NCBI RefSeq assembly: GCF_964188315.1
Contig: NC_135661.1
Location: forward strand, 81,716,001-81,780,000
Direction: 5' to 3'
Source: Podarcis muralis
Taxonomy: Eukaryota
DNA: 64,000 nt
Part shown: positions 1-64,000 of the stretch, in pieces
How positions within the stretch are numbered: the stretch's first letter is position 1
Layout: each line of letters begins with the position of its first letter
The notes under the pieces: generated by a model
Seen by the model: only the letters and a program-made list of their open reading frames with translations
What the model was told of the DNA's origin: nothing
Databases searched by the model: none
Program-made: the position numbers and the translations under genes

Positions 1-85
1 AGCAGGGAATCCATATTCAGAACAAATCCCCCATCACCTTGGATGTAAAGATGTTTCTTTACAAGGTCAGCATATGTGGAGGAAG

Positions 86-285
86 NNNNNNNNNNNNNNN
101 NNNNNNNNNNNNNNNNNNNNNNNNNNNNNNNNNNNNNNNNNNNNNNNNNNNNNNNNNNNNNNNNNNNNNNNNNNNNNNNNNNNNNNNNNNNNNNNNNNNN
201 NNNNNNNNNNNNNNNNNNNNNNNNNNNNNNNNNNNNNNNNNNNNNNNNNNNNNNNNNNNNNNNNNNNNNNNNNNNNNNNNNNNNN
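86..285. other. Assembly gap (N run)
   Basis: Run of 200 N; ORFs spanning it are artefacts. Confidence 0.99.
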
Positions 286-483
286 ATTAAAATACAACAT
301 TAAAATTTCAGCCTCATTTCAGTAGAAACTCAAATAAAAAACTTTTTGGGGATGAAAACGTCAAATCTTCACCAAGGCCAACTATCCAGACTGGTCCTAC
401 GTGGGCCAGAAAAAGCCAAGGAAGTCCCCAAATAGGAGTTCCATCACAGAAGGAGAAAGGAAAAAGAAAAGAGGGGAAGGGAA

Positions 484-800
484 TCAAATCGATTCCAAGC
501 CAAAGGCCAGGCGGAACAACTCTGTCTTACAGGCCCTGCAGAAAGAAATCAGATCCTGCAGGACCCTGGTCTCATGAGACAGAGCGTTCATGAGACAGAC
601 CCTGGCTCTGGTTGAGTGCTGTGTGGCAACAGAAATTGAACCAAAATGGATCCATTGAGAAATGAAGGTAGGTATCAACAGGCTTAGGCGAACTCTGGGG
701 AGATGCAGGCTTGCAAAACATTTTTTAATGCCCCAGAGGAGGGCAGCCTCCCTTTTAGAAAGCCGATTTTGCGTGTCCCAACCCCACCCTCTTTGCTGAG
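484..800 (-). mobile_element. L2-type LINE 3' fragment
   Basis: ORF 484..807 ends ...LQDLISFCRACKTELFRLAF, resembling the L2 ORF2 C-terminus. Confidence 0.65.
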
Positions 801-824
801 TTGTCAACTGCTAATCCTTTTCCT

Positions 825-1182
825 GGGACGCGGGTGGCGCTGTGGGTAAAACCTCAGCGCCTAGGACTTGCCGATCGCATGGTCGGCGGTTCGAATCCCC
901 GCGGCGGGGTGTGCTCCTCTCGTTTGGTCCCAGCGCCTGCCAACCTAGCAGTTCGAAAGCACCCCCGGGTGCAAGTAGATAAATAGGGACCGCTTACCAG
1001 CGGGAAGGTAAACGGCGTTCCGTGTGCTGCACTGGCTCGCCAGATGCAGCTTGTCACGCTGGCCACGTGACTCGGAAGGGTCTGCGGACAGCGCTGGCTC
1101 CCGGCCTCTTGAGTGAGATGAGCGCACAACCCTAGAGTCTGGCAAGACTGGCCCGTACGGGCAGGGGTACCTTTACCTTTAC
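825..1182 (+). mobile_element. Sauria SINE, full length
   Basis: Head GGGACGCGGGTGGCGCTGTGGG, tail (ACCTTT)n, 14-bp TSD CTAATCCTTTTCCT on both sides. Confidence 0.93.
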
Positions 1183-1338
1183 CTAATCCTTTTCCTGCCT
1201 TACTGATTGTATATTCCTTGGGGCAGGGCCCTTGCAATCCTTTCATGTTCTTAAATGGACTGAACATTGCATGCTGAAGATAACTTGAAATAGGATTTGA
1301 CAGTGCAAACGACTTCCCTCACTATACTGAGATCTCAC

Positions 1339-1421
1339 CTGTCCAGAAAAGGGAACATCGTCAGGTAAAGGAGGTGCAGATACAACTCGGGCAGAAGTCT
1401 TAAATCTCAGCCGACAGGCCC
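1339..1421 (-). CDS. Gene E first cytoplasmic exon (WACRLRFKTSARVVSAPPLPDDVPFSGQ)
   Basis: Acceptor ctccttcag|GG, donor CAG|gtgaga; 83 nt, phase 1-0; alignable to cyt1 exons of genes A/B/C but TAT (Tyr) is replaced by CCT. Confidence 0.75.
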
Positions 1422-1844
1422 CTGAAGGAGGGAGAAAAGTAGGAATCAAACCTGAACATTCCCCCTACACAGACCTTTGCTTTTATGTTTTTTTCTTTAA
1501 ATTAAAGGATGATATTGGGGTAAAGAATTGAGATGATAGAAGCAGAACTGATTTGGAGCAGGATCTGTCAGAAAATTAAAAGGGGAATAAATGAATGGAA
1601 GAGGGACTTAACTGAAGAATTTTTGGGGGGTGTTTGACATGGATGGCTTGCATGCTCTAGTTACCGTATTTTTCTGTGTATAATATGCCCCCATGTATAA
1701 GTCGCCCCCTATTTTTGGGGACTCCAAATTGAGAAAATGGGGGGTTGATTGTATCCGTGTATACGACATCCTACAATTTTGAACATAATTATTAAATAAA
1801 ATAACCTAGTCTTATACATGGGAAAGTACAGTATCTCGTACTTG

Positions 1845-2356
1845 GGTTACTGCAATGTGCTCTACGTGGGGCTATCTTTGAAGGTGACTTGGAAACTACC
1901 AACTAATCCAGAATGTGGCAGCCAGACTGGTGACTGGGAGTGGCCACCGAGGCCATATTATACTGGTCCTTAAAGACCTACATTGGCTCCCAGTACGTTT
2001 CCGAGCACAATTCAAAGTGTTGGTGCTGACCTTTCAAGCCCCAAACGGCTTCAGCCCAGTATATCTGAAGGAACGTCTCCACCCCCATCATTCAGCCCGG
2101 ACACTGAGATCCAGCGCCGAGGGCCTTCTGGCGGTTCCCTCACTATGAGAAGTGAGGTTACAGGGAACCAGGCAGAGAGCCTTCTTGGTCGTGGAACACC
2201 CTCCCTTCAGATGTCAAGGAAATAAACAACTATCTGACTTTTAGAAGAGATCTGAAGTTTTTAATGTTTGAAGTTTTATCCTGTTTTTAGTCCTCTGTTG
2301 GGAGCCGCCCAGAGTGGCTGGGGAAACTCAGTCAGATGGGCGGGATGATGATGATG

Positions 2357-2395
<39 letters not shown>
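1845..2395 (+). mobile_element. L2 LINE 3' fragment with (AAT)n tail
   Basis: ORF LKDLHWLPVRFRAQFKVLVLTF typical of L2 3' ORF2; 3' end GGGAGCCGCCCAGAGTGGCTGGGG then microsatellite. Confidence 0.85.
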
Positions 2396-2549
2396 TGGCA
2401 TTTATGTCTAAGTTAGCACAAACACATTTTATGCACATTTGTTTCTGCAGACCCTCTGCCCCTGCCCTGTCCAGCAATACCCCTGGGCTCCAGTAGTTGG
2501 CGACAGGACCCAGGAATCTGAGGCTCCGCACTTCCAACATCTTACTCAC

Positions 2550-2645
2550 AGAATAAGACACAAAGCAGTGCTCCAAACAACGTCAGTGCAACCAGAGACC
2601 CAACGACAATCCGAGAAACGACTCCTGCTTCCAGCAGAGCAGAAT
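2550..2645 (-). CDS. Gene E transmembrane exon with Arg (DSALLEAGVVSRIVVGSLVALTLFGALLCVLF)
   Basis: Acceptor ttccag|AT, donor T|gtgagt; 96 nt, phase 1-1; hydrophobic, shares GSL core with TM exons of A and B. Confidence 0.8.
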
Positions 2646-3839
2646 CTGGAACCAGAAAGAAGGTTTTGAGGAACGCAGCAATGGCAGCAATAAGGACCAA
2701 CATTCATCTGGCTGACCGCCTCTTTTCAAACACATCAAGGCCTTTGAGGTGAATGGAGGAAAGCCAGACAACCCAGGCCATGCAATTTCCCACCCAGAGC
2801 AGGCGCTACCATGGATCTGTTCCTTAAGTGAAGGGTGGTAATAGGCAGTGGCTGAGTTTCCTTCCATCTGTGGACCCTTGTTAACGGAGAAATCTGAGGG
2901 CTCCCTTGGACAAAAAACCAAGGACACCAGCCAGGAATACCAGAGCAAAACAGCAGCCAGTAGGCTTGGTCTTTATTGAAGACTGTCGCGACAGGACTCC
3001 CACCTGCCACAAGGTGGAACAAGATGGAAGCCCTGAACAAAAGTTCCCCCAAACTTTTATTAGCTGCTAATCCCCACGTTACACCCCCCCAAACTACATC
3101 ACTCATACATCACGGTTACATCATGAAAAGAGAGGTCTGGTGGCAGTAATCTGAACATCCTGGACCCTGCCCCATGGTTCTCCTTGCCCTCCACCAAACA
3201 CCCATCAAGTGAAGCAAAAGAGATCTTTACATTTCCCTGTTTCCCAGCCAAGTTAATCACACCCTTTTGTCTTCATCTGGGTTTGTTATTTCTGGAATGG
3301 CTACCTGTCTGGCACTCAGGTATCAGGATGCCAGGGATTATCACTCAGGCAGAGGGGCTGCTGAGCAGCTGAGCTCACATGTCTATATGAATTTCTGAAG
3401 TTTTCCCAGTGAGCCAGTACATAGGAACATTTATCAGTGAATTGTTACATTTGGTATTGTGCAGCAGAGGCCCTTTGAACAGATAGGAAGAAACTGTGAG
3501 GAAGTGTTTTGCGGGGACAAATCACAAAAGTCACAAAAGCGATTGTGCTGATTTTGGTAGTGGGCTGCATGTGCATGATATCTGCTGGAGGGGCAACCCC
3601 CCAAAAAACCTATACATAAATTCCTGCAACACCCTGAGGACTAGTAATGAATAACCTGTTTGAGCAGAAACTCTTCCTTTCTTTTGGGTTTGCTGGTTCC
3701 ACCATTTTTATTATTAATCAATTAATTAAATTTGTTAACCACCCTTTATCCATAGATCTCAGGACGGTTCACAACATAAAATAACAATATAAAAAACCCA
3801 CAAATACATGATAGAAATAAGAACAACAAACTAATACAT

Positions 3840-3935
3840 ATGTCAGGAGTGCTCTGATGGTGTTTCCTGCTTGGCAGGGGGTTGGACTCGATGGCCCTTG
3901 TGGTCTATTCCAACGCTATGATTCTATGATTCTAA
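3840..3935 (+). mobile_element. CR1 LINE extreme 3' end
   Basis: TGTCAGGAGTGCTCTGATGG...GGACTCGATGGCC...(ATTCTATG)n, the same as the 3' ends of the CR1 copies at 20.3 kb and 31.9 kb. Confidence 0.8.
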
Positions 3936-4665
3936 TAATTTCCCCCCAACACATTTAAAAGGGCATCAGATGCAAATCAGCCAAAGGCCTGCAGGAAGAC
4001 AGACGTTTTTGCCTGGTGCCTAAAGGTGTATAATGAAGGCAGCAACTGGACTATTTCGGTTGGGGTCTTGGCCTGGGCATGAATCAAGCAAAAACTGAGG
4101 CTTGTGGTTGCCACGTGAGAGGGGTTTAATAAAGGGGAAGAGACCTTACCCTCAATCAAAAGGCCCATTTTATAGGGTTACCACCACCCAGGGGAGCGTC
4201 CAGACCCACCGTGTTGTGCTAGGAATTATAGAATTGCAGCAGGAACTCTTCTTAAAAGTAGCTGCCTTCAATACCTGAACCTAAACCTTCTTCTTCTTCT
4301 AATTCTCCATGATTTGCTTGCAGTTAAACGAACCCAGCAGTTATGACAGGACTTCTCATTGGAGACAGTTGTGCTGGGGGCTAGTTCATTCAACCCTCAG
4401 CAGAAATGCTCAGAGACCTAGCCATAAGCTGCTTAGAGGACACATTTGGAGGGATGAAAGGGAAGAAACTTCTAAAGGCACCAACGGGACCCCCTAAAAG
4501 ATGGGGGAAGGATCATGCCTGAGACCTCTAGGTTTGCACTCCCTGTTTCAAAACCCAGAGACCCTTCTGTTCTCAATGAATATTATTATTATTATTATTA
4601 ATAAATTTTATTTATACCCCGCCCTCCCCAGCCAAGGCTGGGCTCAGGGTGGCTAACAACCAATA

Positions 4666-4907
4666 CAGTGGTACCTCGGGTTAAGTACTTAGTTCGTTCT
4701 GGAGGTCCGTACTTAACCTGAAACTGTTCTTAACCTGAAGCACCACTTTAGCTAATGGGGCCTCCTGCTGCCGCTGTGCCGCCGGAGCACGATTTCTGTT
4801 CTCATCCTGAAGCGAAGTTCTTAACCTGAAGCACTATTTCTGGGTTAGCGAAGTCTGTAACCTGAAGCGTATGTAACCTGAAGCGTATGTAACCTGAGGT
4901 ACCACTG
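4666..4907. mobile_element. Tc1/mariner-type MITE
   Basis: TA|CAGTGGTACCTC...GAGGTACCACTG|TA terminal inverted repeats with TA TSD. Confidence 0.88.
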
Positions 4908-5072
4908 TAATAAAAACAAGTTGAATGAATACAACTTAAAAACAAGATTAAAATACAACATTAAAACATTAAATGTATAGGTTCCAGAGTCATTTGGCCC
5001 TCAAAGCTCAGCGGAGGAGGCCGATTTGGGCGCATAAAAGGTCAGAATGACTGGAGAACAAGCTCATCATAC

Positions 5073-5444
5073 CTGGGACGGTTATATTGATAGCCCCTAT
5101 TCTGTGTTCTAGAGGTCCTTCTGGTTCCAGTGTATAGGTTCCAGAGTCGCTTGGTGTTAAATCTGTGATACGAAGGGAACAGTCTCTTCTCCCAGTCTCC
5201 CTGTCAGTGAAGGCAGATCCGTTTTTCTGTGAAATCACTGGATCTAGGAAATAGGTGAAGATTCGATTTCCGTCAGCACTTGACCCTCGGTACCATTTGC
5301 AGCTACGAAGTGTGGTCACATCAATATCTCCTGGTGTTAATGTGACACTCTGTCCTTCTTGCAGTATTTCTGGTTCAACTTTGATAGGTATTCCAGTCTT
5401 GGCCTGGGCTTGAGTCCGGAGGAAGCAGAAACTCAGGATGGAGG
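5073..5444 (-). CDS. Gene E CEACAM-like N (IgV) domain exon
   Basis: ctgcag|CC...CCAG|gtatga; 372 nt, phase 1-1; ASILSFCFLRTQAQAKTG...EGQSVTL...SCKWYRG...NGSAFTDRETG..DCSLRITDL..DSGTYTL; lacks the B-F Cys pair like CEACAM N domains. Confidence 0.9.
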
Positions 5445-5499
5445 CTGCAGCATGAAGCGGGGGAAAGAAGAGCAAAAACACGTCCTCATATTATAATTT

Positions 5500-6010
5500 C
5501 TTTTCCTTTTGTACAATTTATTTATTTGGTTTTTCAGATTAAAATTTTACGGTCACACATCTGACATGCAGCATAAAAACAAGATTCCAAAGGATCTCCT
5601 GGAGTTTTCTCCTCCCCTTTGTGGGTCCTATTGTTAATCATTTCCTCCTGTATCTTGTATGATAATCCAAATCTTTCTTTTTTTGTTAGATCGTTTATTA
5701 ATTTTCCAATAAAAGACATCCAATTAACATATCAAATCATAATCCAAATCTTCTATCCCTCCATTGTGTCCAAGATTCACCAGTAAACTACAAGTGATAT
5801 TCCAATCCTACTAATGATTTTAACTGTTTACGATGATCTTTAAGACAAGTAATAAATTTTCCCCATTCCTTATTAAAATTTGGGTCTTCCTGATTTCTGA
5901 TTCTTCCGGTCATTTTAGCCATTTCGGCACAATCCTTCAACTTGATCTGCCATTCTTCTCTGGCAGGGACTTTCATTTTCTTTCCATCTCTTTCCATTAT
6001 AATTTCTTAG
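5500..6010 (-). mobile_element. L1-type LINE 3' fragment
   Basis: ORF EEWQIKLKDCAEMAKMTGRIRNQ, matching the ORF2 C-terminus of the other L1 fragments in the window. Confidence 0.75.
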
Positions 6011-6220
6011 TTTATATGTCACTAATATGCTAATATGTCACTATATGCTAAAATAGGCTTCTAAGTGGATTATAGATTATAAAAACAAATTGCACAAATA
6101 TTGAAATGTAAACATTCACAATTCAAGTACACAATAAAACAATTCCCTATGTGCATGTGTGTGTGTGGCTGTTGTTGTTATATTTATTATATTTATTTAT
6201 AACCCAGATTTTCCCCAGAC

Positions 6221-6467
6221 TGTTAAGTTGTGGGTGAACATATCAGACGACACAGCGATTCTTCAAACAGCTCTTGTTTATTCACAGGCCAGAACAGAAC
6301 TGAACTGAAGGGTTCAGTCAGCCTGCTTATATAGAGCTCCAGTACAACGTAACTGTAACAATTTTCTAAAACTATCCAATCACCGAACGTCACTTTCGAT
6401 CCCTTATTTGCATAACTATCTAAAGTATCCCCCTGTTGGCCCAGGGTGAGAACTTCAGTACATAACA
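6221..6467 (-). mobile_element. Solo LTR (247 bp)
   Basis: TG...CA ends, near-perfect 5-bp TSD CAGAC/CAGAT, AATAAA and TATA-like motifs on the minus strand. Confidence 0.7.
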
Positions 6468-6546
6468 CAGATGACAACTCAAAAGCTACAAACATGGGGG
6501 GGGGGGGAATCATTAAAAGATAATTAAATACACACACAAACACACA

Positions 6547-7330
6547 TGTGAGGGGTTCAGGGACAGAGGCACAGGTGAGGGAGGAGACGGAGAGCAAGGG
6601 GGAAGAATCCCAGGACAGCGAGGAAGAGGATGACAATGACTTGAGGGATTCCATGAGTCTTTCAAGTGAATCGGAGGATTCCCAGAAGGGGGCGCCTGTG
6701 GTCAGGCCAAGGGGAGTCACAGGGGGGACTCGTCAGGAGCAGGGGACCAGCAGGGGAACCCAAAGTGGGAGCTGGGAGTCGGGACCGGCTTCTCCGCCAG
6801 AGCGCAGTGAAGGGGGTGGAGATTCCAGTGTGACAGGGGAAGCAGGTCCGAAAGCAGAGAGGGAGGGAAGATCGGAGCAAGACATCCTCCCGGAAAGGGA
6901 GGGGAGTAGTGCAGGGAGTAGTGTAACTGTCAAGAGGAAGGTTAGAGGTTGCGAACGCGCGCCAAGTTCAAATGTGGAGGCGCGCGGAAGAACAGGGAGC
7001 CCGGAGGAGGAGCCAGGTCCCAAAGCACGCAGGAGGGGGGAAGAGCTGTCTGGGGATTCCGCGTCAGGGGAATCCAGGAGGGGCGAAACCCCAGGGGGCA
7101 GGAAGACCCTGCGGAAAAGGAAAGAAAGGAAGAGGTGGAGCAGCACAAGCCTCTTAAACTGGTGCAGAGGAGGGACTGACTCAGAGGGGACTTCAGCGGT
7201 CTAAGCGTAACAGACGTGGGGCTGCGCGCCTCGGCTGTGGAGCGTACAATACACTGCAATAAACATTTTTGTATATAAACTGGACTTGGCGTTGGTCTCT
7301 TGTGAGCTGGGACCTGAGGCAGCCCTGACA
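6547..7330 (+). mobile_element. Solo LTR (784 bp) containing a low-complexity 218-aa ORF
   Basis: TGT...ACA ends, perfect 5-bp TSD ACACA, AATAAA near 7258. Confidence 0.78.
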
Positions 7331-7934
7331 ACACATTTATGATTTATTAAAAATAGAGATAATAACAGTAAAAACATCACAGCACCAGCCCTTTCCTTAA
7401 GAATAGTCAGTTCCTAAAAGCATGTTGGAATAAGAAGGGAAGGACAAGGAAGAAACCGGTCTAACGTCTCTAGGAAAGGAGCTCCAAAGTTTGGGAGCAG
7501 TCACTGAGAAGGCCCTGTCCTACATCCCAACCAAGATTGGCTGTGAGGGGGACAGGAATGAGAAAAGGGCCTCCTCTAAAGGTTATGTTATGGTTTTTCA
7601 AAGTTATATGTAAACAACCCTGTGCTCTTCAGATGAAGAATGGTATATAATTTTTTATTATTATTAAAGTGATTGTGTGTATGAGTGTGTGTGTGTCCTG
7701 CTCACTGCTGGACTGCAGCCCCCAAGAACTTCCCAGAGTAGCTTAAGCAGTCAATCCCTCTTCACAGGCATCTCTGGGAACTGTAGTTTTGAGAGCGGAA
7801 ATAGTAGTCACCTGACCACTCTCGGCACCCTTAACAAACCACACCTCCCAGAATCCTTTGGGGGAAGCCATGATGGTTTAAAGTGGTATCACAGTGCCTT
7901 AAATGTATGTTGTGAACGTAGCCTATCACCCTTA

Positions 7935-8300
7935 AAAAGGTAAAAGGTAAAGGTACCCCTGCCCGTATGGGCCAGTCTTGCCAGACTCTAGGGTTGTGCG
8001 CCCATCTCACTTAAGAGGCCGGGGGCCAGCGCTGTCCGGAGACACTTCCGGGTCACGTGGCCAGCGTGACAAAGCTGCATCTGGCGAGCCAGAGCCGCAC
8101 ACGGAAACGCCGTTTACCTTCCCGCTAGAAAGCGGTCCCTATTTATCTACTTGCACCCGGGGGTGCTTTTGAACTGCTAGGTTGGCAGGCGCTGGGACCA
8201 AGCAACGGGAGCGCACCCCGCCGCGGGGATTCGAACCGCCGACCTTTCGATCGGCAAGCCCTAGGCGCTGAGGCTTTTACCCACAGCGCCACCCGCGTCA
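7935..8300 (-). mobile_element. Sauria SINE
   Basis: Reverse complement of the 825 copy; TSD CCTATCA/GCCCTTA. Confidence 0.92.
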
Positions 8301-8350
8301 CCTATCGCCCTTAGAGAGATCAAAATCTCTTTCCGTGCTATCAGATAGCA

Positions 8351-8356
<6 letters not shown>

Positions 8357-8413
<57 letters not shown>

Positions 8414-8955
8414 TTTTTATTTGTACCCCGCCAATCTGGCTGGGTTTCCCCAGCCACTCTGGGCGGCTTCCAACAAGGATTAAAAATACATCAAAATGTC
8501 ACACATTAAAAACTTCCCTGAACAGGGCTGCCTTCAGATGTCTTCTAAATGTCAGGTAGTTGTTTATCTCTTTGACATCTGGTGGGAGACGTTCCACAGG
8601 GCGGGTGCCACTACCGAGAAGGCCCTCTGCCTGGTTCCCTGTAGCTTAGCTTCTCGCAGTGAGGGAACCGCCAGAAGGCCCTCGGCGCTGGACCTCAGTG
8701 TCCGGGCAGAATGATGGGGGAGGAGACGCTCCTTCAGATATACTGGACCGAGGCTGTTTAGGGCTTTAAAGGTCAGCACCAACACTTTGAATTGTGCTCG
8801 GAAACTTACTGGGAGCCAATGTAGGTCTTTCAAGACTGGTGTTATGTGGTCTTGGCGGCCACTCCCAGTCAACAGTCTAGCTGCCGCATTCTGGATTAGT
8901 TGTAGTTTCCGGGTCATCTTCAAAGATAGCCCCACGTAGAGCGTATTGCAGTAAA
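8357..8955 (-). mobile_element. L2 LINE 3' fragment with (AAT)n
   Basis: ORF LQLIQNAAARLLTGSGRQDHITPVLKDLHWLPV. Confidence 0.88.
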
Positions 8956-9100
8956 ATGTTGGGAAATAGGTGGCTGGAGCTGTACAGTCAGCCACCAAAG
9001 ACTAGCCACCCTCTGGCAAAGGACAAATCGAAATGCAGCACCTATTTCCCCTCCCTCTTTGTGTCTCCTTCCTTCTATTTAGGGTCCCTATCCGTCTCAC

Positions 9101-9179
9101 CTTTGAAGAGTGTGGCCTGCCATGAGCCCTTCTTCCCCAGCGAAGCCCTAGCACACCACAGCGGCTTTTCCTGCCTCAT
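9101..9179 (-). CDS. Gene E leader exon (MRQEKPLWCARASLGKKGSWQATLFK)
   Basis: ATG at 9179, donor AAAG|gtgaga, phase 1; ends SWQATLF like the leaders of B (SWQMLLLA), C and D; downstream of the shared promoter/5'UTR motif at ~9215. Confidence 0.65.
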
Positions 9180-9579
9180 TTCAGACTTTGATCCAGAGGA
9201 TACTCCCCTCAGCTGACTCCTGGATTCGTCCTCTTTCTGGGGCTCCTGTGTTTCCTGCTTCTGTGCCGGGCAAGAGCCCCCAACGGGCACAGAGTAGGGT
9301 GGGGGACTTGGCACCAGAAGCCCACACCTCACATCTCTCTCTGTGCCGAAGCCAGCCGGCCAGGGGACAGGCTGTGGGGTAGAGACCAGAGCTGAGGCCC
9401 GGCTTCTGGCTGCAGCAGAAAGGGGAAGGAAGGAAGGAGGCGGCACTACGCAGAAGGGACGAAGAAGAGGCAAACTTCCTTCCCTTGGCCCCACTTGGAG
9501 ATCAAAAGCTGGAGGGAGGGATTTGTTCTCAGTTCCTTCTTTGCACTAAAGCTTGTAACAAGAGCTCAAGGAGAAGGAG

Positions 9580-9830
9580 AAGAAGAGTTTGGATTTGATA
9601 TCCTGCTTTATCACTACCCTAAGGAGTCTCAAAGTGGCTAATATTCCCCTTTCCCTTCCTCCCTCACAACAAACACTCTGTGAGGTGAGTGGGGCTGAGA
9701 GACTTCAGAGAAGTGTGACTAGCCCAAGGTCACCCAGCAGCTGCAAGCGGAGGAGTGGAGACGCGAACCCGGTTCACCAGATTACGAGTCTACCGCTCTT
9801 AACCACTGCACCACACTGGCTCTCCCCATC
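9580..9830 (-). mobile_element. Second tRNA-derived SINE family copy
   Basis: Minus-strand head GAGAGCCAGTGTGGTG..GTGGTTAAGAGC with A/B-box-like motifs; near-identical copy at ~13470-13715. Confidence 0.7.
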
Positions 9831-10403
9831 AAGGAGATGACTGGGACCACAATCCTAACTCCACTTAACATGGGAATATGCCCCACTGAATTCAGTAGGA
9901 CTTACTTCTGAGTAGGCATGGTTAGGATAGCAGACTTATATGGCCTGCACCCTCAAATAAGGTTTTGGCCACCCCATATCATCTACTGCTATGAGCAGGT
10001 GACTGTCTCCTTGAGATCTCATTATCTCCGATCAAGACTGTTGTCTTTGAGCAATGCTCTCTTCATACACAATGAGCCTAGGTCAGGAGCTGGCATTTTT
10101 TTTTAGCTGCGGGCTGGTCCACTGTCCCTCAGACCTTGTGGTGGGCCAGAGAAGCGGCACTGGGGGGCGGAGCTGGAAGAAGAGGCGAGGGGGGCAAAAA
10201 CCACTTGAACCACTTGGTCCCACTGCTAAAACTTTTTATTACACCAGGTGACTGTGTGCCTATGTGGGAGAATTCTACATTCTTCTCTTCAGACAAGGAA
10301 ACCAATTTTTTTCAACACACTTCCCCAGAACAATCCAGGCAAAGGAGGTAAGTCATAGGAGATGTTTGCACTGAGGAGACCAGCAGGGGAGAATTATCCC
10401 TGA

Positions 10404-10523
10404 TCATTTCTTCTTGATTTCTGAGCATATTATGTTGCTTTCCAAAGGCCAGACGGCCGCTGGCTCTGGCTGTGGAGGGTGGTTGGCCTTGAAGGCTAGT
10501 GTTGAATATTGTATGTCTTCACC
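10404..10523 (-). CDS. Gene D terminal exon with ITIM (GEDIQYSTLAFKANHPPQPEPAAVWPLESNIICSEIKKK*)
   Basis: ttgcag|GGT, phase 0, 120 nt to TGA; IQYSTL fits ITIM; resembles the CEACAM1 last exon (VTYSTL...IIYSEVKK). Confidence 0.85.
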   Translation of the reverse strand, partial: GEDIQYSTLAFKANHPPQPEPAAVWPLESNIICSEIKKK

Positions 10524-10829
10524 CTGCAAGATATCATAAGAAGGAGTCAGTGGGACCAAGGGGAAGTTCAAAGGCATTGTGGTATTGGGGGCTGTAATGG
10601 GGCAGCACTTTTGAGTGTTTATTGCAAGGCCGTTCCCTGGATTTCTAGCTTTTGTTGAATTTTTCAAAAGCAAACACGATGACACAACAGAGCTCACAAC
10701 TTTCTACTTGCAGGGTTATAAGGGAAAGCATGCAATCAATAATCAACCTGTTATCCAGGAAACATCAAACTTGATCCCACCTTACAGTAATCCAGCCAGC
10801 GAGTGTAAAGGTGTCAGGATAACAGCCAA

Positions 10830-11720
10830 GCTCTAGATTCTTCCTTTTAAATATATGTTTAAATTTCACTTAAAAAACACAACAAACACATAAACTCAAC
10901 AAATTCATAGGTACATAGTATTATTGAATACATATATACTTCACACAACATCAATATTATGAATACCAGCATTGGTATTTGATTTAACATTTTTTCCGGT
11001 ACTTCTTTTGCAGATTGTATCAATGGTTCAGCACACAAAAAATGCAAAGGTGAAAGGGGGGGCCTCTGCTTCCTCAAAAATGATTTCAGTAATTTATTTA
11101 TTTTTGTTCGTTTATATATAAAACTGTGCATGGGTCTTCAGAAACAGCTTTGATATATTCTAAGAAAGGAACACCCGTATTTAATTTATCCAACAAGGAG
11201 TATGAATAATTACTTTCTATCCTATCAAAAGCTTTTTCAGCATCTAAGAAAACCAAAGCTATTTCTATTTCATTTATTAAATACAAGAATTTTCTTGCAT
11301 TAACTGATAGTAAACAACCTATAGTGACATCCATGGGTCTGGATATCTATACATTAAAATAACTTTAACCTTTTTGTGTACATTGGAGCAAGAATTCTGA
11401 AATCTTGGTTTAATGATGATATTGGTCTATAAGATTAGGGTAATGTCGGATATTTGTCTTTCCTATGAATTAAGGTTATTTTTTCATCTTTCCAAGATTC
11501 TTATATTACATTAGTTAGCTTACAATAGTTAAACAGCTTAATTCAACAGTACTGCTATCTGAAAATGTTTTTATAAAATTAGGCAGGTAAACCATCAAAG
11601 CCAGGTGAATTGTTGGTTTTCAGAGCTCTTGTAACATTTTGTATTTCTTGGGGATTATTCTCTATATTGAGCATTTGTCTGTCCTCAGTAAACGCTACAA
11701 GTTTTATTCCAAATAACATG
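10830..11720 (-). mobile_element. Degraded L1 ORF2 (RT) fragment
   Basis: ORF 11098..11334 contains IALVFLDAEKAFDRI, an L1 RT motif. Confidence 0.75.
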
Positions 11721-11970
11721 GGTGTCTTTATCCTGGGGTTGCATCAACTGTTATAGATTGGAAAATTGCTTTCCAAAGGTGGCCCACACTTTGAAGTTTG
11801 TTTATAAGTGACTTCAAAGGAACCTGCTTGCAAATGAAATTCATAGTCATTGTTATCATGTGATTGACATGTTGGTGACCTAGCCTACTTGGCAAACTTG
11901 GCCCAGGGGGGTTCATGGAGATAAAGATCTGGACTGCTGGGCTGAAGAGGTTCTCCACTCCTACTCTTAC

Positions 11971-11999
11971 TTCCTTTGCAGGAAGAAAGACATTCTCTG
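11971..11999 (-). CDS. Gene D small cytoplasmic exon (AENVFLPAKE), CEACAM1 exon-8-like
   Basis: ttgcag|CA...GAA|gtaaga; 29 nt, phase 1-0; links the exon-7-like exon to the ITIM exon in frame. Confidence 0.7.
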
Positions 12000-12088
12000 C
12001 TGCAACTCAACCCCTCTCCCGCTTCTAGACTTTGAATCAGAATGCTGAAGTCTGCATATATTAGGTACTGCCATTGTTCTATCCTTAC

Positions 12089-12135
12089 CAGTGTGGGTTT
12101 CTATTCTGTTCCTACCGATACACTGAAGCACTGGT
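12089..12135 (-). CDS. Gene D cytoplasmic exon 7b (PVLQCIGRNRIETHT)
   Basis: tttcag|A...G|gtaagg; 47 nt, phase 2-1. Confidence 0.7.
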
Positions 12136-12473
12136 CTGAAATTACAAAGAGAGAAAGTCACGGACCTGGAACGTACAACAGACAGAACCCAAGCCCAGCA
12201 GAACCAACCAGGACACACTGAGAGGGGCGGATGTCAGGTGACTGGTAGAGGGGTGATCCAGACTACATGTCAAAGTTGGCCCACAGGACTCATGGAAATA
12301 AGGATCTGGCTCGCTGGGTTGAAAAAGTTCCTAATCCATGTCCTACTTCCTTCTGAGGAAGGAAGACCTTCCCTTTGCTCTGCTTTGGCTCAACCCCCCT
12401 CCCCTCCCCTTCCTACTGCTTTCTAGAGATTGGAGTCTGAATACATTAGGAATCATATGTGTATCATTCTTAC

Positions 12474-12505
12474 CACGGTGGGTTTCGTGTAAGCGACGCC
12501 TGGCT
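12474..12505 (-). CDS. Gene D duplicated cytoplasmic exon 7a (ARRRLHETHR)
   Basis: tttcag|A...G|gtaaga; 32 nt, phase 2-1; paralog of 12089-12135 within a tandem duplication. Confidence 0.6.
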
Positions 12506-12874
12506 CTGAAATGACAGAAACAGGACAGAAAGAGCATTAGGGAACAGAGAGAGATCCAGGAGAATAAGCCCACCAGAGCCAAGCAGGAGGCACTCAAAAC
12601 CCACAACCCTCTGCTCCTTTTGAACCCTCTGCTCAAAAGGCCGAAACCACGGAAGGAACAACTCCTACTAGATTAGTGGAAGCAGGCAAGGCGAGTGGCC
12701 TGAGATGGGTTAGGGGTGCAAAGAAAATGCCTTGCTAGGATATCCTCTAGATATTGGGAACTCCCCAAAGGGGGAAAAAAAACAACCTTTAAGGAAAGTT
12801 TCCTCAATCAGGTGTCCTCCAGACATTTATTGAGTCTGACAGCATCTGGAAGGTCACAATTTAGCTACCCCTCA

Positions 12875-13212
12875 TGAGCCTAGGGCTTGCCGATCGGAAG
12901 GTCGGCGGTTCAAATCCCCATGATGGGGTGAGCTCCCGTTGCACGGTCCCTGCTCCTGCCAACCTAGCAGTTCGAAAGCACGTCATGTGCAAGTAGATAA
13001 ATAGGTACCACTCCGGCAGGAAGGTAAGCGGCGTTTCTGTGCACTGCTCTGGTTTCGCCAGAAGTGGCTTAGTCATGCTGGCCACATGACCCAGAAAAAC
13101 TGTCTGTGGACAAACATCGGCTCCCTCGGCCAGTAAAGTGAGATGAGCACCGCAACCCCAGAGTCATTCACGACTGGACTTAACTGCCAGGGGTCCTTTA
13201 CCTTTACCTTTT
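12875..13212 (+). mobile_element. Sauria SINE (5' truncated/diverged)
   Basis: GAGCCTAGGGCTTGCCGATCGG...CCTTTACCTTTACCTTTT. Confidence 0.88.
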
Positions 13213-13469
13213 AGAATTGAAAAGTCAACCCAATGTGTACAGTTTCTAACCAATTTTGGAGGGGTGCTTGATGTGGTCATCTACTCATTGCAAATGTTTG
13301 TGTATCAGAATCATCAGGTTTAACAGAGAATAGGCCTACGGTGCCTTTGCTGGATTATCAAGGAAAGGCAAACTCAGCTGCTGCAAGTGAGAGCCAGTGT
13401 GGTGTAGTGGTTAAGAGCAGTAGACTCGTAATCTGGGGAACCGGGCAGGACACCAGTGAAGAAGGAAAA

Positions 13470-13715
13470 GAAGAGATTGGATTTGATATCCCGCTTTATC
13501 ACTACCCTAAGGAGTCTCAAAGTGGCTAACATTCTCCTTTCCCTTCCTCCCCCACAACAAACACTCTGTGAGGTGAGTGAGGCTGAGAGACCTCAGAGAA
13601 GTGTGACTGGCCCAAGGTCACCCAGCAGCTGCATGTGGAGGAGCGGAGACGCGAACCCGGTTCACCAGATTACGAGACTACCGCTCTTAACCACTACACC
13701 ACATTGGCTCACCAC
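13470..13715 (-). mobile_element. Second tRNA-derived SINE family copy
   Basis: Matches 9580-9830; a plus-strand head fragment of the same family lies at ~13390-13445. Confidence 0.7.
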
Positions 13716-13856
13716 AGTGAGACAGCCTCAAACCCTGAGCTTGAGCAGAGAGACCACTCAAAGCAGTTAAGCAGAGCAGGAACTTCCTGGAGAACGAGGG
13801 GGAGATGGCAAATTCAGGGGGACCCTGATTCAAGGGGACCAGGATGGCAGACTTAC

Positions 13857-13977
13857 GCTGAGTGAAACCTGGGGTACAGGAACAACCCCAGACCTCCCAT
13901 GGCCACGATTCCAATCATACAACCTAGGATGATTCCAAAAATTGACGCTTGGGGATGGGAGTCAGCCTCCTCTACAT
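13857..13977 (-). CDS. Gene D transmembrane exon (DVEEADSHPQASIFGIILGCMIGIVAMGGLGLFLYPRFHS)
   Basis: ttgcag|AT...GC|gtaagt; 121 nt, phase 1-2, as in CEACAM1-type TM exons; uncharged TM. Confidence 0.82.
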
Positions 13978-14131
13978 CTGCAAGACGGGAGAGAAAAGTG
14001 CTGTGAGCTTTGGAAAGTATGTGTCCATGATTTTCCTTCCCCAGTTGATCACATGAGTATGGGGCAATTTCCCCCCCCCTCTTTTTTAAATTGCTTTATT
14101 GAGATTAAAAAGATGTAACAAACACACAAGT

Positions 14132-14179
<48 letters not shown>

Positions 14180-14183
<4 letters not shown>

Positions 14184-14780
14184 TAAAGATAATCGTGCTA
14201 TTTGTTACATCATATCGCTCTACATTCCACTTAAGTATTTAACAATGTCTTGCCACCCCATCGTGTATTTACCGCTTAATCTCTCTAGCACACTATTAAC
14301 ATTCATTTTCTTTTCTTTTCTTTGCTTTTGTCAATTATCAATATTGTATTCTCTTGTTAGTCAACATACCACAGAATTCATTCGAGTCCTCCCACTGGCA
14401 TTATGTTATTACAGTAATTTATAAGGTGTTTTTTTTTGTACATATCCCATCTCTTAATAAAAGTTTGCCCTGTAGAACCTCTCAGTTTTACTGTCATTTT
14501 TGCCAATTTGGCGTACTCCAACAACTTACTTTGCCATTCCAGTTTTCTTGGAATTTTCTCTCCTTTCTAGTTTGATGCAATTAATATTCTTGCAGCTACA
14601 ATTTCATACAAGAATAATTCTCTCGCATTTTAAGGTATATCTGGGCCAAGTATCCCTAAGAGAAACACCTCCGGTTTTTAAAATAAAGGATAGGATACCT
14701 TAATCATTTTTTTAAGCTCATTATAGATTACATTCCAAAATTCCTTTATTTTCTTGCATGTCCTCCACATGTGTAACATT
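14180..14780 (-). mobile_element. Degraded L1 3' fragment
   Basis: Similar to the other L1 3' ends (AT-rich, EWQ..LMEYAEL-like remnants), preceded by (AAT)n. Confidence 0.6.
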
Positions 14781-14904
14781 GAGTATAGGGCAATTTTCAG
14801 TGAAACCTGCTCTTCTGGACATCAACCTAATGTTGCCAGTTATTTGATTCAGAACAGCCTTGATGAATAGCTAAAGGTTCCCCCCCCCCCCCGGCATGGA
14901 GATA

Positions 14905-15156
14905 CAGTGGTACCTCTGATTGAGAATGGGATCTGTTCTGGAGGCCCATTCAAAACGTGAAAAGCCTGCAACCTGAAGCGCCGTATCTGCGCGGCGCGAT
15001 TTGGCACTTGTGCGCATGTGCGAAGCGCGATTTAGCCCTACTGCGCATGCACGAGGGATGAAACCCGGATGTAACCCTTTCCAGTACTTCCGGGTCGCCG
15101 TGGGACGCAAGCTGAAAAAATGTAACTTGAAGCAAATGTAACATGAGGTATGACTG
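14905..15156. mobile_element. Tc1/mariner-type MITE
   Basis: TA|CAGTGGTACCTC...GAGGTATGACTG|TA. Confidence 0.82.
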
Positions 15157-16018
15157 TATGTCGTAAAAAGAGTATTACCAGAATCTTTCAGCCTGCTCTG
15201 ACTACTGTTAAAGGCAGTAGGGAAAAGGGAAAAAGGTGAAAACTTTGCCCCAAGCTTGTCTGTGGCCTTGCTGCAGTGAAGCACCTCAAACTTTCTCTTC
15301 ACATCCCTCCACGAATGCAGCTGGAGGGTGACCTGCATGGACAAATGCACCCGTGTGCATTGCATATTCAGGCTTCCCTGCACACGAGAGAATTCCATGC
15401 CGTTCTGATTAATCTACAGTATTTCTATCCCGTTCCTCATTGGATTTTTCCAACCCCAGAGCAGGGAGCAAAGCGATAAAAATAAAATGGGTAAAACAAC
15501 AATATAGCAGAAATTACAAAATCGTATTAACAGGACCAGTAACCGACTAAGCAACTCTACCCGCAGGTTGACAAGCAAGATCGCAACGGCATTAATTAAC
15601 GTTCCCAGTTTATGGAATATGAGCCTCAAGGTCAGCAGGGCTGCCAGGTAGTGACATGCAGATGGATTTGTTGGGCTCCCTCATCACTCTTCTCCATGCA
15701 TATTCCTGCATTGCAACGAGTTGCGTTAGATGTCCCTTGGGGTCCCTTCCAACTCTGCAATTCTATGATTTGTTTAAAAAAAAAATTTTGATTACAGATT
15801 TCCGTGAATTACAAAAGAACGTGCGATGTCTCTCTTTCTGTGTGTGTTTCAGATTATAAAGTCAATTCTGTGATTACCATTTCCGTTACCACTATTTACC
15901 CACTCTGGGCCCTTAGTTCCCAGGGCAGGCTAGAACATTAAAACACACAATATTAGAAACAGTTTAAAATAACTTACAGTAATAGAAGTAAGGCGGATCC
16001 TAAAAGTAGACACCATAC

Positions 16019-16390
16019 CTAAGACATTTATGACTATAAGTCCTATCACCGTTCCCGAAGATACTTTAGCAGCCAATGTATAGAGTCCAGAGTCATTTAG
16101 CCATAAATCCCTGATGCTAAGGGAGCTGTCTAGGCCCCCAGTCTCCCGCTCAGTGAAGGAAGGTCCATTATTCTGTATTCTAGTTGGTACTAGTATATAA
16201 GTAAAGATTCGACTACTCTCCTCAATTTCCCCTCGGTACCAGATGAAGGTGTTAAGGTTCTCCACATCAAGGTCTACAGGTGTGAAGGTGACACTGCCTC
16301 CTTCTTCTGGGTGTTCTGTGTCCATCTTGATGACTGTCTCCTTCTCGCCCTTGGTTTGAGTCAAGAGGAAGGAGGAACTCAGGATGGAGG
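16019..16390 (-). CDS. Gene D CEACAM-like N (IgV) exon
   Basis: ttacag|CC...TTAG|gtatgg; 372 nt, phase 1-1; EEGGSVTF...FIWYRG...NGPSFTERETG..DSSLSIRDL..DSGLYTL; no Cys in the mature domain. Confidence 0.9.
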
Positions 16391-16589
16391 CTGTAAAGGG
16401 GAGAGAGCGAAGAGGAGACGTCACTTCAAACAAAAGTCCTAGTTTCAGCACAGTTCTGTTCTCTTTCAGAGATCCACGGATGGCCCCAAAGTCTCTTTCA
16501 CTGCATCAAAGAGACCTCAACAACTGCAATACACATAGAGACGGAATTGTTGAGGAGTCAAAGAAAAACATTGTCGAAAACGTATAAAT

Positions 16590-17470
16590 TATTACTAGAG
16601 TGGCACAGAAAGGATGAGGGGGCAAAAAGTGTTATGATTAAGTGGGCCCAAGATTTGGGACATAACATTGGTTTTTGAAAAATGGGGAAAAATGTGGACA
16701 AAAACAATTAAATTCACAGCGTGTATGTCACTCAAAGAAAATGTAACAAAGGTGATGTACCGTTGGTATATAACACCAGCCAAACTCGCTAAAATGTATA
16801 GAAATCAGGATAAAAAATGTTGGAAATGCAAGGAGAAGGAGGGGAATTTCTATCATATGTGGTGGACGTGTACCATGGTGAAAGCCTATTGGGATATAAT
16901 TTATAATGAATTAAAAAAGATTTTGAAATATAACTTTAATAAAAAATAAAGAGATGTTCTTGTTAGGTTTAATTGGAGATGAAATCCCCCCAAAAGATGT
17001 AAACCTGTTTAAGTATGCCACAATGGCCGTAAGGATACTTTTGGCTCAGAAATGGAACTCACAGGAGAGCCCAACAGTGAAAGAATGGAGGAGTAAGATG
17101 GTGGAATACGCGGAGTTAGCAAAGCTGATGGGGAAGATCAGGAATCAGCGTGACGAACCGTTTCAAAGGGACTGGAGCAAATTTATAGTATATTTGAAAG
17201 AACAATGTAAACATTTGAAAACGTTTGTAGCTTTGAGTTGAAATGTTTTGTAAAGAGAATATGAGGAACTGATTTACATTTAAAGAGGTGAACTAAAAAA
17301 CAAGAGAGAAGGTAAAAAAGTTGTTATGGAAACGCTAAGAATAAAGTAAATATGTATGGAAGTCAGAAAAAGGGGCGGGAGGAAGTCGATGCTCGAATAG
17401 AGCGAGGTTTGAGTTTTTGGAAGTATGTATGGAAATTGTGATTATGATAAAACTGAAAATGCAAAAAAAA
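16590..17470 (+). mobile_element. L1 LINE 3' end (ORF2 zinc-knuckle region)
   Basis: KCWKCKEKEGNFYHMWWTC motif, frameshifted continuation, A-rich tail. Confidence 0.85.
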
Positions 17471-18279
17471 ATTAATTTAAAAAATACAACACGCCACACA
17501 ACTGCAATACACACATTCTTGAATGTACAAGTAAGAGTGGAAGAAACAAAAAAATGTCCTAAGTTTTCGTATGCAGGGTCTTCACCCCTTTGCCCACTCC
17601 TCCCACATTCTGAAGTTGGGTAGCCAAGGAATTGGTACCCCACCTCACCACCCACTGCGAAAACACAGGGCTGTGTGAGTGTCAGCCACAGCTGATGAAA
17701 CAGTGATGCCATCTCAGCTGAAGGAAGGAAGATGGTGCCTTTGCTGCACGCTGCAATGTTCTTTGCCTCGACTGGCAGATGCAAACCCCCACACCCGAAA
17801 CAATTAGGCAAAATAAGGAGCCCCAGGCAAAGGCTCTCAGCCTGCGCAGAATTCAGCCTCTCTGAGTGGAGAATTTCAACTGTCGGGAGTATTCAGTTCT
17901 CTATGCTATGGTAACCCTGCATAACATTCTTCTGATACAAAACTGAGTGACAGCAGAAATGAAGTCCAAAGGGAGATAGCAGCGTGCTCAAGGGAAACCC
18001 TGATCCAAAAGTTGCCAATAGCCATGGGTGCCAACTCCCTTGGGTCTTGGGTGCCCGAGCACCCTCAAAATTCCCCATGAAGGGGCAGGGCACCCACAAA
18101 TTTCGGTGCCAGGGCCATGTACTCTTCATGGCATCTGCGGCCCCGGGCACCCGTGGGCACCAAGTTGGCACTTCTGCCAGTAGCCATGGGGTGGCGGAGA
18201 GTCAAGTACTTACTTCTCCTCCCCACCTCCACCAAACCATGTCTGCAAGCTGCTGGAAGGGGCGATTTTGATCAGAGGA

Positions 18280-18970
18280 ACAACGCGAGCGCGCATAAAG
18301 TGAAATAAGTCTGTATGCTTCTGCAGCCCCCCTGACCCCTCTGCCCCCCGCTCTTCGTTTTAAAAAGTGCTGGGAGCTTCGCAGCACGAGATCATAACCG
18401 TATCCATCAGTTTGGTCCCGATCCTGCTCACCTGCGAGGAGCGCTGCGCGCCAGCAGTTCCTCCATCCCGGGGGTCTCCAAGGCTGGGCCGGACGCACGT
18501 CCAACCTGCCTATGGCGGGGCTTCGCTTCGTGGTGGGGGTCTCTTCGTTTGCCCGCTTGCGGGCAGCCCAGAGCTGATCCTTCCCGGCCCTGCCTTCCTC
18601 GGGGGCCGGGCTTCCATCCACCGCGAGCCGACTCAGCCGGCTGGCTCCTTCCCCGCGTCCTTGGCAAGGTCGGGGGACCGCTGCGTTGTCGCCAATGCGC
18701 GGACGTCGGGGGGCAAGGGCTAAGAGGGCTCTGCCCAGAACCAGACGGAGGAGCGCGAAGCCGCGATGGTCAACGCCGCGCTTCCGAAGCTCAGCCGCGT
18801 TTGGCCTGGAACCGAGGAGTCCAGGAGCGTCATAAATGCGCAATAAACAGAACGCCTGGGCGGCCCCGACGGTAAAAGAGCGATGGAGACTATGTTGACG
18901 AAAGGGGCGGCACGGATGCGGACGACGTCGATGAAGGCGAAGACAGCCAGAAGGAGGGCTGCCTGCCAGG
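18280..18970. promoter_or_regulatory. CpG-island-like promoter region of gene D
   Basis: Locally GC- and CpG-rich, surrounding the gene D leader exon. Confidence 0.55.
18432..18513 (-). CDS. Gene D leader exon with ATA at the start position ((I/M)GRLDVRPAQPWRPPGWRNCWRAALLA)
   Basis: gccATAG in Kozak-like context, donor GCAG|gtgagc, 82 nt, phase 1; WRAALLA end matches paralog leaders; no in-frame ATG upstream. Confidence 0.65.
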
Positions 18971-19520
18971 GGCTCTTCATAGAATCATAGTGTTGGAAGG
19001 GACCCAAGGGTCATCTAGTCCAACCCCCCCCCCGCAACACACCTACGCAGGGTCCAGGTGAGCCACAGATGCCCTGCCTGCCTTTCCATCTTGGGGGCTT
19101 TGCTTGACAGGACAGCAGTGGTGTCAGCCGGATGCCTGGGTTCGTAGCTGTCAACTTTTCCCTTTTCTTGCGAGAAATCCTATTCGAAATAAAGAAATTC
19201 CCCTTTAAAAAAGGGAAACGTTGACAGCTATGCCTGGGTTCCTTTGCTCTTCCTGTTACCCCCCAAGGAGTGCTCCAGGGGGTGGTTTGCAAGTCCAGGA
19301 GTGGAACAGGGTCTTGGGAGGGAAGGGGCACCCCGTCCTCAGTGTGACTCAGGCAGAGCTGGGCTTCCTCCTCCCGTGACTCCCAGCCCTCTTGTTGGGT
19401 GCCAGGTCATGTGCTGGTGGAGTTGAGAAGGGAGCAAAAGCTTTCGGTGGGCATCTGGCAGAAGAAAAAGGGGAAGGAAGGAGCCCGTGGCTTCTTCAGC
19501 ATCAGCTAATGACGAGGCCA

Positions 19521-19871
19521 GAGACGCGGGTGGCGCTGTGGGTTAAACCACAGAGCCTAGGACTTGCCGATCAGAAGGTCGGCGGTTCGAATCCCCGCGA
19601 CGGGGTGAGCTCCCGTTGCTCGGTCCCTGCTCCTGCCAACCTAGCAGTTTGAAAGCACGTCAAAGTGCAAGTAGATAAATAGGTACCGCTCCGGCGGGAA
19701 GGTAAATGGCATTTCCGTGCGCTGCTCTGGTTCACCAGAAGTGGCTTAGTCCTGCTGGCCACATGACCCAGAAGCTGTACACCGGCTCCCTCGGCCAGTA
19801 AAGCGAGATGAGCGCCGCAACCCCAGAGTTGGCCATGACTGGACCTAATGGTCAGGGGTCCCTTTACCTTT
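19521..19871 (+). mobile_element. Sauria SINE
   Basis: Canonical head and tail; TSD TAATGAC/TGAGGCCA. Confidence 0.92.
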
Positions 19872-20344
19872 TAATGATGAGGCCACAAGACAGACACAGA
19901 TGCCCAGCCCAAAGCCTGAGCCAATGAGAGGCTGCCAGGTCTTAACTGCCTCCAGATGTTTCATTGTACATAAAACAATATTGCACAGTTGCAAAAAGGG
20001 CTCAGAAAAGGACTGCCCAATTTATCAAGGGGATGGAGGAAAGGTTACCACATTTCAGAATATTGCCAAAGAACGATGTCAATCAACATTTGATGATCTC
20101 CTTCTACGGTCCACAATAGAAAGTGTCCTTTCATACTGCATCACGGTGTGGTACGCTGGTTTGACATCAACTGATAGAACGTGCCTGCAGAGGGTGGTGA
20201 ATATGGCACAAGATATTATGGCCTGTCCCGTGAATCCGCTGGATGATCATGGAAGAAGGTTGCCTCAGGAGAGTGAGGAAAATTCTCAGGGATGATTCAC
20301 ACCCTGGCCGGCACTTTCTTGATCTCCTGCCCTCGGGCAGAAGA

Positions 20345-20695
20345 TATAGAAGCATGAGGGGTGATATGATAGCCATGTTCAAATATATAAAAGGATGTCA
20401 TATAGAGGCGGGAGAAAGGTTGTTTTCTGCTGCTCCAGAGAAGCAGACACGGAGCAATGGATCCAAACTACAAGAAAGAAGATTCCACCTAAACATTAGG
20501 AAGAACTTCCTGACAGTAAGAGCTGTTCGACAGTGGAATTTGCTGCCAAGGAGTGTGGTGGAGTCTCCTTCTTTGGAGGTCTTTAAGCAGAGGCTTGACA
20601 ACCATATGTCAGGAGTGCTCTGATGGTGTTTCCTGCTTGGCAGGGGGTTGGACTCGATGGCCCTTGTGGTCTCTTCCAACTCTATGATTCTATTC
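20345..20695 (+). mobile_element. CR1 LINE 3' fragment
   Basis: [40 protein letters not shown]; (ATTCT)n tail. Confidence 0.9.
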
Positions 20696-21364
20696 TATGA
20701 TGATTAGTCGCACCAACAGGGTAAAGAGCAGCTTCTAGCCGTGGGCTGTTAGGCTGCTGAATGAAAAGATAACAACAGGGCAACTGACTTTCGGGTTTGG
20801 TGGGAGTGCGAATTAAGAAATTTTTACTAAGAGAGCTGAGTGGGGGGTGCTCGTGTAATCTCACTGTATACAAGTTGTACAAGTGACAATAAAGTATTTC
20901 AAAGTATTTGAATTTCTCCTTCCAGCGGGTGGCAGACATGGTTTGGGGGTGGGTGGGTGGGTAGGGGAGGTAAGTTAGGGTTGCCATATGTCTGGAATTT
21001 CCCGGACATAGCCGGAATACTGCAGGCGGAAGCAATGTCCGGACGGGAATCGCCGAAGGGTCTGTGTAAACCTGGACACTTAAAAATAGCTCAAAAACTC
21101 TTTTTTGTTTGTTTGTTTTGCCCAATAGCTTTGAGCAAAAAAAGCTCAACATTTTTTTGTGTTCGGATTTTCTCTTTTAGAAATATGGCAACCCTACGCT
21201 AGGACTCGGAGGTGTTCAGTGAAGTTGAATGTTGGAAGGTTCAGGACAGACCAGAGAAAGGACTTTTCCCACATGGCCCATAGTTAACCTGTGAAATTCG
21301 CTCCCGCAAGTGACGGCCACCAACTAGCATGGCTTTAAAAGAAGATTAGACACATATCTCCAGG

Positions 21365-21665
21365 GCTGTCACGTGGAAGAGGGAACAAGCTTGTTTTCTC
21401 CTGCTCCGGAGGGTAGGACTCGAACCAGTGGCTTCAAGTTACAAGAAAGGAGATTCCGACTAAACATTAGGAAAAAACTTCCTGGCGATAAGAGCTGTTG
21501 GACAGCAGAATGGACTCCCTTGGGAGGTTGTGGACTCTCCTTCCTTGGAGGTTTTTAAGCAAAGGTTGTATGTCCATCTGCCATGGATGCTTTAGCTGAG
21601 ATTCCTGCATTGCAGGGGGTTGGACTAGATGACCCTGGGGACCCCTTCCAACTCTATAATTCTAT
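21365..21665 (+). mobile_element. CR1 LINE 3' fragment (second subfamily)
   Basis: RTRTSGFKLQERRFRLNIRKK; CR1-type 3' end. Confidence 0.82.
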
Positions 21666-21876
21666 GAAGGACCCTCCATTCTCCACCCCATCCTGGTGCA
21701 AAAAGGAATCACATGAGAACATAGATGGCTCCCGAAGTCCAGAGTCCAATGGGACTGCAGAGCAGCGGTAAAAAGACTCGCATGTTGTTTTTATTGCCCT
21801 CTCAATCTCATGCAGCTGGAGTGGTCAACTGGCAAGCTGGGGTGGGCAGTTGCAGACCAGTATATGGTGTTTGATA

Positions 21877-21916
<40 letters not shown>

Positions 21917-21988
21917 GGATTTATACCCTGCCCATCTGGCTAGGTTTCCCCAGCCACTCCGGGTGGCTCACAGCACGTATGAAAGCAT

Positions 21989-22399
21989 GTTGTTGTTTAG
22001 TCGTTTAGTCGTGTCCGACTCTTTGTGACCCCATGGACCAGAGCACGCCAGGCACTCCTGTCTTCCACCACCTCCCACAGTTTGGTCAGGCTCATGTTTG
22101 TAGCTTCGAGAACACTATCCAACCATCTCATCCTCTGTCGTCCCCTTCTCCTTGTGCCCTCCATCTTTCCCAACATCAGGGTCTTTTCCAGTGAGTCTTC
22201 TCTTCTCATGAGGTGGCCAAAGTACTGGAGCCTCAGCTTCAGGATCTGTCCTTCCAGTGAGCACTCAGGGCTGATTTCCTTAAGAATGGACATGTTTGAT
22301 CTTCTTGCAGTCCATGGGACTCTCAAGAGTCTCCTCCAGCACCATAATTCAAAAGCATCAATTCTTCGGCGATCAGCCTTCTTTATGGTCCAGCTCTCA
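21989..22399 (-). mobile_element. Bov-B (RTE) LINE 3' fragment
   Basis: SWTIKKADRRRIDAFELWCWRRLLRVPWTARRSN; (CAA)n tail; flanking GTAT(G/A)AAAGCAT repeat. Confidence 0.92.
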
Positions 22400-23269
22400 G
22401 TATAAAAGCATAGCATCCAAATAAAGTCAGATCCCTGTCTTTGTGGAAATGCATCCAGTTATGTGCAGAGCAGTGCGGCCTGCAAATTGTCTCCCCAAAA
22501 TAGTGACAGCCCGAAAGAGCCCCAATAGATGGCTCAAAGTGTGGAGAGGCGATTGCAGAAACACAGAAAGATTGTTTTGACAACTGAAGAAGGAAGCAAT
22601 AGATGGTGTCATGACTCAAATCTTTCAGGGGCCTGAGGAAACTGCAAATGACTATTACTCTCTCTCTCTCACACACACACAATTAAGTAATACAGGGCAG
22701 AATCCTGCGGGAATCTTCTCTAAATGAACAATATGCTTGCACAATTCACTTCAACGGGGCTTCCCTCAGAGAACGTTTCTCCATTATCAGAACTATCAGT
22801 CTTGCAGCGTTGAGTGAAACATTACATAACCATACAGACTGGTGGGTGCTACTCACAGTCAACTCAGCAGACTGCAGTTTCTTTCAGACAACCTGTTTAT
22901 TGAGCAAATATTCACCATCATCTATTATTATTACTAATCATTTACTATTATTATTTACATTTGTATACCAGCCACCCAGCCTTGTTCTCCAGGTGCTTTA
23001 CTTATTACAATAAAACACAAAACGCAATTTATAATAAAAATCCGGAAACCGAAACAAAGGAGCTCAGTCAAAACAAGAACCCTAGCAGAAATCTGCACAA
23101 TACACAGCAGCTAACACAATTTAAACCCAGCATAGAACACATCAAATGGAGAACAAATGGTTCAAGTCAATCAATATTCCTTCAGAAGCAGAGACTTATA
23201 GCTATAAGCACCCAGTTCAAATCTTGATTGAGCTGGGAATAGGGTTTGCTTGTTAGTCTTTATTTTATT

Positions 23270-23788
23270 TTAAAATAAATTTTTTTATTCACTTTCTTTT
23301 CTGTCATTGATTACATCTCATATCAATAACATACATATTACACCTCTTCATCCCTTCCCTCCTGGGCTTCCCTCAGCTTCCATTTCTGGTTTGTTACTCC
23401 CTTATTACATACTGCTTTTTCTTAAAACCCACTATATCATTTCTTCATTATTTTAAATGTTCTCTGTTAATAAAGATGCGAGTGTTTATTTAAATCCTGC
23501 CATCAAGCCGATGTTCTTTCTTTGATTCTGCAAATATATTATAAAAGGTTCCCACTCTTTTTCAAAGTCACTGTTGTCCTTTTCTCGTAGTCCATCAGTT
23601 TTGCCAGTTCTGCATAATCCATCAATTTATCTTGCCATTGTTCTTTTGTCGGAATTTCTCCAGTCTTCCAGTTTTGTGCTATCAGAATTCTCGCCACCGT
23701 AGTAGCATACATAAATAATGTCCTCTTCTCTTTCGGCAGATCTTGACCTAAAATACCTAACGGGAAGGCTTTTGGTTGTTTAATGCTT
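23270..23788 (-). mobile_element. L1 3' fragment
   Basis: Reverse complement encodes EWQDKLMDYAELAKL-like remnants. Confidence 0.7.
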
Positions 23789-24520
23789 GTTAGTCTTTAA
23801 AATACGTGGCTAAAGTTTCCAGTTCGTGTCTGGGGCCATGAAAGCAGCTCTCCCATTCGTGGGGGGAACTCAGGCGGAGGGAAGGGGGGTTTACGCGAGA
23901 TTGTAAAATCCCCTGAAAACCCCCAAGGTGATTTGGGGGACCAGGGGACCCAAGGTCATCTTTGTGCTGTGGGATGTGAAACACAAGAGCAGTCAAGTAC
24001 AACATTCCTAGAGTGAACATGTTTACACATGGGGAGGAATGTTTGTCCAGCCAGCAGGTAAACTTCCTGTTTCCTTCTGGGCTGGGACAGACTTCCTCTG
24101 CATGTGACTAGAGGTGGGCGTGGCCTCACCTGTGCAGGTAATGACAAAAGCACAGGGCAGGGCAGCCATCTCTCTCTCTTTGACTACATGCATCGAAGAA
24201 GCAACATCTGCTTAGCCAAAGATGCTCTCTTGGCTTCCAGCCAAGAAAGGACAAAGGGGCTGTCTCCTTATGAGATAGTTTCCAGGTGTATGTTACTTTT
24301 CTAAGCTAAGTCTGCCTTCTGGGATCTAATCGTGAACAGAATGTGAGTAAACTCTTTTTATACTTTTATAGAAGACTGTGTCGTGTCTTATCTTTTATGA
24401 GGGAATAAGGGGAAAATACCAGAACAGTTATTATAGAGGCTTTAGCGAGCCTGAGCAAACGCATCCGCTGCAAGTTTAAAAAGGGGAATGTTACTCTGCT
24501 AAATTGTGAACTTGTTAACA
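23788..24520 (+). mobile_element. LTR-like element
   Basis: TGTT...AACA ends; internal segment is the reverse complement of 38600-38850; no clear TSD. Confidence 0.5.
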
Positions 24521-25209
24521 CAAGTTGGAAAGGCTATAATCAAACAAATATCCTCTCCTGCATCCCTGAATATTCCCACATGTGCCCACTCCTGCCACTG
24601 AAAAAGCAAACTTACCAAGTTTGTGGTCTCTTTCTATGCTGAGGGCAGTGGGGAGCTTTGGAAGCAACCAAGAAGGGGATATTTTAAAGGTCCAGCTGCC
24701 TATATTTCCATGCTTTACTTCGCTGCATGTTTAGTGATTTTAAATCTCTGCTGGAGCTCTCTCACCAAAGACGACTTGCCCCAAACCTGGATCTAGGCAT
24801 CCAGTGAATTCTCCTTTTTATTATACAGGGTGAGTCCTGTGGATACAGAGCACACATGTTCTATGGGCCTCTTTTAAAAGACTCACCCTGTATGACCAGT
24901 ATTTATCCATCTCAGCCAAATTACTAAAATTCCCACCCAGAAAACTCAACATTCACCACCCACAATCCCTCGGCAAGCAGGGATGTTTGTGAAAGCCTCT
25001 CCATCTTAAGACGGGAGCAGGGTCACGAGGAAGCAGACTCTCCTTCCGATGCTGATTTGTTGTGTCTGCTCATTCGAAGCGAGGGCTAGGATTTGCAGAA
25101 GGACAGGCCTTGAAGGAAGGAGGGTCCATTTTGATGGAGAATATGATATCCCCACTTCAGATGCGCTGAAATGAGCACATCTCCTCTGAAAAGGGATGAG
25201 CGATGAGGG

Positions 25210-25299
25210 TCAAGGAGACGACCCAACAGAGGGGACTTCCGATGGGTTTTGTCTGAACATCAACTCGTTGTAGACGTTCTGATCTCCATGCTGCAGACT
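25210..25299 (-). CDS. Gene C terminal exon, ITAM second half (SLQHGDQNVYNELMFRQNPSEVPSVGSSP*)
   Basis: ttctttag|AGT, phase 0, 90 nt to TGA. Confidence 0.8.
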   Translation of the reverse strand, partial: SLQHGDQNVYNELMFRQNPSEVPSVGSSP

Positions 25300-25538
25300 C
25301 TAAAGAAGAAATGGAGGCAGTGCATCAGGTGACATGATTGATGTTTGTGCCTGGGAGGAGGGAAAGATAAGAAATCCCATCCTCTGACCAGCTCTCAGAG
25401 ACACAAGAGCCCATCTCTCCTTTGCATCTAGGCTCCCTGGAGTGCACCCAGCACCACCTCCAAAATTATTGCCTAATATTGGCTTCTTCCGGGTCTTTTC
25501 TGAAGGGTAAATCATGAAGAGCTCCTGCCAATGCTTAC

Positions 25539-25580
25539 CTCGTATACCTGGTCAGGAGCAGAGGAACTGTTGGGCACGAC
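25539..25580 (-). CDS. Gene C 42-nt cytoplasmic exon, ITAM first half (VVPNSSSAPDQVYE)
   Basis: ttccag|GTC...GAG|gtaagc; phase 0-0; same length as the paralogous exons in A, B and Z. Confidence 0.82.
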
Positions 25581-25959
25581 CTGGAATTAATTAAAAATGG
25601 TTGAAAGTCATTTATTGGTTCAAATGCCCGCTCAGCCATGAAGCTTATTGGGTGACCAGCTACTGCAGCCATGTCCAAAGTCTATTTCAGGGACCTAATC
25701 TGGCCCACCGGTCGATTTAATTCAGCCCCCGTGGCAGTATATGTCCTGGGATTAAATCCTTAAAAAAGGTCAACAACTTCAATCCTAAAAAGAGTTTGGG
25801 CACTCCTGAGCTACTGTCTCTTAGCCTAAGCTTTGTGTTAATGTAGCACCTGAAAAATCACTGTGGGGTGGGGATTATCATGTGATACATTTGTTACTAT
25901 GCATTTTAATAAATACATATCTTCCTGTTCAAAGTTGGTAAATTCCCCTGGGCAAGGAC

Positions 25960-26335
25960 TGTTATGCTCTCGACAGCACCTCAAAATCTGAAAGCCAATG
26001 TTGAATAGTTGTCAGGGACGGTGCTGAGGAGGGCTGCACTGAGGAAGAATGGTGGGAGTCTCCCCTTCCCCCTGATCCTGAAACTTCCCAGGAGCAGGAG
26101 GACAGTATAGATTTGGAACAGCGGTTTGCGGAGGGACATAGTTCAAATGGCAGAAGCTGGGAGATACTGGATGGGGAACAGCTAGCAGAAGAAACACTGG
26201 AAGAGAGAGGGTTAACAGATTCGCAGTCTGTGGACAGCATTCACCCACCTTCCCCAAAGACACGGAGAGCTCAGAAAGTGGCAGAAGAGAAAGTGCAGAG
26301 GGTACAACCTCAGATTACAAGACGTAGGAGGGATG
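25960..26335 (+). mobile_element. LTR-like repeat fragment
   Basis: Related, in opposite orientation, to 34800-35130; begins TGTTATG. Confidence 0.45.
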
Positions 26336-26513
26336 CAGATTAATGGGGGGGGGTGACCCTTAATTGGGAGCACCACCATTTCTAGGTAGACGTATTCTTT
26401 TCTCTCTCGCTGTGATTATTAAAGAATCTAACTGGTAAGACGTTCCTTTCGTTTGATCTTATTTACTGCCACAGGGGAGGAAGCTGATTCCCCAAAGCCT
26501 TTGTGTCGCCCAC

Positions 26514-26608
26514 TTGAGGCCTCACGTTTTGAGCAGGGGAGATGTTCTCATATAACGGTGTTACGGAGATGACCTGGGTGGGTGTCCCGTGGCTCTTACG
26601 ATGGACGC
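26514..26608 (-). CDS. Gene C first cytoplasmic exon (CVHRKSHGTPTQVISVTPLYENISPAQNVRPQ)
   Basis: tttctcag|GC, phase 1-0, 95 nt (alternative in-frame donor at 26526); YENI is homologous to YEND/YENV of B and A. Confidence 0.8.
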
Positions 26609-27021
26609 CTGAGAAAGGGAGGAGGTTCAGAGTCAAATGTTAACATCCAATAATAATACAATAATAATAATATTCCTGCATTGCAGCGGGTTGGACTGGA
26701 TGATCCTCAGGGTCCCTTTCAACTCTACTGATCTATGATTCTGTGCTTCATGACGCTTGCTTGCAATCTGCTGCCTGTCAGTGTTGACCGTCCTGAGCTA
26801 GATGGACCACTAGCATGATCTCCTAGGTTCCTAGGAGCAGTTTTTACAGGGTCTCCAAAGGGTCTAAGGAAAGGGGTGGATTTTAAGCCTACAAACATAT
26901 CTCCTTCCTTAATACGTGGGAGACTCCAGGTTCCCCATCTCCTTCCTGCTCTGGACATGAACCATCATTTCTTTCTCACGACTGGGAGTCTTGTGCTCCC
27001 AGGTTCCAGTGTGTTACTCAC

Positions 27022-27120
27022 AGAGAAAAAAGTAAAGCAGAAACCCAGCTCCGACGAGTACCAGCAGAATCACAATGATGACGATGGTGGCCACCACACT
27101 TTTTGAAGGGTTGACTGGGC
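27022..27120 (-). CDS. Gene C transmembrane exon (GPVNPSKSVVATIVIIVILLVLVGAGFLLYFFL)
   Basis: ccgcag|GC...T|gtgagt; 99 nt, phase 1-1; strongly hydrophobic and uncharged. Confidence 0.85.
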
Positions 27121-27278
27121 CTGCGGAGAATATTTTTAGGAACTTCAGTTGCTAGGTGAAATCCATCCCTTGATCTGAAAGGAGCAAGGTTAGCACCTCT
27201 GCTTGCTGCTCAGAACTGGAAATGTAAGAGTTCCCTCCCTCAGTACTTGGAGGTCAAACTATTGCTCTGAGTTCCCAC

Positions 27279-27398
27279 CTGTTTCTGTATCAGTGAAGTT
27301 ATTTTCTTTGTGTAGATCTGATAGTTCCTCTGTCGTTGATATTATGGTCCTGGTCTCAGTTTGTGAATACATTGAGAAGAAGATGAAATGGGTGGCAG
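27279..27398 (-). CDS. Gene C candidate signal-completion/stalk exon (AATHFIFFSMYSQTETRTIISTTEELSDLHKENNFTDTET)
   Basis: ctgcag|CT...ACAG|gtggga; 120 nt, phase 1-1, open; hydrophobic start, S/T/E-rich remainder, NFT sequon. Confidence 0.55.
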
Positions 27399-28319
27399 CT
27401 GCAGGGTGGGTGCCAGGAGTCCAGGTTCCGGCGTAAGCATAGGTAATTAAAAAGGAGTAAGTATAGGTAATTAATAAGGAGGATTTATTGTAAAAACTAA
27501 CAGATAACTCTGGACAGCTCTAACGAAGCAGCCGACATTATTACTCAAGATGACACTTCTGAAGACTCCTTCCGGTTCCTACAGAAGATATTGAACTTTC
27601 GCACCTTAAGAGTCTTGTTTTGCTTCCTGTCTAGCAGCCCTCCCATTCGCCAACTCTTCAGACTTATTGGATTAGCTCCAGCCTCTTCCCATTCTGACAG
27701 ACTATCTCTGTGTCTGCTTGCATCTGTTTGAACTTCCTGAGAGCTTTGGCTGTATTCTAGCCCACTCTCCGTTGTTCCCTTGGCAACCGGCATTTCAATG
27801 TCCAAGGGAGTCGCACTGGACACTCGCCACTGTTCAGCCTGCGTCAGATCTAACCCTCTCTTTTCTGCAGCTAGCTGTAAAGTTCCACTAGGAGCTGGCT
27901 CATTCCTGACAGTGGGGATGGACAGAGAAAAGGACCATTAACTTCAAGGAAACGGAAGAGGACTTGGGCCCCCTCCAGACTAGGGATAAGCAAATACTTC
28001 CATTTCTGTTTCTCATTTTTTCCAATCTTGGGTGGGGTTCAGTTCTCCACATTCGTTTGAAAGTTATAGAAAAGAAAATACACCTCCTGGTGAAAATCCA
28101 TTAACGTTTTAGGAGTGAATTTCTTCCAATATACATGTAATTTTGCCTGAGACATACGCTTTTACAAAGCAACTTTCCCTAAAAATGTAGAGACTGAAAA
28201 GAGAACTCAGCTCTGGGTGAATAAAAGGAACACACTGAAGGCGTCCCCCTAAAAGATGAGAAACTAGGGGGGGGAAACATACCTAAGATGGTTATGTTTA
28301 TATTCCGTTTCACATCCCA

Positions 28320-28990
28320 GAAATTATTATTTTTTAATGATTTTTCAAGTTTATACATTTCCATAAATTTACAGTCATTTTAACACTTCAAAACTCGACT
28401 CACTTCCCCCTCTTTCTGCGGTTCCATAAATTTATTTTTAACATCTTCTGCATACCCAAATTAATTTAATTTGTTCATTTATTCATCTACTTTAAATATA
28501 TACTCTTATGAAACTGCAGGTTATTACAATAATCCTGCCAATGTTCTTATCTGTTTAAAATTTCTCTGTAAATATTCAACAAACTATTTCCATTCTTTTA
28601 TTAAAAGTTTGTTATCTGGATTTCTTATTCTTCCGGTAAGTTTTGCCATTTCTGCATATTCCATAAGTTTTTGTATCCATTCTTCCTTTGGTGGGACTTC
28701 TACTTCTTTCCATTTTGGGGCAAGTAACATTCTTGCCGTTGTAGTAGCATGCATGAATAAGTTTCTATACAGTTCAGGTAGTTCTGTCCCTATAATTCCC
28801 AAAAGAAAAGTTTCTGGGTTTTTTATATTTATTTTTTACAAACATTATTTTAAACATCCTTTTCAATCCATTACATATCATTTCCCAGCAAGCTTTAACC
28901 TTCCTACAAAACTACCACATATGATACAAAGAACCTTCTTTCTATTTACATTTTCAACAATAATTTGATTTAGATTTATACATTTTTGCC
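28320..28990 (-). mobile_element. L1 3' fragment
   Basis: EEWIQKLMEYAEMAKLTGRIRN. Confidence 0.78.
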
Positions 28991-29011
28991 AATTTGCACG
29001 GTGTTAGATAC

Positions 29012-29769
29012 CATTGATATATCATTTTCATAACAGCCCAGAAATTCTTGCATTTATGGTGTATATGTTCCAGAGTCACTTAGCCTTAAATCCCCAGTTT
29101 CCCACCCAATGAAGGCAGATACATTTTCCTGTCCGCAGCAGAGGTTCCGCTATCCAAACGCTTGCCATGTGAAAATTCACTTATCCAAACGTGAGGCATT
29201 AGTACCCAACCTGGCTATATACACTGCAGATTCAGATATCCAAACAGCTGGACCCACATGCATCCTTAAACAACCTTTTGGGGGTTTCTCCCTGGTCCAT
29301 GGCAGGTGTTTCGCCAGAAACCATGGTGGGAGGGAGGAAGGGCAAGAGATCGGTCAAATTAGAGAGCATTTTGCCCTTCCTCATTTGCCCCTTGCAAGGT
29401 TTCAGAGGGTATCCCCAGGTTTCCCATCACCATTTAGGGGTAAGAATTTCATGGTTGGGAATGCAATAGAAATTTCCCCATAGGAAATCGTTGACTTGCA
29501 AACAGTCACCTAACAAAAGGATTTCCTGAGGACGCATTGTGTTTGGATAGCAAGAGCTGCGTATATATGGCACCTGATAAGAGATAAAAACCCAATTTCT
29601 CTCATCAATTGTCCCTTGGTCCCAGAGCAGATAGTAAGTTGCTTTAGGTCAGTACCTTCTGTTGTGAAGACGGCAGTCTGTGATTCTGGAGAATTTCCTT
29701 CAGTCGTGAAGGGCCTTCCAAGACTGTCCTGGGCTTGAGTCATCAGGAAGCAAGAACTCAGGATGAAAT
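29012..29769 (-). pseudogene. Gene C disrupted IgV exon
   Basis: Begins gacag|AT TTC ATC CTG AGT TCT TGC like the paralogs; 1-nt frameshift at the C-strand Trp, ~420-bp insertion, 27-nt deletion of the DCSLRIT segment, premature TAA after DSGTYTP. Confidence 0.85.
29135..29558. mobile_element. Non-autonomous TIR element inserted in gene C IgV exon
   Basis: CAGC...GCTG ends flanked by CG/CG; internal inverted GCTATCCAAAC (29149) / GTTTGGATAGC (29541); exon homology resumes on both sides. Confidence 0.6.
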
Positions 29770-29959
29770 CTGTCGGGTGGAGAAGAAGGAAAAAAATATG
29801 GACCACCTCTCTCCATATTAACCGACCCGGACCCTGAGATCATCTTCTGAGGCCCATCTTCGTTGGCCTCCTTTGTGAGAGGGTGGCAACACCAGGGCCT
29901 TTTCTGCAGTGGCTCCACGTTTGTGCAATGATCTCCCCAGGGAGGTTTGGCCAGCGCCT

Positions 29960-30270
29960 TCATTATACACCTTTAGGTGCCAGGCAAAAATATTCCTCTT
30001 TAACCAGGACTTTGGTTGATTGACGTTCAGTGCCCTTTTAAAATGCAGAGGGCCTTCTCGGTAGTGGCACCCGCCCTGGGTAGTGGCACCGCCCTCCCAC
30101 CAGGTGTCAAAGAGCAAAACAACTACCAGACTTCCCCCCCAAGGCAGCCCTGTTTAGGGAAGCTTTTAATGTTTAATAGATTATTGTATTTTAATATTTT
30201 GTTGGAAGCCGCCCAGAGTGGCTGGGGAAACCCAGCCAGATGGGCAAGGTACAAATACTAAATTATTATA
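29960..30270 (+). mobile_element. L2 3' fragment
   Basis: CAGAGGGCCTTCTCGGTAGTGGCACC...GCCGCCCAGAGTGGCTGGGG. Confidence 0.75.
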
Positions 30271-31526
30271 ATTTTATTATTATTTGGTTGGCATTTTGTA
30301 CACACCAGCAACATGTCCTGGACTGCCCCTGCACCCAAGAATTGTTCCGCAAACAATAAGTGCAGCCCTTTATTGGGCAAGCGAGTCAGTTCTTTTTCCT
30401 GGCAGCTCAGCCTCAGCCGCCTTCTGGGGCATGAAAAAAGGGGAAACGTTCTGGCACTTCCCCTTCCAAGACCCTCCCACGCTTCTAGGTAAGTAAACAG
30501 TAGCGTAAAGGGGCCCAGTGAAGGAGGTCTGCGCCCCTGTCTGTGCTCACCCCCTTCAGGGACCTCAGGATGAGTCCTTTCTACTCACAAGGACCGCATC
30601 TCATTGGGTACCCAGGTTCCTCCTCCAACAGTTTTGCCTCTCCATCCCTGGCTCAGAAAGGACCAGAGCCTGGTCCTCTGGTGTTCAGCGTTCAAAATTC
30701 CAATTGTTCCAGGCACACTTTGCGACAGGGAATTTCATCAGCACGAGCAGTTTCTGAGCTCTGGGGGCAGTACTGCGCCAAAGATTTCAGATTAAAACTG
30801 CAGCGGGGAGGAAAGGAGTGTCCTTTTCTGCCTCCCCACTTCCAGCTACTCTCTAAAGACGGAAAAGATACCCTCTTAAGAATATTAAGGGGGTGGGCAG
30901 GGGAAGGACTAGACCATGTGAAATACGAACATAATGTTTTAGCTGCAGTTTGTTCATTTTCAGCTTTGTATTTTTGTTATTAAAAAAAGCATGCCTAGGC
31001 ATTCTGTTGTTGTGCCCATAACCTAGGCTTAAACTGCCATTTAGCTCCTAGCTTTCATATCTCTAATACCACTGGTGCTACCCTCAGAGCTCCTTCTTGA
31101 GAAGTCTCTGAGGTCACGATCCTACCCCCAGCTCAGCTGCGTGTAAGCTTCTTTCATTCCAAAAGGAGTTTTTATGCCCTCTTCCAGGGCTCTTACCAGC
31201 AACCCCTTTGGAAATGGGGTCCGGATTCTGCATCCTAGTAGGTAGGAAACCGAGGTGTACAACAAGGTGGTCCCTAGCAGGCCTTTTGCATATAAATGCA
31301 TGTTTAATAAGGCATTTTCACTCAAAATGACACCATCCTCTAATTCGAATTCTTGAGAACTGCACCACCACAACATTTGGAGAAGGATGAAATCGGGTGC
31401 AGAGTTAGGTTTCGACATCTGCATTAGTGGGAGAGATGCAGATCTGTACTAAAAGACCAAATTCTTCCAGCCATCCTCAACTCCCCCCAGATAAGTCCTC
31501 TCCATTGCAGGGTGCTGACCTCTCAC

Positions 31527-31587
31527 CTGCTAAGAGCAGCATCTTCCAGGAGACCTTCCAGCCTCGAGTTCTGCGTGGCCTGTCCAT
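31527..31587 (-). CDS. Gene C leader exon (MDRPRRTRGWKVSWKMLLLA)
   Basis: ATG at 31587, donor GCAG|gtgaga, 61 nt, phase 1; paralog of the gene B leader. Confidence 0.8.
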
Positions 31588-31894
31588 CGTGTGGGTGTCC
31601 TTCTGTGGGTGCTCTCTGTCCCTTCACAGCTAGTGTTCTGGGGTCTTTCTCTACTCCTTGCCTAGCACCTGGTTCCAGCACCACTGCTGGCTCTGAGCAA
31701 GTCTCCAATCAGACGGGAACTTGGCCGCTGAATTTTCAGCACTGGGTTTTCCCCCTAGGGTTGGAAACCATCCAAACCAAGCTCTTTCGTACACTTCCTC
31801 CTATGCCCTTATCAGGCAAGCCATTCCTGGAACTTCTCACCCAAATATGTAACTTGGCAGGACCCATCTCTCTGCGTTGGGAGCAAAGAAAAAA

Positions 31895-32635
31895 AATGAG
31901 AGGCACAAATACAAGATGGATGACACCTGGCTTGAGAGCAGTACATGTGAAAAGGATCTAGGAGTCTTGGTTGACCACAAACTTGACATGAGCCAACAGT
32001 GTGATGCGGCAGCTAAAAAAGCCAATGCAATTCTGGGCTGCATCAATAGGAGTATAGCATCTAGATCAAGGGAAGTAATAGTGCCACTGTATTCTGCTCT
32101 GGTCAGACCACACCTGGAGTACTGTGTCCAGTTCTGGGCACCACAGTTCAAGAAGGACACTGACAAACTGGAACGTGTCCAGAGGAGGGCAACCAAAATG
32201 GTCAAAGGCCTGGAAACGATGCCTTATGAGGAACGGCTAAGGGAGCTGGGCATGTTTAGCCTGGAGAAGTGGAGGTTAAGGGGTGATATTATAGCCATGT
32301 TCAAATATATAAAAGGATGTCATATAGAGGAGGGAGAAAGGTTGTTTTCTGCTGCTCCGGAGAAGCGGAGACGGAGCAATGGATCCAAACTACAAGAAAG
32401 AAGATTCCACCTAAACATTAGGAAGAACCTCCTGACAGTAAGAGCTGTTTGACAGTGGAATTTGCTGCCAAGGAGTGTGGTGGAGTCTCCTTCTTTGGAG
32501 GTCTTTAAGCAGAGGCTTGACAACCATATGTCAGGAGTGCTCTGATGGTGTTTCCTGCTTGGCAGGGGGTTGGACTCGATGGCCCTTGTGGTCTATTCCA
32601 ACTCTATGATTCTATGATTCTATTCTATGATTCTA
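31895..32635 (+). mobile_element. CR1 LINE 3' fragment
   Basis: [33 protein letters not shown]...; (ATTCTATG)n tail. Confidence 0.92.
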
Positions 32636-32924
32636 AGATGTGATCTGAGATGAATGCATAAGGAGTTGGCAACTTTAGGGTTCATTACAGAAGAGGTTCG
32701 AAACAGTGATCTCCAAACCAGTCCAGACCTGAGACTTAGATTTAGATTTCCAACCATGAATTGGGGCCCTACTTTCAAATTCTTAGTTTTCATTTAGGCT
32801 TAATAGTGCTGGCGTTTAAACCCGCATCACGACCTAAGGCATTGGCATATTATTTTTTGCAGCAGGAGTGAGCCCATATTTCATGCACTGTTGGTCAAAC
32901 TCCTGAGCACTTAACAACAACAAC

Positions 32925-33420
32925 AACAACAACAATTTATTTATACCCCGCCCATCTGGCTGGGTTTCCCCAGCCATTCTGGGCGGCTCCCCGCAGAATA
33001 TTAAAAACACGATAAAACATCGAACACTAAAAGCTTCCCTAAACAGGGCTGCCTTCAGATGTCTTCTAAAAGTTGGATAGTTGTTCATTTCTTTGACATC
33101 TGATGGGAGGGCATTTCACAGGGTGGACGCAACTACCGTGAAGGCCCTCTGTCTGGTTCCCTGTAACCTCACATCTCGCAATGAGGGAACCGCCAGAAGG
33201 CCCTCGGAGCTGGACCTCAGTGTCCAGGATGAACGATGGGGTTGGAGACACTCCTTCAGGTATACTGGGCTGAGGCCGTTTAGGGCTTTAAAGGTCAGCA
33301 CCAACACTTTGAATTGTGCTCGGAAACGTACTGGGAGCCAATGTAGGACTAGTGTTATATGATCTCGGTGGCTGCTCCCAGTCACCAGTCTAGCTGCCAC
33401 ATTCTGGATTAGTCGTAGTT
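32925..33420 (-). mobile_element. L2 3' fragment
   Basis: LHWLPVRFRAQFKVLVLTFKAL. Confidence 0.85.
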
Positions 33421-33599
33421 CCCTTTCAGTTTTCGTAACCTCTGCTTGATTTCCTTTGGTTTTCTTGTGGTTGATGGAGCAAGAGGGCACACTTGCATTG
33501 CCATTTAGGCCCGGGTGTTAACCAAAAAAGACTTTCTTTGGCTTTCTAACACTTTCACTGCCTCTTTTCATTCTCTGTTACTACAGCTCCCCTCCCCTG

Positions 33600-33960
33600 C
33601 TCAACTCAGATTCTCTTGCTGCCTCCTCCTCCTGGGCTTGACTTAAGCGGGATGCTCTCGCCAGCAGGACCAGGATGCCTGGGTTCCTTCAACGCCTCCC
33701 CCTCCTCCTCCTGCGGTAGGAGGCTGGGTGGGGCAGCCCTGCTGTCCCAGAGACAGCTAGCTCCCCTCCTTCCTTCCTTCTTTCCCTCTCTCTGTCCAGT
33801 TACTGCTAATGGGTGGGGGCAGAGAGGAGTGCAAAGGCTTTGGTGCTGCAGATGATGGATGGCAGAGGGGAATGCGGAAGGGCGGGCTGGGGACACGGCA
33901 AATGAATCAGGCTGGGGAGTGGAGAAACTTCCTCTGACTGCAGCCAGGAAAAGGGCCAAT
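33600..33960 (-). promoter_or_regulatory. Paralogous promoter/5'UTR block upstream of gene C
   Basis: Shares GATGCCTGGGTTCC and GGAGGCTGGGTGGG blocks with the 60430-60570 region of gene A. Confidence 0.45.
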
Positions 33961-35453
33961 CAGATACAGATACTTTGTTCTTCTTCCAAAGATCACATGC
34001 CAGGGGTGGGTGGAATGTGAGGCTGTACCTGGAGGTATATTCTGGCCACCCTCCCTCCCTTCCTAGAACCATAGAATTGTAGAGTTGGAAGGGACCATGA
34101 GGGTCATGTCAGAACTTCCATACGACCGAGCTGTAATGGCTCTCCTCCTCGCCGTATCTTCGGAATCCATCGACCTCTGCTCTGACGGTGATTAACGACC
34201 TAAGCCTTTAATGAGGCTTCAGGCACGCTCCCCATTCTGCAGGGTACCCAAACAGCAGCAGCAGGAGCCGAAATATGTGCTACATTGCTACGTTTATTTC
34301 TATCTACTTATGACAGAAAAGAATATGCATCTGCTCTCTGTGAGAGCCAGCGAACAACAGGACAAAGAAGCAGGAAACCAGTAACATCAACATCCGTCTC
34401 CCGTGAGACTTCCAACGGTCTGGAATGTCAACAGAGTCTTGTGACTCCAAAAACTGCACAGTGCCATAACAGAAATCTACCAGTTGATCCACTCCAACCC
34501 TCTGCAATGTGGGAATCTTTCGCCCAAGCTGGGGCTCGAACCCATGACCCTGCCAGGCTTCAGGGAATCGGCTCCACCCCCCCCTGGCAGTAGATAAGCA
34601 GAACAAAGGGAAAGGAGTCTTCTTACCAGTTAGAACTTGAATGATCACAGTGAGAGAACAAAGAATCAATTTCCTAGGAATGAAGGCGCTCCCAATTAAG
34701 GGTTCCACCCTCTTCCTCCCTAGTCACCCATGTCACTACCGCGTTTTGCAACTGGATCTCGCAGCCACTGTGCTTTCTGTGCTGCCACCTTATCGGCTCT
34801 TTTTGACCTTGGGCTGATCAGATGGATGCTTTCCAGCGACATTGAGCCTGTCAACTCTCTCTCCCCTAGTTCTCCTCCTCCTAGCTGTTCGCCACCCAGT
34901 ACTTCCTAGCTTCTGCCTTTTGAACTTTGTCCCTCTACAAACCGCTGTTCCAAATCTATACTGTACTCCTGCTCCTGGGAAGATTCAGGATCCTGATCAG
35001 GAGCAGGGGGAGGGGGGCTCCCACCATTCCTTCTCCATGCAGCCCTCCTCAGCACGGTCCCTGACAGACCCTGAGATTAAGAGTCTGACTGGGCTATCCT
35101 CCTTCCTCCCTCCCTTCCTTTCACAGTATTTATATAATGCTCAGTTGTAATAAATGGCTCAGAGGTTTTAATAAACATTAAGGACTGCCTTAATTCATGC
35201 ATTCCTGCCTGATCCTGGAGATCTTTGGAAGAGTCTCTGTTCCATGTGGTTCCCCCATGGCTCAGAGAGACACACTTTCAATGCTAGGCCCAGGGAACTC
35301 CCTCCCACATGAGGCCAGGCAGATGTTCTTTCAACTGAACTTCAGGTGCATGGCAAAGACTTTTCTTCTTCTTCCACAGGGATTTCAAGGTAGTGTTTTG
35401 GTACTTAGGATTGATTATTATTATTATTATTATTTTGCTCTCTGTATGGTTTA

Positions 35454-35697
35454 CAGTCATACCTTGGGTTGAAGTAGCTTCGGGATGAATATTTTTGGGT
35501 TGTGCTCTGCGGCGACCCGGAAGTAATGGAGTGCGCTACTTCCAGGTTTCGCCGCTCGCGCATGCGCAGACACTCAAAATGATGTCACGCGCATGTGCGG
35601 AAGCAGCGAAACGCGACCTGCAGACGTGTCTTATGTTTATTTCAGGATGCGAACACGGCTCCAGAACGGATCCCGTTCGTATCCAGAGGTACCACTG
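35454..35697. mobile_element. Tc1/mariner-type MITE
   Basis: TA|CAGTCATACCT...GAGGTACCACTG|TA. Confidence 0.82.
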
Positions 35698-36647
35698 TAT
35701 TTATATGTACACCACTTAGAAGTGAGGGATATTAAGCAGTAAACAAATGTCTTCAAGATGTAAATCAGAGGTTTCTTCTGCACACACACAGTTCCAACCT
35801 CCATCCATGAAGCAGAAGGCTTCATCACAGCTCAAGGCAACGACACTTGAGGAGGCCAAGGATCAGGACCTGACAAGGTTCTCCTTGGCTGGATTAGATA
35901 CAAGCAAGGGGAGAAACTTGATACATGGGGAAAGTTGGTTTGTAAGCGGGAAGAAGAAATCAGCAACAGAGCAGGGGTGTGTTTGTGGTCCTAGGCTCCT
36001 CCAGGTATTGTGGGACTCCAGCTCCCATCAGCCCCAAGCAGCATGGTGGGGGTTCATGAGAGGTTGAGCCCAGCAATATTTGGTCTGCTGAATACTGGTG
36101 TTGCGGAGCACAGATGGACAGGGCTGAAGTGGTGTTCCTAAGGCAAGTTCAGTTTGCACTGAAGGCAAATATATCAAATGTGCAAATTTCCCGAACAACA
36201 TGGGAACAAAAATGCAGGCATCCTACAGAATTCACACTCACCTGAATCTTGCAACGCCGTTCTGCAACCAGCTGATGCATACAAGCATGTATATTTTACG
36301 GGAAAGTGTGAGTAATAAGGAATATAGTAATGAAAACGACAGGAAAAGATGCATCACATTCAGAGAAAGTGCTTGCAAAAATTTGAACGCTAGTCAAATG
36401 CATACGTAATGTGTTTATTAAGAGAGGCGTACACAAAAAGGTTGATGAATTTTCATGGCTATTCCTCGCCTGTTCAGCATTAATCCTTTAGTCTCACGAG
36501 ATGCAATTCTGTTTGGCCTTTCCAGAGAGAACTTCCTTTGTGTCTCTGTCTCAGTATCTGCAAGTCTTTCCCAACGTGAGAGTCCCTTGGGGACCAAGGC
36601 TGGCTCTTTTCTTCAGAACAAGGACTAGGATTTCCAGAAGGACCTGG

Positions 36648-37085
36648 TGTCACGGTCCGGTTCACGGGCGAGCAAAGTCCCTGCTGGGGACGTCAGGACA
36701 GGGGCCAAGATGGCGGGGTGGGAGCAGGAACGGGAGTCCAGAAGCCAGGAAGCCCAGAGTCCGAGGGTCAGAGAGCCAGGAGTCAAGAAGCCAAGGGTCC
36801 GAGGGTCAGGAAGCAAGGAGTCACGAAGTCAAGGGTCCAAGGATCAAGAAGCAAGGAGTTAAGGAGCCAAACGTAGCAAGGCAGGGAACGTGTTGCTGTG
36901 GCAAAGAGCCGAACTAAAATGCTGACCTTATATCCCTTCCCAGCTCTTGCCACCAGGTGCTATGAGTTACCAATTGGCCTCACCTGTGTGGCCACACCTT
37001 GCCTCTTCAGAACAAACTTAGGAAGGCCCCAGTCCTGCAAAGTCCTACTGGTCACAGGGCCTGGCTCCTGCACGCACTCCTGACA
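36648..37085 (-). mobile_element. Solo LTR in the gene B 3' region
   Basis: TGTCA...TGACA ends, perfect TSD CCTGG; absent at the homologous site of gene Z. Confidence 0.85.
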
Positions 37086-37225
37086 CCTGGCCCTGCGGAG
37101 AAAATGTCCTGGTCCCTACAGTTACACAGCTGCAGCTGAAAGGAAAAGATCTGAACGGGAAAGAGGGAGGCTTGAGGGTCCAGGAGAGGCCTCAGCAGTG
37201 GAGAGGAAGTTGTTGGTTCCATGTC

Positions 37226-37273
37226 TTATCCCTTTATCTCTTCGTAGACAGAATGGATTCTGGGCAGCAAGGT
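37226..37273 (-). CDS. Gene B terminal exon, ITAM second half (TLLPRIHSVYEEIKG*)
   Basis: ctctttag|ACC, 48 nt to TAA. Confidence 0.85.
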   Translation of the reverse strand, partial: TLLPRIHSVYEEIKG

Positions 37274-38016
37274 CTAAAGAGAAATTGGAGATGAGTCAGG
37301 CGGAAACAAGAAAGTCAGATCCATTTTGGTTTCAAATTGTTTTCCTGGGCAGCATGAGGCTGATGACATTTCTTTATTGATATTCTTGGAAGCAGAACAT
37401 CTTGTAAGAAGAGAAGCAAATCAATGCAAGTGCCTTTTGTCTGGATAATTTATATCGGCTGGGAACCTCGGTGCCCTTTACATGGGAATTCGGATAAATT
37501 ACAATACAGGGATTGCCACTGTAAAAGAGCAATTTTGGGGGCAATATCTGCTGCTCTTTCCTCTGGTGCGCGGAGGGAAAAGCTTATACTCCCCGAGATA
37601 CCCATTTCTATTACAGGAAATTTGCCCACCTTTGCACTGGGTAGCCAAATGACAGCAGTGCTGGTGCCAGACAAACTTCCCTCGTGGATGACTTCCAGAC
37701 TTGGGGTGCCACTCAGAAAAGGATCTGTTTGTGGCTGCCACCCACATTACCACTGAAGGTGTGTGTGTGGGGATCTGGAAAAGGGCTTCAGAAGATGGTC
37801 CAAATGGTTGGGGAGCTACCTGTGGGAGAAGGTGAACTCTAAGGCCCTAAACTGTATGAGAGAAGCTTAACGCTAGCCATTTGACTTGTGCTTGAAATCT
37901 AACTGGAAGCCAATGCAGATCTTTCAGTAATGGGCTATTATTTGTTTGATAATGGATATTTTGAGCCTAGTTGAAATTTTCCAAACATTTCAAAGGGCAA
38001 GGGGCCTTCTACTCAC

Positions 38017-38058
38017 CTCATATGTGTTGCTGGCCTTGGAGGAGCTTTCAGGCTTAAC
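38017..38058 (-). CDS. Gene B 42-nt exon (VKPESSSKASNTYE)
   Basis: atccag|GTT...GAG|gtgagt, phase 0-0. Confidence 0.85.
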
Positions 38059-38282
38059 CTGGATCAAACACAAAAATATGCTGAAGCTTATACTAGCACA
38101 GACAACTGCCAAATCTTTGAGTTCTTGCGAACGGATTGTGGCCAACATTCCCCAGGAAAAGGGTAAATCAATACCACATGGGGGAAAATTTGGGCTGGCA
38201 TCCTGAGGCTGTGAACTCAATGAAAAATCTGCCTGCATGAGTAATATCTGTGGGAATGTTCAGGGTGGCAGGAGAGGATATA

Positions 38283-38869
38283 TTGTTTACTAATATACTT
38301 CCTAACTTGCGCTAGCAGGTTCCTTTATGTAGCAGAGTTACACCCCCCCTTTTTACATGCACAGCAGATAGCTGGTTGCAGGCTCGTGTGAGCCTCTCAC
38401 TATTATACAATTCAGTCTGTCTCAGATTGAATTGCATGTTCCTGATAAGTTCCCTTAAATCCCTCTTAAAAAAACAAAGACGCCACAATCTTATTCAAAG
38501 TCAATAAAAGAAGTTTACTCACATCAGTTCACAGTTTGATTCCTGAAGGCAGACTTAGTTACAAATATGTACATGTGGATCTACCCCATATGGGGCAATA
38601 AGCTAGCTGAGAGCTAGCAGAGCAGTCCTAGCTAAAAGCTGGTCAAAAAGAGAGAGGTGTGCTGCGTGACTCGTCCTTTTGTTACCTGGACAAGTTAGGT
38701 CACACCCACCTTCTATCACATGCAAAAGGAAGGATGCTCCAGCCAGGAGGAACAGGAAGTTTCGACTGTCTGGACCAAACATTCCCTCACATGTCTTCTC
38801 TAGCATTGCAAGGAATGTTGTACTTGACTGCCTCTCATGGATCACATCCCACAATATCCATCTCACAAC
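38283..38869 (-). mobile_element. LTR-like element in a gene B intron
   Basis: TG...CA ends; inverted relative of 23788-24520. Confidence 0.5.
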
Positions 38870-38903
38870 AAACACCCATCTAGAGGCCCCCTGATTCACT
38901 CAC

Positions 38904-38998
38904 TTGAGGTTTTGCTTCTCCAGTTTGTGGATCATTCTCATATACCTGAGGGGTGGGTACAACCGGAGAAGTTGTTCTGCCATTCCGATGACGGGCAC
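38904..38998 (-). CDS. Gene B first cytoplasmic exon (RARHRNGRTTSPVVPTPQVYENDPQTGEAKPQ)
   Basis: ttgcag|GT...CAA|gtgagt; 95 nt, phase 1-0. Confidence 0.85.
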
Positions 38999-39729
38999 CT
39001 GCAAGAGGGAGAAGAAGGCTGGGAACCAGCTCTTAACATGGAACTCCTACCCTTTTACAGACTACGGTATACGCTTCTGCTCTGACAACAGGGTAACATC
39101 AGGTAAACTGCAGAAACCCTTTTCTTTACACTTTTTTTGTTATCCATTTGAATCTTGTCCTTAACAAGAAGGGGAACAGCAGTTTTTGCACAGGCACACG
39201 TACCAATCCTGGAAAAGCTCACATCCTGAAACAAGTGAATGTTTTAAAACCTTCAGAGATGTTTGTGCGTCAGATGGACTGGGGAGATACTGGTTCGAAT
39301 CCCCATCAATTAAACTCAAAGCATTTCATTCAGTAGTTGGACACGGAAAACACAGTTAAGGCTATTTGTTTAATTGACACTGAAATGGAGAATGCCTATG
39401 CCTATTGCTGAAAAGGTTTAACATGGGGAAATTCCACTAAGTGCTCTCTGAGCTTCTTGCAGGCCTGATAATGGTTGTTATTCTCTGCTAGCTAACACCT
39501 GAGTGTTTAACCTTAGATCAGGTGATTAAAGTATTGGATTGCAAATTCACCATCTTGGAAGGTTGGTGGCTGAGTCTTTGTTCCCGGACTCTGTAGGGGG
39601 AAAGATGTATAAAAGAGCCTGCAGAAGGGAGTGAATACAGCACCAGTCAAAATGGAGGCTGTAGGAAGAGAGAGGTCTCTGCTTAAAGGTCTGCTTGGAA
39701 TTATCTTTTATTTTGAATATGCTGAGCCT

Positions 39730-40634
39730 GTTGTTGTTGTTGTTTAGTCGTTTAGTCGTGTCCGACTCTTCGTGACCCCATGGACCAGAGCACGCCAGGC
39801 ACCTCTGTCCTCCACTACCTCCCGCAGTTTGGTCAAACTCATGCTGGTAACCTCAAAAACGCTATCCAACCATCTCGTCCTCTGTCGCCCCCTTCTCCTT
39901 GTGCCCTCCATCTTTCCCAGCATCAGTGTCTTCTCCAGGGAGTCTTCTCTTCTCATGAGGTGGCCAAAGTACTGGAGCCTCAGCTTCACGATCTGTCCTT
40001 CCAGTGAGCACTCAGGGCTGATTTCCTTAAGAATGGATGCATTTGATCTTCTTGCCGTCCATGGGACTCTCAAGAGTCTTCTCCAGCACCATAATTCAAA
40101 AGCATCAATTCTTCGGCGATCAGCCTTCTTTATGGTCCAGCTCTCACTTCCATACATCACTACTGGGAAAACCATGGCTTTAACTATATGGACCTTTGTT
40201 GGCAAGGTGACGTCTCTACTTCTCAAGATGCTGTCTAGGCCTGTCATTGCCCTTCTCCCAAGGAGCAGGCGTCTTTTAATTTCGTGGCTGCTGTCACCAT
40301 CTGCAGTGATCATGGCGCCCAAGTAAGTAAAATCTCTCACTGCCTCCATTTCTTCCCCTTCTATTTGCCAGGAGGTGATGGGACCAGTGGCCATGATCTT
40401 CGTTTTTTTGATGTTGAGCTTCAGACCATATTTTGCGCTCTCCTCTTTCACCCTCATTAAAAAGTTCTTTAATTCCTCCTCACTTTCTGCCATCAAGGTT
40501 GTGTCATCTGCATATCTGAGGTTGTTGATATTTCTTCCGGCAATCTTAATTCCAGCTTGGGATTCATCCAGCCCAGCCTTTCGCATGATGTATTCTGCAT
40601 ATAAATTAAATAAGCAGGGAGACAAAATACAGCC
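39730..40634 (-). mobile_element. Bov-B (RTE) LINE 3' fragment with RT domain
   Basis: GCILSPCLFNLYAEYIMRKAGL...NNLRYADDTTL; (CAA)n tail. Confidence 0.95.
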
Positions 40635-41208
40635 TGTGCTGGACAGCAAAAGGTATTGTATGGAGTTATTTGGATGTATCTTTGCTGTTTTGAAGAAAGT
40701 TATGCAAGTAAAGCTTTGAATAATATCTAATGGGTCTGGACAATGTTTCATTCCAAAAGGAGTTAGTTTTTATGCATCCAGTCGCTTCAAGCTGCGCAAT
40801 ATTCCTGCATTGCAGGGGGTTGGACTAGATGATCCTCAGGACCCATTCCAATTCTATGACTCTGTGAGTTCCAACACCACTTTTACTAGAAAAATAGCAC
40901 TGTGTTTGTGAATGTTTGCATATATTCTTTTATCATCTGTTCGGCAAATGAAAATTCTGACTATTTAACGAGTGTCTGGACAATGTTTTGATTCCTAAAA
41001 AGGAGTCAGTCTTACACATGTTTAGCTACCTAGCTGTACAATGTTGCTAATCTGCAACAGCTGTTGTCCCTGGCCCTGCCCCCCACCCCCCAAACCTTTG
41101 CTTACTGGGCTGCTGCTGCCCAAGGCAGCTACTTCAGTCTGCCTCATGGGGCCCCCCGGCCCTGACAGGGGTCTCCTGAAGTCTGGGATCTGCTCTGGTT
41201 TTACTCAC

Positions 41209-41310
41209 GGAAAAGGAGGTAAGTCAGGGTTCCCATCAGCACCAATATTGCAGCCAGAGACCCGATAACAGTCCCAGCGAGGGCTTCAGCAGAACTGAAA
41301 GCAGAAGAAT
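41209..41310 (-). CDS. Gene B transmembrane exon (YSSAFSSAEALAGTVIGSLAAILVLMGTLTYLLF)
   Basis: ttcag|AT...C|gtgagt; 102 nt, phase 1-1. Confidence 0.87.
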
Positions 41311-42027
41311 CTGAAGAGCAAGGCATATTTTTAAGAGACTGAGCGATGTCATAATTAAGGACTGCCTGTAATCTAGCCTCTATAGACCCTATGGTAGAAG
41401 CAAGGGGCTGGAAATATTGGGGGGGGGGCATTATCCTGTACGCACAGCTGCTATGCATCTCCCCACAAGTGAGCGTTTCTGGACCAACAAAAAACAGCAG
41501 CAAAACTTTCCACCCTACAGTTAGGAGCAGAGCTTACTCTGTTGGGTAAGTTACAGATGGGTAGCCGTGTTGGTCTGCCATAGTCAAAACAAAAAAAATT
41601 CCTTCCAGTAGCACCTTAAAGACCAACTAAGTTAGTTCTTGGTATGAGCTTTCGTGGTATCTGAAGAAGTGTGCATGCACACGAAAGCTCATACCAAGAA
41701 CTAACTTAGTTGGTCTTTAAGGTGCTACTGGAAGGAATTTTTTTTGTCTGTTGGGTAAATTGGGTTTTACCGGGGTGCAGCTCTGAGCCTCTTCAGATGG
41801 TGAGTCCGTCAGCATTACTTAAGCACCGCCATGTCAGGGACTGGCTGCATTAGGAAGAGGCGTAGAATCTGCCCAACCAAGAGCTGCTCAAGGAAGGCGC
41901 AGAGGAAGAGGATTTTGAGACTGGGGACTGGTGGTGGGATTCTGGCCACAGCTTAGAGGAGCTGGGAAGTGCTAGAAAGAGGGTGCTTGAGGGATAGTGA
42001 ACAGACAGGACAGGATGAGGAGGAGCC

Positions 42028-42049
<22 letters not shown>

Positions 42050-42072
<23 letters not shown>

Positions 42073-42123
42073 CTGCCCATCTGGCTGAGTTTCCCCAACT
42101 ACTCTGGGCAGCTCCCAATGGAA

Positions 42124-42167
<44 letters not shown>

Positions 42168-42595
42168 CAATAAACATTAAAAACTTCCGGAAACGGGATG
42201 CCTTCAGGTGTCTTCTAAAAGTCAGATACAGTGGTACCTCAGGTTAAGAACTTAATTCGTTCTGGAGGTCTGTTCTTAACCTGAAACTGTTCATAACCTG
42301 AGGTACCACTTTAGTTAATGGGGCTCCCGCTGCTGCCGCGCGATTTCTGTTCTCATCCTGAAGAAAAGTTCTTAACCCGAGGTACTATTTCTGGGTTAGT
42401 GGAGTCTGTAACCTGAAGCGTCTGTAACCTGAAGCGTCTGTAACCCGAGGCACCACTGTAGTTGTTTATTTCCTTGGCATCTGATGGGAGGGCATTCCAC
42501 AGGGTGGGCACCACCACTGAGAAGGCCCTCTGCCTGGTTCCTTGTAGCTTCACTTCTCACAGTGAGGGAACCGCCAGAAGGCCCTCGGAGCTGGC
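42050..42595 (-). mobile_element. L2 3' fragment interrupted by a MITE
   Basis: L2 sequence TCTTCTAAAAGTCAGATA continues as GTTGTTTATTTCC after the insertion. Confidence 0.8.
42229..42458. mobile_element. Tc1/mariner-type MITE nested in L2
   Basis: TA|CAGTGGTACCTC...GAGGCACCACTG|TA. Confidence 0.87.
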
Positions 42596-42797
42596 TTACA
42601 TCCAGTCTGGATGTAAGCGCTGAGAGCGATGACAGACGGGTGGCAGACCCTGCAGTTCTCCGTCAGAGCCATTCTGATGGCTTCTCTGCTGACAGCTTGC
42701 TCCCACCCCCGTCGACTCCTAGAATGAGGCGTTCATTGCATGTTGCCGAGCAGCGAGACAGGCAGACACGGAACCTTTCTCTCACCACCATAATCTA

Positions 42798-43144
42798 GGT
42801 AAAGGTAAAGGGACCCCTGACCATTAGGTCCAGTCGTGGCCAACTCTGGGGTTGCGGCGCTCATCTCGCTTTATTGGCCGAGGGAAGCGTACAGCTTCCA
42901 GGTCATGTGGCCAGCATGACTAAGCTTCTGGCGAACCAGAGCAGTGCACGGAAACGCTGTTTACCTTCCCGCCAGGGTGGTACCTATTTATCTACTTGCA
43001 CTTTGACGTGCTTTCGAACTGCTAGGTTGGCAGGAGCAAGGACCCAGCAACGGGAGCTCACCCCGCTGTGAAGATTCGAACCACCGACCTTCTGATTGGC
43101 AAGTCCTAGGCTCTGTGGTTTAACCCACAGCACCACCCGCGTCC
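42798..43144 (-). mobile_element. Sauria SINE
   Basis: TSD CACCATAATCTA. Confidence 0.92.
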
Positions 43145-43251
43145 CACCATAATCTACCTCCACACAAAAAGCGATAGGGAGTTAGAAACCACTAGTGTGG
43201 AGAGCAGAGTCAGGAGGAAAGGTGTTCCTTGTTTATTAGTGGATTACTCAC

Positions 43252-43524
43252 ATGCCATAGTTATCTTACTGGGGTTGCTTATAGCATTACTGACAGGGTT
43301 GACTGCCTGACATTTATAGATCCCTTCGTCCTCTTTGGTGATGCCAGTTAGCATGAGGGTTCGGTTCCTTTCAGAAAGCCCAGTCTTAGACGGGACAGGA
43401 CTACCATCTTTGAACCAAAGGATGGAGACATCTAGGCGGTCAGAGGTGTTGCAGTGTAAGGTGACAGTTGTGTTCTCTGCCACTAGGGATTCTGTTGGCT
43501 GCAGGACTGGGTTGGAGAGGATTT
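43252..43524 (-). CDS. Gene B IgC2 exon (EILSNPVLQP...VTLHC...WFKDG...NRTL...YKCQAVNPVSNAISNP)
   Basis: ctgcag|AA...T|gtgagt; 273 nt, phase 1-1; CEACAM-type NRTL and YxCxxxNPVS motifs. Confidence 0.9.
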
Positions 43525-43589
43525 CTGCAGATGAAACAGAAACACAGTCATCATTTGTGGGTCCTCATGGTCACTGAATCTGCTTAAGG

Positions 43590-43727
43590 CACCCTTTCTC
43601 AACCTGTGGGTCCCCAGATGTTGTTGAACTACAACTCCCATCACCCCTAGCTAGCAAGGCCAGAGCTCAGGGATGATGGGAGTTGTAGTCCAACAACATC
43701 TGGGGACCCACAGGTTGAGAACCACTG
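43590..43727. mobile_element. Palindromic hAT-type MITE
   Basis: Hairpin structure; ~8-bp TSD GCTTAAGG/GATTAAGG. Confidence 0.75.
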
Positions 43728-43787
43728 GATTAAGGTCTCTTCAATTCTAGCTACTACAGAAGGTCACTTTGAGGCTGCTACTCAGTA

Positions 43788-44017
43788 CAGTGGTACCTCG
43801 GGTTACAGATGCTTCAGGTTACATACACTTCAGGTTACAGACTCCACTAACCCAGAAATATTACCTCGGGTTAAGAACTTTGCTTCAGGATAGAACAGAA
43901 GTCGTGCAGCGGCAGCAGGAGGCCCCATTAGCTAAAGTGGCGCTTCAAGTTAAGAACAGTTTCAGGTTAAGAACAGACCTCCAGAACGAATGAAGTTCTT
44001 AACCCGAGGTACCACTG
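43788..44017. mobile_element. Tc1/mariner-type MITE
   Basis: TA|CAGTGGTACCTCGGG...CCCGAGGTACCACTG|TA. Confidence 0.88.
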
Positions 44018-44231
44018 TATAGCAGGGGATCATTACAGTAGCCTAGCCTAGTTTACTTGGTCCTTGGCAGATGCAAAACTCAGCAGATCATAGAACTGTA
44101 GAGTTGGAAGGGATCCAAGGGACATCTAGTCTAACCCCCTGCAATGCAGGAATGTAACAACTCTGGACAGATAAAGGAGAGGGGACATCTGAAGGCATCT
44201 CTAAAAGGTGAGAAAGGAGGGGGGGAAATAC

Positions 44232-44594
44232 CTGAGATGGTTATACTGGTAGCTCCCATTTCATTACGCAGAAATCCTCCCATTCTTAATGTATAAGTTC
44301 CAGAGTCGCTCAGCCTTAAATCTGTGATGCGAAGGGAGCAGTCTGTGGCCCCAGACTCCCTCCCACTGAAGGCAGGTCCATTTTTCTGTTCAGCAAATGG
44401 ACTTAGTGAATAAACAAAGATCTTATTTTTCTCTTCAGCTGCCCCTCGGTACCAGTGGCAGCTAAACAGATCAACACGTCCTGGTGTTAAGGAGACACTC
44501 TGTCCTTCCCTCAGGGTTTCTGGTTCAACTGTGATGTGTGTTTTCGTCTTGCCCTGGCCTGGAATCAGCAGGAAGGAAGAACGTGGGATGGAGG
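44232..44594 (-). CDS. Gene B CEACAM-like N (IgV) exon (not in the ORF track)
   Basis: ctgcag|CC...TCAG|gtattt; 363 nt, open; REGQSVSLTPGRVDLFSCHWYRG...NGPAFSGRESGATDCSLRITDLRLSDSGTYTL. Confidence 0.9.
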
Positions 44595-45235
44595 CTGCAG
44601 GATGGAGAAGAAAAAGAAAGAAAAGGGGAAAACATGGTTCTAGGCCAAGGCGATGGAGTTGCCAAAGTGTTTCAGACCAGTTTGTGCAAGTTAGCTTAAA
44701 TTCTCGTTCACTGTAACTTCCCCCATCCTTCTGGAGTTTCAGTGTCGGAGTGGTAGTGATATCATCTTTGCATCATATTCATCCATCCTCTTGTTCCTGG
44801 GAGAGTGTGAATTAGGGATGCTACAGAGCCAATGAGTTGGGTCACCATGATGAGTCAATACTTTCTCTGACTCAGAATAGCAAGATCAGAAAAGGCTCCT
44901 GATGCACACTAAACCAGGCTGACTGCTGCCCATAATCTGGGGATGGTAGAGACCTGGGAGCTGGGGTTCAATTCCCCACTCGGCCGTGAAGCTCACTGGG
45001 CGACCTTGTGAGAGTTGCTACCTCTCAGCCTAACCTCTACCTCACAGGGTTGTGGTGGGGATTGAATGAGCAACAGGGGAACTACAGAAGCCACCTTGAG
45101 CTCCATGGATAAAAAGTTGGGATATAAATGCAACAAATAAATAAACAAATTTAAATACAAACTTACGTTTGTCTTTAAATCACAATGAAACAATGCATGA
45201 ACCCAATGCACAGTCACCAGTGCTAGATTTGCATA

Positions 45236-45481
45236 CAGTCATACCTCGGGTTGAATATGCTTCAGGTTGAGCGCTTTCGGGTTGCGCTCCACGGCGACCC
45301 AGAAGTAACGGAACACATTACTTCCGGGTTTCGCCGCTCACGCATGCGCAGATGGTCAAAATGATGTCACACGCATGCGCGGAAGCGGCGAATCGCGACC
45401 CGCACAGTCGCAGGTTGCGTTTGCTTCAGGATGCAAACGGGGCTCCGGAACGGATCCTGTTCGCATCCTGAGGTACCACTG
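45236..45481. mobile_element. Tc1/mariner-type MITE
   Basis: TA|CAGTCATACCTC...GAGGTACCACTG|TA. Confidence 0.82.
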
Positions 45482-45572
45482 TATAAGCTTAACAAGTTAT
45501 AGCTTAGGGCCCCACTCTCTTGGGGGCCCCCAAAAAAATTAAAGAAAAAACAACTGGATGTATTATTCACTA

Positions 45573-45813
45573 CAGTGGAACCTCGGGTTATGTACTGTCC
45601 TCCTTATGAACGCTTCAGGTAACGAGCTCCGCTAACCCGGAAGTAGGTCTCCTGGTAGCAAACCTTGCCCCGGGATGCCAGCGGAAGTCACATGCCGATG
45701 GCACGGCAGCAGCAGGAGGCCCCATTAGTGAAAGCGCGCCTCAGGTTAAGAACGGTTTTGGGTAAAGAATGGACCTCCGGAATGAATTAAGTTTGCAACT
45801 GGAGGTACCACTG
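45573..45813. mobile_element. Tc1/mariner-type MITE
   Basis: TA|CAGTGGAACCTC...GAGGTACCACTG|TA. Confidence 0.82.
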
Positions 45814-46004
45814 TATTGTATTTCACTATTAATATGCTTCTTCTTAATTGTATTTCAGTTCAACAATTATTTTGATAAAATACATATTTTGTTATGTGTA
45901 AATGGCTTTACCTAACTATTAGGTCCATAAATTACCATATAGCATATATTCAACACAAAAAAACAGTGACAATTTGTTGTTGACAAAGGACAGCTGGACA
46001 TATA

Positions 46005-46365
46005 GGTAAAGGTAAAGGTACCCCTGCCCGTACAGGCCAGTCTTGACAGACTCTGGGGTTGTGCGCCCATCTCACTTAAGAGGCCGGGGGCCAGCGCTGT
46101 CCGAAGACACTTCCGGGTCACGTGGCCAGCGTGACAAGCTGCATCTAGCGAGCCAGCGCAGCACACGGAACGCCGTTTTACCTTCCCGCTGGTAAGCGGT
46201 CCCTATTTATCTACTTGCACCCAGAGGTGCTTTCGAACTGCTAGGTTGGCAGGCACTGGGACCGAACAACGGGAGCGCACCCCGCCGCGGGGATTCGAAC
46301 CACCGACCTTTCGATCGGCAAGTCCTAGGCGCTGAGGCTTTAACCCACAGCGCCACCCGCGTCCC
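46005..46365 (-). mobile_element. Sauria SINE
   Basis: TSD GCTGGACATATA. Confidence 0.92.
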
Positions 46366-46987
46366 GCTGGACATATAAAGGGCCCCATTACCTTCAGTAG
46401 CTCAAGGCCTCATCAAACCTAAATCTGGCCCTGACAGTCACCCTTCACAATCCACACTTAGCTCTGCATTTTGCGATGCAGTTCTCCCGCCAAGAACACA
46501 TATTCCGAGGGGAGAGTTGAGTATTCATAACAAGCAAGTAAAAAGCAGCATATAGAAATGTGCTATACTGGGGGAAATTGCTTTGCGAAAAATGAATTTC
46601 GCACTAAAAAGCTGATTAAATTTCATGGGACTTTTTTATTCTAAAAAAGAAGAAGAAAAAGAAACTGATGCGGGAACATGGAGAACATGTGAAAATAAGG
46701 GGGGGGGGGGAACAAACTTGACAGTTTCACCCATCCCTACCCATAACACACAATTTGGTCTCTTCTGCATACCTGCCCTGTGACATCAGGTGCTCACGAT
46801 TCCCACAGAGAGACTGCTATAGCCAAGCCCTCCAGAAATGACTCCACCCACAGGCCCTGCCTGCCTGGGTCTCTCATCTCTAGGAGAAACAGGACAGCCT
46901 TAGCAAAATTACGAACCAGGGCGTACAATGTAACCCATGCCTAGGTTTATTAACAATCTTCAAAGAAACTCAACTCAAATGGTTATA

Positions 46988-47225
46988 CAATAGTACCTTG
47001 GTACTCGAACGGCTTGGCTCCTGAATAAATCAGCTCCCGAACGCCACAAACCCGGAAGTATTCCGGTTTGCGGACGTTTTTCGGAAGCCAAACTTCTGCT
47101 GCAGCTTCCGCTTTAGTGCAGGAAGCTCCTGCAGCCAATCAGAAGCTGCGCCTGGGTTTTTGAATGGGTTTGGGACTCGAACGGACTCCCGGAATGGATT
47201 AAGTTTGAGAACCAAGGTACCACCG
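46988..47225. mobile_element. Tc1/mariner-type MITE (decayed)
   Basis: GTACCTTGG...CCAAGGTAC inverted ends with TA flanks. Confidence 0.7.
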
Positions 47226-48742
47226 TACAAGGAACTTATCACTTTTCTTCTACCAGCAGCACGATTACTTATGGCAAAAAAACTTGGAAAGGACTCGTTC
47301 ACCGGCACATCACACAAATGTGTGGACAATGGCTTAACCTCAGAAACTGAGTATATGCCTGGAATGACTTATCCAACACAGACAATTTTGTTGAAATATG
47401 GCGCCCCTTTTTAAAATGTCCATGTCAACACCCAAATGACCAGCACTCAACAACTATGCACACAGACATATGGGAAATTTTGACACATTATTTTTCAAAT
47501 CTGGGGGAGGGGGGGAATCAATGGTTTTGTTCATGTTGATGTTCACATTTAGATCCTTTTAATTGGAAATTAATAAAAAGGTTTCTAAAATAAATGACAG
47601 GCAACTTTGACAAAATACCACCAAAATGCACAGCTATATGTGAAAATTGATACATAGCTCCCAATGTATATAAAGTAATATAAATTCATTTTTCTTCTGT
47701 CACACCCTCCCTCTCAGCCCAGGGTCCCAACAAACCAGTGCTTTTTTTCTTTAAAAAAATACCGTATTTTTCTCTCTATAAGATGCACTTTTTCTCTCCT
47801 AAAAAGTAAGGGGAAATGTGTGTGCGTCTTATGGAGCGAATGCAGGCTGCGTTGCTTTCGCTGAAGCCAGAACTGCAAGAGGGATTGCTATTGAAATACT
47901 GCCCCTCAATGAGGCCAAACTTTGATTCACAAACTGTTTAGGGGTATGCGTCCCCCTGCGTCCCCCCAGTAAAAAAAAGCACTGAAACAAACTCTCAGTT
48001 CACCCACAACAAGCAGAGTTTCTGGAAACTGTGGACACCATCCTAGTCTCTCACTCTAGACTTGCTTCCTATGGTTTCTCTCCTGCGTGGATTTTTTAAC
48101 ATGTGAAGTAGAACTAGCCTTGTGACTGAAGCTCATTCCACATTCTAAGCATTCAGATGGTTTCAGACCTGTGACATTTCTTTCCTGTGAGGTGGGATGA
48201 TGTGCCTTGCTAATGGAGCTCTTTCCACAACCCAAGCACTGGTTTCTTTGATGCTTCATTGAGATCCGAGCTCTCTGTCTCTGGCTCCGTAAGAACCCCA
48301 GCCTGCCCCCCTAGTACTTCCCCTCTTATCTTTCCCCACACCTCCTTCGCTGGAGGGTGTGGGGACACCTTCAAAGTCCTTCTCCCACTCCACTGTTTGT
48401 GACTCCAGCTCTCTTCATTCAGATTCCCTGCCAGCAACACCTGCGGAAATGTTAGGGCAGCAGCAAGGGAACCTCAATTTTAAAATATGCACCTAATTGC
48501 ATGTTTTAAAACACATTTTCTCTCAAAATAACAGCTTACTCTAGCTGGAATTCTGGAGAGCTCCATCTTGACAGCTTTTGGAGAAGTATGAAATCTGAGG
48601 GAGAGTTAAGCTCCCAGCCCCACATTAGTCTGAGAAATGCAAATAAAGTCAGCCAGCATCAGAATTGGAAGGAGCAAATCCTTTGGACATCCCCTACTCC
48701 CCCCAAGTAAGTCCTTCCCCTTGTAGGGTGCTGGTCTCTCAC

Positions 48743-48788
48743 CTGCTAAGAGCAGCATCTGCCAGGACGCCATCCATGGCCTGCCCAT
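48743..48788 (-). CDS. Gene B leader exon (MGRPWMASWQMLLLA)
   Basis: aagATGG start, donor GCAG|gtgaga, 46 nt, phase 1. Confidence 0.82.
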
Positions 48789-49352
48789 CTTGCGGGCACT
48801 CTTTTTGGGGGCTTGGTTTAGGCTGCCTGTCTCCTCACAGCTGGTGTTCTGGGGTCCTTCTCTGCTCAATGCCCAGCATGCAGTGCCACTGCTGCCTCCG
48901 GCTGAGTCATTGACCACACAGAGGGGAACTGGGCAGCTGAGATTTCGAGACTGGGTTTTCCCCAATAACTGCAAGACACCCATACCAGCACTCTATGCTT
49001 CTTCCTCATATGCCAAGCCAGTGCGGGAACAATTTGCTCAAATGCTTAACTTGTCAGCACCCGCCTCTCAGCTGGTAGCAAAGATGTGATCTGAGCTGAA
49101 GAACTGGGTCCAGGCAGACTGTCATACAGAGTTGGGAAGTTTAGGATTCATTATGGAAAAGGTCTAAAGCTGTGGTCTTCAAACAAATCAGGACCCCAAA
49201 TCCACCTTAGACTCCCAGCCAGGAATTTGGCACCCAATTTCACATTTTCTTTACACTTAATAGTGTTAGTGTCTAGACACACATCACACGCGAAGGCAGT
49301 GGTTCATGCCATCCTGGTGTGGCAAGAGTGGATGGCAATCATGGCAGGAAGA

Positions 49353-49812
49353 TTGTTGTTGTTGTTGTTTAGTCGTTTAGTCATGTCCGACTCTTCGTGA
49401 CCCCATGGACCAGAGCACGCCAGGCACTCCTGTCTTCCACTGCCTCCCGCAGTTTGGGCAAACTCATGCTGCTAGCTTCAAGAACACTGTCCAACCATCT
49501 TGTCCTCTGTTGTCCCCTTCTCCTTGTGCCCTCCATCTTTCCCAACATCAGGATCTTTTCCAGGGAGTCTTCTCTTCTCATGAGGTGGCCAAAGTATTGG
49601 AGCCTCAGCTTCACGATCTGTCCTTCCAGTGAGCACTCAGGGCTGATTTCCTTAAGAATGGATAGATTTGATCTTCTTGCAGTCCATGGGACTCTCAAGA
49701 GTCTCCTCCAGTACCATAATTCAAAAGCATCAATTCTTCGGCCTTCTTTATGGTCCAGCTCTCACTTCCATACATCACTTCTGGGAAAACCAAAGCTTTA
49801 ACTATACGGACC
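49353..49812 (-). mobile_element. Bov-B LINE 3' fragment
   Basis: RVPWTARRSNLSILKEISPECSLEGQ; (CAA)n tail. Confidence 0.9.
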
Positions 49813-49849
49813 ACCAAAGAAACATTTAAACATTTCAGTGTAGTATAGT

Positions 49850-50270
49850 GGCCACTGAGACCATATAACACCGGTCCTGATAAACCTACATTGGCCCCCA
49901 GTACGTTTCCAAGAACAATTCAAAGTGGTGCTGGTCTTTAAAGCCCTAAATGGTCTTGGCCCAGTATACCTGAAGGAGCATCTCCACCCCCATCGTTTTG
50001 CCCGGACACTTTGGTCCAGCTCTGAGCGCCTTCTGGTGGTTCCCTCACTGCGAGAAGTGAGGTTACAGGGAACCAGACAGAGGGCCTTCTCGGTAGTGGC
50101 TCCCGCCCTGTGGAACACCCTCCCACCAGATGTCAAAGAAATAAACAACTATCTGACTTTTAGAAGACATTGGAAGGCAGCCCTATTTAGGGAAGTTTTA
50201 AATGTTTGATGTTTTGATCGTATTTTAATATTTTGTTGGGAGCCGCCCAGAGTGGCTGGGGAAACCCAAT
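49850..50270 (+). mobile_element. L2 3' fragment
   Basis: VLVFKALNGLGPVYLKEHL...RAFSVVAPALWN. Confidence 0.85.
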
Positions 50271-52558
50271 CATATTATAAGCCCTATGTTATAAATCAAG
50301 CAATGATAGGTGTTGTTTCTTTTTGTTTTCCAGTGCATTTCTTATTTAAAAAAAATTAAAAAATTAATTGCACCATGAGCAAATTTTTATTTTGAAAGTG
50401 TGGCTCAGAGAACTACTGTGCTAAGGTATTGCCATACTACTCCCCCCCCCCCCCCTGATACAAGTGAACCAAGATTTCATGCATAGGTGTTTAATCTTCT
50501 GAACCCATTAAGTAGTTGTACCCTCTCTTTGATTTCTGGAAGTTTTCTCATCAGTGACACTTGTGGTTGATATGGAGCAGAGAGCAAATCATCTTCACCC
50601 ATCACTGTCACCCCAGTTCACCTCACCTGGAAAGCTGGATTCTTTCACCCGCAGCAGGAGGATGACTGCGTTCCTCTGGCTCCTCTCCCTACCAAACACC
50701 CACACACCCACCTGCGGCTCCCGACCGCCCTCTGAGGCTGGCCCCATTGCCCTATAGGAAGCTATCTCCCTTGATGGGATGTCAGAGAGAAGTACTAGAG
50801 CAGGGGACAGCAAGGTTTACCTCACCTGGGCCAGTTCACTCCAGTGGAGTTCCCTCCATGGGCTGGACTGCGCACACGCTCGTCTGTGCAGACGCAATTT
50901 CCGGTGTCTGTGCTGTTGGCATGCAGAGGGCCGGGAGGTCAGCTGACTAGCCCGGGCTGGGCAGTCTCCTTCCAGCCATCCTGCTGTGAAGACCCTCACC
51001 TCTGCTCTAACGTAAATCAGCAACCTGGGCTTACTCAGCCAGTGCACACTATCAGCTGATCGAACTGTGCACACAGAATAGGCGTGAGGCTTATGGAAGC
51101 ATACTACAACTACAGATTTATTAATCATAAATCAGGACAAAGAAACATGTGTCTCTCTGTCTCTCTCTCTCATCATCTCAGAGAGAACAGATAAAAACAC
51201 AGCAAGCTGTGCTGGAATGTAAACAGACATGTGACACGCAACAATTCCACACGTCTGCTCCTTAAGGTGGAATGGAAATGTCAACATGCACATGCGCAGA
51301 TGCAATTTTCGGCGCTACAGAAGTGAGTCCCTGCTCCACACTGCGCTGGTTTAGTGCAGCACATGGGGACTTGCCGAGCGAGCAGCTCGGTTCGGGGGCG
51401 GCTCGTGGGCCTTTTAAACGACCCCTGTGGGCTGCTTGTGGCCCATGGGCCTTAGCTTGCCTACCCCTGTGCTAGAGATATGGTTCTGCAGTTGATGGAT
51501 AGCAAAGAGGAATGAGGAAGGAGGTCATTCTTGTCCGGAACCTGCCGGGGGGAACCAGGCAGCAGATGAGTGACCCTCACAAGAGGAGAGACTTCTTCTC
51601 AAGAATAACAGACCCTCCTCCAAGTGTCCCTATTTTCCAGGAGTGTCCCAGATTTAGAGAAGACGTCCCGGTTTCTGATTTGATCCCTGAATGTCCCACT
51701 TTTCCTTAGGACATCCCTATTTTCATTGGGGAAATGTTGGAGTTATCTGACCCCCGGGCTGTCTGAAGGCAATCCTGTATAAGGAAGGTTTTTTTTTAGT
51801 GTTTAATGATTTATTATGTTTTTATATATGTTGGAAACTGCCCAGAGTGGCTGGGGCAACCGAATAAGATGTGTGGGGTATAAATAGTAAAATTATAATT
51901 ATGGAATGGGACGTCGCTATTTTCATCGGAGAAATGTTGGAGAGTATGGAATGAGGTCTCTTTCTGGATCATGAGAACTGAACTGCAGCCATGCTTCTAA
52001 ATTTTCACTTATCCAAACTTTGAAATGACCGAGCTATGAGTGCCAGAATGCATATATTAGGTGAAAGTGTGCATTGAAAAGAATTGATCCATGGAAATCT
52101 CAGGAAACCATGCATCATATTAAGAGAAATTGCTTGCAAGATTTAGAACATCCTTCAAAATGGCGTACAAAAATGTGTCCAGTAGGAGAAAGATGCTGGT
52201 GGGTTTTAATGAGGATTTGCCCGCTTCCTTTCTTCCCCCTCAGCACCAATCCTTTAGACATGTAAGGTGTGATTCCATTTCGGTCTGGCCTTTTCCAGGG
52301 AGAGGTTCCCTCGCGTCTCTGTCTCAGTATCTGCAAGTTGTTCCCATCATGCAGCACGAAAGACCCTCAGGAACCAAGGCTGGCTCCTGTGTTCAGAACA
52401 AGGACTAGGATTTCCAGAAGGATTAAGCCCTGAAGAGAAAATGTCCTGGTCCCGACAATCACTTGGCAGCAGCTGAAAGGTAGAAATTTGAAAGGGAAAG
52501 AGGCTTGGCGGCCCCAGAGAGGCCTCAGCAGTGGAGAGAAGGTTGCAGGGCCCATCTG

Positions 52559-52606
52559 TTATCTCTTTATCTCTTCGTAGACAGACCGGGTTGTGGGCTG
52601 CAAGTC
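52559..52606 (-). CDS. Gene A terminal exon, ITAM second half (DLQPTTRSVYEEIKR*)
   Basis: ctctttag|GAC, 48 nt to TAA. Confidence 0.85.
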   Translation of the reverse strand, partial: DLQPTTRSVYEEIKR

Positions 52607-52878
52607 CTAAAGAGAAAATGGAGATGGCTCAGGTGGAAGCCACAGACACATTTTCAGTTGCAAATTACCTTCATTCTGCATGAGGTAGGGCTCATCCATT
52701 CTCACCTTTGCACCACAATTCTAGGCACACTGGCTGGACTTACCAGGTCCAGTAGCAACAAACAACAAAGTTGTTATATTTTTCTTTTGCCTCGCCAGTA
52801 TCCCCACAAAAACTTGCTTCTAACCATCGAATTGGAGCAAACGGCGATGCACAGAGCCAAAGGTGGATGTGTATAAGC

Positions 52879-53014
52879 CAGTCACCCCCAAACTCGGCCC
52901 TCCAGATGTTTTGGGACTACAACTCCCATCATCCCTAGCTAACAGGACCAGTGGTCAGGGATGATGGGAGTTGTAGTCCCAAAACATCTGGAGGGCCGAG
53001 TTTGGGGGTGACTG
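52879..53014. mobile_element. Palindromic hAT-type MITE
   Basis: Near-perfect hairpin with a perfect 8-bp TSD GTATAAGC. Confidence 0.9.
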
Positions 53015-53359
53015 GTATAAGCCCTTTTACTGTGTCTCATTTGAATGGAATCAGGGCCGTCTTAAGCATATGTGGTGCTGGAGTGGAAAGATCCGCCCGG
53101 TGCCCCCCCCCCAGGTTGCCCAGAGTTGTCGACCTTTTTTAGGGGGGGAACCCCAAAGTTGTTTTTAGGGTGGGCCGGTGAGGCGCGCACAGCAGAGTTG
53201 GCCAGCCGCCTCAGCAGCAATGGAGGAGCCTGAGGCGGCAGCAGTAGCAGCAGCAGAGCAAGGGGTGGGCACCTGGAGGGGCGGGCAAGCAGAGCCCAGC
53301 ACAACAACAGTCGAGTCCGAGGCAGCTGAGCGAAGCCGGGGACATCATGTGAGCAGCGT

Positions 53360-53969
53360 TGTGACGGCCTGGGCTTCAGGCTCAGAGGCTGAACCTGAGG
53401 AATCCCAGCCTGCACAGGAGTCCCCGCCTCCAGAACCAGCTGAGCCGGGGCTGGGGCCTGAGCCTGAAGGGTCCTCACCTGTGCTGGATCCTCAGGTGCA
53501 GGCACCAGCTGAGTCTGCTCTGGCTCCTGGGGTGATGGAGGACCCATTGCCTGCAGGTGCTCCACTCTCAGCCCCGTCAGAGGAAGCTGAGGTTGCCTCT
53601 GGGTCCGGTAACCCTCCAGCCTCTCCTGAGCTGCAGAGGCTCAGGGCAGAGAGGCGGAGGGAACTAAGTTCCCGCAGGAGGAGTGCTTGCCTCCAGGCCA
53701 GGAGAGGCGAGTCACCTGTGGACCGGGGCCACCCTATGCCTCGGGGCAGATAAAAGTCAGTCAGCCCCAGTCCCAGGTTGTGGGAGCAATGTTGTTGGTA
53801 GCCTGTTCCTGCCTGAACCCTGTCCTGCTCTTCTGCCAGAGTTCCTGACCCCACCCAACTCCCCGCCTTGGACCCAGCTACAGCTTTGACGGACAGCCTC
53901 CATACTGCACCATTGACCTTGGACTGGACTTGGACCTCGCCTCTCGGTTAGCCCCCCGGGACCAGCACA
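53360..53969 (+). mobile_element. Solo LTR in a gene A intron
   Basis: TG...CA ends; TSD AGCGT/AGTGT; carries a P/E/S-rich ORF. Confidence 0.7.
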
Positions 53970-54364
53970 AGTGTGCACTGGGTGGGCCTCTCGACAGCCT
54001 GCCAATCCCAGGCTCGCAGGAGGGTGGAGCTGGCAGCTGCCTCAGTGCCTCGCTCGCCTGCAGCAGAAGAGCTGTGGTGCTCTAATAGGCTCTGCTCCAC
54101 TTGGCGGCGTCTGTCGGCTCTTCCCAATCCAGACTCCAAATCTCAGCCCCGGACTCTCAGCCTGGCGCCCCTGAGAGATGGGGCCCGGGTGCCCCGCACC
54201 CCTAGCGCCTATGGGTAACACGGCCCTGCATGGAATGCAAATAAACTGCAAGCCCATGTAGATGCCGCTGCATTGATGAAGTGTGATAGCTGCCAAGGGG
54301 CTCCTGCCAACAACAGATATTTGGAACATATTTGACATTTGAAGCGCAAGGGATTTCCACTCAC

Positions 54365-54406
54365 CAGATATACATTGGCAGCCTCAGAGGAGCTTTCAGG
54401 CTCAAT
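54365..54406 (-). CDS. Gene A 42-nt exon (IEPESSSEAANVYL)
   Basis: ttgcag|ATT...CTG|gtgagt, phase 0-0. Confidence 0.85.
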
Positions 54407-54680
54407 CTGCAACAAAGAGAAAAAGATGGCAAAGATCATTCACCAGTCACAAAATTGTAGAGTTGGAAGGGGCTGTTATAAGAATTTGAGGTCTTGAATA
54501 TATGAATTAAATCTTCATAAATTTACAAGGCAAACACATACATAAGTATATAAACCACGTGTCTGAATTTCATCGGGCGCATCCCCCTCCCTGCCGCCTG
54601 AAAGGGTAAATTCAGATGAAATTGGGGAGGGGGGGATATGGGCTTGCATTTCTATGTCAATGGGCGCTCTGAAATAACTA

Positions 54681-54955
54681 CAGTGGTGCCCCGCAAGACG
54701 AATGCCTCGCAAGACGAAAAACTCGCTAGACGAAAGGGTTTTCCGTTCCGCAAGACGAATTTCCCTATGGGCTTGCTTCGCAAGACGAAACGTCTTGCGA
54801 GTTCTTGCGAGTTTGTTTCCTTTTTCTTAAAGGCGCTAAGCCGCTAAGCCGTTAATAGCCGCTAAGCCGCTAATAGCCGTGCTTCGCAAGAGGAAAAAAC
54901 CGCAAGACGAAGAGACTCGCGGAACGGATTAATTTCGTCTTGCGAGGCACCACTG
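54681..54955. mobile_element. Tc1/mariner-type MITE with internal CGCAAGACG repeats
   Basis: TA|CAGTGGTGCC...GGCACCACTG|TA. Confidence 0.85.
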
Positions 54956-55006
54956 TACATGCTTGAGTATTTATCTCATGACAAATACCCACCCCAAGTC
55001 ACTTAC

Positions 55007-55110
55007 CTCAGGCTTTCTCTGTCCTGGTGGAAGAACATTCTCATATATTTGAGGGGTGGGTGTGGCCGCAGAGGTTGTGGTAGAAGTTTTGTCTTTCCTA
55101 TGACGGACAC
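55007..55110 (-). CDS. Gene A first cytoplasmic exon (RVRHRKDKTSTTTSAATPTPQIYENVLPPGQRKPE)
   Basis: ctacag|GT...GAG|gtaagt; 104 nt, phase 1-0. Confidence 0.85.
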
Positions 55111-55549
55111 CTGTAGGCAGGAAAGTCCAGGAATAAAGTCTTAACATGGAACAGGATCGGCCTGCAACAGCAGTGTAACATCAAGCAATATTCAGCAAAA
55201 TGATTCCCTTACTCAGTTTTCTGTATTCTTATGCGTCTTGCATATTGTAAACCACCCCGTGATCTTTGGATGAAGGGTGATATATAACAACAACAACAAC
55301 AATAGGGCAATGCTATTGGAAAGAAGTGGGTCAAACTAATGGAGAGGACATAGAAGTGTTTAGGATAATTTAGGAAGTTGTTATATGGACCACGATTGGC
55401 CAGAATAGCAGGGCATTAAGGCCTCTATACCTGGCGAAACTGTCCAGCTATTCCACTAAGGTTTTTTTTTTAAAAAGTTGAATTTTCTGAGTTCTGAAAA
55501 CAACAACCCCCCAGTAACTGAATAAGCAATGCAAGAGGTGTGTTTGAAT

Positions 55550-55814
55550 GAAATGCAGCCCGGACACTGAGGTCCAGCGCCGAGGACCATCTGGCGGTTC
55601 CCTCACTACGAGAAGTGAGGTTACAGAGAACCAGGCAGAGGGCCTTCTCGGTAGTGGCACCCGCCCTGTGGAACGTCCTCCCATCAGATGTCAAGGAAAT
55701 AAACAACTATCTGACTTTTAGAAGACATCTGAAGGCAGCCTTTTTAATGTTTGATATTTTATCGCGTTTTTAATATTCTGTTGATAACCGCCCAGAGTGG
55801 CTGGGGAAACCCAG
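55550..55814 (+). mobile_element. L2 3' fragment running into the gap
   Basis: Standard L2 3' sequence ending GAGTGGCTGGGGAAACCCAG. Confidence 0.8.
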
Positions 55815-55951
55815 NNNNNNNNNNNNNNNNNNNNNNNNNNNNNNNNNNNNNNNNNNNNNNNNNNNNNNNNNNNNNNNNNNNNNNNNNNNNNNNNNNNNNN
55901 NNNNNNNNNNNNNNNNNNNNNNNNNNNNNNNNNNNNNNNNNNNNNNNNNNN
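55815..55951. other. Assembly gap (N run)
   Basis: 137 N inside the gene A TM-cyt1 intron. Confidence 0.99.
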
Positions 55952-56223
55952 ATTCCACAGAGTGGAAGCAACCTGGGTTCCTCATCTGCTTCCTGCCCCA
56001 TAGCAGGAAAAGCACCAAAACAGTCTGGAAGGTTCTAGTGGTTCGGCCTGTTGCCAGATGATGGACTGGCTGAGGACCCCAGGGGCTCAGAAGGGTCTTC
56101 CTTAGGCCAAACCCAGCTGTGCTGCCACTTCCCTTTAGTCTCTCAGGCAGCTGTTTCAGCAGTGTGTGGGTGCGCTGTGGCTTTTGAATGGGAGCCAAGC
56201 TTGTCTGTGTGGCCCCAATGGTT

Positions 56224-56224
<1 letters not shown>

Positions 56225-56263
<39 letters not shown>
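56225..56263. repeat. (GT)n microsatellite
   Basis: About 19 GT units. Confidence 0.95.
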
Positions 56264-56266
<3 letters not shown>

Positions 56267-56311
56267 AGGCCACCAGCAGCTCAATGAAGAGGGACCCTGA
56301 GCTATGCATAC

Positions 56312-56645
56312 GGTAACGGGACCCCTGAGCATTGGGTCCAGTCATGACCGACTCTGGGGTTGCGGCGCTCATTTTGCTGTATTGGCCGAGGGAGCCGGCG
56401 TACAGCTTCCGGGTCACGTGGCCAGCATGACTAAGCCGCTTCTGGCAAACCAGAGCTGCGCACGCAAATGCAATTTACCTTCCCTATTTATCTACTTGCA
56501 CTTTGACGTGCTTTCGAACTGCTAGGTTGGCAGGAACAGGGACCAAGAAACGGGAGCTCACCCCGTCATGGGGATTCAAACTGCCAACCTTCTGATCGGC
56601 AAGTCCTAGGCTCTGTGGTTTAACCCACAGCACCACCTGCATCCC
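56312..56645 (-). mobile_element. Sauria SINE
   Basis: TSD CTATGCATAC. Confidence 0.9.
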
Positions 56646-57124
56646 TTGAACTATGCATACCCTTCAACATTTGTCCATTGAAAATAGGAACATCCATTTC
56701 CATAATGGTAATTTTACTATTTATACCCCACCCATCTTACTGGGTTGCCCCAGCCACTCTGGGCAGCTTCCAACATATATAAAAAAACCCATAATAAAAC
56801 ATTAAACATAAAAAACCCTTTCCTATACAGGATTGCCTTCAGATGGCTCGGGGGGTCAGATAACTCTATACCCTCCAACATTTCTCTGATGAAAATAGGG
56901 ACAAACTAGTCCACATCCTCCAACATTTCTCCAATTTATTTATTATTTATATGCTGCCCATAAAACTTTAAAAAAAAAAAAAACAACACCATCCCTATAC
57001 AGGACTGCCTTGAGGTGTCTTCTAAAAGTTGTATAGTTACTTATCTCCTTGGCTCGGGGGTCGCATAACTCCACACCCTCCAATATTTCTCCGATGAAAA
57101 TAGAGACGTCCTAAGGAAAAGTGG

Positions 57125-57486
57125 GGGACGCGGGTGGCGCTGTGGGTAAAAGCCTCAGCGCCTAGGGCTTGCCGATCGAAAGGTTGGCGGTTCGAATCCC
57201 CGCGGCGGGGTGCGCTCCCGTTGCTCGGTCCCAGTGCCTGCCAACCTAGCAGTTCGAAAGCACCCCCGGGTGCAAGTAGATAAATAGGGACCGCTTACTG
57301 GCGGGAAGGTAAACGGCGTTCCGTGTGCTGCGCTGGCTCGCCAGATGCAGCTTGTCACGCTGGCCACGTGATCCGGAAGTGTCTGCGGACAGCGCTGGCC
57401 CCCGGCCTCTTAAGTGAGATGGGCACACAACCCTAGAGTCTGTCAAGACTGGCCCGTACGGGCAGGGGTACCTTTACCTTTACCTT
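57125..57486 (+). mobile_element. Sauria SINE
   Basis: TSD TAAGGAAAAGTGGGG. Confidence 0.93.
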
Positions 57487-57612
57487 TAAGGAAAAGTGGG
57501 GCATTCTGGGATCATATCAGAAATCGGGATGTCTTCTCTAAATCAGGGACGTCCCGGAAAATAGGGACACTTGGAGGGTCTGAACCATGGAGCCAGTGCT
57601 GGTGTTACTCAC

Positions 57613-57714
57613 GGAGGAAGACGTAAGTCAGGGTTCCCGTCAGCACCAATATCGCAGCCAGAGATCCGATAATGGTCCCAGCGAGGGCTCCAGCAGAACC
57701 GGAAGTAGGAGAAG
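57613..57714 (-). CDS. Gene A transmembrane exon (ASPTSGSAGALAGTIIGSLAAILVLTGTLTYVFL)
   Basis: ccttag|CT...C|gtgagt; 102 nt as in gene B (alternative in-frame acceptor at 57720). Confidence 0.87.
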
Positions 57715-57806
57715 CTAAGGCTAAGATGGGGAACACAAGCAGAGCTCCCAATCCTATTTAAAATAATTACCGTAATTTCTAATAATCCAATAATCTGCTG
57801 CTAATA

Positions 57807-57844
<38 letters not shown>

Positions 57845-58049
57845 TTTATACCCTGGCCATCTTCAATAGCCACCAAAATCTGACGCCTGAGGCAGATATT
57901 GTGCTTTCCCTAGCGCTAGACAAGGCAAACAACAAAAGGCTTTCATGTGTTCCAGGAGAGGAATCAGGAAGTCAACATCAGACAAGAGAAAGTCGAGAAT
58001 CCCAGCAGCTCCTCCCTCCAGCCTTGCTGGCTCTTCTGTTCAGCTATAA

Positions 58050-58298
58050 CACGGGTAGGCAAACTAAGGCCCGAGGGCCGGATCCGGCCCAATCGTGTTC
58101 TAAATCTGGCCAGCGGACAATCCAGGAATCAATGTGTTTTTGCATGAGTAGAATGTGTCCATTTATTTAAAATGCATCTCTGGGTTATTTGTGGGGCATA
58201 GGAATTTGTTCACCCCCCCCAAAAAAAATAGTCCGGCCCCCCACAAGGTCTGAGGGACAGTGGACCGGCCCCCTGCTGAAAAAATTTGCTGACCCCTG
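58050..58298. mobile_element. hAT-type non-autonomous element
   Basis: CACGGGTAGGCAAACT...TTTGCTGACCCCTG ends; ~8-bp TSD (A/T)GCTATAA. Confidence 0.75.
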
Positions 58299-58448
58299 TG
58301 CTATAACATTTCCTGCAACATTGAGTTAACAGGAAGGTAGACCTGTTTAGGGAAGCTTTTAATGTTTGATGTATTACAGTATTTTAATATTTTTTTGAAA
58401 GCCGCCTAGAGTGGCTGGGGAAGCCCAGCCAGATGGGTGGGGTATGTA

Positions 58449-58485
<37 letters not shown>

Positions 58486-58891
58486 GACCTGAAAACTGAG
58501 ATTATGGTAAAGGAGAGGAAAAAGGAAGGGAAAGAGACCTCCCCTTTGAGCAAAAGGCCCATTCTATGGAGTTGAAAAGAGAGCTTTCAGACTAGCTATC
58601 ACATTGTGCTGGGAAACTAAAAGCCGAAAAGAACCATCCCACAGCTGGAACCTAAAGGAAAACTTATTTTCCAAACCTTCATTATTTGCTTGTGATTACT
58701 GAACTCAGCAGTTGTGCCTGGGCTTCCCTAGGGCGGTAGATGTGCTGGGGGCAAGTTCATTGGAGGATATAATAATCATAATTCTAGCCAGGAACTGAAC
58801 CGAGGACACAACTTTGGAGGGATAAAAGCAGGTTACTTCTAAAGGCATCAAGTTCACCTCTTAAAGATGGGAAAGGAAGCGAGATTCATAC

Positions 58892-59263
58892 CTAAGACAG
58901 TTAGGTTTGCATTCCCTGTTTTGTGTATCACAGGTAAACCCACTGCCAATGTATACATTCCCGAGTCATTTAGCCTTAAAAGTGTGATGCGAAGGGAGAA
59001 AAATGGGTCTACAGTCTCCCTCCCTGTGAAGGCAGGTCCATTTAGCCGATCCTCAAATGGAGCTCTGGCATAGGTAAATATACGATTTTTGTTTTCAAGT
59101 GTCCCTCGAAACCAGGTGCAGCTGCGGTATTGCTTCAGATCAACACTTCCTGGTGTTAAGGTGACACTCTGTCCTTCTCTCAGCAAATTTGGGTCAACTG
59201 TGATGTGTATTCCGGTCTTGCCCTGGGCTTGAGTCAGCAGGAAACAAGAACTCAGGATGGAGG
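58892..59263 (-). CDS. Gene A CEACAM-like N (IgV) exon
   Basis: acacag|CC...TTAG|gtatga; 372 nt; REGQSVTLTPG..RSCTWFRG..NGPAFTGRET..FSLRI..DSGMYTL. Confidence 0.9.
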
Positions 59264-60386
59264 CTGTGTTGTGGAGAAGAAAACAAAAACACCTGTACTA
59301 GGCAAAAATATATACCGTATTTTTCGCTCTATAAGACGCACCAGACCACAAGACGCACCTAGTTTTTGGAGGAGGAAAACAAGAAAAACAATATTCTGAA
59401 TCCCAGAAGCCAGAACAGCAAGAGGGATCGCTGCGCAGTGAAAGCAGCAATCCCTCTTGCTGTTCTGGCTTCTGGGATAGCTGTGCAGCCTGCATTCGCT
59501 CCATAAGACACACACACATTTCCCCTAACTTTTTAGGAAGGAAAAAGTGAGTCTTATAGAGCAAAAAATATGGTATATATGCTGCTGCCAATAGTCATGA
59601 AATTTGATTCAGTTCACATGGAAATCAGTCTCTCAGATTTGCATGTCCCAAAACAGTACAATAATGAAAATAAAGACATCCTTCCAAATTCTCACTTTAC
59701 TGAATTTTATGATGTGGTTCCCCTACCAAGTTGAATATTGCGGAGAAAATTCACATAAATGTGAAATATGTTCTTAGAGGAACATAATATACAAAAGTGC
59801 ATTACATTAGAAGAACTTGCTTCCGAAAAGTGTGCGTTAGTCAAAACTGCACACAAAAGCATGTTTATTCAGAGAAATGCCCACTAATTTGCGGAACAAT
59901 TTCAACGAGCATTTAAAAATAAAATCACAAATTGCTTCAAAGTGCGGAGAACTGAGTTTGAGATTGGAAAAACGGGATAGGGAGAAAATCAAAACTGACC
60001 CCTACATGGAAGTACGTAAATTCCATTAAACTAAACAGGGCTTTCTTCTGAGTCAACATGCGTGGGAATACACCGTACATCTGTTTCTATGTTGCTTTTG
60101 TGTGTGTTCAACTGCATGCTTGCAAACTTCCTTCTTTCTGCATTGGTCTACAATTTTAAAAGAAACCACTTGTTGCTGTTATTGTTGTTGTTGTTGTTGT
60201 TGAGGATCCATGGGAAGGGATGTTGTCAAAGGGGTCTGCTCCCACTCCTTCTTCCCTCCTCTCTCTTATACAAATGGACACAGCCACAGGGAATGCAGCC
60301 ACAAAGAAAAAGGGAGACCTGTTGCGCTTCCTTTTCAGCACCTTGCCAAATGCCTAGGCTTTCTCTGACACCCCTGTTTGCCTCAC

Positions 60387-60423
60387 CTGCTAGGCTCCGA
60401 TGACGCTCCTGCCTCCTCCCCAT
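60387..60423 (-). CDS. Gene A short leader exon (MGRRQERHRSLA)
   Basis: acaATGG start, donor GCAG|gtgagg, 37 nt, phase 1; the only leader-type donor found upstream of the IgV exon. Confidence 0.65.
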
Positions 60424-61544
60424 TGTGGGACTTCCTGGGTTCCTCCGGCCGCTCCTGCTTCCAACTCAGCCGCCAGTGACCCCCAGGTCACTCGCTGTTC
60501 TTGGCTGGACCCTTCACCCCAATGAGACAGGAGGCTGGGTGGGACAACTCTGCTTTCTTGCCCAGAGAGGAGTGTAAAAGCTGCGGTTCTGCAAAGACGA
60601 ATGGGGAAGGAAGGAAGGAAGGAAGGCTGCTGCTGGGGAGGAACTACACAGCAAATGAGGCAGCTTCAGGAGAGGAGAGGTTTTCTCACATTAGAGGAAG
60701 GGAAAGTGTCAATCAGATCCGGTGTGGGGTAATGTTTTCGGGCAGAGGGGTGCATTGCCTCACGGACAAGCTTCTGGGACACACACGTCAGTGGGGATGG
60801 GGGGTGGGGTGGTGGATGCAGTGAGAGGCTACATTCCAGCAACACAAGGGTAGCTTTCTTTCTTTCGCAGCTTGATTGTACTAAATGGCTCAGAGGTTTC
60901 CTTACAATCTCAAGGACCGCCAAACCCCTTATATCCCTGCTCAAGCATGGAGATATCCAAGGGAGTCTCTGTCTGTGGTCCACCAAAGCTCGCAACTGTA
61001 GGGCCATAAGAACCTGCCCCCCCCCTGCAAACGGCCTTTCTGAGAAAGGAGAGGTCCGTCAGGTGAACAAGGCTGGCATTGACGGAACAGGCTCAAATGT
61101 TTATTATTCAAGGTTGTAAAGAGATAAGCAGAGTCAGGAATGCACACTGCCGTGGCGTGGTGGGGCTGGTGGGGCCATTGCAGGAAGGAGGGGGCGGGGC
61201 AAGCCTATGTAAGGACATAGGAAGTTGCTATAACTTTCGATTTCCCAGATATCAGGTGGTTTTACAAGAAATCAGGTGGTATTGTATTCTGCAAATGTAT
61301 AAAAAGTGGGCGCACCCTGCAGATTGTGCAGATTGCGAGCTTATCGCGCTGTGCCTTTGTCCTGCATATGCATTTCAAATAAATCCTGTTGAATCCTGCA
61401 AGGTTGGTGAATCTGTGCTCCGGGGACCCAATAGCAGATATGGAAAATGTCCAACACAACTACTAGAAGCCATACCTTTGGTGACCTAGGCCCGAGCCTG
61501 TGGAACTCCCTCCCACATGAGAGCAGACAGACATTATTTTTACA

Positions 61545-61790
61545 GGTGACCAGGCAGAGGACCTTCTTGGTAGCGGCACCCGCCCCGTAGAATGCCCTCT
61601 CATCAGGTGTCAAGGAAATAAACAACTATCTGACTTTTAGAAGATATCTGAAGGCAGCCCTGTTTAGGGAAGTTTTTAATGTTTGATGTTTTATCATGTT
61701 TTTAATATTCTGTTGGGAGCCACCCAGAGTGGCAGGGGAAACCCAGCCAGATGGGCGAGGTATAAATATTATTATTATTTATTATTATCA
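61545..61790 (+). mobile_element. L2 3' fragment
   Basis: CAGGCAGAGGACCTTCTTGGTAGCGGCACC...CCAGCCAGATGGGCGAGG. Confidence 0.8.
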
Positions 61791-62329
61791 CTCAACTGCA
61801 GGTGTATGACAAAGACTTTCTCATTCCAGCAGTAGTGTTCAGGGGTGTAGTGTGTGTGCATATAGTGTGAAAATATCATGGAAACATGGATTTTATTGGG
61901 GGGGGGGATACTTGAAAATGTGAACATTTGTCAAAACTATTTGGAAAAATGTGTATATCACATTAAATTTATTATATTTACATATATATAATGCAGGCGA
62001 ATTTTCATGAGGAATTTCCCTTTTCTTTCTTCCCCCCTCAGCATTAATCCTTTAGTCACACAAGATGCAATTCCAAGGATTTCTGCCTGGCCCTTCCAGG
62101 AGGAGTTTCCTTTGTGTCTCTGTCTCAGTATCCGCAAGTCTTTCCCAGCGTGAGAGTCCCTTGGGGACCAAGGCTGCTTCCTTTGTTCAGAACAAGGACT
62201 AGGATTTCCAGAAGGACCTGCCCTGCATTTACTCAGCACCATCTGAAAGGAAGAGATCGGATCAGGGAAGAGGCTTGAGGGCCCAGGAGAGGCCTCAGCA
62301 GCGGAGAGGAACTTGCTGGGTCCATGTCT

Positions 62330-62377
62330 TTATCTCTTTATCTCTTCGTAGACGGAAGGGCTTCTGGGCTGCAAGGT
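62330..62377 (-). CDS. Gene Z terminal exon, ITAM second half (TLQPRSPSVYEEIKR*)
   Basis: ctctttag|ACC, 48 nt to TAA; paralog of the A and B last exons. Confidence 0.85.
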   Translation of the reverse strand, partial: TLQPRSPSVYEEIKR

Positions 62378-62483
62378 CTAAAGAGAAAATGGAGATGGTC
62401 AGGTGGAAGCCACAGAGTCAAATCCATCTTTGCTTTCATTTGTTTTCCTGGCCAGCGTAAGAATACATTTATATTCTTGGAAT

Positions 62484-62829
62484 GGGACGCGGGTGGCGCT
62501 GTGGGTTAAACCACAGAGCCTAGGACTTGCCAATCAGAAGGTCGGAAGTTCGAATCCCCGTGACGGGGTGAGCTCCCGTTGCTCGGTCCCTGCTCCTGGC
62601 AACCTAGCAGTTCGAAAGCATGTCAAAGTGCAAGTAGATAAATAGATACCACTCCGGCGGGAAGGTAAACGGCGTTTCCGTGCACTGCTCTGGTTGCAAG
62701 AAGCGGCTTAGTCATGCTGGCCACATGACCCGGAAGCTGTATGCAGGCTCCCTCGGCCAATATGAGGGAGATGAGTGCCGCAACCCCAGAGTCGGCCGCG
62801 ACTGGACTTAATGGTCAGGGGTCCCTTTT
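62484..62829 (+). mobile_element. Sauria SINE in the gene Z last intron
   Basis: TSD TATTCTTGGAA; the homologous site in gene B (~37380) is empty. Confidence 0.92.
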
Positions 62830-63384
62830 TATTCTTGGAAGCAGCACAACTTGTAAGAAGAGAAGGAAATCAGAGCAAGTATCTTGAAGGCTTAAGGTCT
62901 ATACTTTCAGGGAACTTGGGCGTCCTCTGCCTGGAATTTGGATAATTAGGAATACAGGGCATGCCACTGTGAATTTAACGCGAAGGAAGGATTTCAGGTC
63001 CAGTTCCCGAAGGGCTTCTTTTGCAGTGTGAGCAGAGAAAAGCTTCATTTGCTGAAACACCCATTTCCACCTGACTCTACAACCCTTCAGGAGACTTGCA
63101 CACCTTTGCATCTGGCCATCTAGGTGTATACATTTCTGTTCTGGAGGGAGAAATCCCTGCTTGAAATCTGGGAGAGCAGCTACCATTCAATGTAGGCTTT
63201 ACTCGGCTTGAGAGATTAAAGGGGTGACTTGGTATTCGGCCACTTTCTGTGTTCTGTTGGGTAGGTACATGAGGAAGACAATTGCCCATCAGGCCCTAAA
63301 ATGTACGAGGCCATCTTAAGGCCAGCTTTCTGAGTTGTGTCTGTAACCCTGGGTGTGAGAGCCGCTGGTCGGCTCTTGTTAATA

Positions 63385-63869
63385 CAGTGGTACCTTGGTT
63401 CTCAAACCAAAGTCTGTTCCCAAACCAAAGCGTTCCAAAACAAAGGCACGCTTTCCCATAGTAAGTAATGCAAAATGGATTAAGACATTCCAGACTTTAC
63501 AAACAACCCCATTAAACAACAATTTAACATGAATTTTACTATCTAACGAGACCATTGATCCATAAAATGAAAGCAATGAACAATGCACTACAGTCACATA
63601 ATCAGTAGCTGAACTGTGTTCCACAGTCACCAAAACAAAACAAAAGAGCCGCAAAATTAAAAACGCAAAATAAATAGTAAAAACAGACAGACCTCAGCAT
63701 AACACTCAAAACGGAAGTGTGGCACTCAAATCAGAAGTGTAACACTCAAAACGGAGCATATTTGGCTTCCGAAAAACATTCGTAAACCAGAACACTTACT
63801 TCTGGGTTTGCAGTGTTTGGGTTCCAACTTGCTTGAGTACCAAGGCGTTTGAGAACCAAGGCACCACTG
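63385..63869. mobile_element. Tc1/mariner-type non-autonomous element
   Basis: TA|CAGTGGTACCTTGGTTCTCAAAC...GTTTGAGAACCAAGGCACCACTG|TA. Confidence 0.88.
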
Positions 63870-63927
63870 TAACAGATATTTTGTCATATTTGGCATTTCC
63901 AAACATTCTGAAGCACAAAGGACTCAC

Positions 63928-63969
63928 CTCATATGTGTTGGCAGCGCTGGAGGAATTTTCAGGATGAAC
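63928..63969 (-). CDS. Gene Z 42-nt exon (VHPENSSSAANTYE)
   Basis: acccag|GTT...GAG|gtgagt; the rest of the gene lies beyond the window. Confidence 0.85.
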
Positions 63970-64000
63970 CTGGGTCAACGACAAAAATATGTTGAAGGTA

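Follow-up and report, generated by a model that had tools for sequence, protein, structure and literature searches.

The analysed window, a stretch of 64,000 nucleotides, contains six CEACAM1-like units (Z, A, B, C, D and E), all on the minus strand, and its gene content is CEACAM-like only. Positions 2101-28981 are by sequence match 100% identical to the Podarcis muralis assembly GCA_964188315.1 (OZ076960.1, ~81.7 Mb), and the stretch very probably belongs to the CEACAM locus of this species, the common wall lizard, a tandem CEACAM1-like array that arose by repeated duplication. This locus is already known, being annotated publicly and described in a 2026 preprint on reptile CEACAM families, which includes the common wall lizard locus, covers more than 100 reptile species, P. 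muralis among them, and places the reptile CEACAM locus between TOMM40 and LIPE, as stated for P. muralis (Zimmermann and Kammerer, 2026, Res Sq preprint; PMC13278318). The novelty assigned to the locus in the initial annotation was therefore overrated. That annotation had also proposed six tandem minus-strand genes spanning 1339 to 63969; both ends of the span are exact exon boundaries and the six units lie where they had been placed, but A and B alone are both complete and open. Thus, two of the six units are clearly intact (A and B), two are cut by the window (Z and E) and two are decayed (C and D). The features are as follows.

62330-63969, minus strand: gene Z, 3' part only (cyt2 63969-63928, cyt3 62377-62330), the other exons lying beyond the window end
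52559-60423, minus strand: complete gene A, encoding 234 aa (IgV-TM-ITAM); splice sites canonical, phases 0/1/1/1/0/0 (leader 60423-60387, N 59263-58892, TM 57714-57613, cyt1 55110-55007 with YENV, cyt2 54406-54365, cyt3 52606-52559)
55815-55951, no strand: assembly gap, in the intron of A between the TM exon (ends 57613) and cyt1 (starts 55110)
37226-48788, minus strand: complete gene B, encoding 322 aa (IgV-IgC2-TM-ITAM); splice sites canonical, phases consistent (leader 48788-48743, N 44594-44232, C2 43524-43252, TM 41310-41209, cyt1 38998-38904 with YEND, cyt2 38058-38017, cyt3 37273-37226)
25210-31587, minus strand: gene C (leader 31587-31527, TM 27120-27022, cyt1 26608-26526 with YENI, cyt2 25580-25539, cyt3 25299-25210)
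28990-29769, minus strand: N pseudo-exon of gene C, with WYRG lost, a ~400-nt insertion, a 9-residue deletion and an in-frame stop
10404-18513, minus strand: gene D, a decayed partial CEACAM1 duplicate by its appearance (leader-like exon ~18513-18432 with no ATG, N 16390-16019, TM 13977-13857, 32-nt exon 12505-12474, last exon 10523-10404)
12135-12089, minus strand: duplicated 47-nt exon copy in gene D, with an in-frame TAG
1339-9179, minus strand: gene E, 5' part (leader 9179-9101, N 5444-5073, TM 2645-2550 with Arg, cyt1 1421-1339), the rest lying outside the window
5444-5073, 16390-16019, ~29769-28990, 44594-44232 and 59263-58892, minus strand: the five CEACAM-type IgV (N) exons
~4500-5000: an N fragment relic

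Exon structure and family membership

All modelled exons have an AG acceptor after a pyrimidine tract and all modelled donors are GTGAGx, GTAAGx or GTATGx, with the exception of a weak GTAGGA used on a 20-nt micro-exon path in D; the splice junctions are predictions, made from consensus sites and phases and in accord with public gene models. Exon 1 and the N exon share the leader, which is divided after W..LLLA-G, with leader exons ending in ...GCA G/GTGAG, and the N, C2 and TM exons are entered in phase 1, such that phase-1 introns flank all Ig exons. In A, B and C the tail exons measure 83-104 nt (cyt1), 42 nt (cyt2) and 48-90 nt (cyt3), which is the three-exon arrangement of the reptile CEACAM1-like (CEACAM1L) ITAM tail, as compared with four exons in mammals (PMC13278318). 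A phase-0 intron after Y-x splits each of the ITAMs in Z, A, B and C. Once cyt2 is joined to cyt3, all four conform to the canonical pattern of YxxL/I, 6-8 residues and YxxL/I (YETL-x7-YEEI in Z, YLDL-x7-YEEI in A, YETL-x7-YEEI in B and YESL-x7-YNEL in C), and the four ITAM-bearing genes named initially are all confirmed by these split motifs.

The N domains match the Pfam V-set in a Pfam search. Against solved structures, the best 25-28 matches are all CEACAM N domains, headed by those of CEACAM3/5/6/1/7/8 (E ~1e-6), with structures from outside the family ranking lower (antibody, the shark antigen-receptor VNAR and SIRP at 1e-4 or worse; sialoadhesin at 0.014). The IgC2 exon of B has CEA as its best match (1.7e-26), and the ten top-ranking matches with names checked, out of a profile search covering 1.84 billion representative proteins, are reptile CEACAM-like or unnamed Ig-domain proteins. 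Also observed is the absence of cysteine from the B-strand and F-strand core positions in all of the aligned family N domains (0/188), the F strand reading Y-T-L, like that of CEACAM1/3/5. These are, in other words, IgV-like N domains that lack the canonical B-F disulfide and lie closest to CEACAM N domains.

Membership of the genes in a different IgV family that lacks the B-F disulfide by coincidence (CD2/SLAM, Siglec, nectin or SIRP) is extremely unlikely. Although Pfam sees only a generic V-set, and the N domains have little identity to those of mammalian CEACAMs (E ~1e-6), CEACAM N domains precede every other family among the structure matches, the tail and leader of D are CEACAM1-like, and the S-type/L-type tail logic with its 32-nt exon agrees with CEACAM1. 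Furthermore, orthologs are publicly named CEACAM-like, and the wall lizard locus is syntenic with the mammalian CEACAM loci (PMC13278318). The assignment to the CEACAM family and the missing disulfide, both part of the initial annotation, are thus upheld.

Genes A, B and Z

A and B are predicted to be intact type I membrane receptors, each combining an N (IgV) domain of CEACAM type with an ITAM in its own cytoplasmic tail. The architecture of A is the same as that of a 243-aa protein (P0064), and its leader is short (MGRRQERHRSLA), having been located by pattern, without clear homology. As the A N domain is only 91-92% identical to that of an older P. muralis UniRef entry (P0023), either the allele or the paralog assignment of A is uncertain. 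The assembly gap within A, the low side of which adjoins an interspersed-repeat copy (55553-55814), is crossed by no reading frame, the frame being maintained by splicing, which leaves and re-enters in phase 1, and the gapless paralog B has the identical two phases at its TM-cyt1 intron. The alignment of B itself with the Zootoca RefSeq model XP_034977030 extends from end to end (P0153; residues 1-321 of 322, 63% identity). The tail of Z is 90% identical to Zootoca XP_034977030/032 (P0153/P0027), by which Z is a third ITAM gene and the putative ortholog of the Zootoca gene with the N domain closest to CEACAM1.

The layout of A, in which one N domain is followed by a TM segment and a cytoplasmic motif of the ITAM type, is shared with the human granulocyte decoy receptor CEACAM3, the N domain of which is the best or second-best solved-structure match. 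The motif of human CEACAM3 is ITAM-like, whereas that of A is a canonical YxxL-x7-YxxI. The N domain of A is only 54% identical to that of lizard CEACAM1, so that a decoy relation between them is uncertain. The two proteins have independent origins, and their tails are encoded by four exons in mammals and three in A (PMC13278318). The reptile CEACAM1L genes share with the array an N domain with 0 to n IgC domains, a TM segment, the three-exon ITAM tail and an extra upstream tyrosine motif, although the upstream tyrosine precedes the ITAM by 17-21 residues in most reptile species and by 25 residues in B (PMC13278318).

By analogy, the N domain of A, B and Z may bind a ligand, possibly a microbial adhesin, whereupon both tyrosines of the ITAM (YxxL-x7-YEEI), together with the YEN(V/D) site upstream, would be phosphorylated by Src-family kinases, and Syk-type tandem SH2 and Grb2-type SH2 proteins would be recruited, leading to uptake or activation. 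Ligands, expressing cell types and ITAM signalling are inferred by analogy, the mechanism being modelled on what has been proposed for CEACAM3 in humans and for the CEACAM1-like 'decoy' receptors of reptiles.

Genes C and D

Gene C has lost its ligand-binding exon and has kept the leader, TM and ITAM exons. A cryptic phase-1 GTACTG donor follows the first 114 nt of the pseudo-exon (29769-29656), and the public annotation at C is a 202-aa product without a Pfam domain, ending at 25210, which is the C stop codon. It is conceivable, if rather unlikely, that C is alive and encodes a membrane protein that has an ITAM but no Ig domain and works in the manner of a signalling adaptor: the leader, TM, cyt1, cyt2 and cyt3 exons are all open, with canonical sites, and the leader, the 114-nt N fragment, a 120-nt exon (27398-27279) and the remaining exons sum to 609 nt, which fits the 202 aa of the annotated product. 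However, this agreement is one of length arithmetic only, and the 3' exons may still be intact for the reason that the loss is recent. Loss of the N exon is counted by specialists as gene inactivation, since the end of the signal peptide is encoded there, and pseudogenes among the reptile CEACAM1L genes are defined by defective N exons, as in C (PMC13278318).

Gene D looks non-functional, and its sequence points to a decaying partial copy of CEACAM1. The leader, TM, 32-nt and last exons of D are homologous to the true P. muralis CEACAM1 (P0033/P0034), which lies elsewhere, with identities of 61% for the leader and 89% between the last exon of D and the CEACAM1 tail. CEACAM1 has a long tail with ITIM/ITSM motifs and a short tail, which arises by skipping of a 53-nt exon, and splicing of the D TM exon straight to the last exon would likewise yield a short tail, ..KTYNIQH, as in P0033 and P0148. 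D differs from CEACAM1, however, in several respects. The leader-homologous exon has no ATG (the codons are ATA, TTG and GTG), as is also the case in P. raffonei; no IgC exon was found in D; the 53-nt exon required for the ITIM frame was undetected at D by exon enumeration and tblastn; the 32-nt exon is duplicated and the copy broken; and in the last exon (10523-10404), which encodes IQYSTL and IICSEI, the distal tyrosine of CEACAM1 is replaced by cysteine. As an inhibitory CEACAM1 ortholog D fails, with no ATG, IgC exon or 53-nt exon and with IICSEI as its distal motif.

A working inhibitory second CEACAM1 with an ITIM tail, paired with the ITAM genes of the window, is very unlikely at this position, despite an N exon that is open and has good splice sites in both P. 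muralis and P. raffonei, an intact IQYSTL ITIM, and a TM, 32-nt, 20-nt and last exon path that stays in frame. In addition to the missing ATG in both species and the substituted distal tyrosine, the true CEACAM1 (P0034, P0032) reads the 32-nt exon as GV.DTKPT, which needs the undetected 53-nt exon to precede it, and the 20-nt micro-exon, the sole in-frame route to the ITIM exon, has a weak GTAGGA donor and sits inside the duplicated, TAG-bearing 47-nt exon. The RefSeq model of D (XP_077787047.1) is 'partial' and ends at that same TAG, before the ITIM exon, and the N domain of D is the least similar of the set, with identities of 46-48% to A, B and E. Of the CEACAM1-like ITIM tail described initially, the IQYSTL exon is present, and the three signalling modes ascribed to the cluster do not hold as a working set, as D looks non-functional.

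Gene E and pairing across the locus

The TM arginine reported for E in the initial annotation is present, within VVSRIVVGSL in the outer third of the TM segment, where A and B have glycine, and Podarcis, Zootoca and the amphisbaenian Rhineura have all retained it. E has lost the YEN tyrosine, and its distal ITAM tyrosine has degenerated (to Cys in P. muralis and YNQP in Zootoca); in the orthologs, the cytoplasmic tail is ~60 aa long and the proximal YQAL is kept. On its predicted protein, E represents an older lineage, marked by the TM arginine and by an ITAM tail that is degenerating; as Podarcis, Zootoca and Rhineura all have the lineage, its age is probably no less than that of the lacertid-amphisbaenian ancestor.

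A basic TM residue is also found in activating KIR, LILRA/PIR-A, OSCAR and Fc-alpha-RI, but these receptors have very short tails without tyrosine motifs, whereas the tail of E, judging from its orthologs, is long and ITAM-derived and not of the short adaptor type. That E is an adaptor-coupled activating receptor, with its arginine docking an FcR-gamma- or DAP12-type ITAM adaptor, is unlikely. Consistent with such coupling are the placement of the arginine at a glycine position of A and B, its retention in all three genera and the decay of the tyrosine motifs of E itself, as well as the description of activating CEACAMs as having their own ITAM and no charged TM residue (PMC2110893). On the other hand, the long tail, with its YQAL, may self-signal like a hemITAM, and the arginine lies just 4-5 residues inside the helix, from where it could snorkel up to the membrane surface. 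A switch of the E lineage from own-ITAM signalling to adaptor coupling through the conserved arginine is distinctly unlikely and, more speculatively, E might pair with an acidic-TM paralog (the Zootoca ortholog of B and Z has a glutamate in its TM segment).

An expanded, non-mammalian cluster with both ITAM and ITIM members is likewise known from the CEACAM paired receptors of Xenopus, where pairing is shown by co-evolving N domains (PMC5112662), but the lizard window has no ITIM/ITAM pair with similar N domains. The inhibitory/activating pairing within the window that was proposed at the outset is not borne out, the N domain of D being as distant from A, B and E as given above and the true CEACAM1 lying elsewhere. 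The N domain of P. muralis CEACAM1 is 39-54% identical to those of A, B, D and E in the window and 76% identical to that of Zootoca P0153, the ortholog of Z by its tail; judging from P0153, the partner of P. muralis CEACAM1 is likely to be Z, the N exon of which lies outside the window. The claimed skew toward activating members does hold: ITAM-bearing members predominate in the cluster, and birth and death are evident from the dead N exon of C, the relic N fragment and the decayed D.

CEACAM clusters are a textbook host-pathogen arms race, in which microbes exploit the inhibitory CEACAM1 and ITAM-bearing decoys counter them. A lizard CEACAM cluster would have filled a gap, which the 2026 preprint had closed first; what is added here is an exon-level map of the six units in the new P. 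muralis assembly, together with the intact, cut or decayed status of each. Two minor leads are left, the conserved TM arginine of E and a covarying non-canonical cysteine pair, neither of which is mentioned in the main text of the preprint (PMC13278318). Adaptor coupling in E, if true, would be a mode undescribed for the CEACAM family.

Family assignment of the Ig domains

The initial annotation had placed this cluster of six minus-strand units (Z, A, B, C, D and E) in the CEACAM family, and the assignment is right. The N (IgV) domains match the Pfam V-set. Among solved structures, the top matches are without exception N domains of CEACAM proteins (CEACAM3, 5, 6, 1, 7 and 8; E about 1e-6), ahead of all other families: antibody, VNAR (shark antigen-receptor) and SIRP domains reach no better than 1e-4, and sialoadhesin 0.014. 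The best match of the C2 exon of B is CEA. Comparison of an N-domain profile with 1.84 billion representative proteins yielded 68 proteins at E < 1e-30, and the matches whose names were looked up are CEACAM-like (Podarcis, Zootoca, Rhineura) or unnamed Ig-domain proteins from the same lizards and a sea turtle. Among 151 proteins examined (the best 150 together with earlier matches), many carry ITAM tails of the form found here and many the CEACAM1 tail ...IQYSTLAF...IIYSEIKKK.

In reptiles and other non-mammals, the B-F cysteines are missing from CEACAM-type N domains. Many such domains have two other cysteines (profile columns 48 and 88 of alignment A1), one situated 2 residues before the strand-C Trp and the other within the 'C-S-L' motif of strand E, with both present in 121/188, neither in 57/188 and one in 10/188 (Fisher p = 4e-36, relatedness ignored). 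Both are found in E (5444-5073) and B (44594-44232), one in A and none in D. This covarying pair may form an alternative inter-sheet disulfide.

Exon map and split ITAMs

Searches by tblastn with the ORF-visible Ig exons located five CEACAM-type N exons in the window, all on the minus strand, and one IgC2 exon. The four open N exons (363-372 nt, phase 1) are bounded by CAG/CC... and ...G/GTATG, and a search for further Ig exons with the C2 exon of B and the D.G.Y F-strand motif returned only that C2 exon and a relic N fragment. The relic, an N exon reduced to its 3' half (4500-5000, minus strand; ..PNDSGTYTF.., ..GSANLEVSG..), lies in an intron of E, shortly after the N exon of that unit, and resembles 58669-58921.

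The real ITAMs are split across two exons, a 42-nt exon ending ...Y-x/GT and a last exon 0.2-1.8 kb downstream, which begins x-L and includes Y-x-x-I/L. The only contiguous ITAM in a six-frame scan, YDILQGEDIQYSTL at the last-exon boundary of D, lies across the acceptor and does not encode an ITAM.

ITAMs obtained by joining the cytoplasmic-tail exons cyt2 and cyt3 (minus strand)
Z: YETL-x7-YEEI
A: YLDL-x7-YEEI
B: YETL-x7-YEEI
C: YESL-x7-YNEL

Transmembrane (TM) exons were located by hydropathy, cyt1 exons by phase-constrained enumeration, and leaders from orthologous proteins and patterns; DNA similarity to other leaders gave nothing for the leader of A, which was located by its donor-and-ORF pattern. 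Both A (234 aa, N-TM-ITAM) and B (322 aa, N-IgC2-TM-ITAM) assemble into full open reading frames with canonical splice sites and consistent phases. B can be aligned from end to end with XP_034977030, an independent RefSeq model from Zootoca (63% identity, residues 1-321 of 322), and a 243-aa public protein (P0064) has the architecture of A. A comparison of exons with flanks gave no signal of exon-specific conservation among Z, A and B, because the flanks of these young duplicates are conserved too. The limits first proposed for the cluster, 1339 and 63969, are exact exon ends, and the underlying sequence-level observation was careful and largely correct.

The N domain of A (58892-59263) is only 91-92% identical to an older-assembly P. 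muralis UniRef entry (A0A670ISW7; P0023); for comparison, D agrees with the current RefSeq protein at 100% identity, and E with its P. muralis match, P0002, at 98%. The mismatch suggests strong allelic diversity or a further paralog.

In C, every exon is intact except the N exon (ca. 29769-28990), which has lost WYRG and carries, besides a deletion and a stop codon, some 400 nt of inserted sequence. The public annotation includes a 202-aa product without a Pfam domain that ends at the stop codon of C. By length arithmetic only, the 202 residues correspond to the leader, 114 nt from the start of the N pseudo-exon (up to a cryptic donor, 29656), a 120-nt exon (27398-27279), the TM exon and cyt1-3.

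Tails of D and E

Three signalling modes had been proposed for the cluster, namely ITAMs in Z, A, B and C, a CEACAM1-like ITIM tail in D and a TM arginine in E. The split ITAMs and the arginine stand, whereas D is most likely a pseudogene and the tail of E is ITAM-derived.

D shows 89% identity to P. muralis CEACAM1 (P0034) in the tail encoded by its last exon, and 61% identity to the CEACAM1 leader in its leader-like exon, which identifies D as a CEACAM1-derived duplicate. There is no ATG at the start position of the family, either here or in P. raffonei. In true CEACAM1, a 32-nt exon is read as GV.DTKPT in a frame fixed by the 53-nt exon before it. No such 53-nt exon was found in D by enumeration of all phase-compatible exons between the TM and 32-nt exons, combined with tblastn using the P0034 tail and that of another CEACAM1 (P0032); the candidates, all within repeats, are implausible. 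The in-frame path to the ITIM exon proposed initially requires a 20-nt exon with a GTAGGA donor, the distal tyrosine is replaced by Cys, and the RefSeq model of D (XP_077787047.1), marked 'partial', is without the ITIM exon and stops at the TAG of a 47-nt exon copy. The conclusion is that D is most likely a pseudogene or, at best, gives a short-tailed product.

The 47-nt copy, with its in-frame TAG, belongs to a tandem duplication of the 32-nt cytoplasmic exon and its flanks (11967-12636, minus strand). Of two alternative leaders for D, MASLFHQLWLTLTQPCVFAV (17712-17652) was discarded in favour of the exon near 18.45 kb, since the latter has homology to the CEACAM1 leader, and MKSPWQAALLLA, near 18.98 kb, sits beside the end of a repeat and, in this genome, is not in frame. 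A GC-rich stretch around the leader-like exon (18200-19300) has a long stop-free frame without an ATG and may be the CpG-island remnant of a CEACAM1-type promoter.

In P. muralis CEACAM1 (P0033), and likewise in a distant relative (P0148), a direct splice between the TM exon and the last CEACAM1 exon produces a short tail with the end ..K(R/T)YNIQH, and D would yield AVKTYNIQH via a 13857/10523 junction. The short-isoform tail thus seems to be conserved in sequence, beyond a by-product of frame-shifting.

Unit E, whose last exons are outside the window, shares 98% identity through cyt1 with P0002, a P. muralis protein that bears the name CEACAM1. An alignment with A, B and C makes it clear that the tail of E derives from an ITAM tail: it has lost the YEN tyrosine, and the orthologs keep the proximal YQAL, with CNQP or YNQP as the distal motif. 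Where A and B have a TM Gly, E has Arg, and this Arg is also conserved in Zootoca and Rhineura. Earlier CEACAM work stressed that activating CEACAMs rely on their own ITAM rather than on a charged TM residue (PMC2110893), and the main text of the reptile preprint makes no mention of a TM arginine or of the cysteines (PMC13278318).

In the Zootoca ortholog of B and Z (P0027/P0153), the TM position held by Gly in Podarcis A and B is occupied by Glu (..GTVIESLAVIL..); the Arg of the E lineage is two residues upstream of this position.

Locus context and proposed receptor pairing

The window is vertebrate DNA and contains two N runs, 86-285 and 55815-55951. The second, adjoined on its low side by a truncated interspersed-repeat copy, lies within the intron of A between the TM exon (ending 57613, phase 1) and cyt1 (starting 55110, phase 1). 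This gap is irrelevant to any reading frame, since the phases match, the paralog B has the same TM and cyt1 exons and phases without a gap, and no relative of A or B shows an extra segment between TM and cyt1. An exon hidden there is formally possible, yet none is expected. A prokaryote-type promoter/terminator scan around the gap was uninformative.

The public gene calls used derive from OZ076960.1 (GCA_964188315.1), reached by way of the public protein P0025, in which 81,718,101-81,744,981 corresponds to window positions 2101-28981 (L002; 26,881 bases, 100% identity, neither gap included). One call, of 1857 aa with many Ig domains, covers this entire range and overruns both ends; it could be the 16-IgC CEACAM1, one of whose introns would then be very long, or a chimera created by read-through in the gene model. 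A Logan contig (L001) was rejected as a transcript, being genomic sequence. The introns and spacers are filled with LINE fragments and many SINE-like copies, several repeat copies being flanked by long (A)n, (T)n and (CTT)-like tracts. LINE reverse-transcriptase fragments, one of them an open 335-aa ORF, occur at 39744-40751, 21997-22416 and 49381-49698 (minus strand) and at 31877-32452 and 19900-20623 (plus strand).

The existence of a lizard CEACAM cluster is already known. A survey of more than 100 reptile species by Zimmermann and Kammerer (Res Sq preprint, June 2026; PMC13278318) mapped the common wall lizard CEACAM locus and described, in this lizard, a CEACAM1 with up to 16 IgC domains and a CEACAM1/CEACAM1L1 decoy pair. 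It also described a variable number of CEACAM1-like genes with ITAM tails from three exons, an extra upstream tyrosine motif, and pseudogenes defined by defective N exons.

The functional picture first envisaged, three signalling modes with receptors paired inside the window, is right only in part. Among A, B, D and E, N-domain identity is 46-57%, and the N domain of P. muralis CEACAM1 is 39-54% identical to these four. In Zootoca, the ITAM receptor that shares 90% tail identity with Z has an N domain 76% identical to that of P. muralis CEACAM1. This points to Z, whose own N exon lies beyond the window end, as the likely partner of CEACAM1.

Follow-up and report, generated by a model that had tools for sequence, protein, structure and literature searches.

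We asked whether a CEACAM gene whose ligand-binding N (IgV) exon has been destroyed can still encode a membrane protein with a signalling tail. By an operational rule, a CEACAM gene with one or more stop codons in its N-domain exon is a pseudogene, and inactivation of this exon has been argued to abolish expression, since the N exon encodes the end of the leader (PMC13278318). The locus in question, called gene C in a first-pass annotation of 64,000 nt of Podarcis muralis DNA (the window), lies inside a CEACAM cluster where the neighbouring genes are annotated as CEACAM-like. By sequence comparison, the window is identical to GCA_964188315.1, and gene C is LOC144328497, listed by NCBI as a protein-coding "uncharacterized protein" with four isoforms. 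With a TAA at 29056-29054 plus insertions in its N exon, LOC144328497 is a pseudogene under the above rule. In contrast to the argument about expression, however, the leader-coding 5' end of its N exon is retained via a cryptic donor, and LOC144328497 is a real, annotated, N-domain-less CEACAM derivative.

The seven-exon structure and the 202-aa translation match XP_077788358.1 (isoform X1). The exons and a candidate polyadenylation signal are as follows.

31527..31587, minus strand: exon 1, 61 nt, with the ATG and the leader up to its last third; ending in phase 1; donor CAG/gtgaga
29656..29769, minus strand: mini-exon, 114 nt from the 5' end of the dead N exon; cryptic donor AAG/gtactg; in all four NCBI isoforms
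27279..27398, minus strand: 120-nt exon, phase 1-1, encoding AATHFIFFSMYSQTETRTIISTTEELSDLHKENNFTDTETG
27022..27120, minus strand: transmembrane (TM) exon, phase 1-1; stalk PVNPSKS and an uncharged TM segment ending FFLC
26526..26608, minus strand: cytoplasmic exon 1, with YENI (pYxN, a Grb2-type site); annotated donor AAC/gtgagg
25539..25580, minus strand: cytoplasmic exon 2, VVPNSSSAPDQVYE, with the first ITAM tyrosine; phase-0 intron after Y-x
25210..25299, minus strand: cytoplasmic exon 3, SLQHGDQNVYNEL..., with the second ITAM tyrosine and the TGA stop
24817..24822, minus strand: candidate polyadenylation signal, the first AATAAA past the stop codon, 387 nt downstream

The ATG of exon 1 sits in a good Kozak context (acgATGG), and the 12 splice sites, the ATG and the 609 nt of the X1 model are all intact. 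Six minus-strand exons had been named in the first-pass annotation; all are open and AG/GT-flanked, and their 507 nt, when joined, translate to the same 168 aa as reported there. The clean skip of the dead exon on which that model relied (31527->27398) was found in none of the four annotated isoforms, each of which keeps the 114-nt stub (29769-29656) through the cryptic donor. The YENI exon was correctly described as open with a GT donor, but this donor had been placed at 26514; the conserved, annotated AAC/gtgagg, homologous to the Rhineura donor AAG/gtgaga, lies 12 nt upstream at 26526.

The isoforms differ in their use of the remaining exons. The 120-nt exon is present in X1-X3 and absent from X4, the TM exon is part of X1 and X2 but of neither X3 nor X4, so that half of the isoforms lack it, and X2 lacks the leader exon of LOC144328497 itself. 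Because its stop codon sits within the last exon, X1 is not an NMD target. The TM-less isoforms would secrete the "cytoplasmic" tail and look like splicing noise. Alternative isoforms in the NCBI pipeline normally need transcript evidence, and we infer transcription of LOC144328497 from the existence of its four Gnomon isoforms.

The N exon itself lies in three pieces; its lesions are two insertions, one deletion and a TAA stop codon.

29769-29606, minus strand: N-exon piece 1, open frame; WYRG and IFTY core residues lost
29606..29655, minus strand: remainder of piece 1, now intronic; W/F/R of the C-strand WYRG motif replaced
29135..29605, minus strand: first insertion, 471 bp, splitting the N exon; about 10 codons lost at the junction
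29054..29134, minus strand: N-exon piece 2 (29134-29060), C''-F strands, NVSAFIGWETG..DLRLSDSGTYTP; deletion of about 8 codons; the TAA stop
28320..29053, minus strand: second insertion, about 730 bp, LINE-derived and other sequence, separating the F and G strands
28281..28319, minus strand: N-exon piece 3, G strand WDVKRNINITILG (to 28283) and the original N-exon donor G/gtatgt

The relic is homologous to the neighbouring N exons (nhmmer E 1e-20), which bears out the proposal that gene C is a receptor gene that lost its IgV domain. Four independent IgV lesions had been claimed, and at least four were found (the two insertions, the deletion and the stop). The 471-bp insertion has no second copy within the window; the second insertion contains a LINE ORF2 3' fragment with an open frame at 28587-28835.

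A comparison with Zootoca vivipara dated the loss. The 471-bp insertion (88% identity), the TAA stop and part of the about-8-codon deletion are common to both lizards, and the last 6 nt of the deletion are missing in Podarcis only. The N exon therefore died before the Podarcis/Zootoca split, and it has probably been dead for longer. The LINE piece shows 69-74% identity to other copies in the window, hinting at an older insertion; these are raw identities, as the three other copies cover different stretches of the fragment and a star decomposition was not usable for dating. Both 5' exons are open in Zootoca, exon 1 with its donor preserved and the mini-exon with both splice sites preserved. The promoter/leader region shares homology with its counterpart in the expressed neighbour, and its conservation in Zootoca is about 90%. 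The orthologous Zootoca interval contains no called protein-coding gene, and protein searches returned no orthologue of LOC144328497.

X1 would be made as a signal peptide followed by a 71-aa stub, a TM segment and a 70-aa tail with YENI and a canonical ITAM. The ectodomain stub is Ser/Thr-rich and has no Cys. A Pfam search with E up to 10 found no Ig domain in the X1 protein (P0014), and the Rhineura protein P0004 gave a V-set at 5.8e-9. AF2 was confident only for the signal-peptide and TM helices (TM helix 103-138, pLDDT about 90) and predicted no beta-sandwich. The TM segment, VVATIVIIVILLVLVGAGFLLYFFLC, has no charged residue (KD19 3.1), and a single juxtamembrane Cys lies at its end. Since the TM segment is uncharged and the ectodomain is free of Cys, no known mode of receptor pairing is evident from the protein sequence. 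The ITAM, DQVYESL-x7-YNEL, is canonical, fitting [DE]xxYxx[LI]x6-8Yxx[LI].

The 120-nt exon could not be traced to any compared exon or repeat: it has no homologue within the window, the Zootoca locus L001 (which ends 160 nt before the position of this exon) or L003, and no match to the N-exon relic, the 4119-4052 fragment, the IgC exon or any window repeat. Local alignments with the N-exon 5' ends of two paralogues fall in the acceptor register (z about 4). We rejected the idea that it is a truncated second N exon, as a profile HMM of six N-exon 5' ends does not match it; the same HMM matches the relic (E 1e-20) and the fragment at 4119-4052. The intron after this exon, which reads "LREGTLTFP", was considered as a hidden IgV and was not significant.

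By descent LOC144328497 is a CEACAM, its leader region being homologous to its neighbour's; as a protein it falls outside the family, as its product lacks the N-terminal IgV-like N domain. Its closest known counterparts are the squamate ITAM-type CEACAM1-like genes (CEACAM1L), described as putative decoy/endocytic receptors (Zimmermann & Kammerer 2026, PMC13278318). With those of Rhineura floridana (P0004) and Zootoca (P0002/P0003) it shares the cluster, the leader exon, the TM exon and a three-exon tail in which YEN is followed by an ITAM, Yxx[LI]-x7-Yxx[LI], split by a phase-0 intron after Y-x. The same tail type occurs in CEACAMs with an IgV domain in Rhineura, geckos, a skink and a cordylid. 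Whereas squamate CEACAM1L have an IgV, LOC144328497 has neither an IgV N nor an IgC domain, and carries the unfolded 71-aa stub instead. A homologue search with the Rhineura tail region returned the query alone and missed P0006, so this negative carries no weight. P0011 matched the tail query at E 1.2e-4 but comes from a phage sequence on an ENA contig, and we take this match as chance.

We consider that LOC144328497 is best explained as an ITAM-type CEACAM1-like gene whose N exon was wrecked before the Podarcis/Zootoca split and whose remainder stayed a working transcription unit encoding a membrane protein with an ITAM tail, a reading to which we would give an even chance. Its main competitor, which we take seriously though we rate it clearly lower, is a transcribed unitary pseudogene in slow decay, with the remaining exons (about 500-600 nt) spared by luck and the proteins functionless by-products. 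Besides the rule on N-exon stops (PMC13278318), this alternative has in its favour the TM-less isoforms and the missing gene call in the Zootoca interval. It is also supported by the leader and stub exons, the only two that the Zootoca comparison covers: their dN/dS taken together is 1.28, their mature part has 10 nonsynonymous and no synonymous changes, and they are no better conserved than the flanking intron. These two exons thus appear to be free of amino-acid constraint.

Against slow decay stands the age of the N-exon loss: over such a time, signalling exons that are still intact are mildly unlikely under neutral evolution. In simulations at local neutral rates (p-distance 0.085, 0.0065 indels per nt), the probability of an intact frame since the Podarcis/Zootoca split was 0.027 for X1, falling to 0.0007 at twice the split time, and 0.048 for the 168-aa model. 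Frame survival beyond chance is therefore suggestive, not overwhelming, and a neutral probability of 3-5% may not be small if there are several N-dead CEACAM genes per genome; with a handful of them, survival at 0.03-0.05 is attainable. All nine columns that are invariant among the ITAM-type CEACAM tails of squamates are preserved in this tail, and its omega against Rhineura was about 0.25-0.38 at dS 0.55-0.66. Slow decay is also at odds with this preservation of every invariant residue and with the conservation of the leader-rescuing cryptic donor in Zootoca. Moreover, dog CEACAM pseudogenes have lesions in both N and cytoplasmic exons (PMC2110893), and here the complete set of splice sites, start codon and reading frame is undamaged. 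Overall, a function of the N-domain-less protein is plausible from its sequence, at about even probability, but unproven.

Two further alternatives fared worse. The gene could be an annotation or prediction artefact, its exons never joined in vivo and the locus silent, which we judge improbable. Its LOC identifier is new, so that earlier annotations probably lacked the gene, and no transcript-derived copies of its proteins occur in the protein collection searched; against this, all junctions are canonical and the promoter/leader region resembles, by homology, that of an expressed neighbour and persists in Zootoca. An ab initio model in the NCBI pipeline, furthermore, would not be expected to yield four alternative isoforms. 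More improbable still, by a little, is that the TM and ITAM exons serve transcripts of another same-strand IgV-bearing gene (the upstream neighbour or a 1857-aa multi-Ig model), with the Ig-less products minor: the 1857-aa model spans the whole 26-kb locus, cross-gene splicing would be in frame given the shared 1-1 phase of N, IgC and TM exons in this family, and X2 lacks its own leader exon, but the upstream neighbour comes with TM and tail exons of its own, and an HMMER search with this tail type for proteins of any length found no longer protein and LOC144328497 as the sole Podarcis match.

If LOC144328497 is a working unit, the leader exon would be spliced to the 114-nt stub of the dead N exon, which contributes the final third of the signal peptide and runs to the cryptic GT, and then to the 120-nt exon, the TM exon and the three cytoplasmic exons. 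The main product, X1, would be a type I membrane protein with an unfolded ectodomain, an uncharged TM helix and a juxtamembrane Cys. Src-family kinases would phosphorylate the tail; the doubly phosphorylated ITAM could then recruit Syk/ZAP-70 and pYENI could recruit Grb2, as in the IgV-bearing CEACAM decoy receptors. As the ligand-binding domain is absent, the protein would need to be engaged in cis, perhaps through lateral contacts with other CEACAMs, or to signal tonically. That LOC144328497 may be under continued selection, as proposed in the first-pass annotation, and may signal is what we infer from the sequence. A stronger version, which we regard as speculative and rather unlikely, is that lacertids converted a decoy receptor of the CEACAM family into an ITAM adaptor blind to ligand, the cryptic donor rescuing the leader and the stub-TM-YENI-ITAM protein being selected for tens of millions of years, pairing in cis with other CEACAMs and lending them an activating output. 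If true, a DAP12-like adaptor would here have arisen de novo from a receptor gene.

LOC144328497 shows a route around the rule that a broken N exon means a dead gene (PMC13278318): the cryptic donor keeps the leader-coding 114 nt and drops the rest, and the outcome is an annotated Ig-less protein with a complete activating tail. Conservation of the tail exons across lacertids would document, in this gene, the change of an immune receptor that binds ligand into a signalling adaptor, and would argue for a second look at "pseudogenes" where receptor clusters evolve fast; without such conservation, the gene offers a well-dated instance of the slow decay of short exons after gene death.

Known proteins offer partial parallels. 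Mammalian CEACAM20 has a truncated N followed by A1-B1-A2-B2-TM-Cyt with an ITAM (PMC2110893), and its orthologue group, a conserved one, was not found among reptiles (PMC13278318). Like LOC144328497, it is a CEACAM family member that combines a truncated N exon with an ITAM, and it functions in this form; however, it keeps four IgC domains and thus a folded ectodomain, whereas LOC144328497 has none and was truncated, unlike CEACAM20, via insertions and a cryptic donor. SIT1/TRIM-type adaptors, to which gene C had been likened, are an analogy in function only, not in homology or motifs. SIT1, TRIM/TRAT1, LAT and NTAL share with it a short ectodomain, a Grb2-type YxN and a Cys at the TM/cytosol border, but SIT and TRIM form dimers through disulfides, LAT and NTAL carry a CxxC motif for palmitoylation, such adaptors have several YxN/YxxM motifs, and none has a canonical ITAM or homology to LOC144328497, which has no ectodomain Cys, one juxtamembrane Cys and one YxN and so fits none of the four. 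DAP12/TYROBP, FcR gamma and CD3 zeta, too, are small type I membrane proteins, whose ectodomain is tiny and whose cytoplasmic part carries an ITAM; they are unrelated to LOC144328497 by descent, and they pair with receptors through an acidic (Asp) TM residue and dimerise through a Cys in the ectodomain, both of which it lacks. Language-model look-alikes of LOC144328497 include TYROBP and a CD79B isoform, with scores <0.9 that make them a lead only.

Gene C (LOC144328497) is a real gene, annotated but uncharacterised, and by descent it is a CEACAM1-like ITAM-type gene. The minus strand of the Podarcis muralis window carries CEACAM-like genes in a tandem cluster, with N-domain exons that match Pfam V-set, and the neighbours of gene C are CEACAM-like in the NCBI annotation. 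The reverse complement of window positions 41587-15210 was identical at every base to GCA_964188315.1 OZ076960.1:81731210-81757587. We rebuilt the six-exon model of the first-pass annotation from the sequence; the exons joined to 507 nt and encoded 168 aa, an exact match to the protein quoted there, and "Ig-less, ITAM-bearing transmembrane protein" was a correct description of the product.

Exons of the six-exon model of gene C
31587-31527, minus strand, leader exon, AG/GT borders
27398-27279, minus strand, 120-nt exon, AG/GT borders
27120-27022, minus strand, transmembrane (TM) exon, AG/GT borders
26608-26514, minus strand, YENI exon in its earlier version, AG/GT borders
25580-25539, minus strand, ITAM exon 1, AG/GT borders
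25299-25210, minus strand, ITAM exon 2, AG/GT borders

The N (IgV) exon, located downstream of the leader exon and upstream of the 120-nt exon, is dead and broken into three pieces; one gap is a 471-bp insertion, and the other spans ~730 bp and contains a LINE ORF2 fragment. With these insertions, a deletion and a TAA stop, the four independent lesions claimed earlier for this exon are therefore real.

Pieces of the dead N exon
29769-29606, minus strand, piece 1, open; conserved C-strand and IFTY residues gone
29134-29060, minus strand, piece 2, ~8-codon deletion; TAA stop at 29056-29054
28319-28283, minus strand, piece 3, G strand with the original donor

When the tail of P0004, a Rhineura floridana CEACAM, was used as query in a full HMMER search, it retrieved a 169-aa protein, XP_077788360.1, which is a product of gene C. 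NCBI lists four isoforms of gene C under XM/XP_077788358-61, which presumably imply transcript support.

Annotated isoforms of gene C
X1, 202 aa, full model
X2, 173 aa, alternative start, leader exon missing
X3, 169 aa, TM exon missing
X4, 129 aa, 120-nt exon and TM exon both missing

Seven joined window exons reproduced X1 exactly. The direct leader-to-120-nt junction proposed earlier is absent from the NCBI annotation; every isoform keeps a 114-nt stub exon (29769-29656) from the 5' end of the dead N exon, and this stub ends at a cryptic donor (AAG/gtactg) upstream of all the lesions. The leader-coding part of the N exon is rescued in the annotated isoforms. The annotated donor of the YENI exon (AAC/gtgagg at 26526) is 12 nt upstream of the one first chosen and is homologous to the Rhineura donor AAG/gtgaga. 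The one reptile CEACAM survey found here (PMC13278318) would class gene C as a pseudogene, on the argument that the N exon encodes the leader end and its inactivation abolishes expression. In the literature searchable here, gene C was not recognised as a CEACAM derivative, and the identifier LOC144328497 appeared in no paper.

The signal peptide of X1 spans residues 1-34 and ends in TQAQ, as in the family. It is followed by an ectodomain of 71 residues (31% Ser/Thr, one NFT sequon, no Cys), to which the 120-nt exon gives a short hydrophobic patch, by a strongly hydrophobic TM segment with no charged residues and ...FFLC at its end, and by a 70-residue tail with YENI, YESL and YNEL. The ITAM regular expression matched DQVYESLQHGDQNVYNEL. 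A Pfam search of X1 found no domain, and single-sequence AlphaFold was confident for the signal-peptide and TM helices only.

Five other squamates (Rhineura, Paroedura, Gekko, Hemicordylus and Lerista) have IgV-bearing CEACAMs with this tail type, and gene C keeps 9/9 invariant tail positions in a seven-sequence alignment. The protein P0006 shared 63% identity with the Rhineura tail, PLYENISP and LQHGDQ included (full HMMER E 2e-13); a word-indexed search that used this tail region as query did not return it, although its length was in range. A codon comparison of gene C with the Rhineura gene gave dS 0.55-0.66 and omega 0.25-0.38, and thus purifying selection across most of that long path, although this omega cannot resolve the recent period since N-domain loss. 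A 2569-aa phage protein encoded on ENA contig ctg519344c matched a CEACAM tail query in three stretches (E 1.2e-4) and was rejected as a chance low-complexity match; its gene adjoins P22-portal and SU10-adaptor genes.

We reached the orthologous region of Zootoca vivipara via P0002, the protein of gene C's neighbour. Its collinearity with the window runs from the neighbour gene to position 27560, and the Zootoca locus ends 160 nt before the 120-nt exon. Zootoca has the 471-bp insertion and the TAA stop too, together with most of the deletion, so the N exon was dead before Podarcis and Zootoca split. The LINE fragment is 69-74% identical to three other window copies; these raw identities hint that the insertion could be several times older than the split. 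In Zootoca the leader exon is open and retains its ATG and donor, and the stub exon is open with its acceptor and the cryptic donor.

We put about even weight on gene C encoding an Ig-less ITAM protein that is functional and has been maintained. A transcribed pseudogene that chance has so far left intact is a serious possibility, to which we give roughly a one-in-three weight. Across 3.8 kb of non-exonic alignment, Podarcis and Zootoca differ by 0.085 substitutions and 0.0065 indel events per site. We simulated neutral change at half of this divergence over the exons as they now stand, along with their splice dinucleotides: of 20,000 runs, 2.7% left X1 intact and 4.8% the first-pass model. At doubled elapsed time the figures were 0.07% and 0.3%. 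The 3-5% figure is to be discounted by however many N-dead CEACAM genes the genome contains.

Other observations weigh against function. The leader and stub exons differed from Zootoca at 19/174 sites with a dN/dS of 1.28, and were conserved no better than the neighbouring intron. Within the stub, the 24 codons of the mature protein (window 29656-29727; ~28347-28418 in the Zootoca locus) carried 10 nonsynonymous and 0 synonymous changes, a divergence of 13.9% vs 8.5% background, and the signal-peptide part of the stub exon had no amino-acid change; chance, relaxed constraint and diversifying selection are all candidate explanations of the 10:0 excess. The orthologous Zootoca interval has no called protein-coding gene, protein searches found no gene C orthologue, and the TM exon is missing from X3 and X4, half of the annotated isoforms. 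The sharing of exons with another gene or an annotation artefact is, taken jointly, unlikely. The observation behind the earlier proposal of a new signalling protein was confirmed, and its interpretation is supported in part.

The defining feature of the CEACAM family, the N domain, is absent from the gene C protein. The nearest precedent within the family is CEACAM20, which carries an ITAM and functions with an N domain that is truncated, but it retains four IgC domains (PMC2110893). Dog CEACAM pseudogenes have lesions in N and cytoplasmic exons alike, unlike gene C (PMC2110893). By analogy, gene C would functionally resemble ITAM adaptors (DAP12, FcR gamma) or TRAP adaptors, but it has none of their TM charge, ectodomain cysteine or CxxC motif. 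Its language-model neighbours (C1orf162, a CD79B isoform, TMEM154, LST1 and TYROBP) scored <0.9 and are leads only.

The 120-nt exon starts with a hydrophobic stretch reminiscent of a leader end. Two pairwise alignments with N-exon 5' ends were in register; a profile HMM of these ends did not detect the exon, and it had no other match in the window, the Zootoca locus or the Rhineura locus. Separately, window 4052-4119 (minus strand) partly duplicates an N-exon 5' end (nhmmer E 3.6e-5), and the intact N exon 5444-5050 is ~900 nt upstream of it. The Rhineura locus has a similar broken copy at 11923-12060, again downstream of the gene's N exon, and such partial duplications of N-exon 5' ends may be recurrent in the family.

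The upstream neighbour's protein in P. muralis (P0001) has a read-through end (...AKPQVSESGGL; window 38883-39032) after its YEN exon, without an ITAM; its Zootoca orthologue P0002 has both ITAM exons. A minus-strand 1857-aa multi-Ig model covers window 15210-41587 (1-26378 of the extracted locus, L002) and extends past both ends. Its span, the full 26-kb locus, takes in gene C and the neighbouring genes; this giant CEACAM1-like model is probably the 16-IgC CEACAM1 reported for the wall lizard (PMC13278318).
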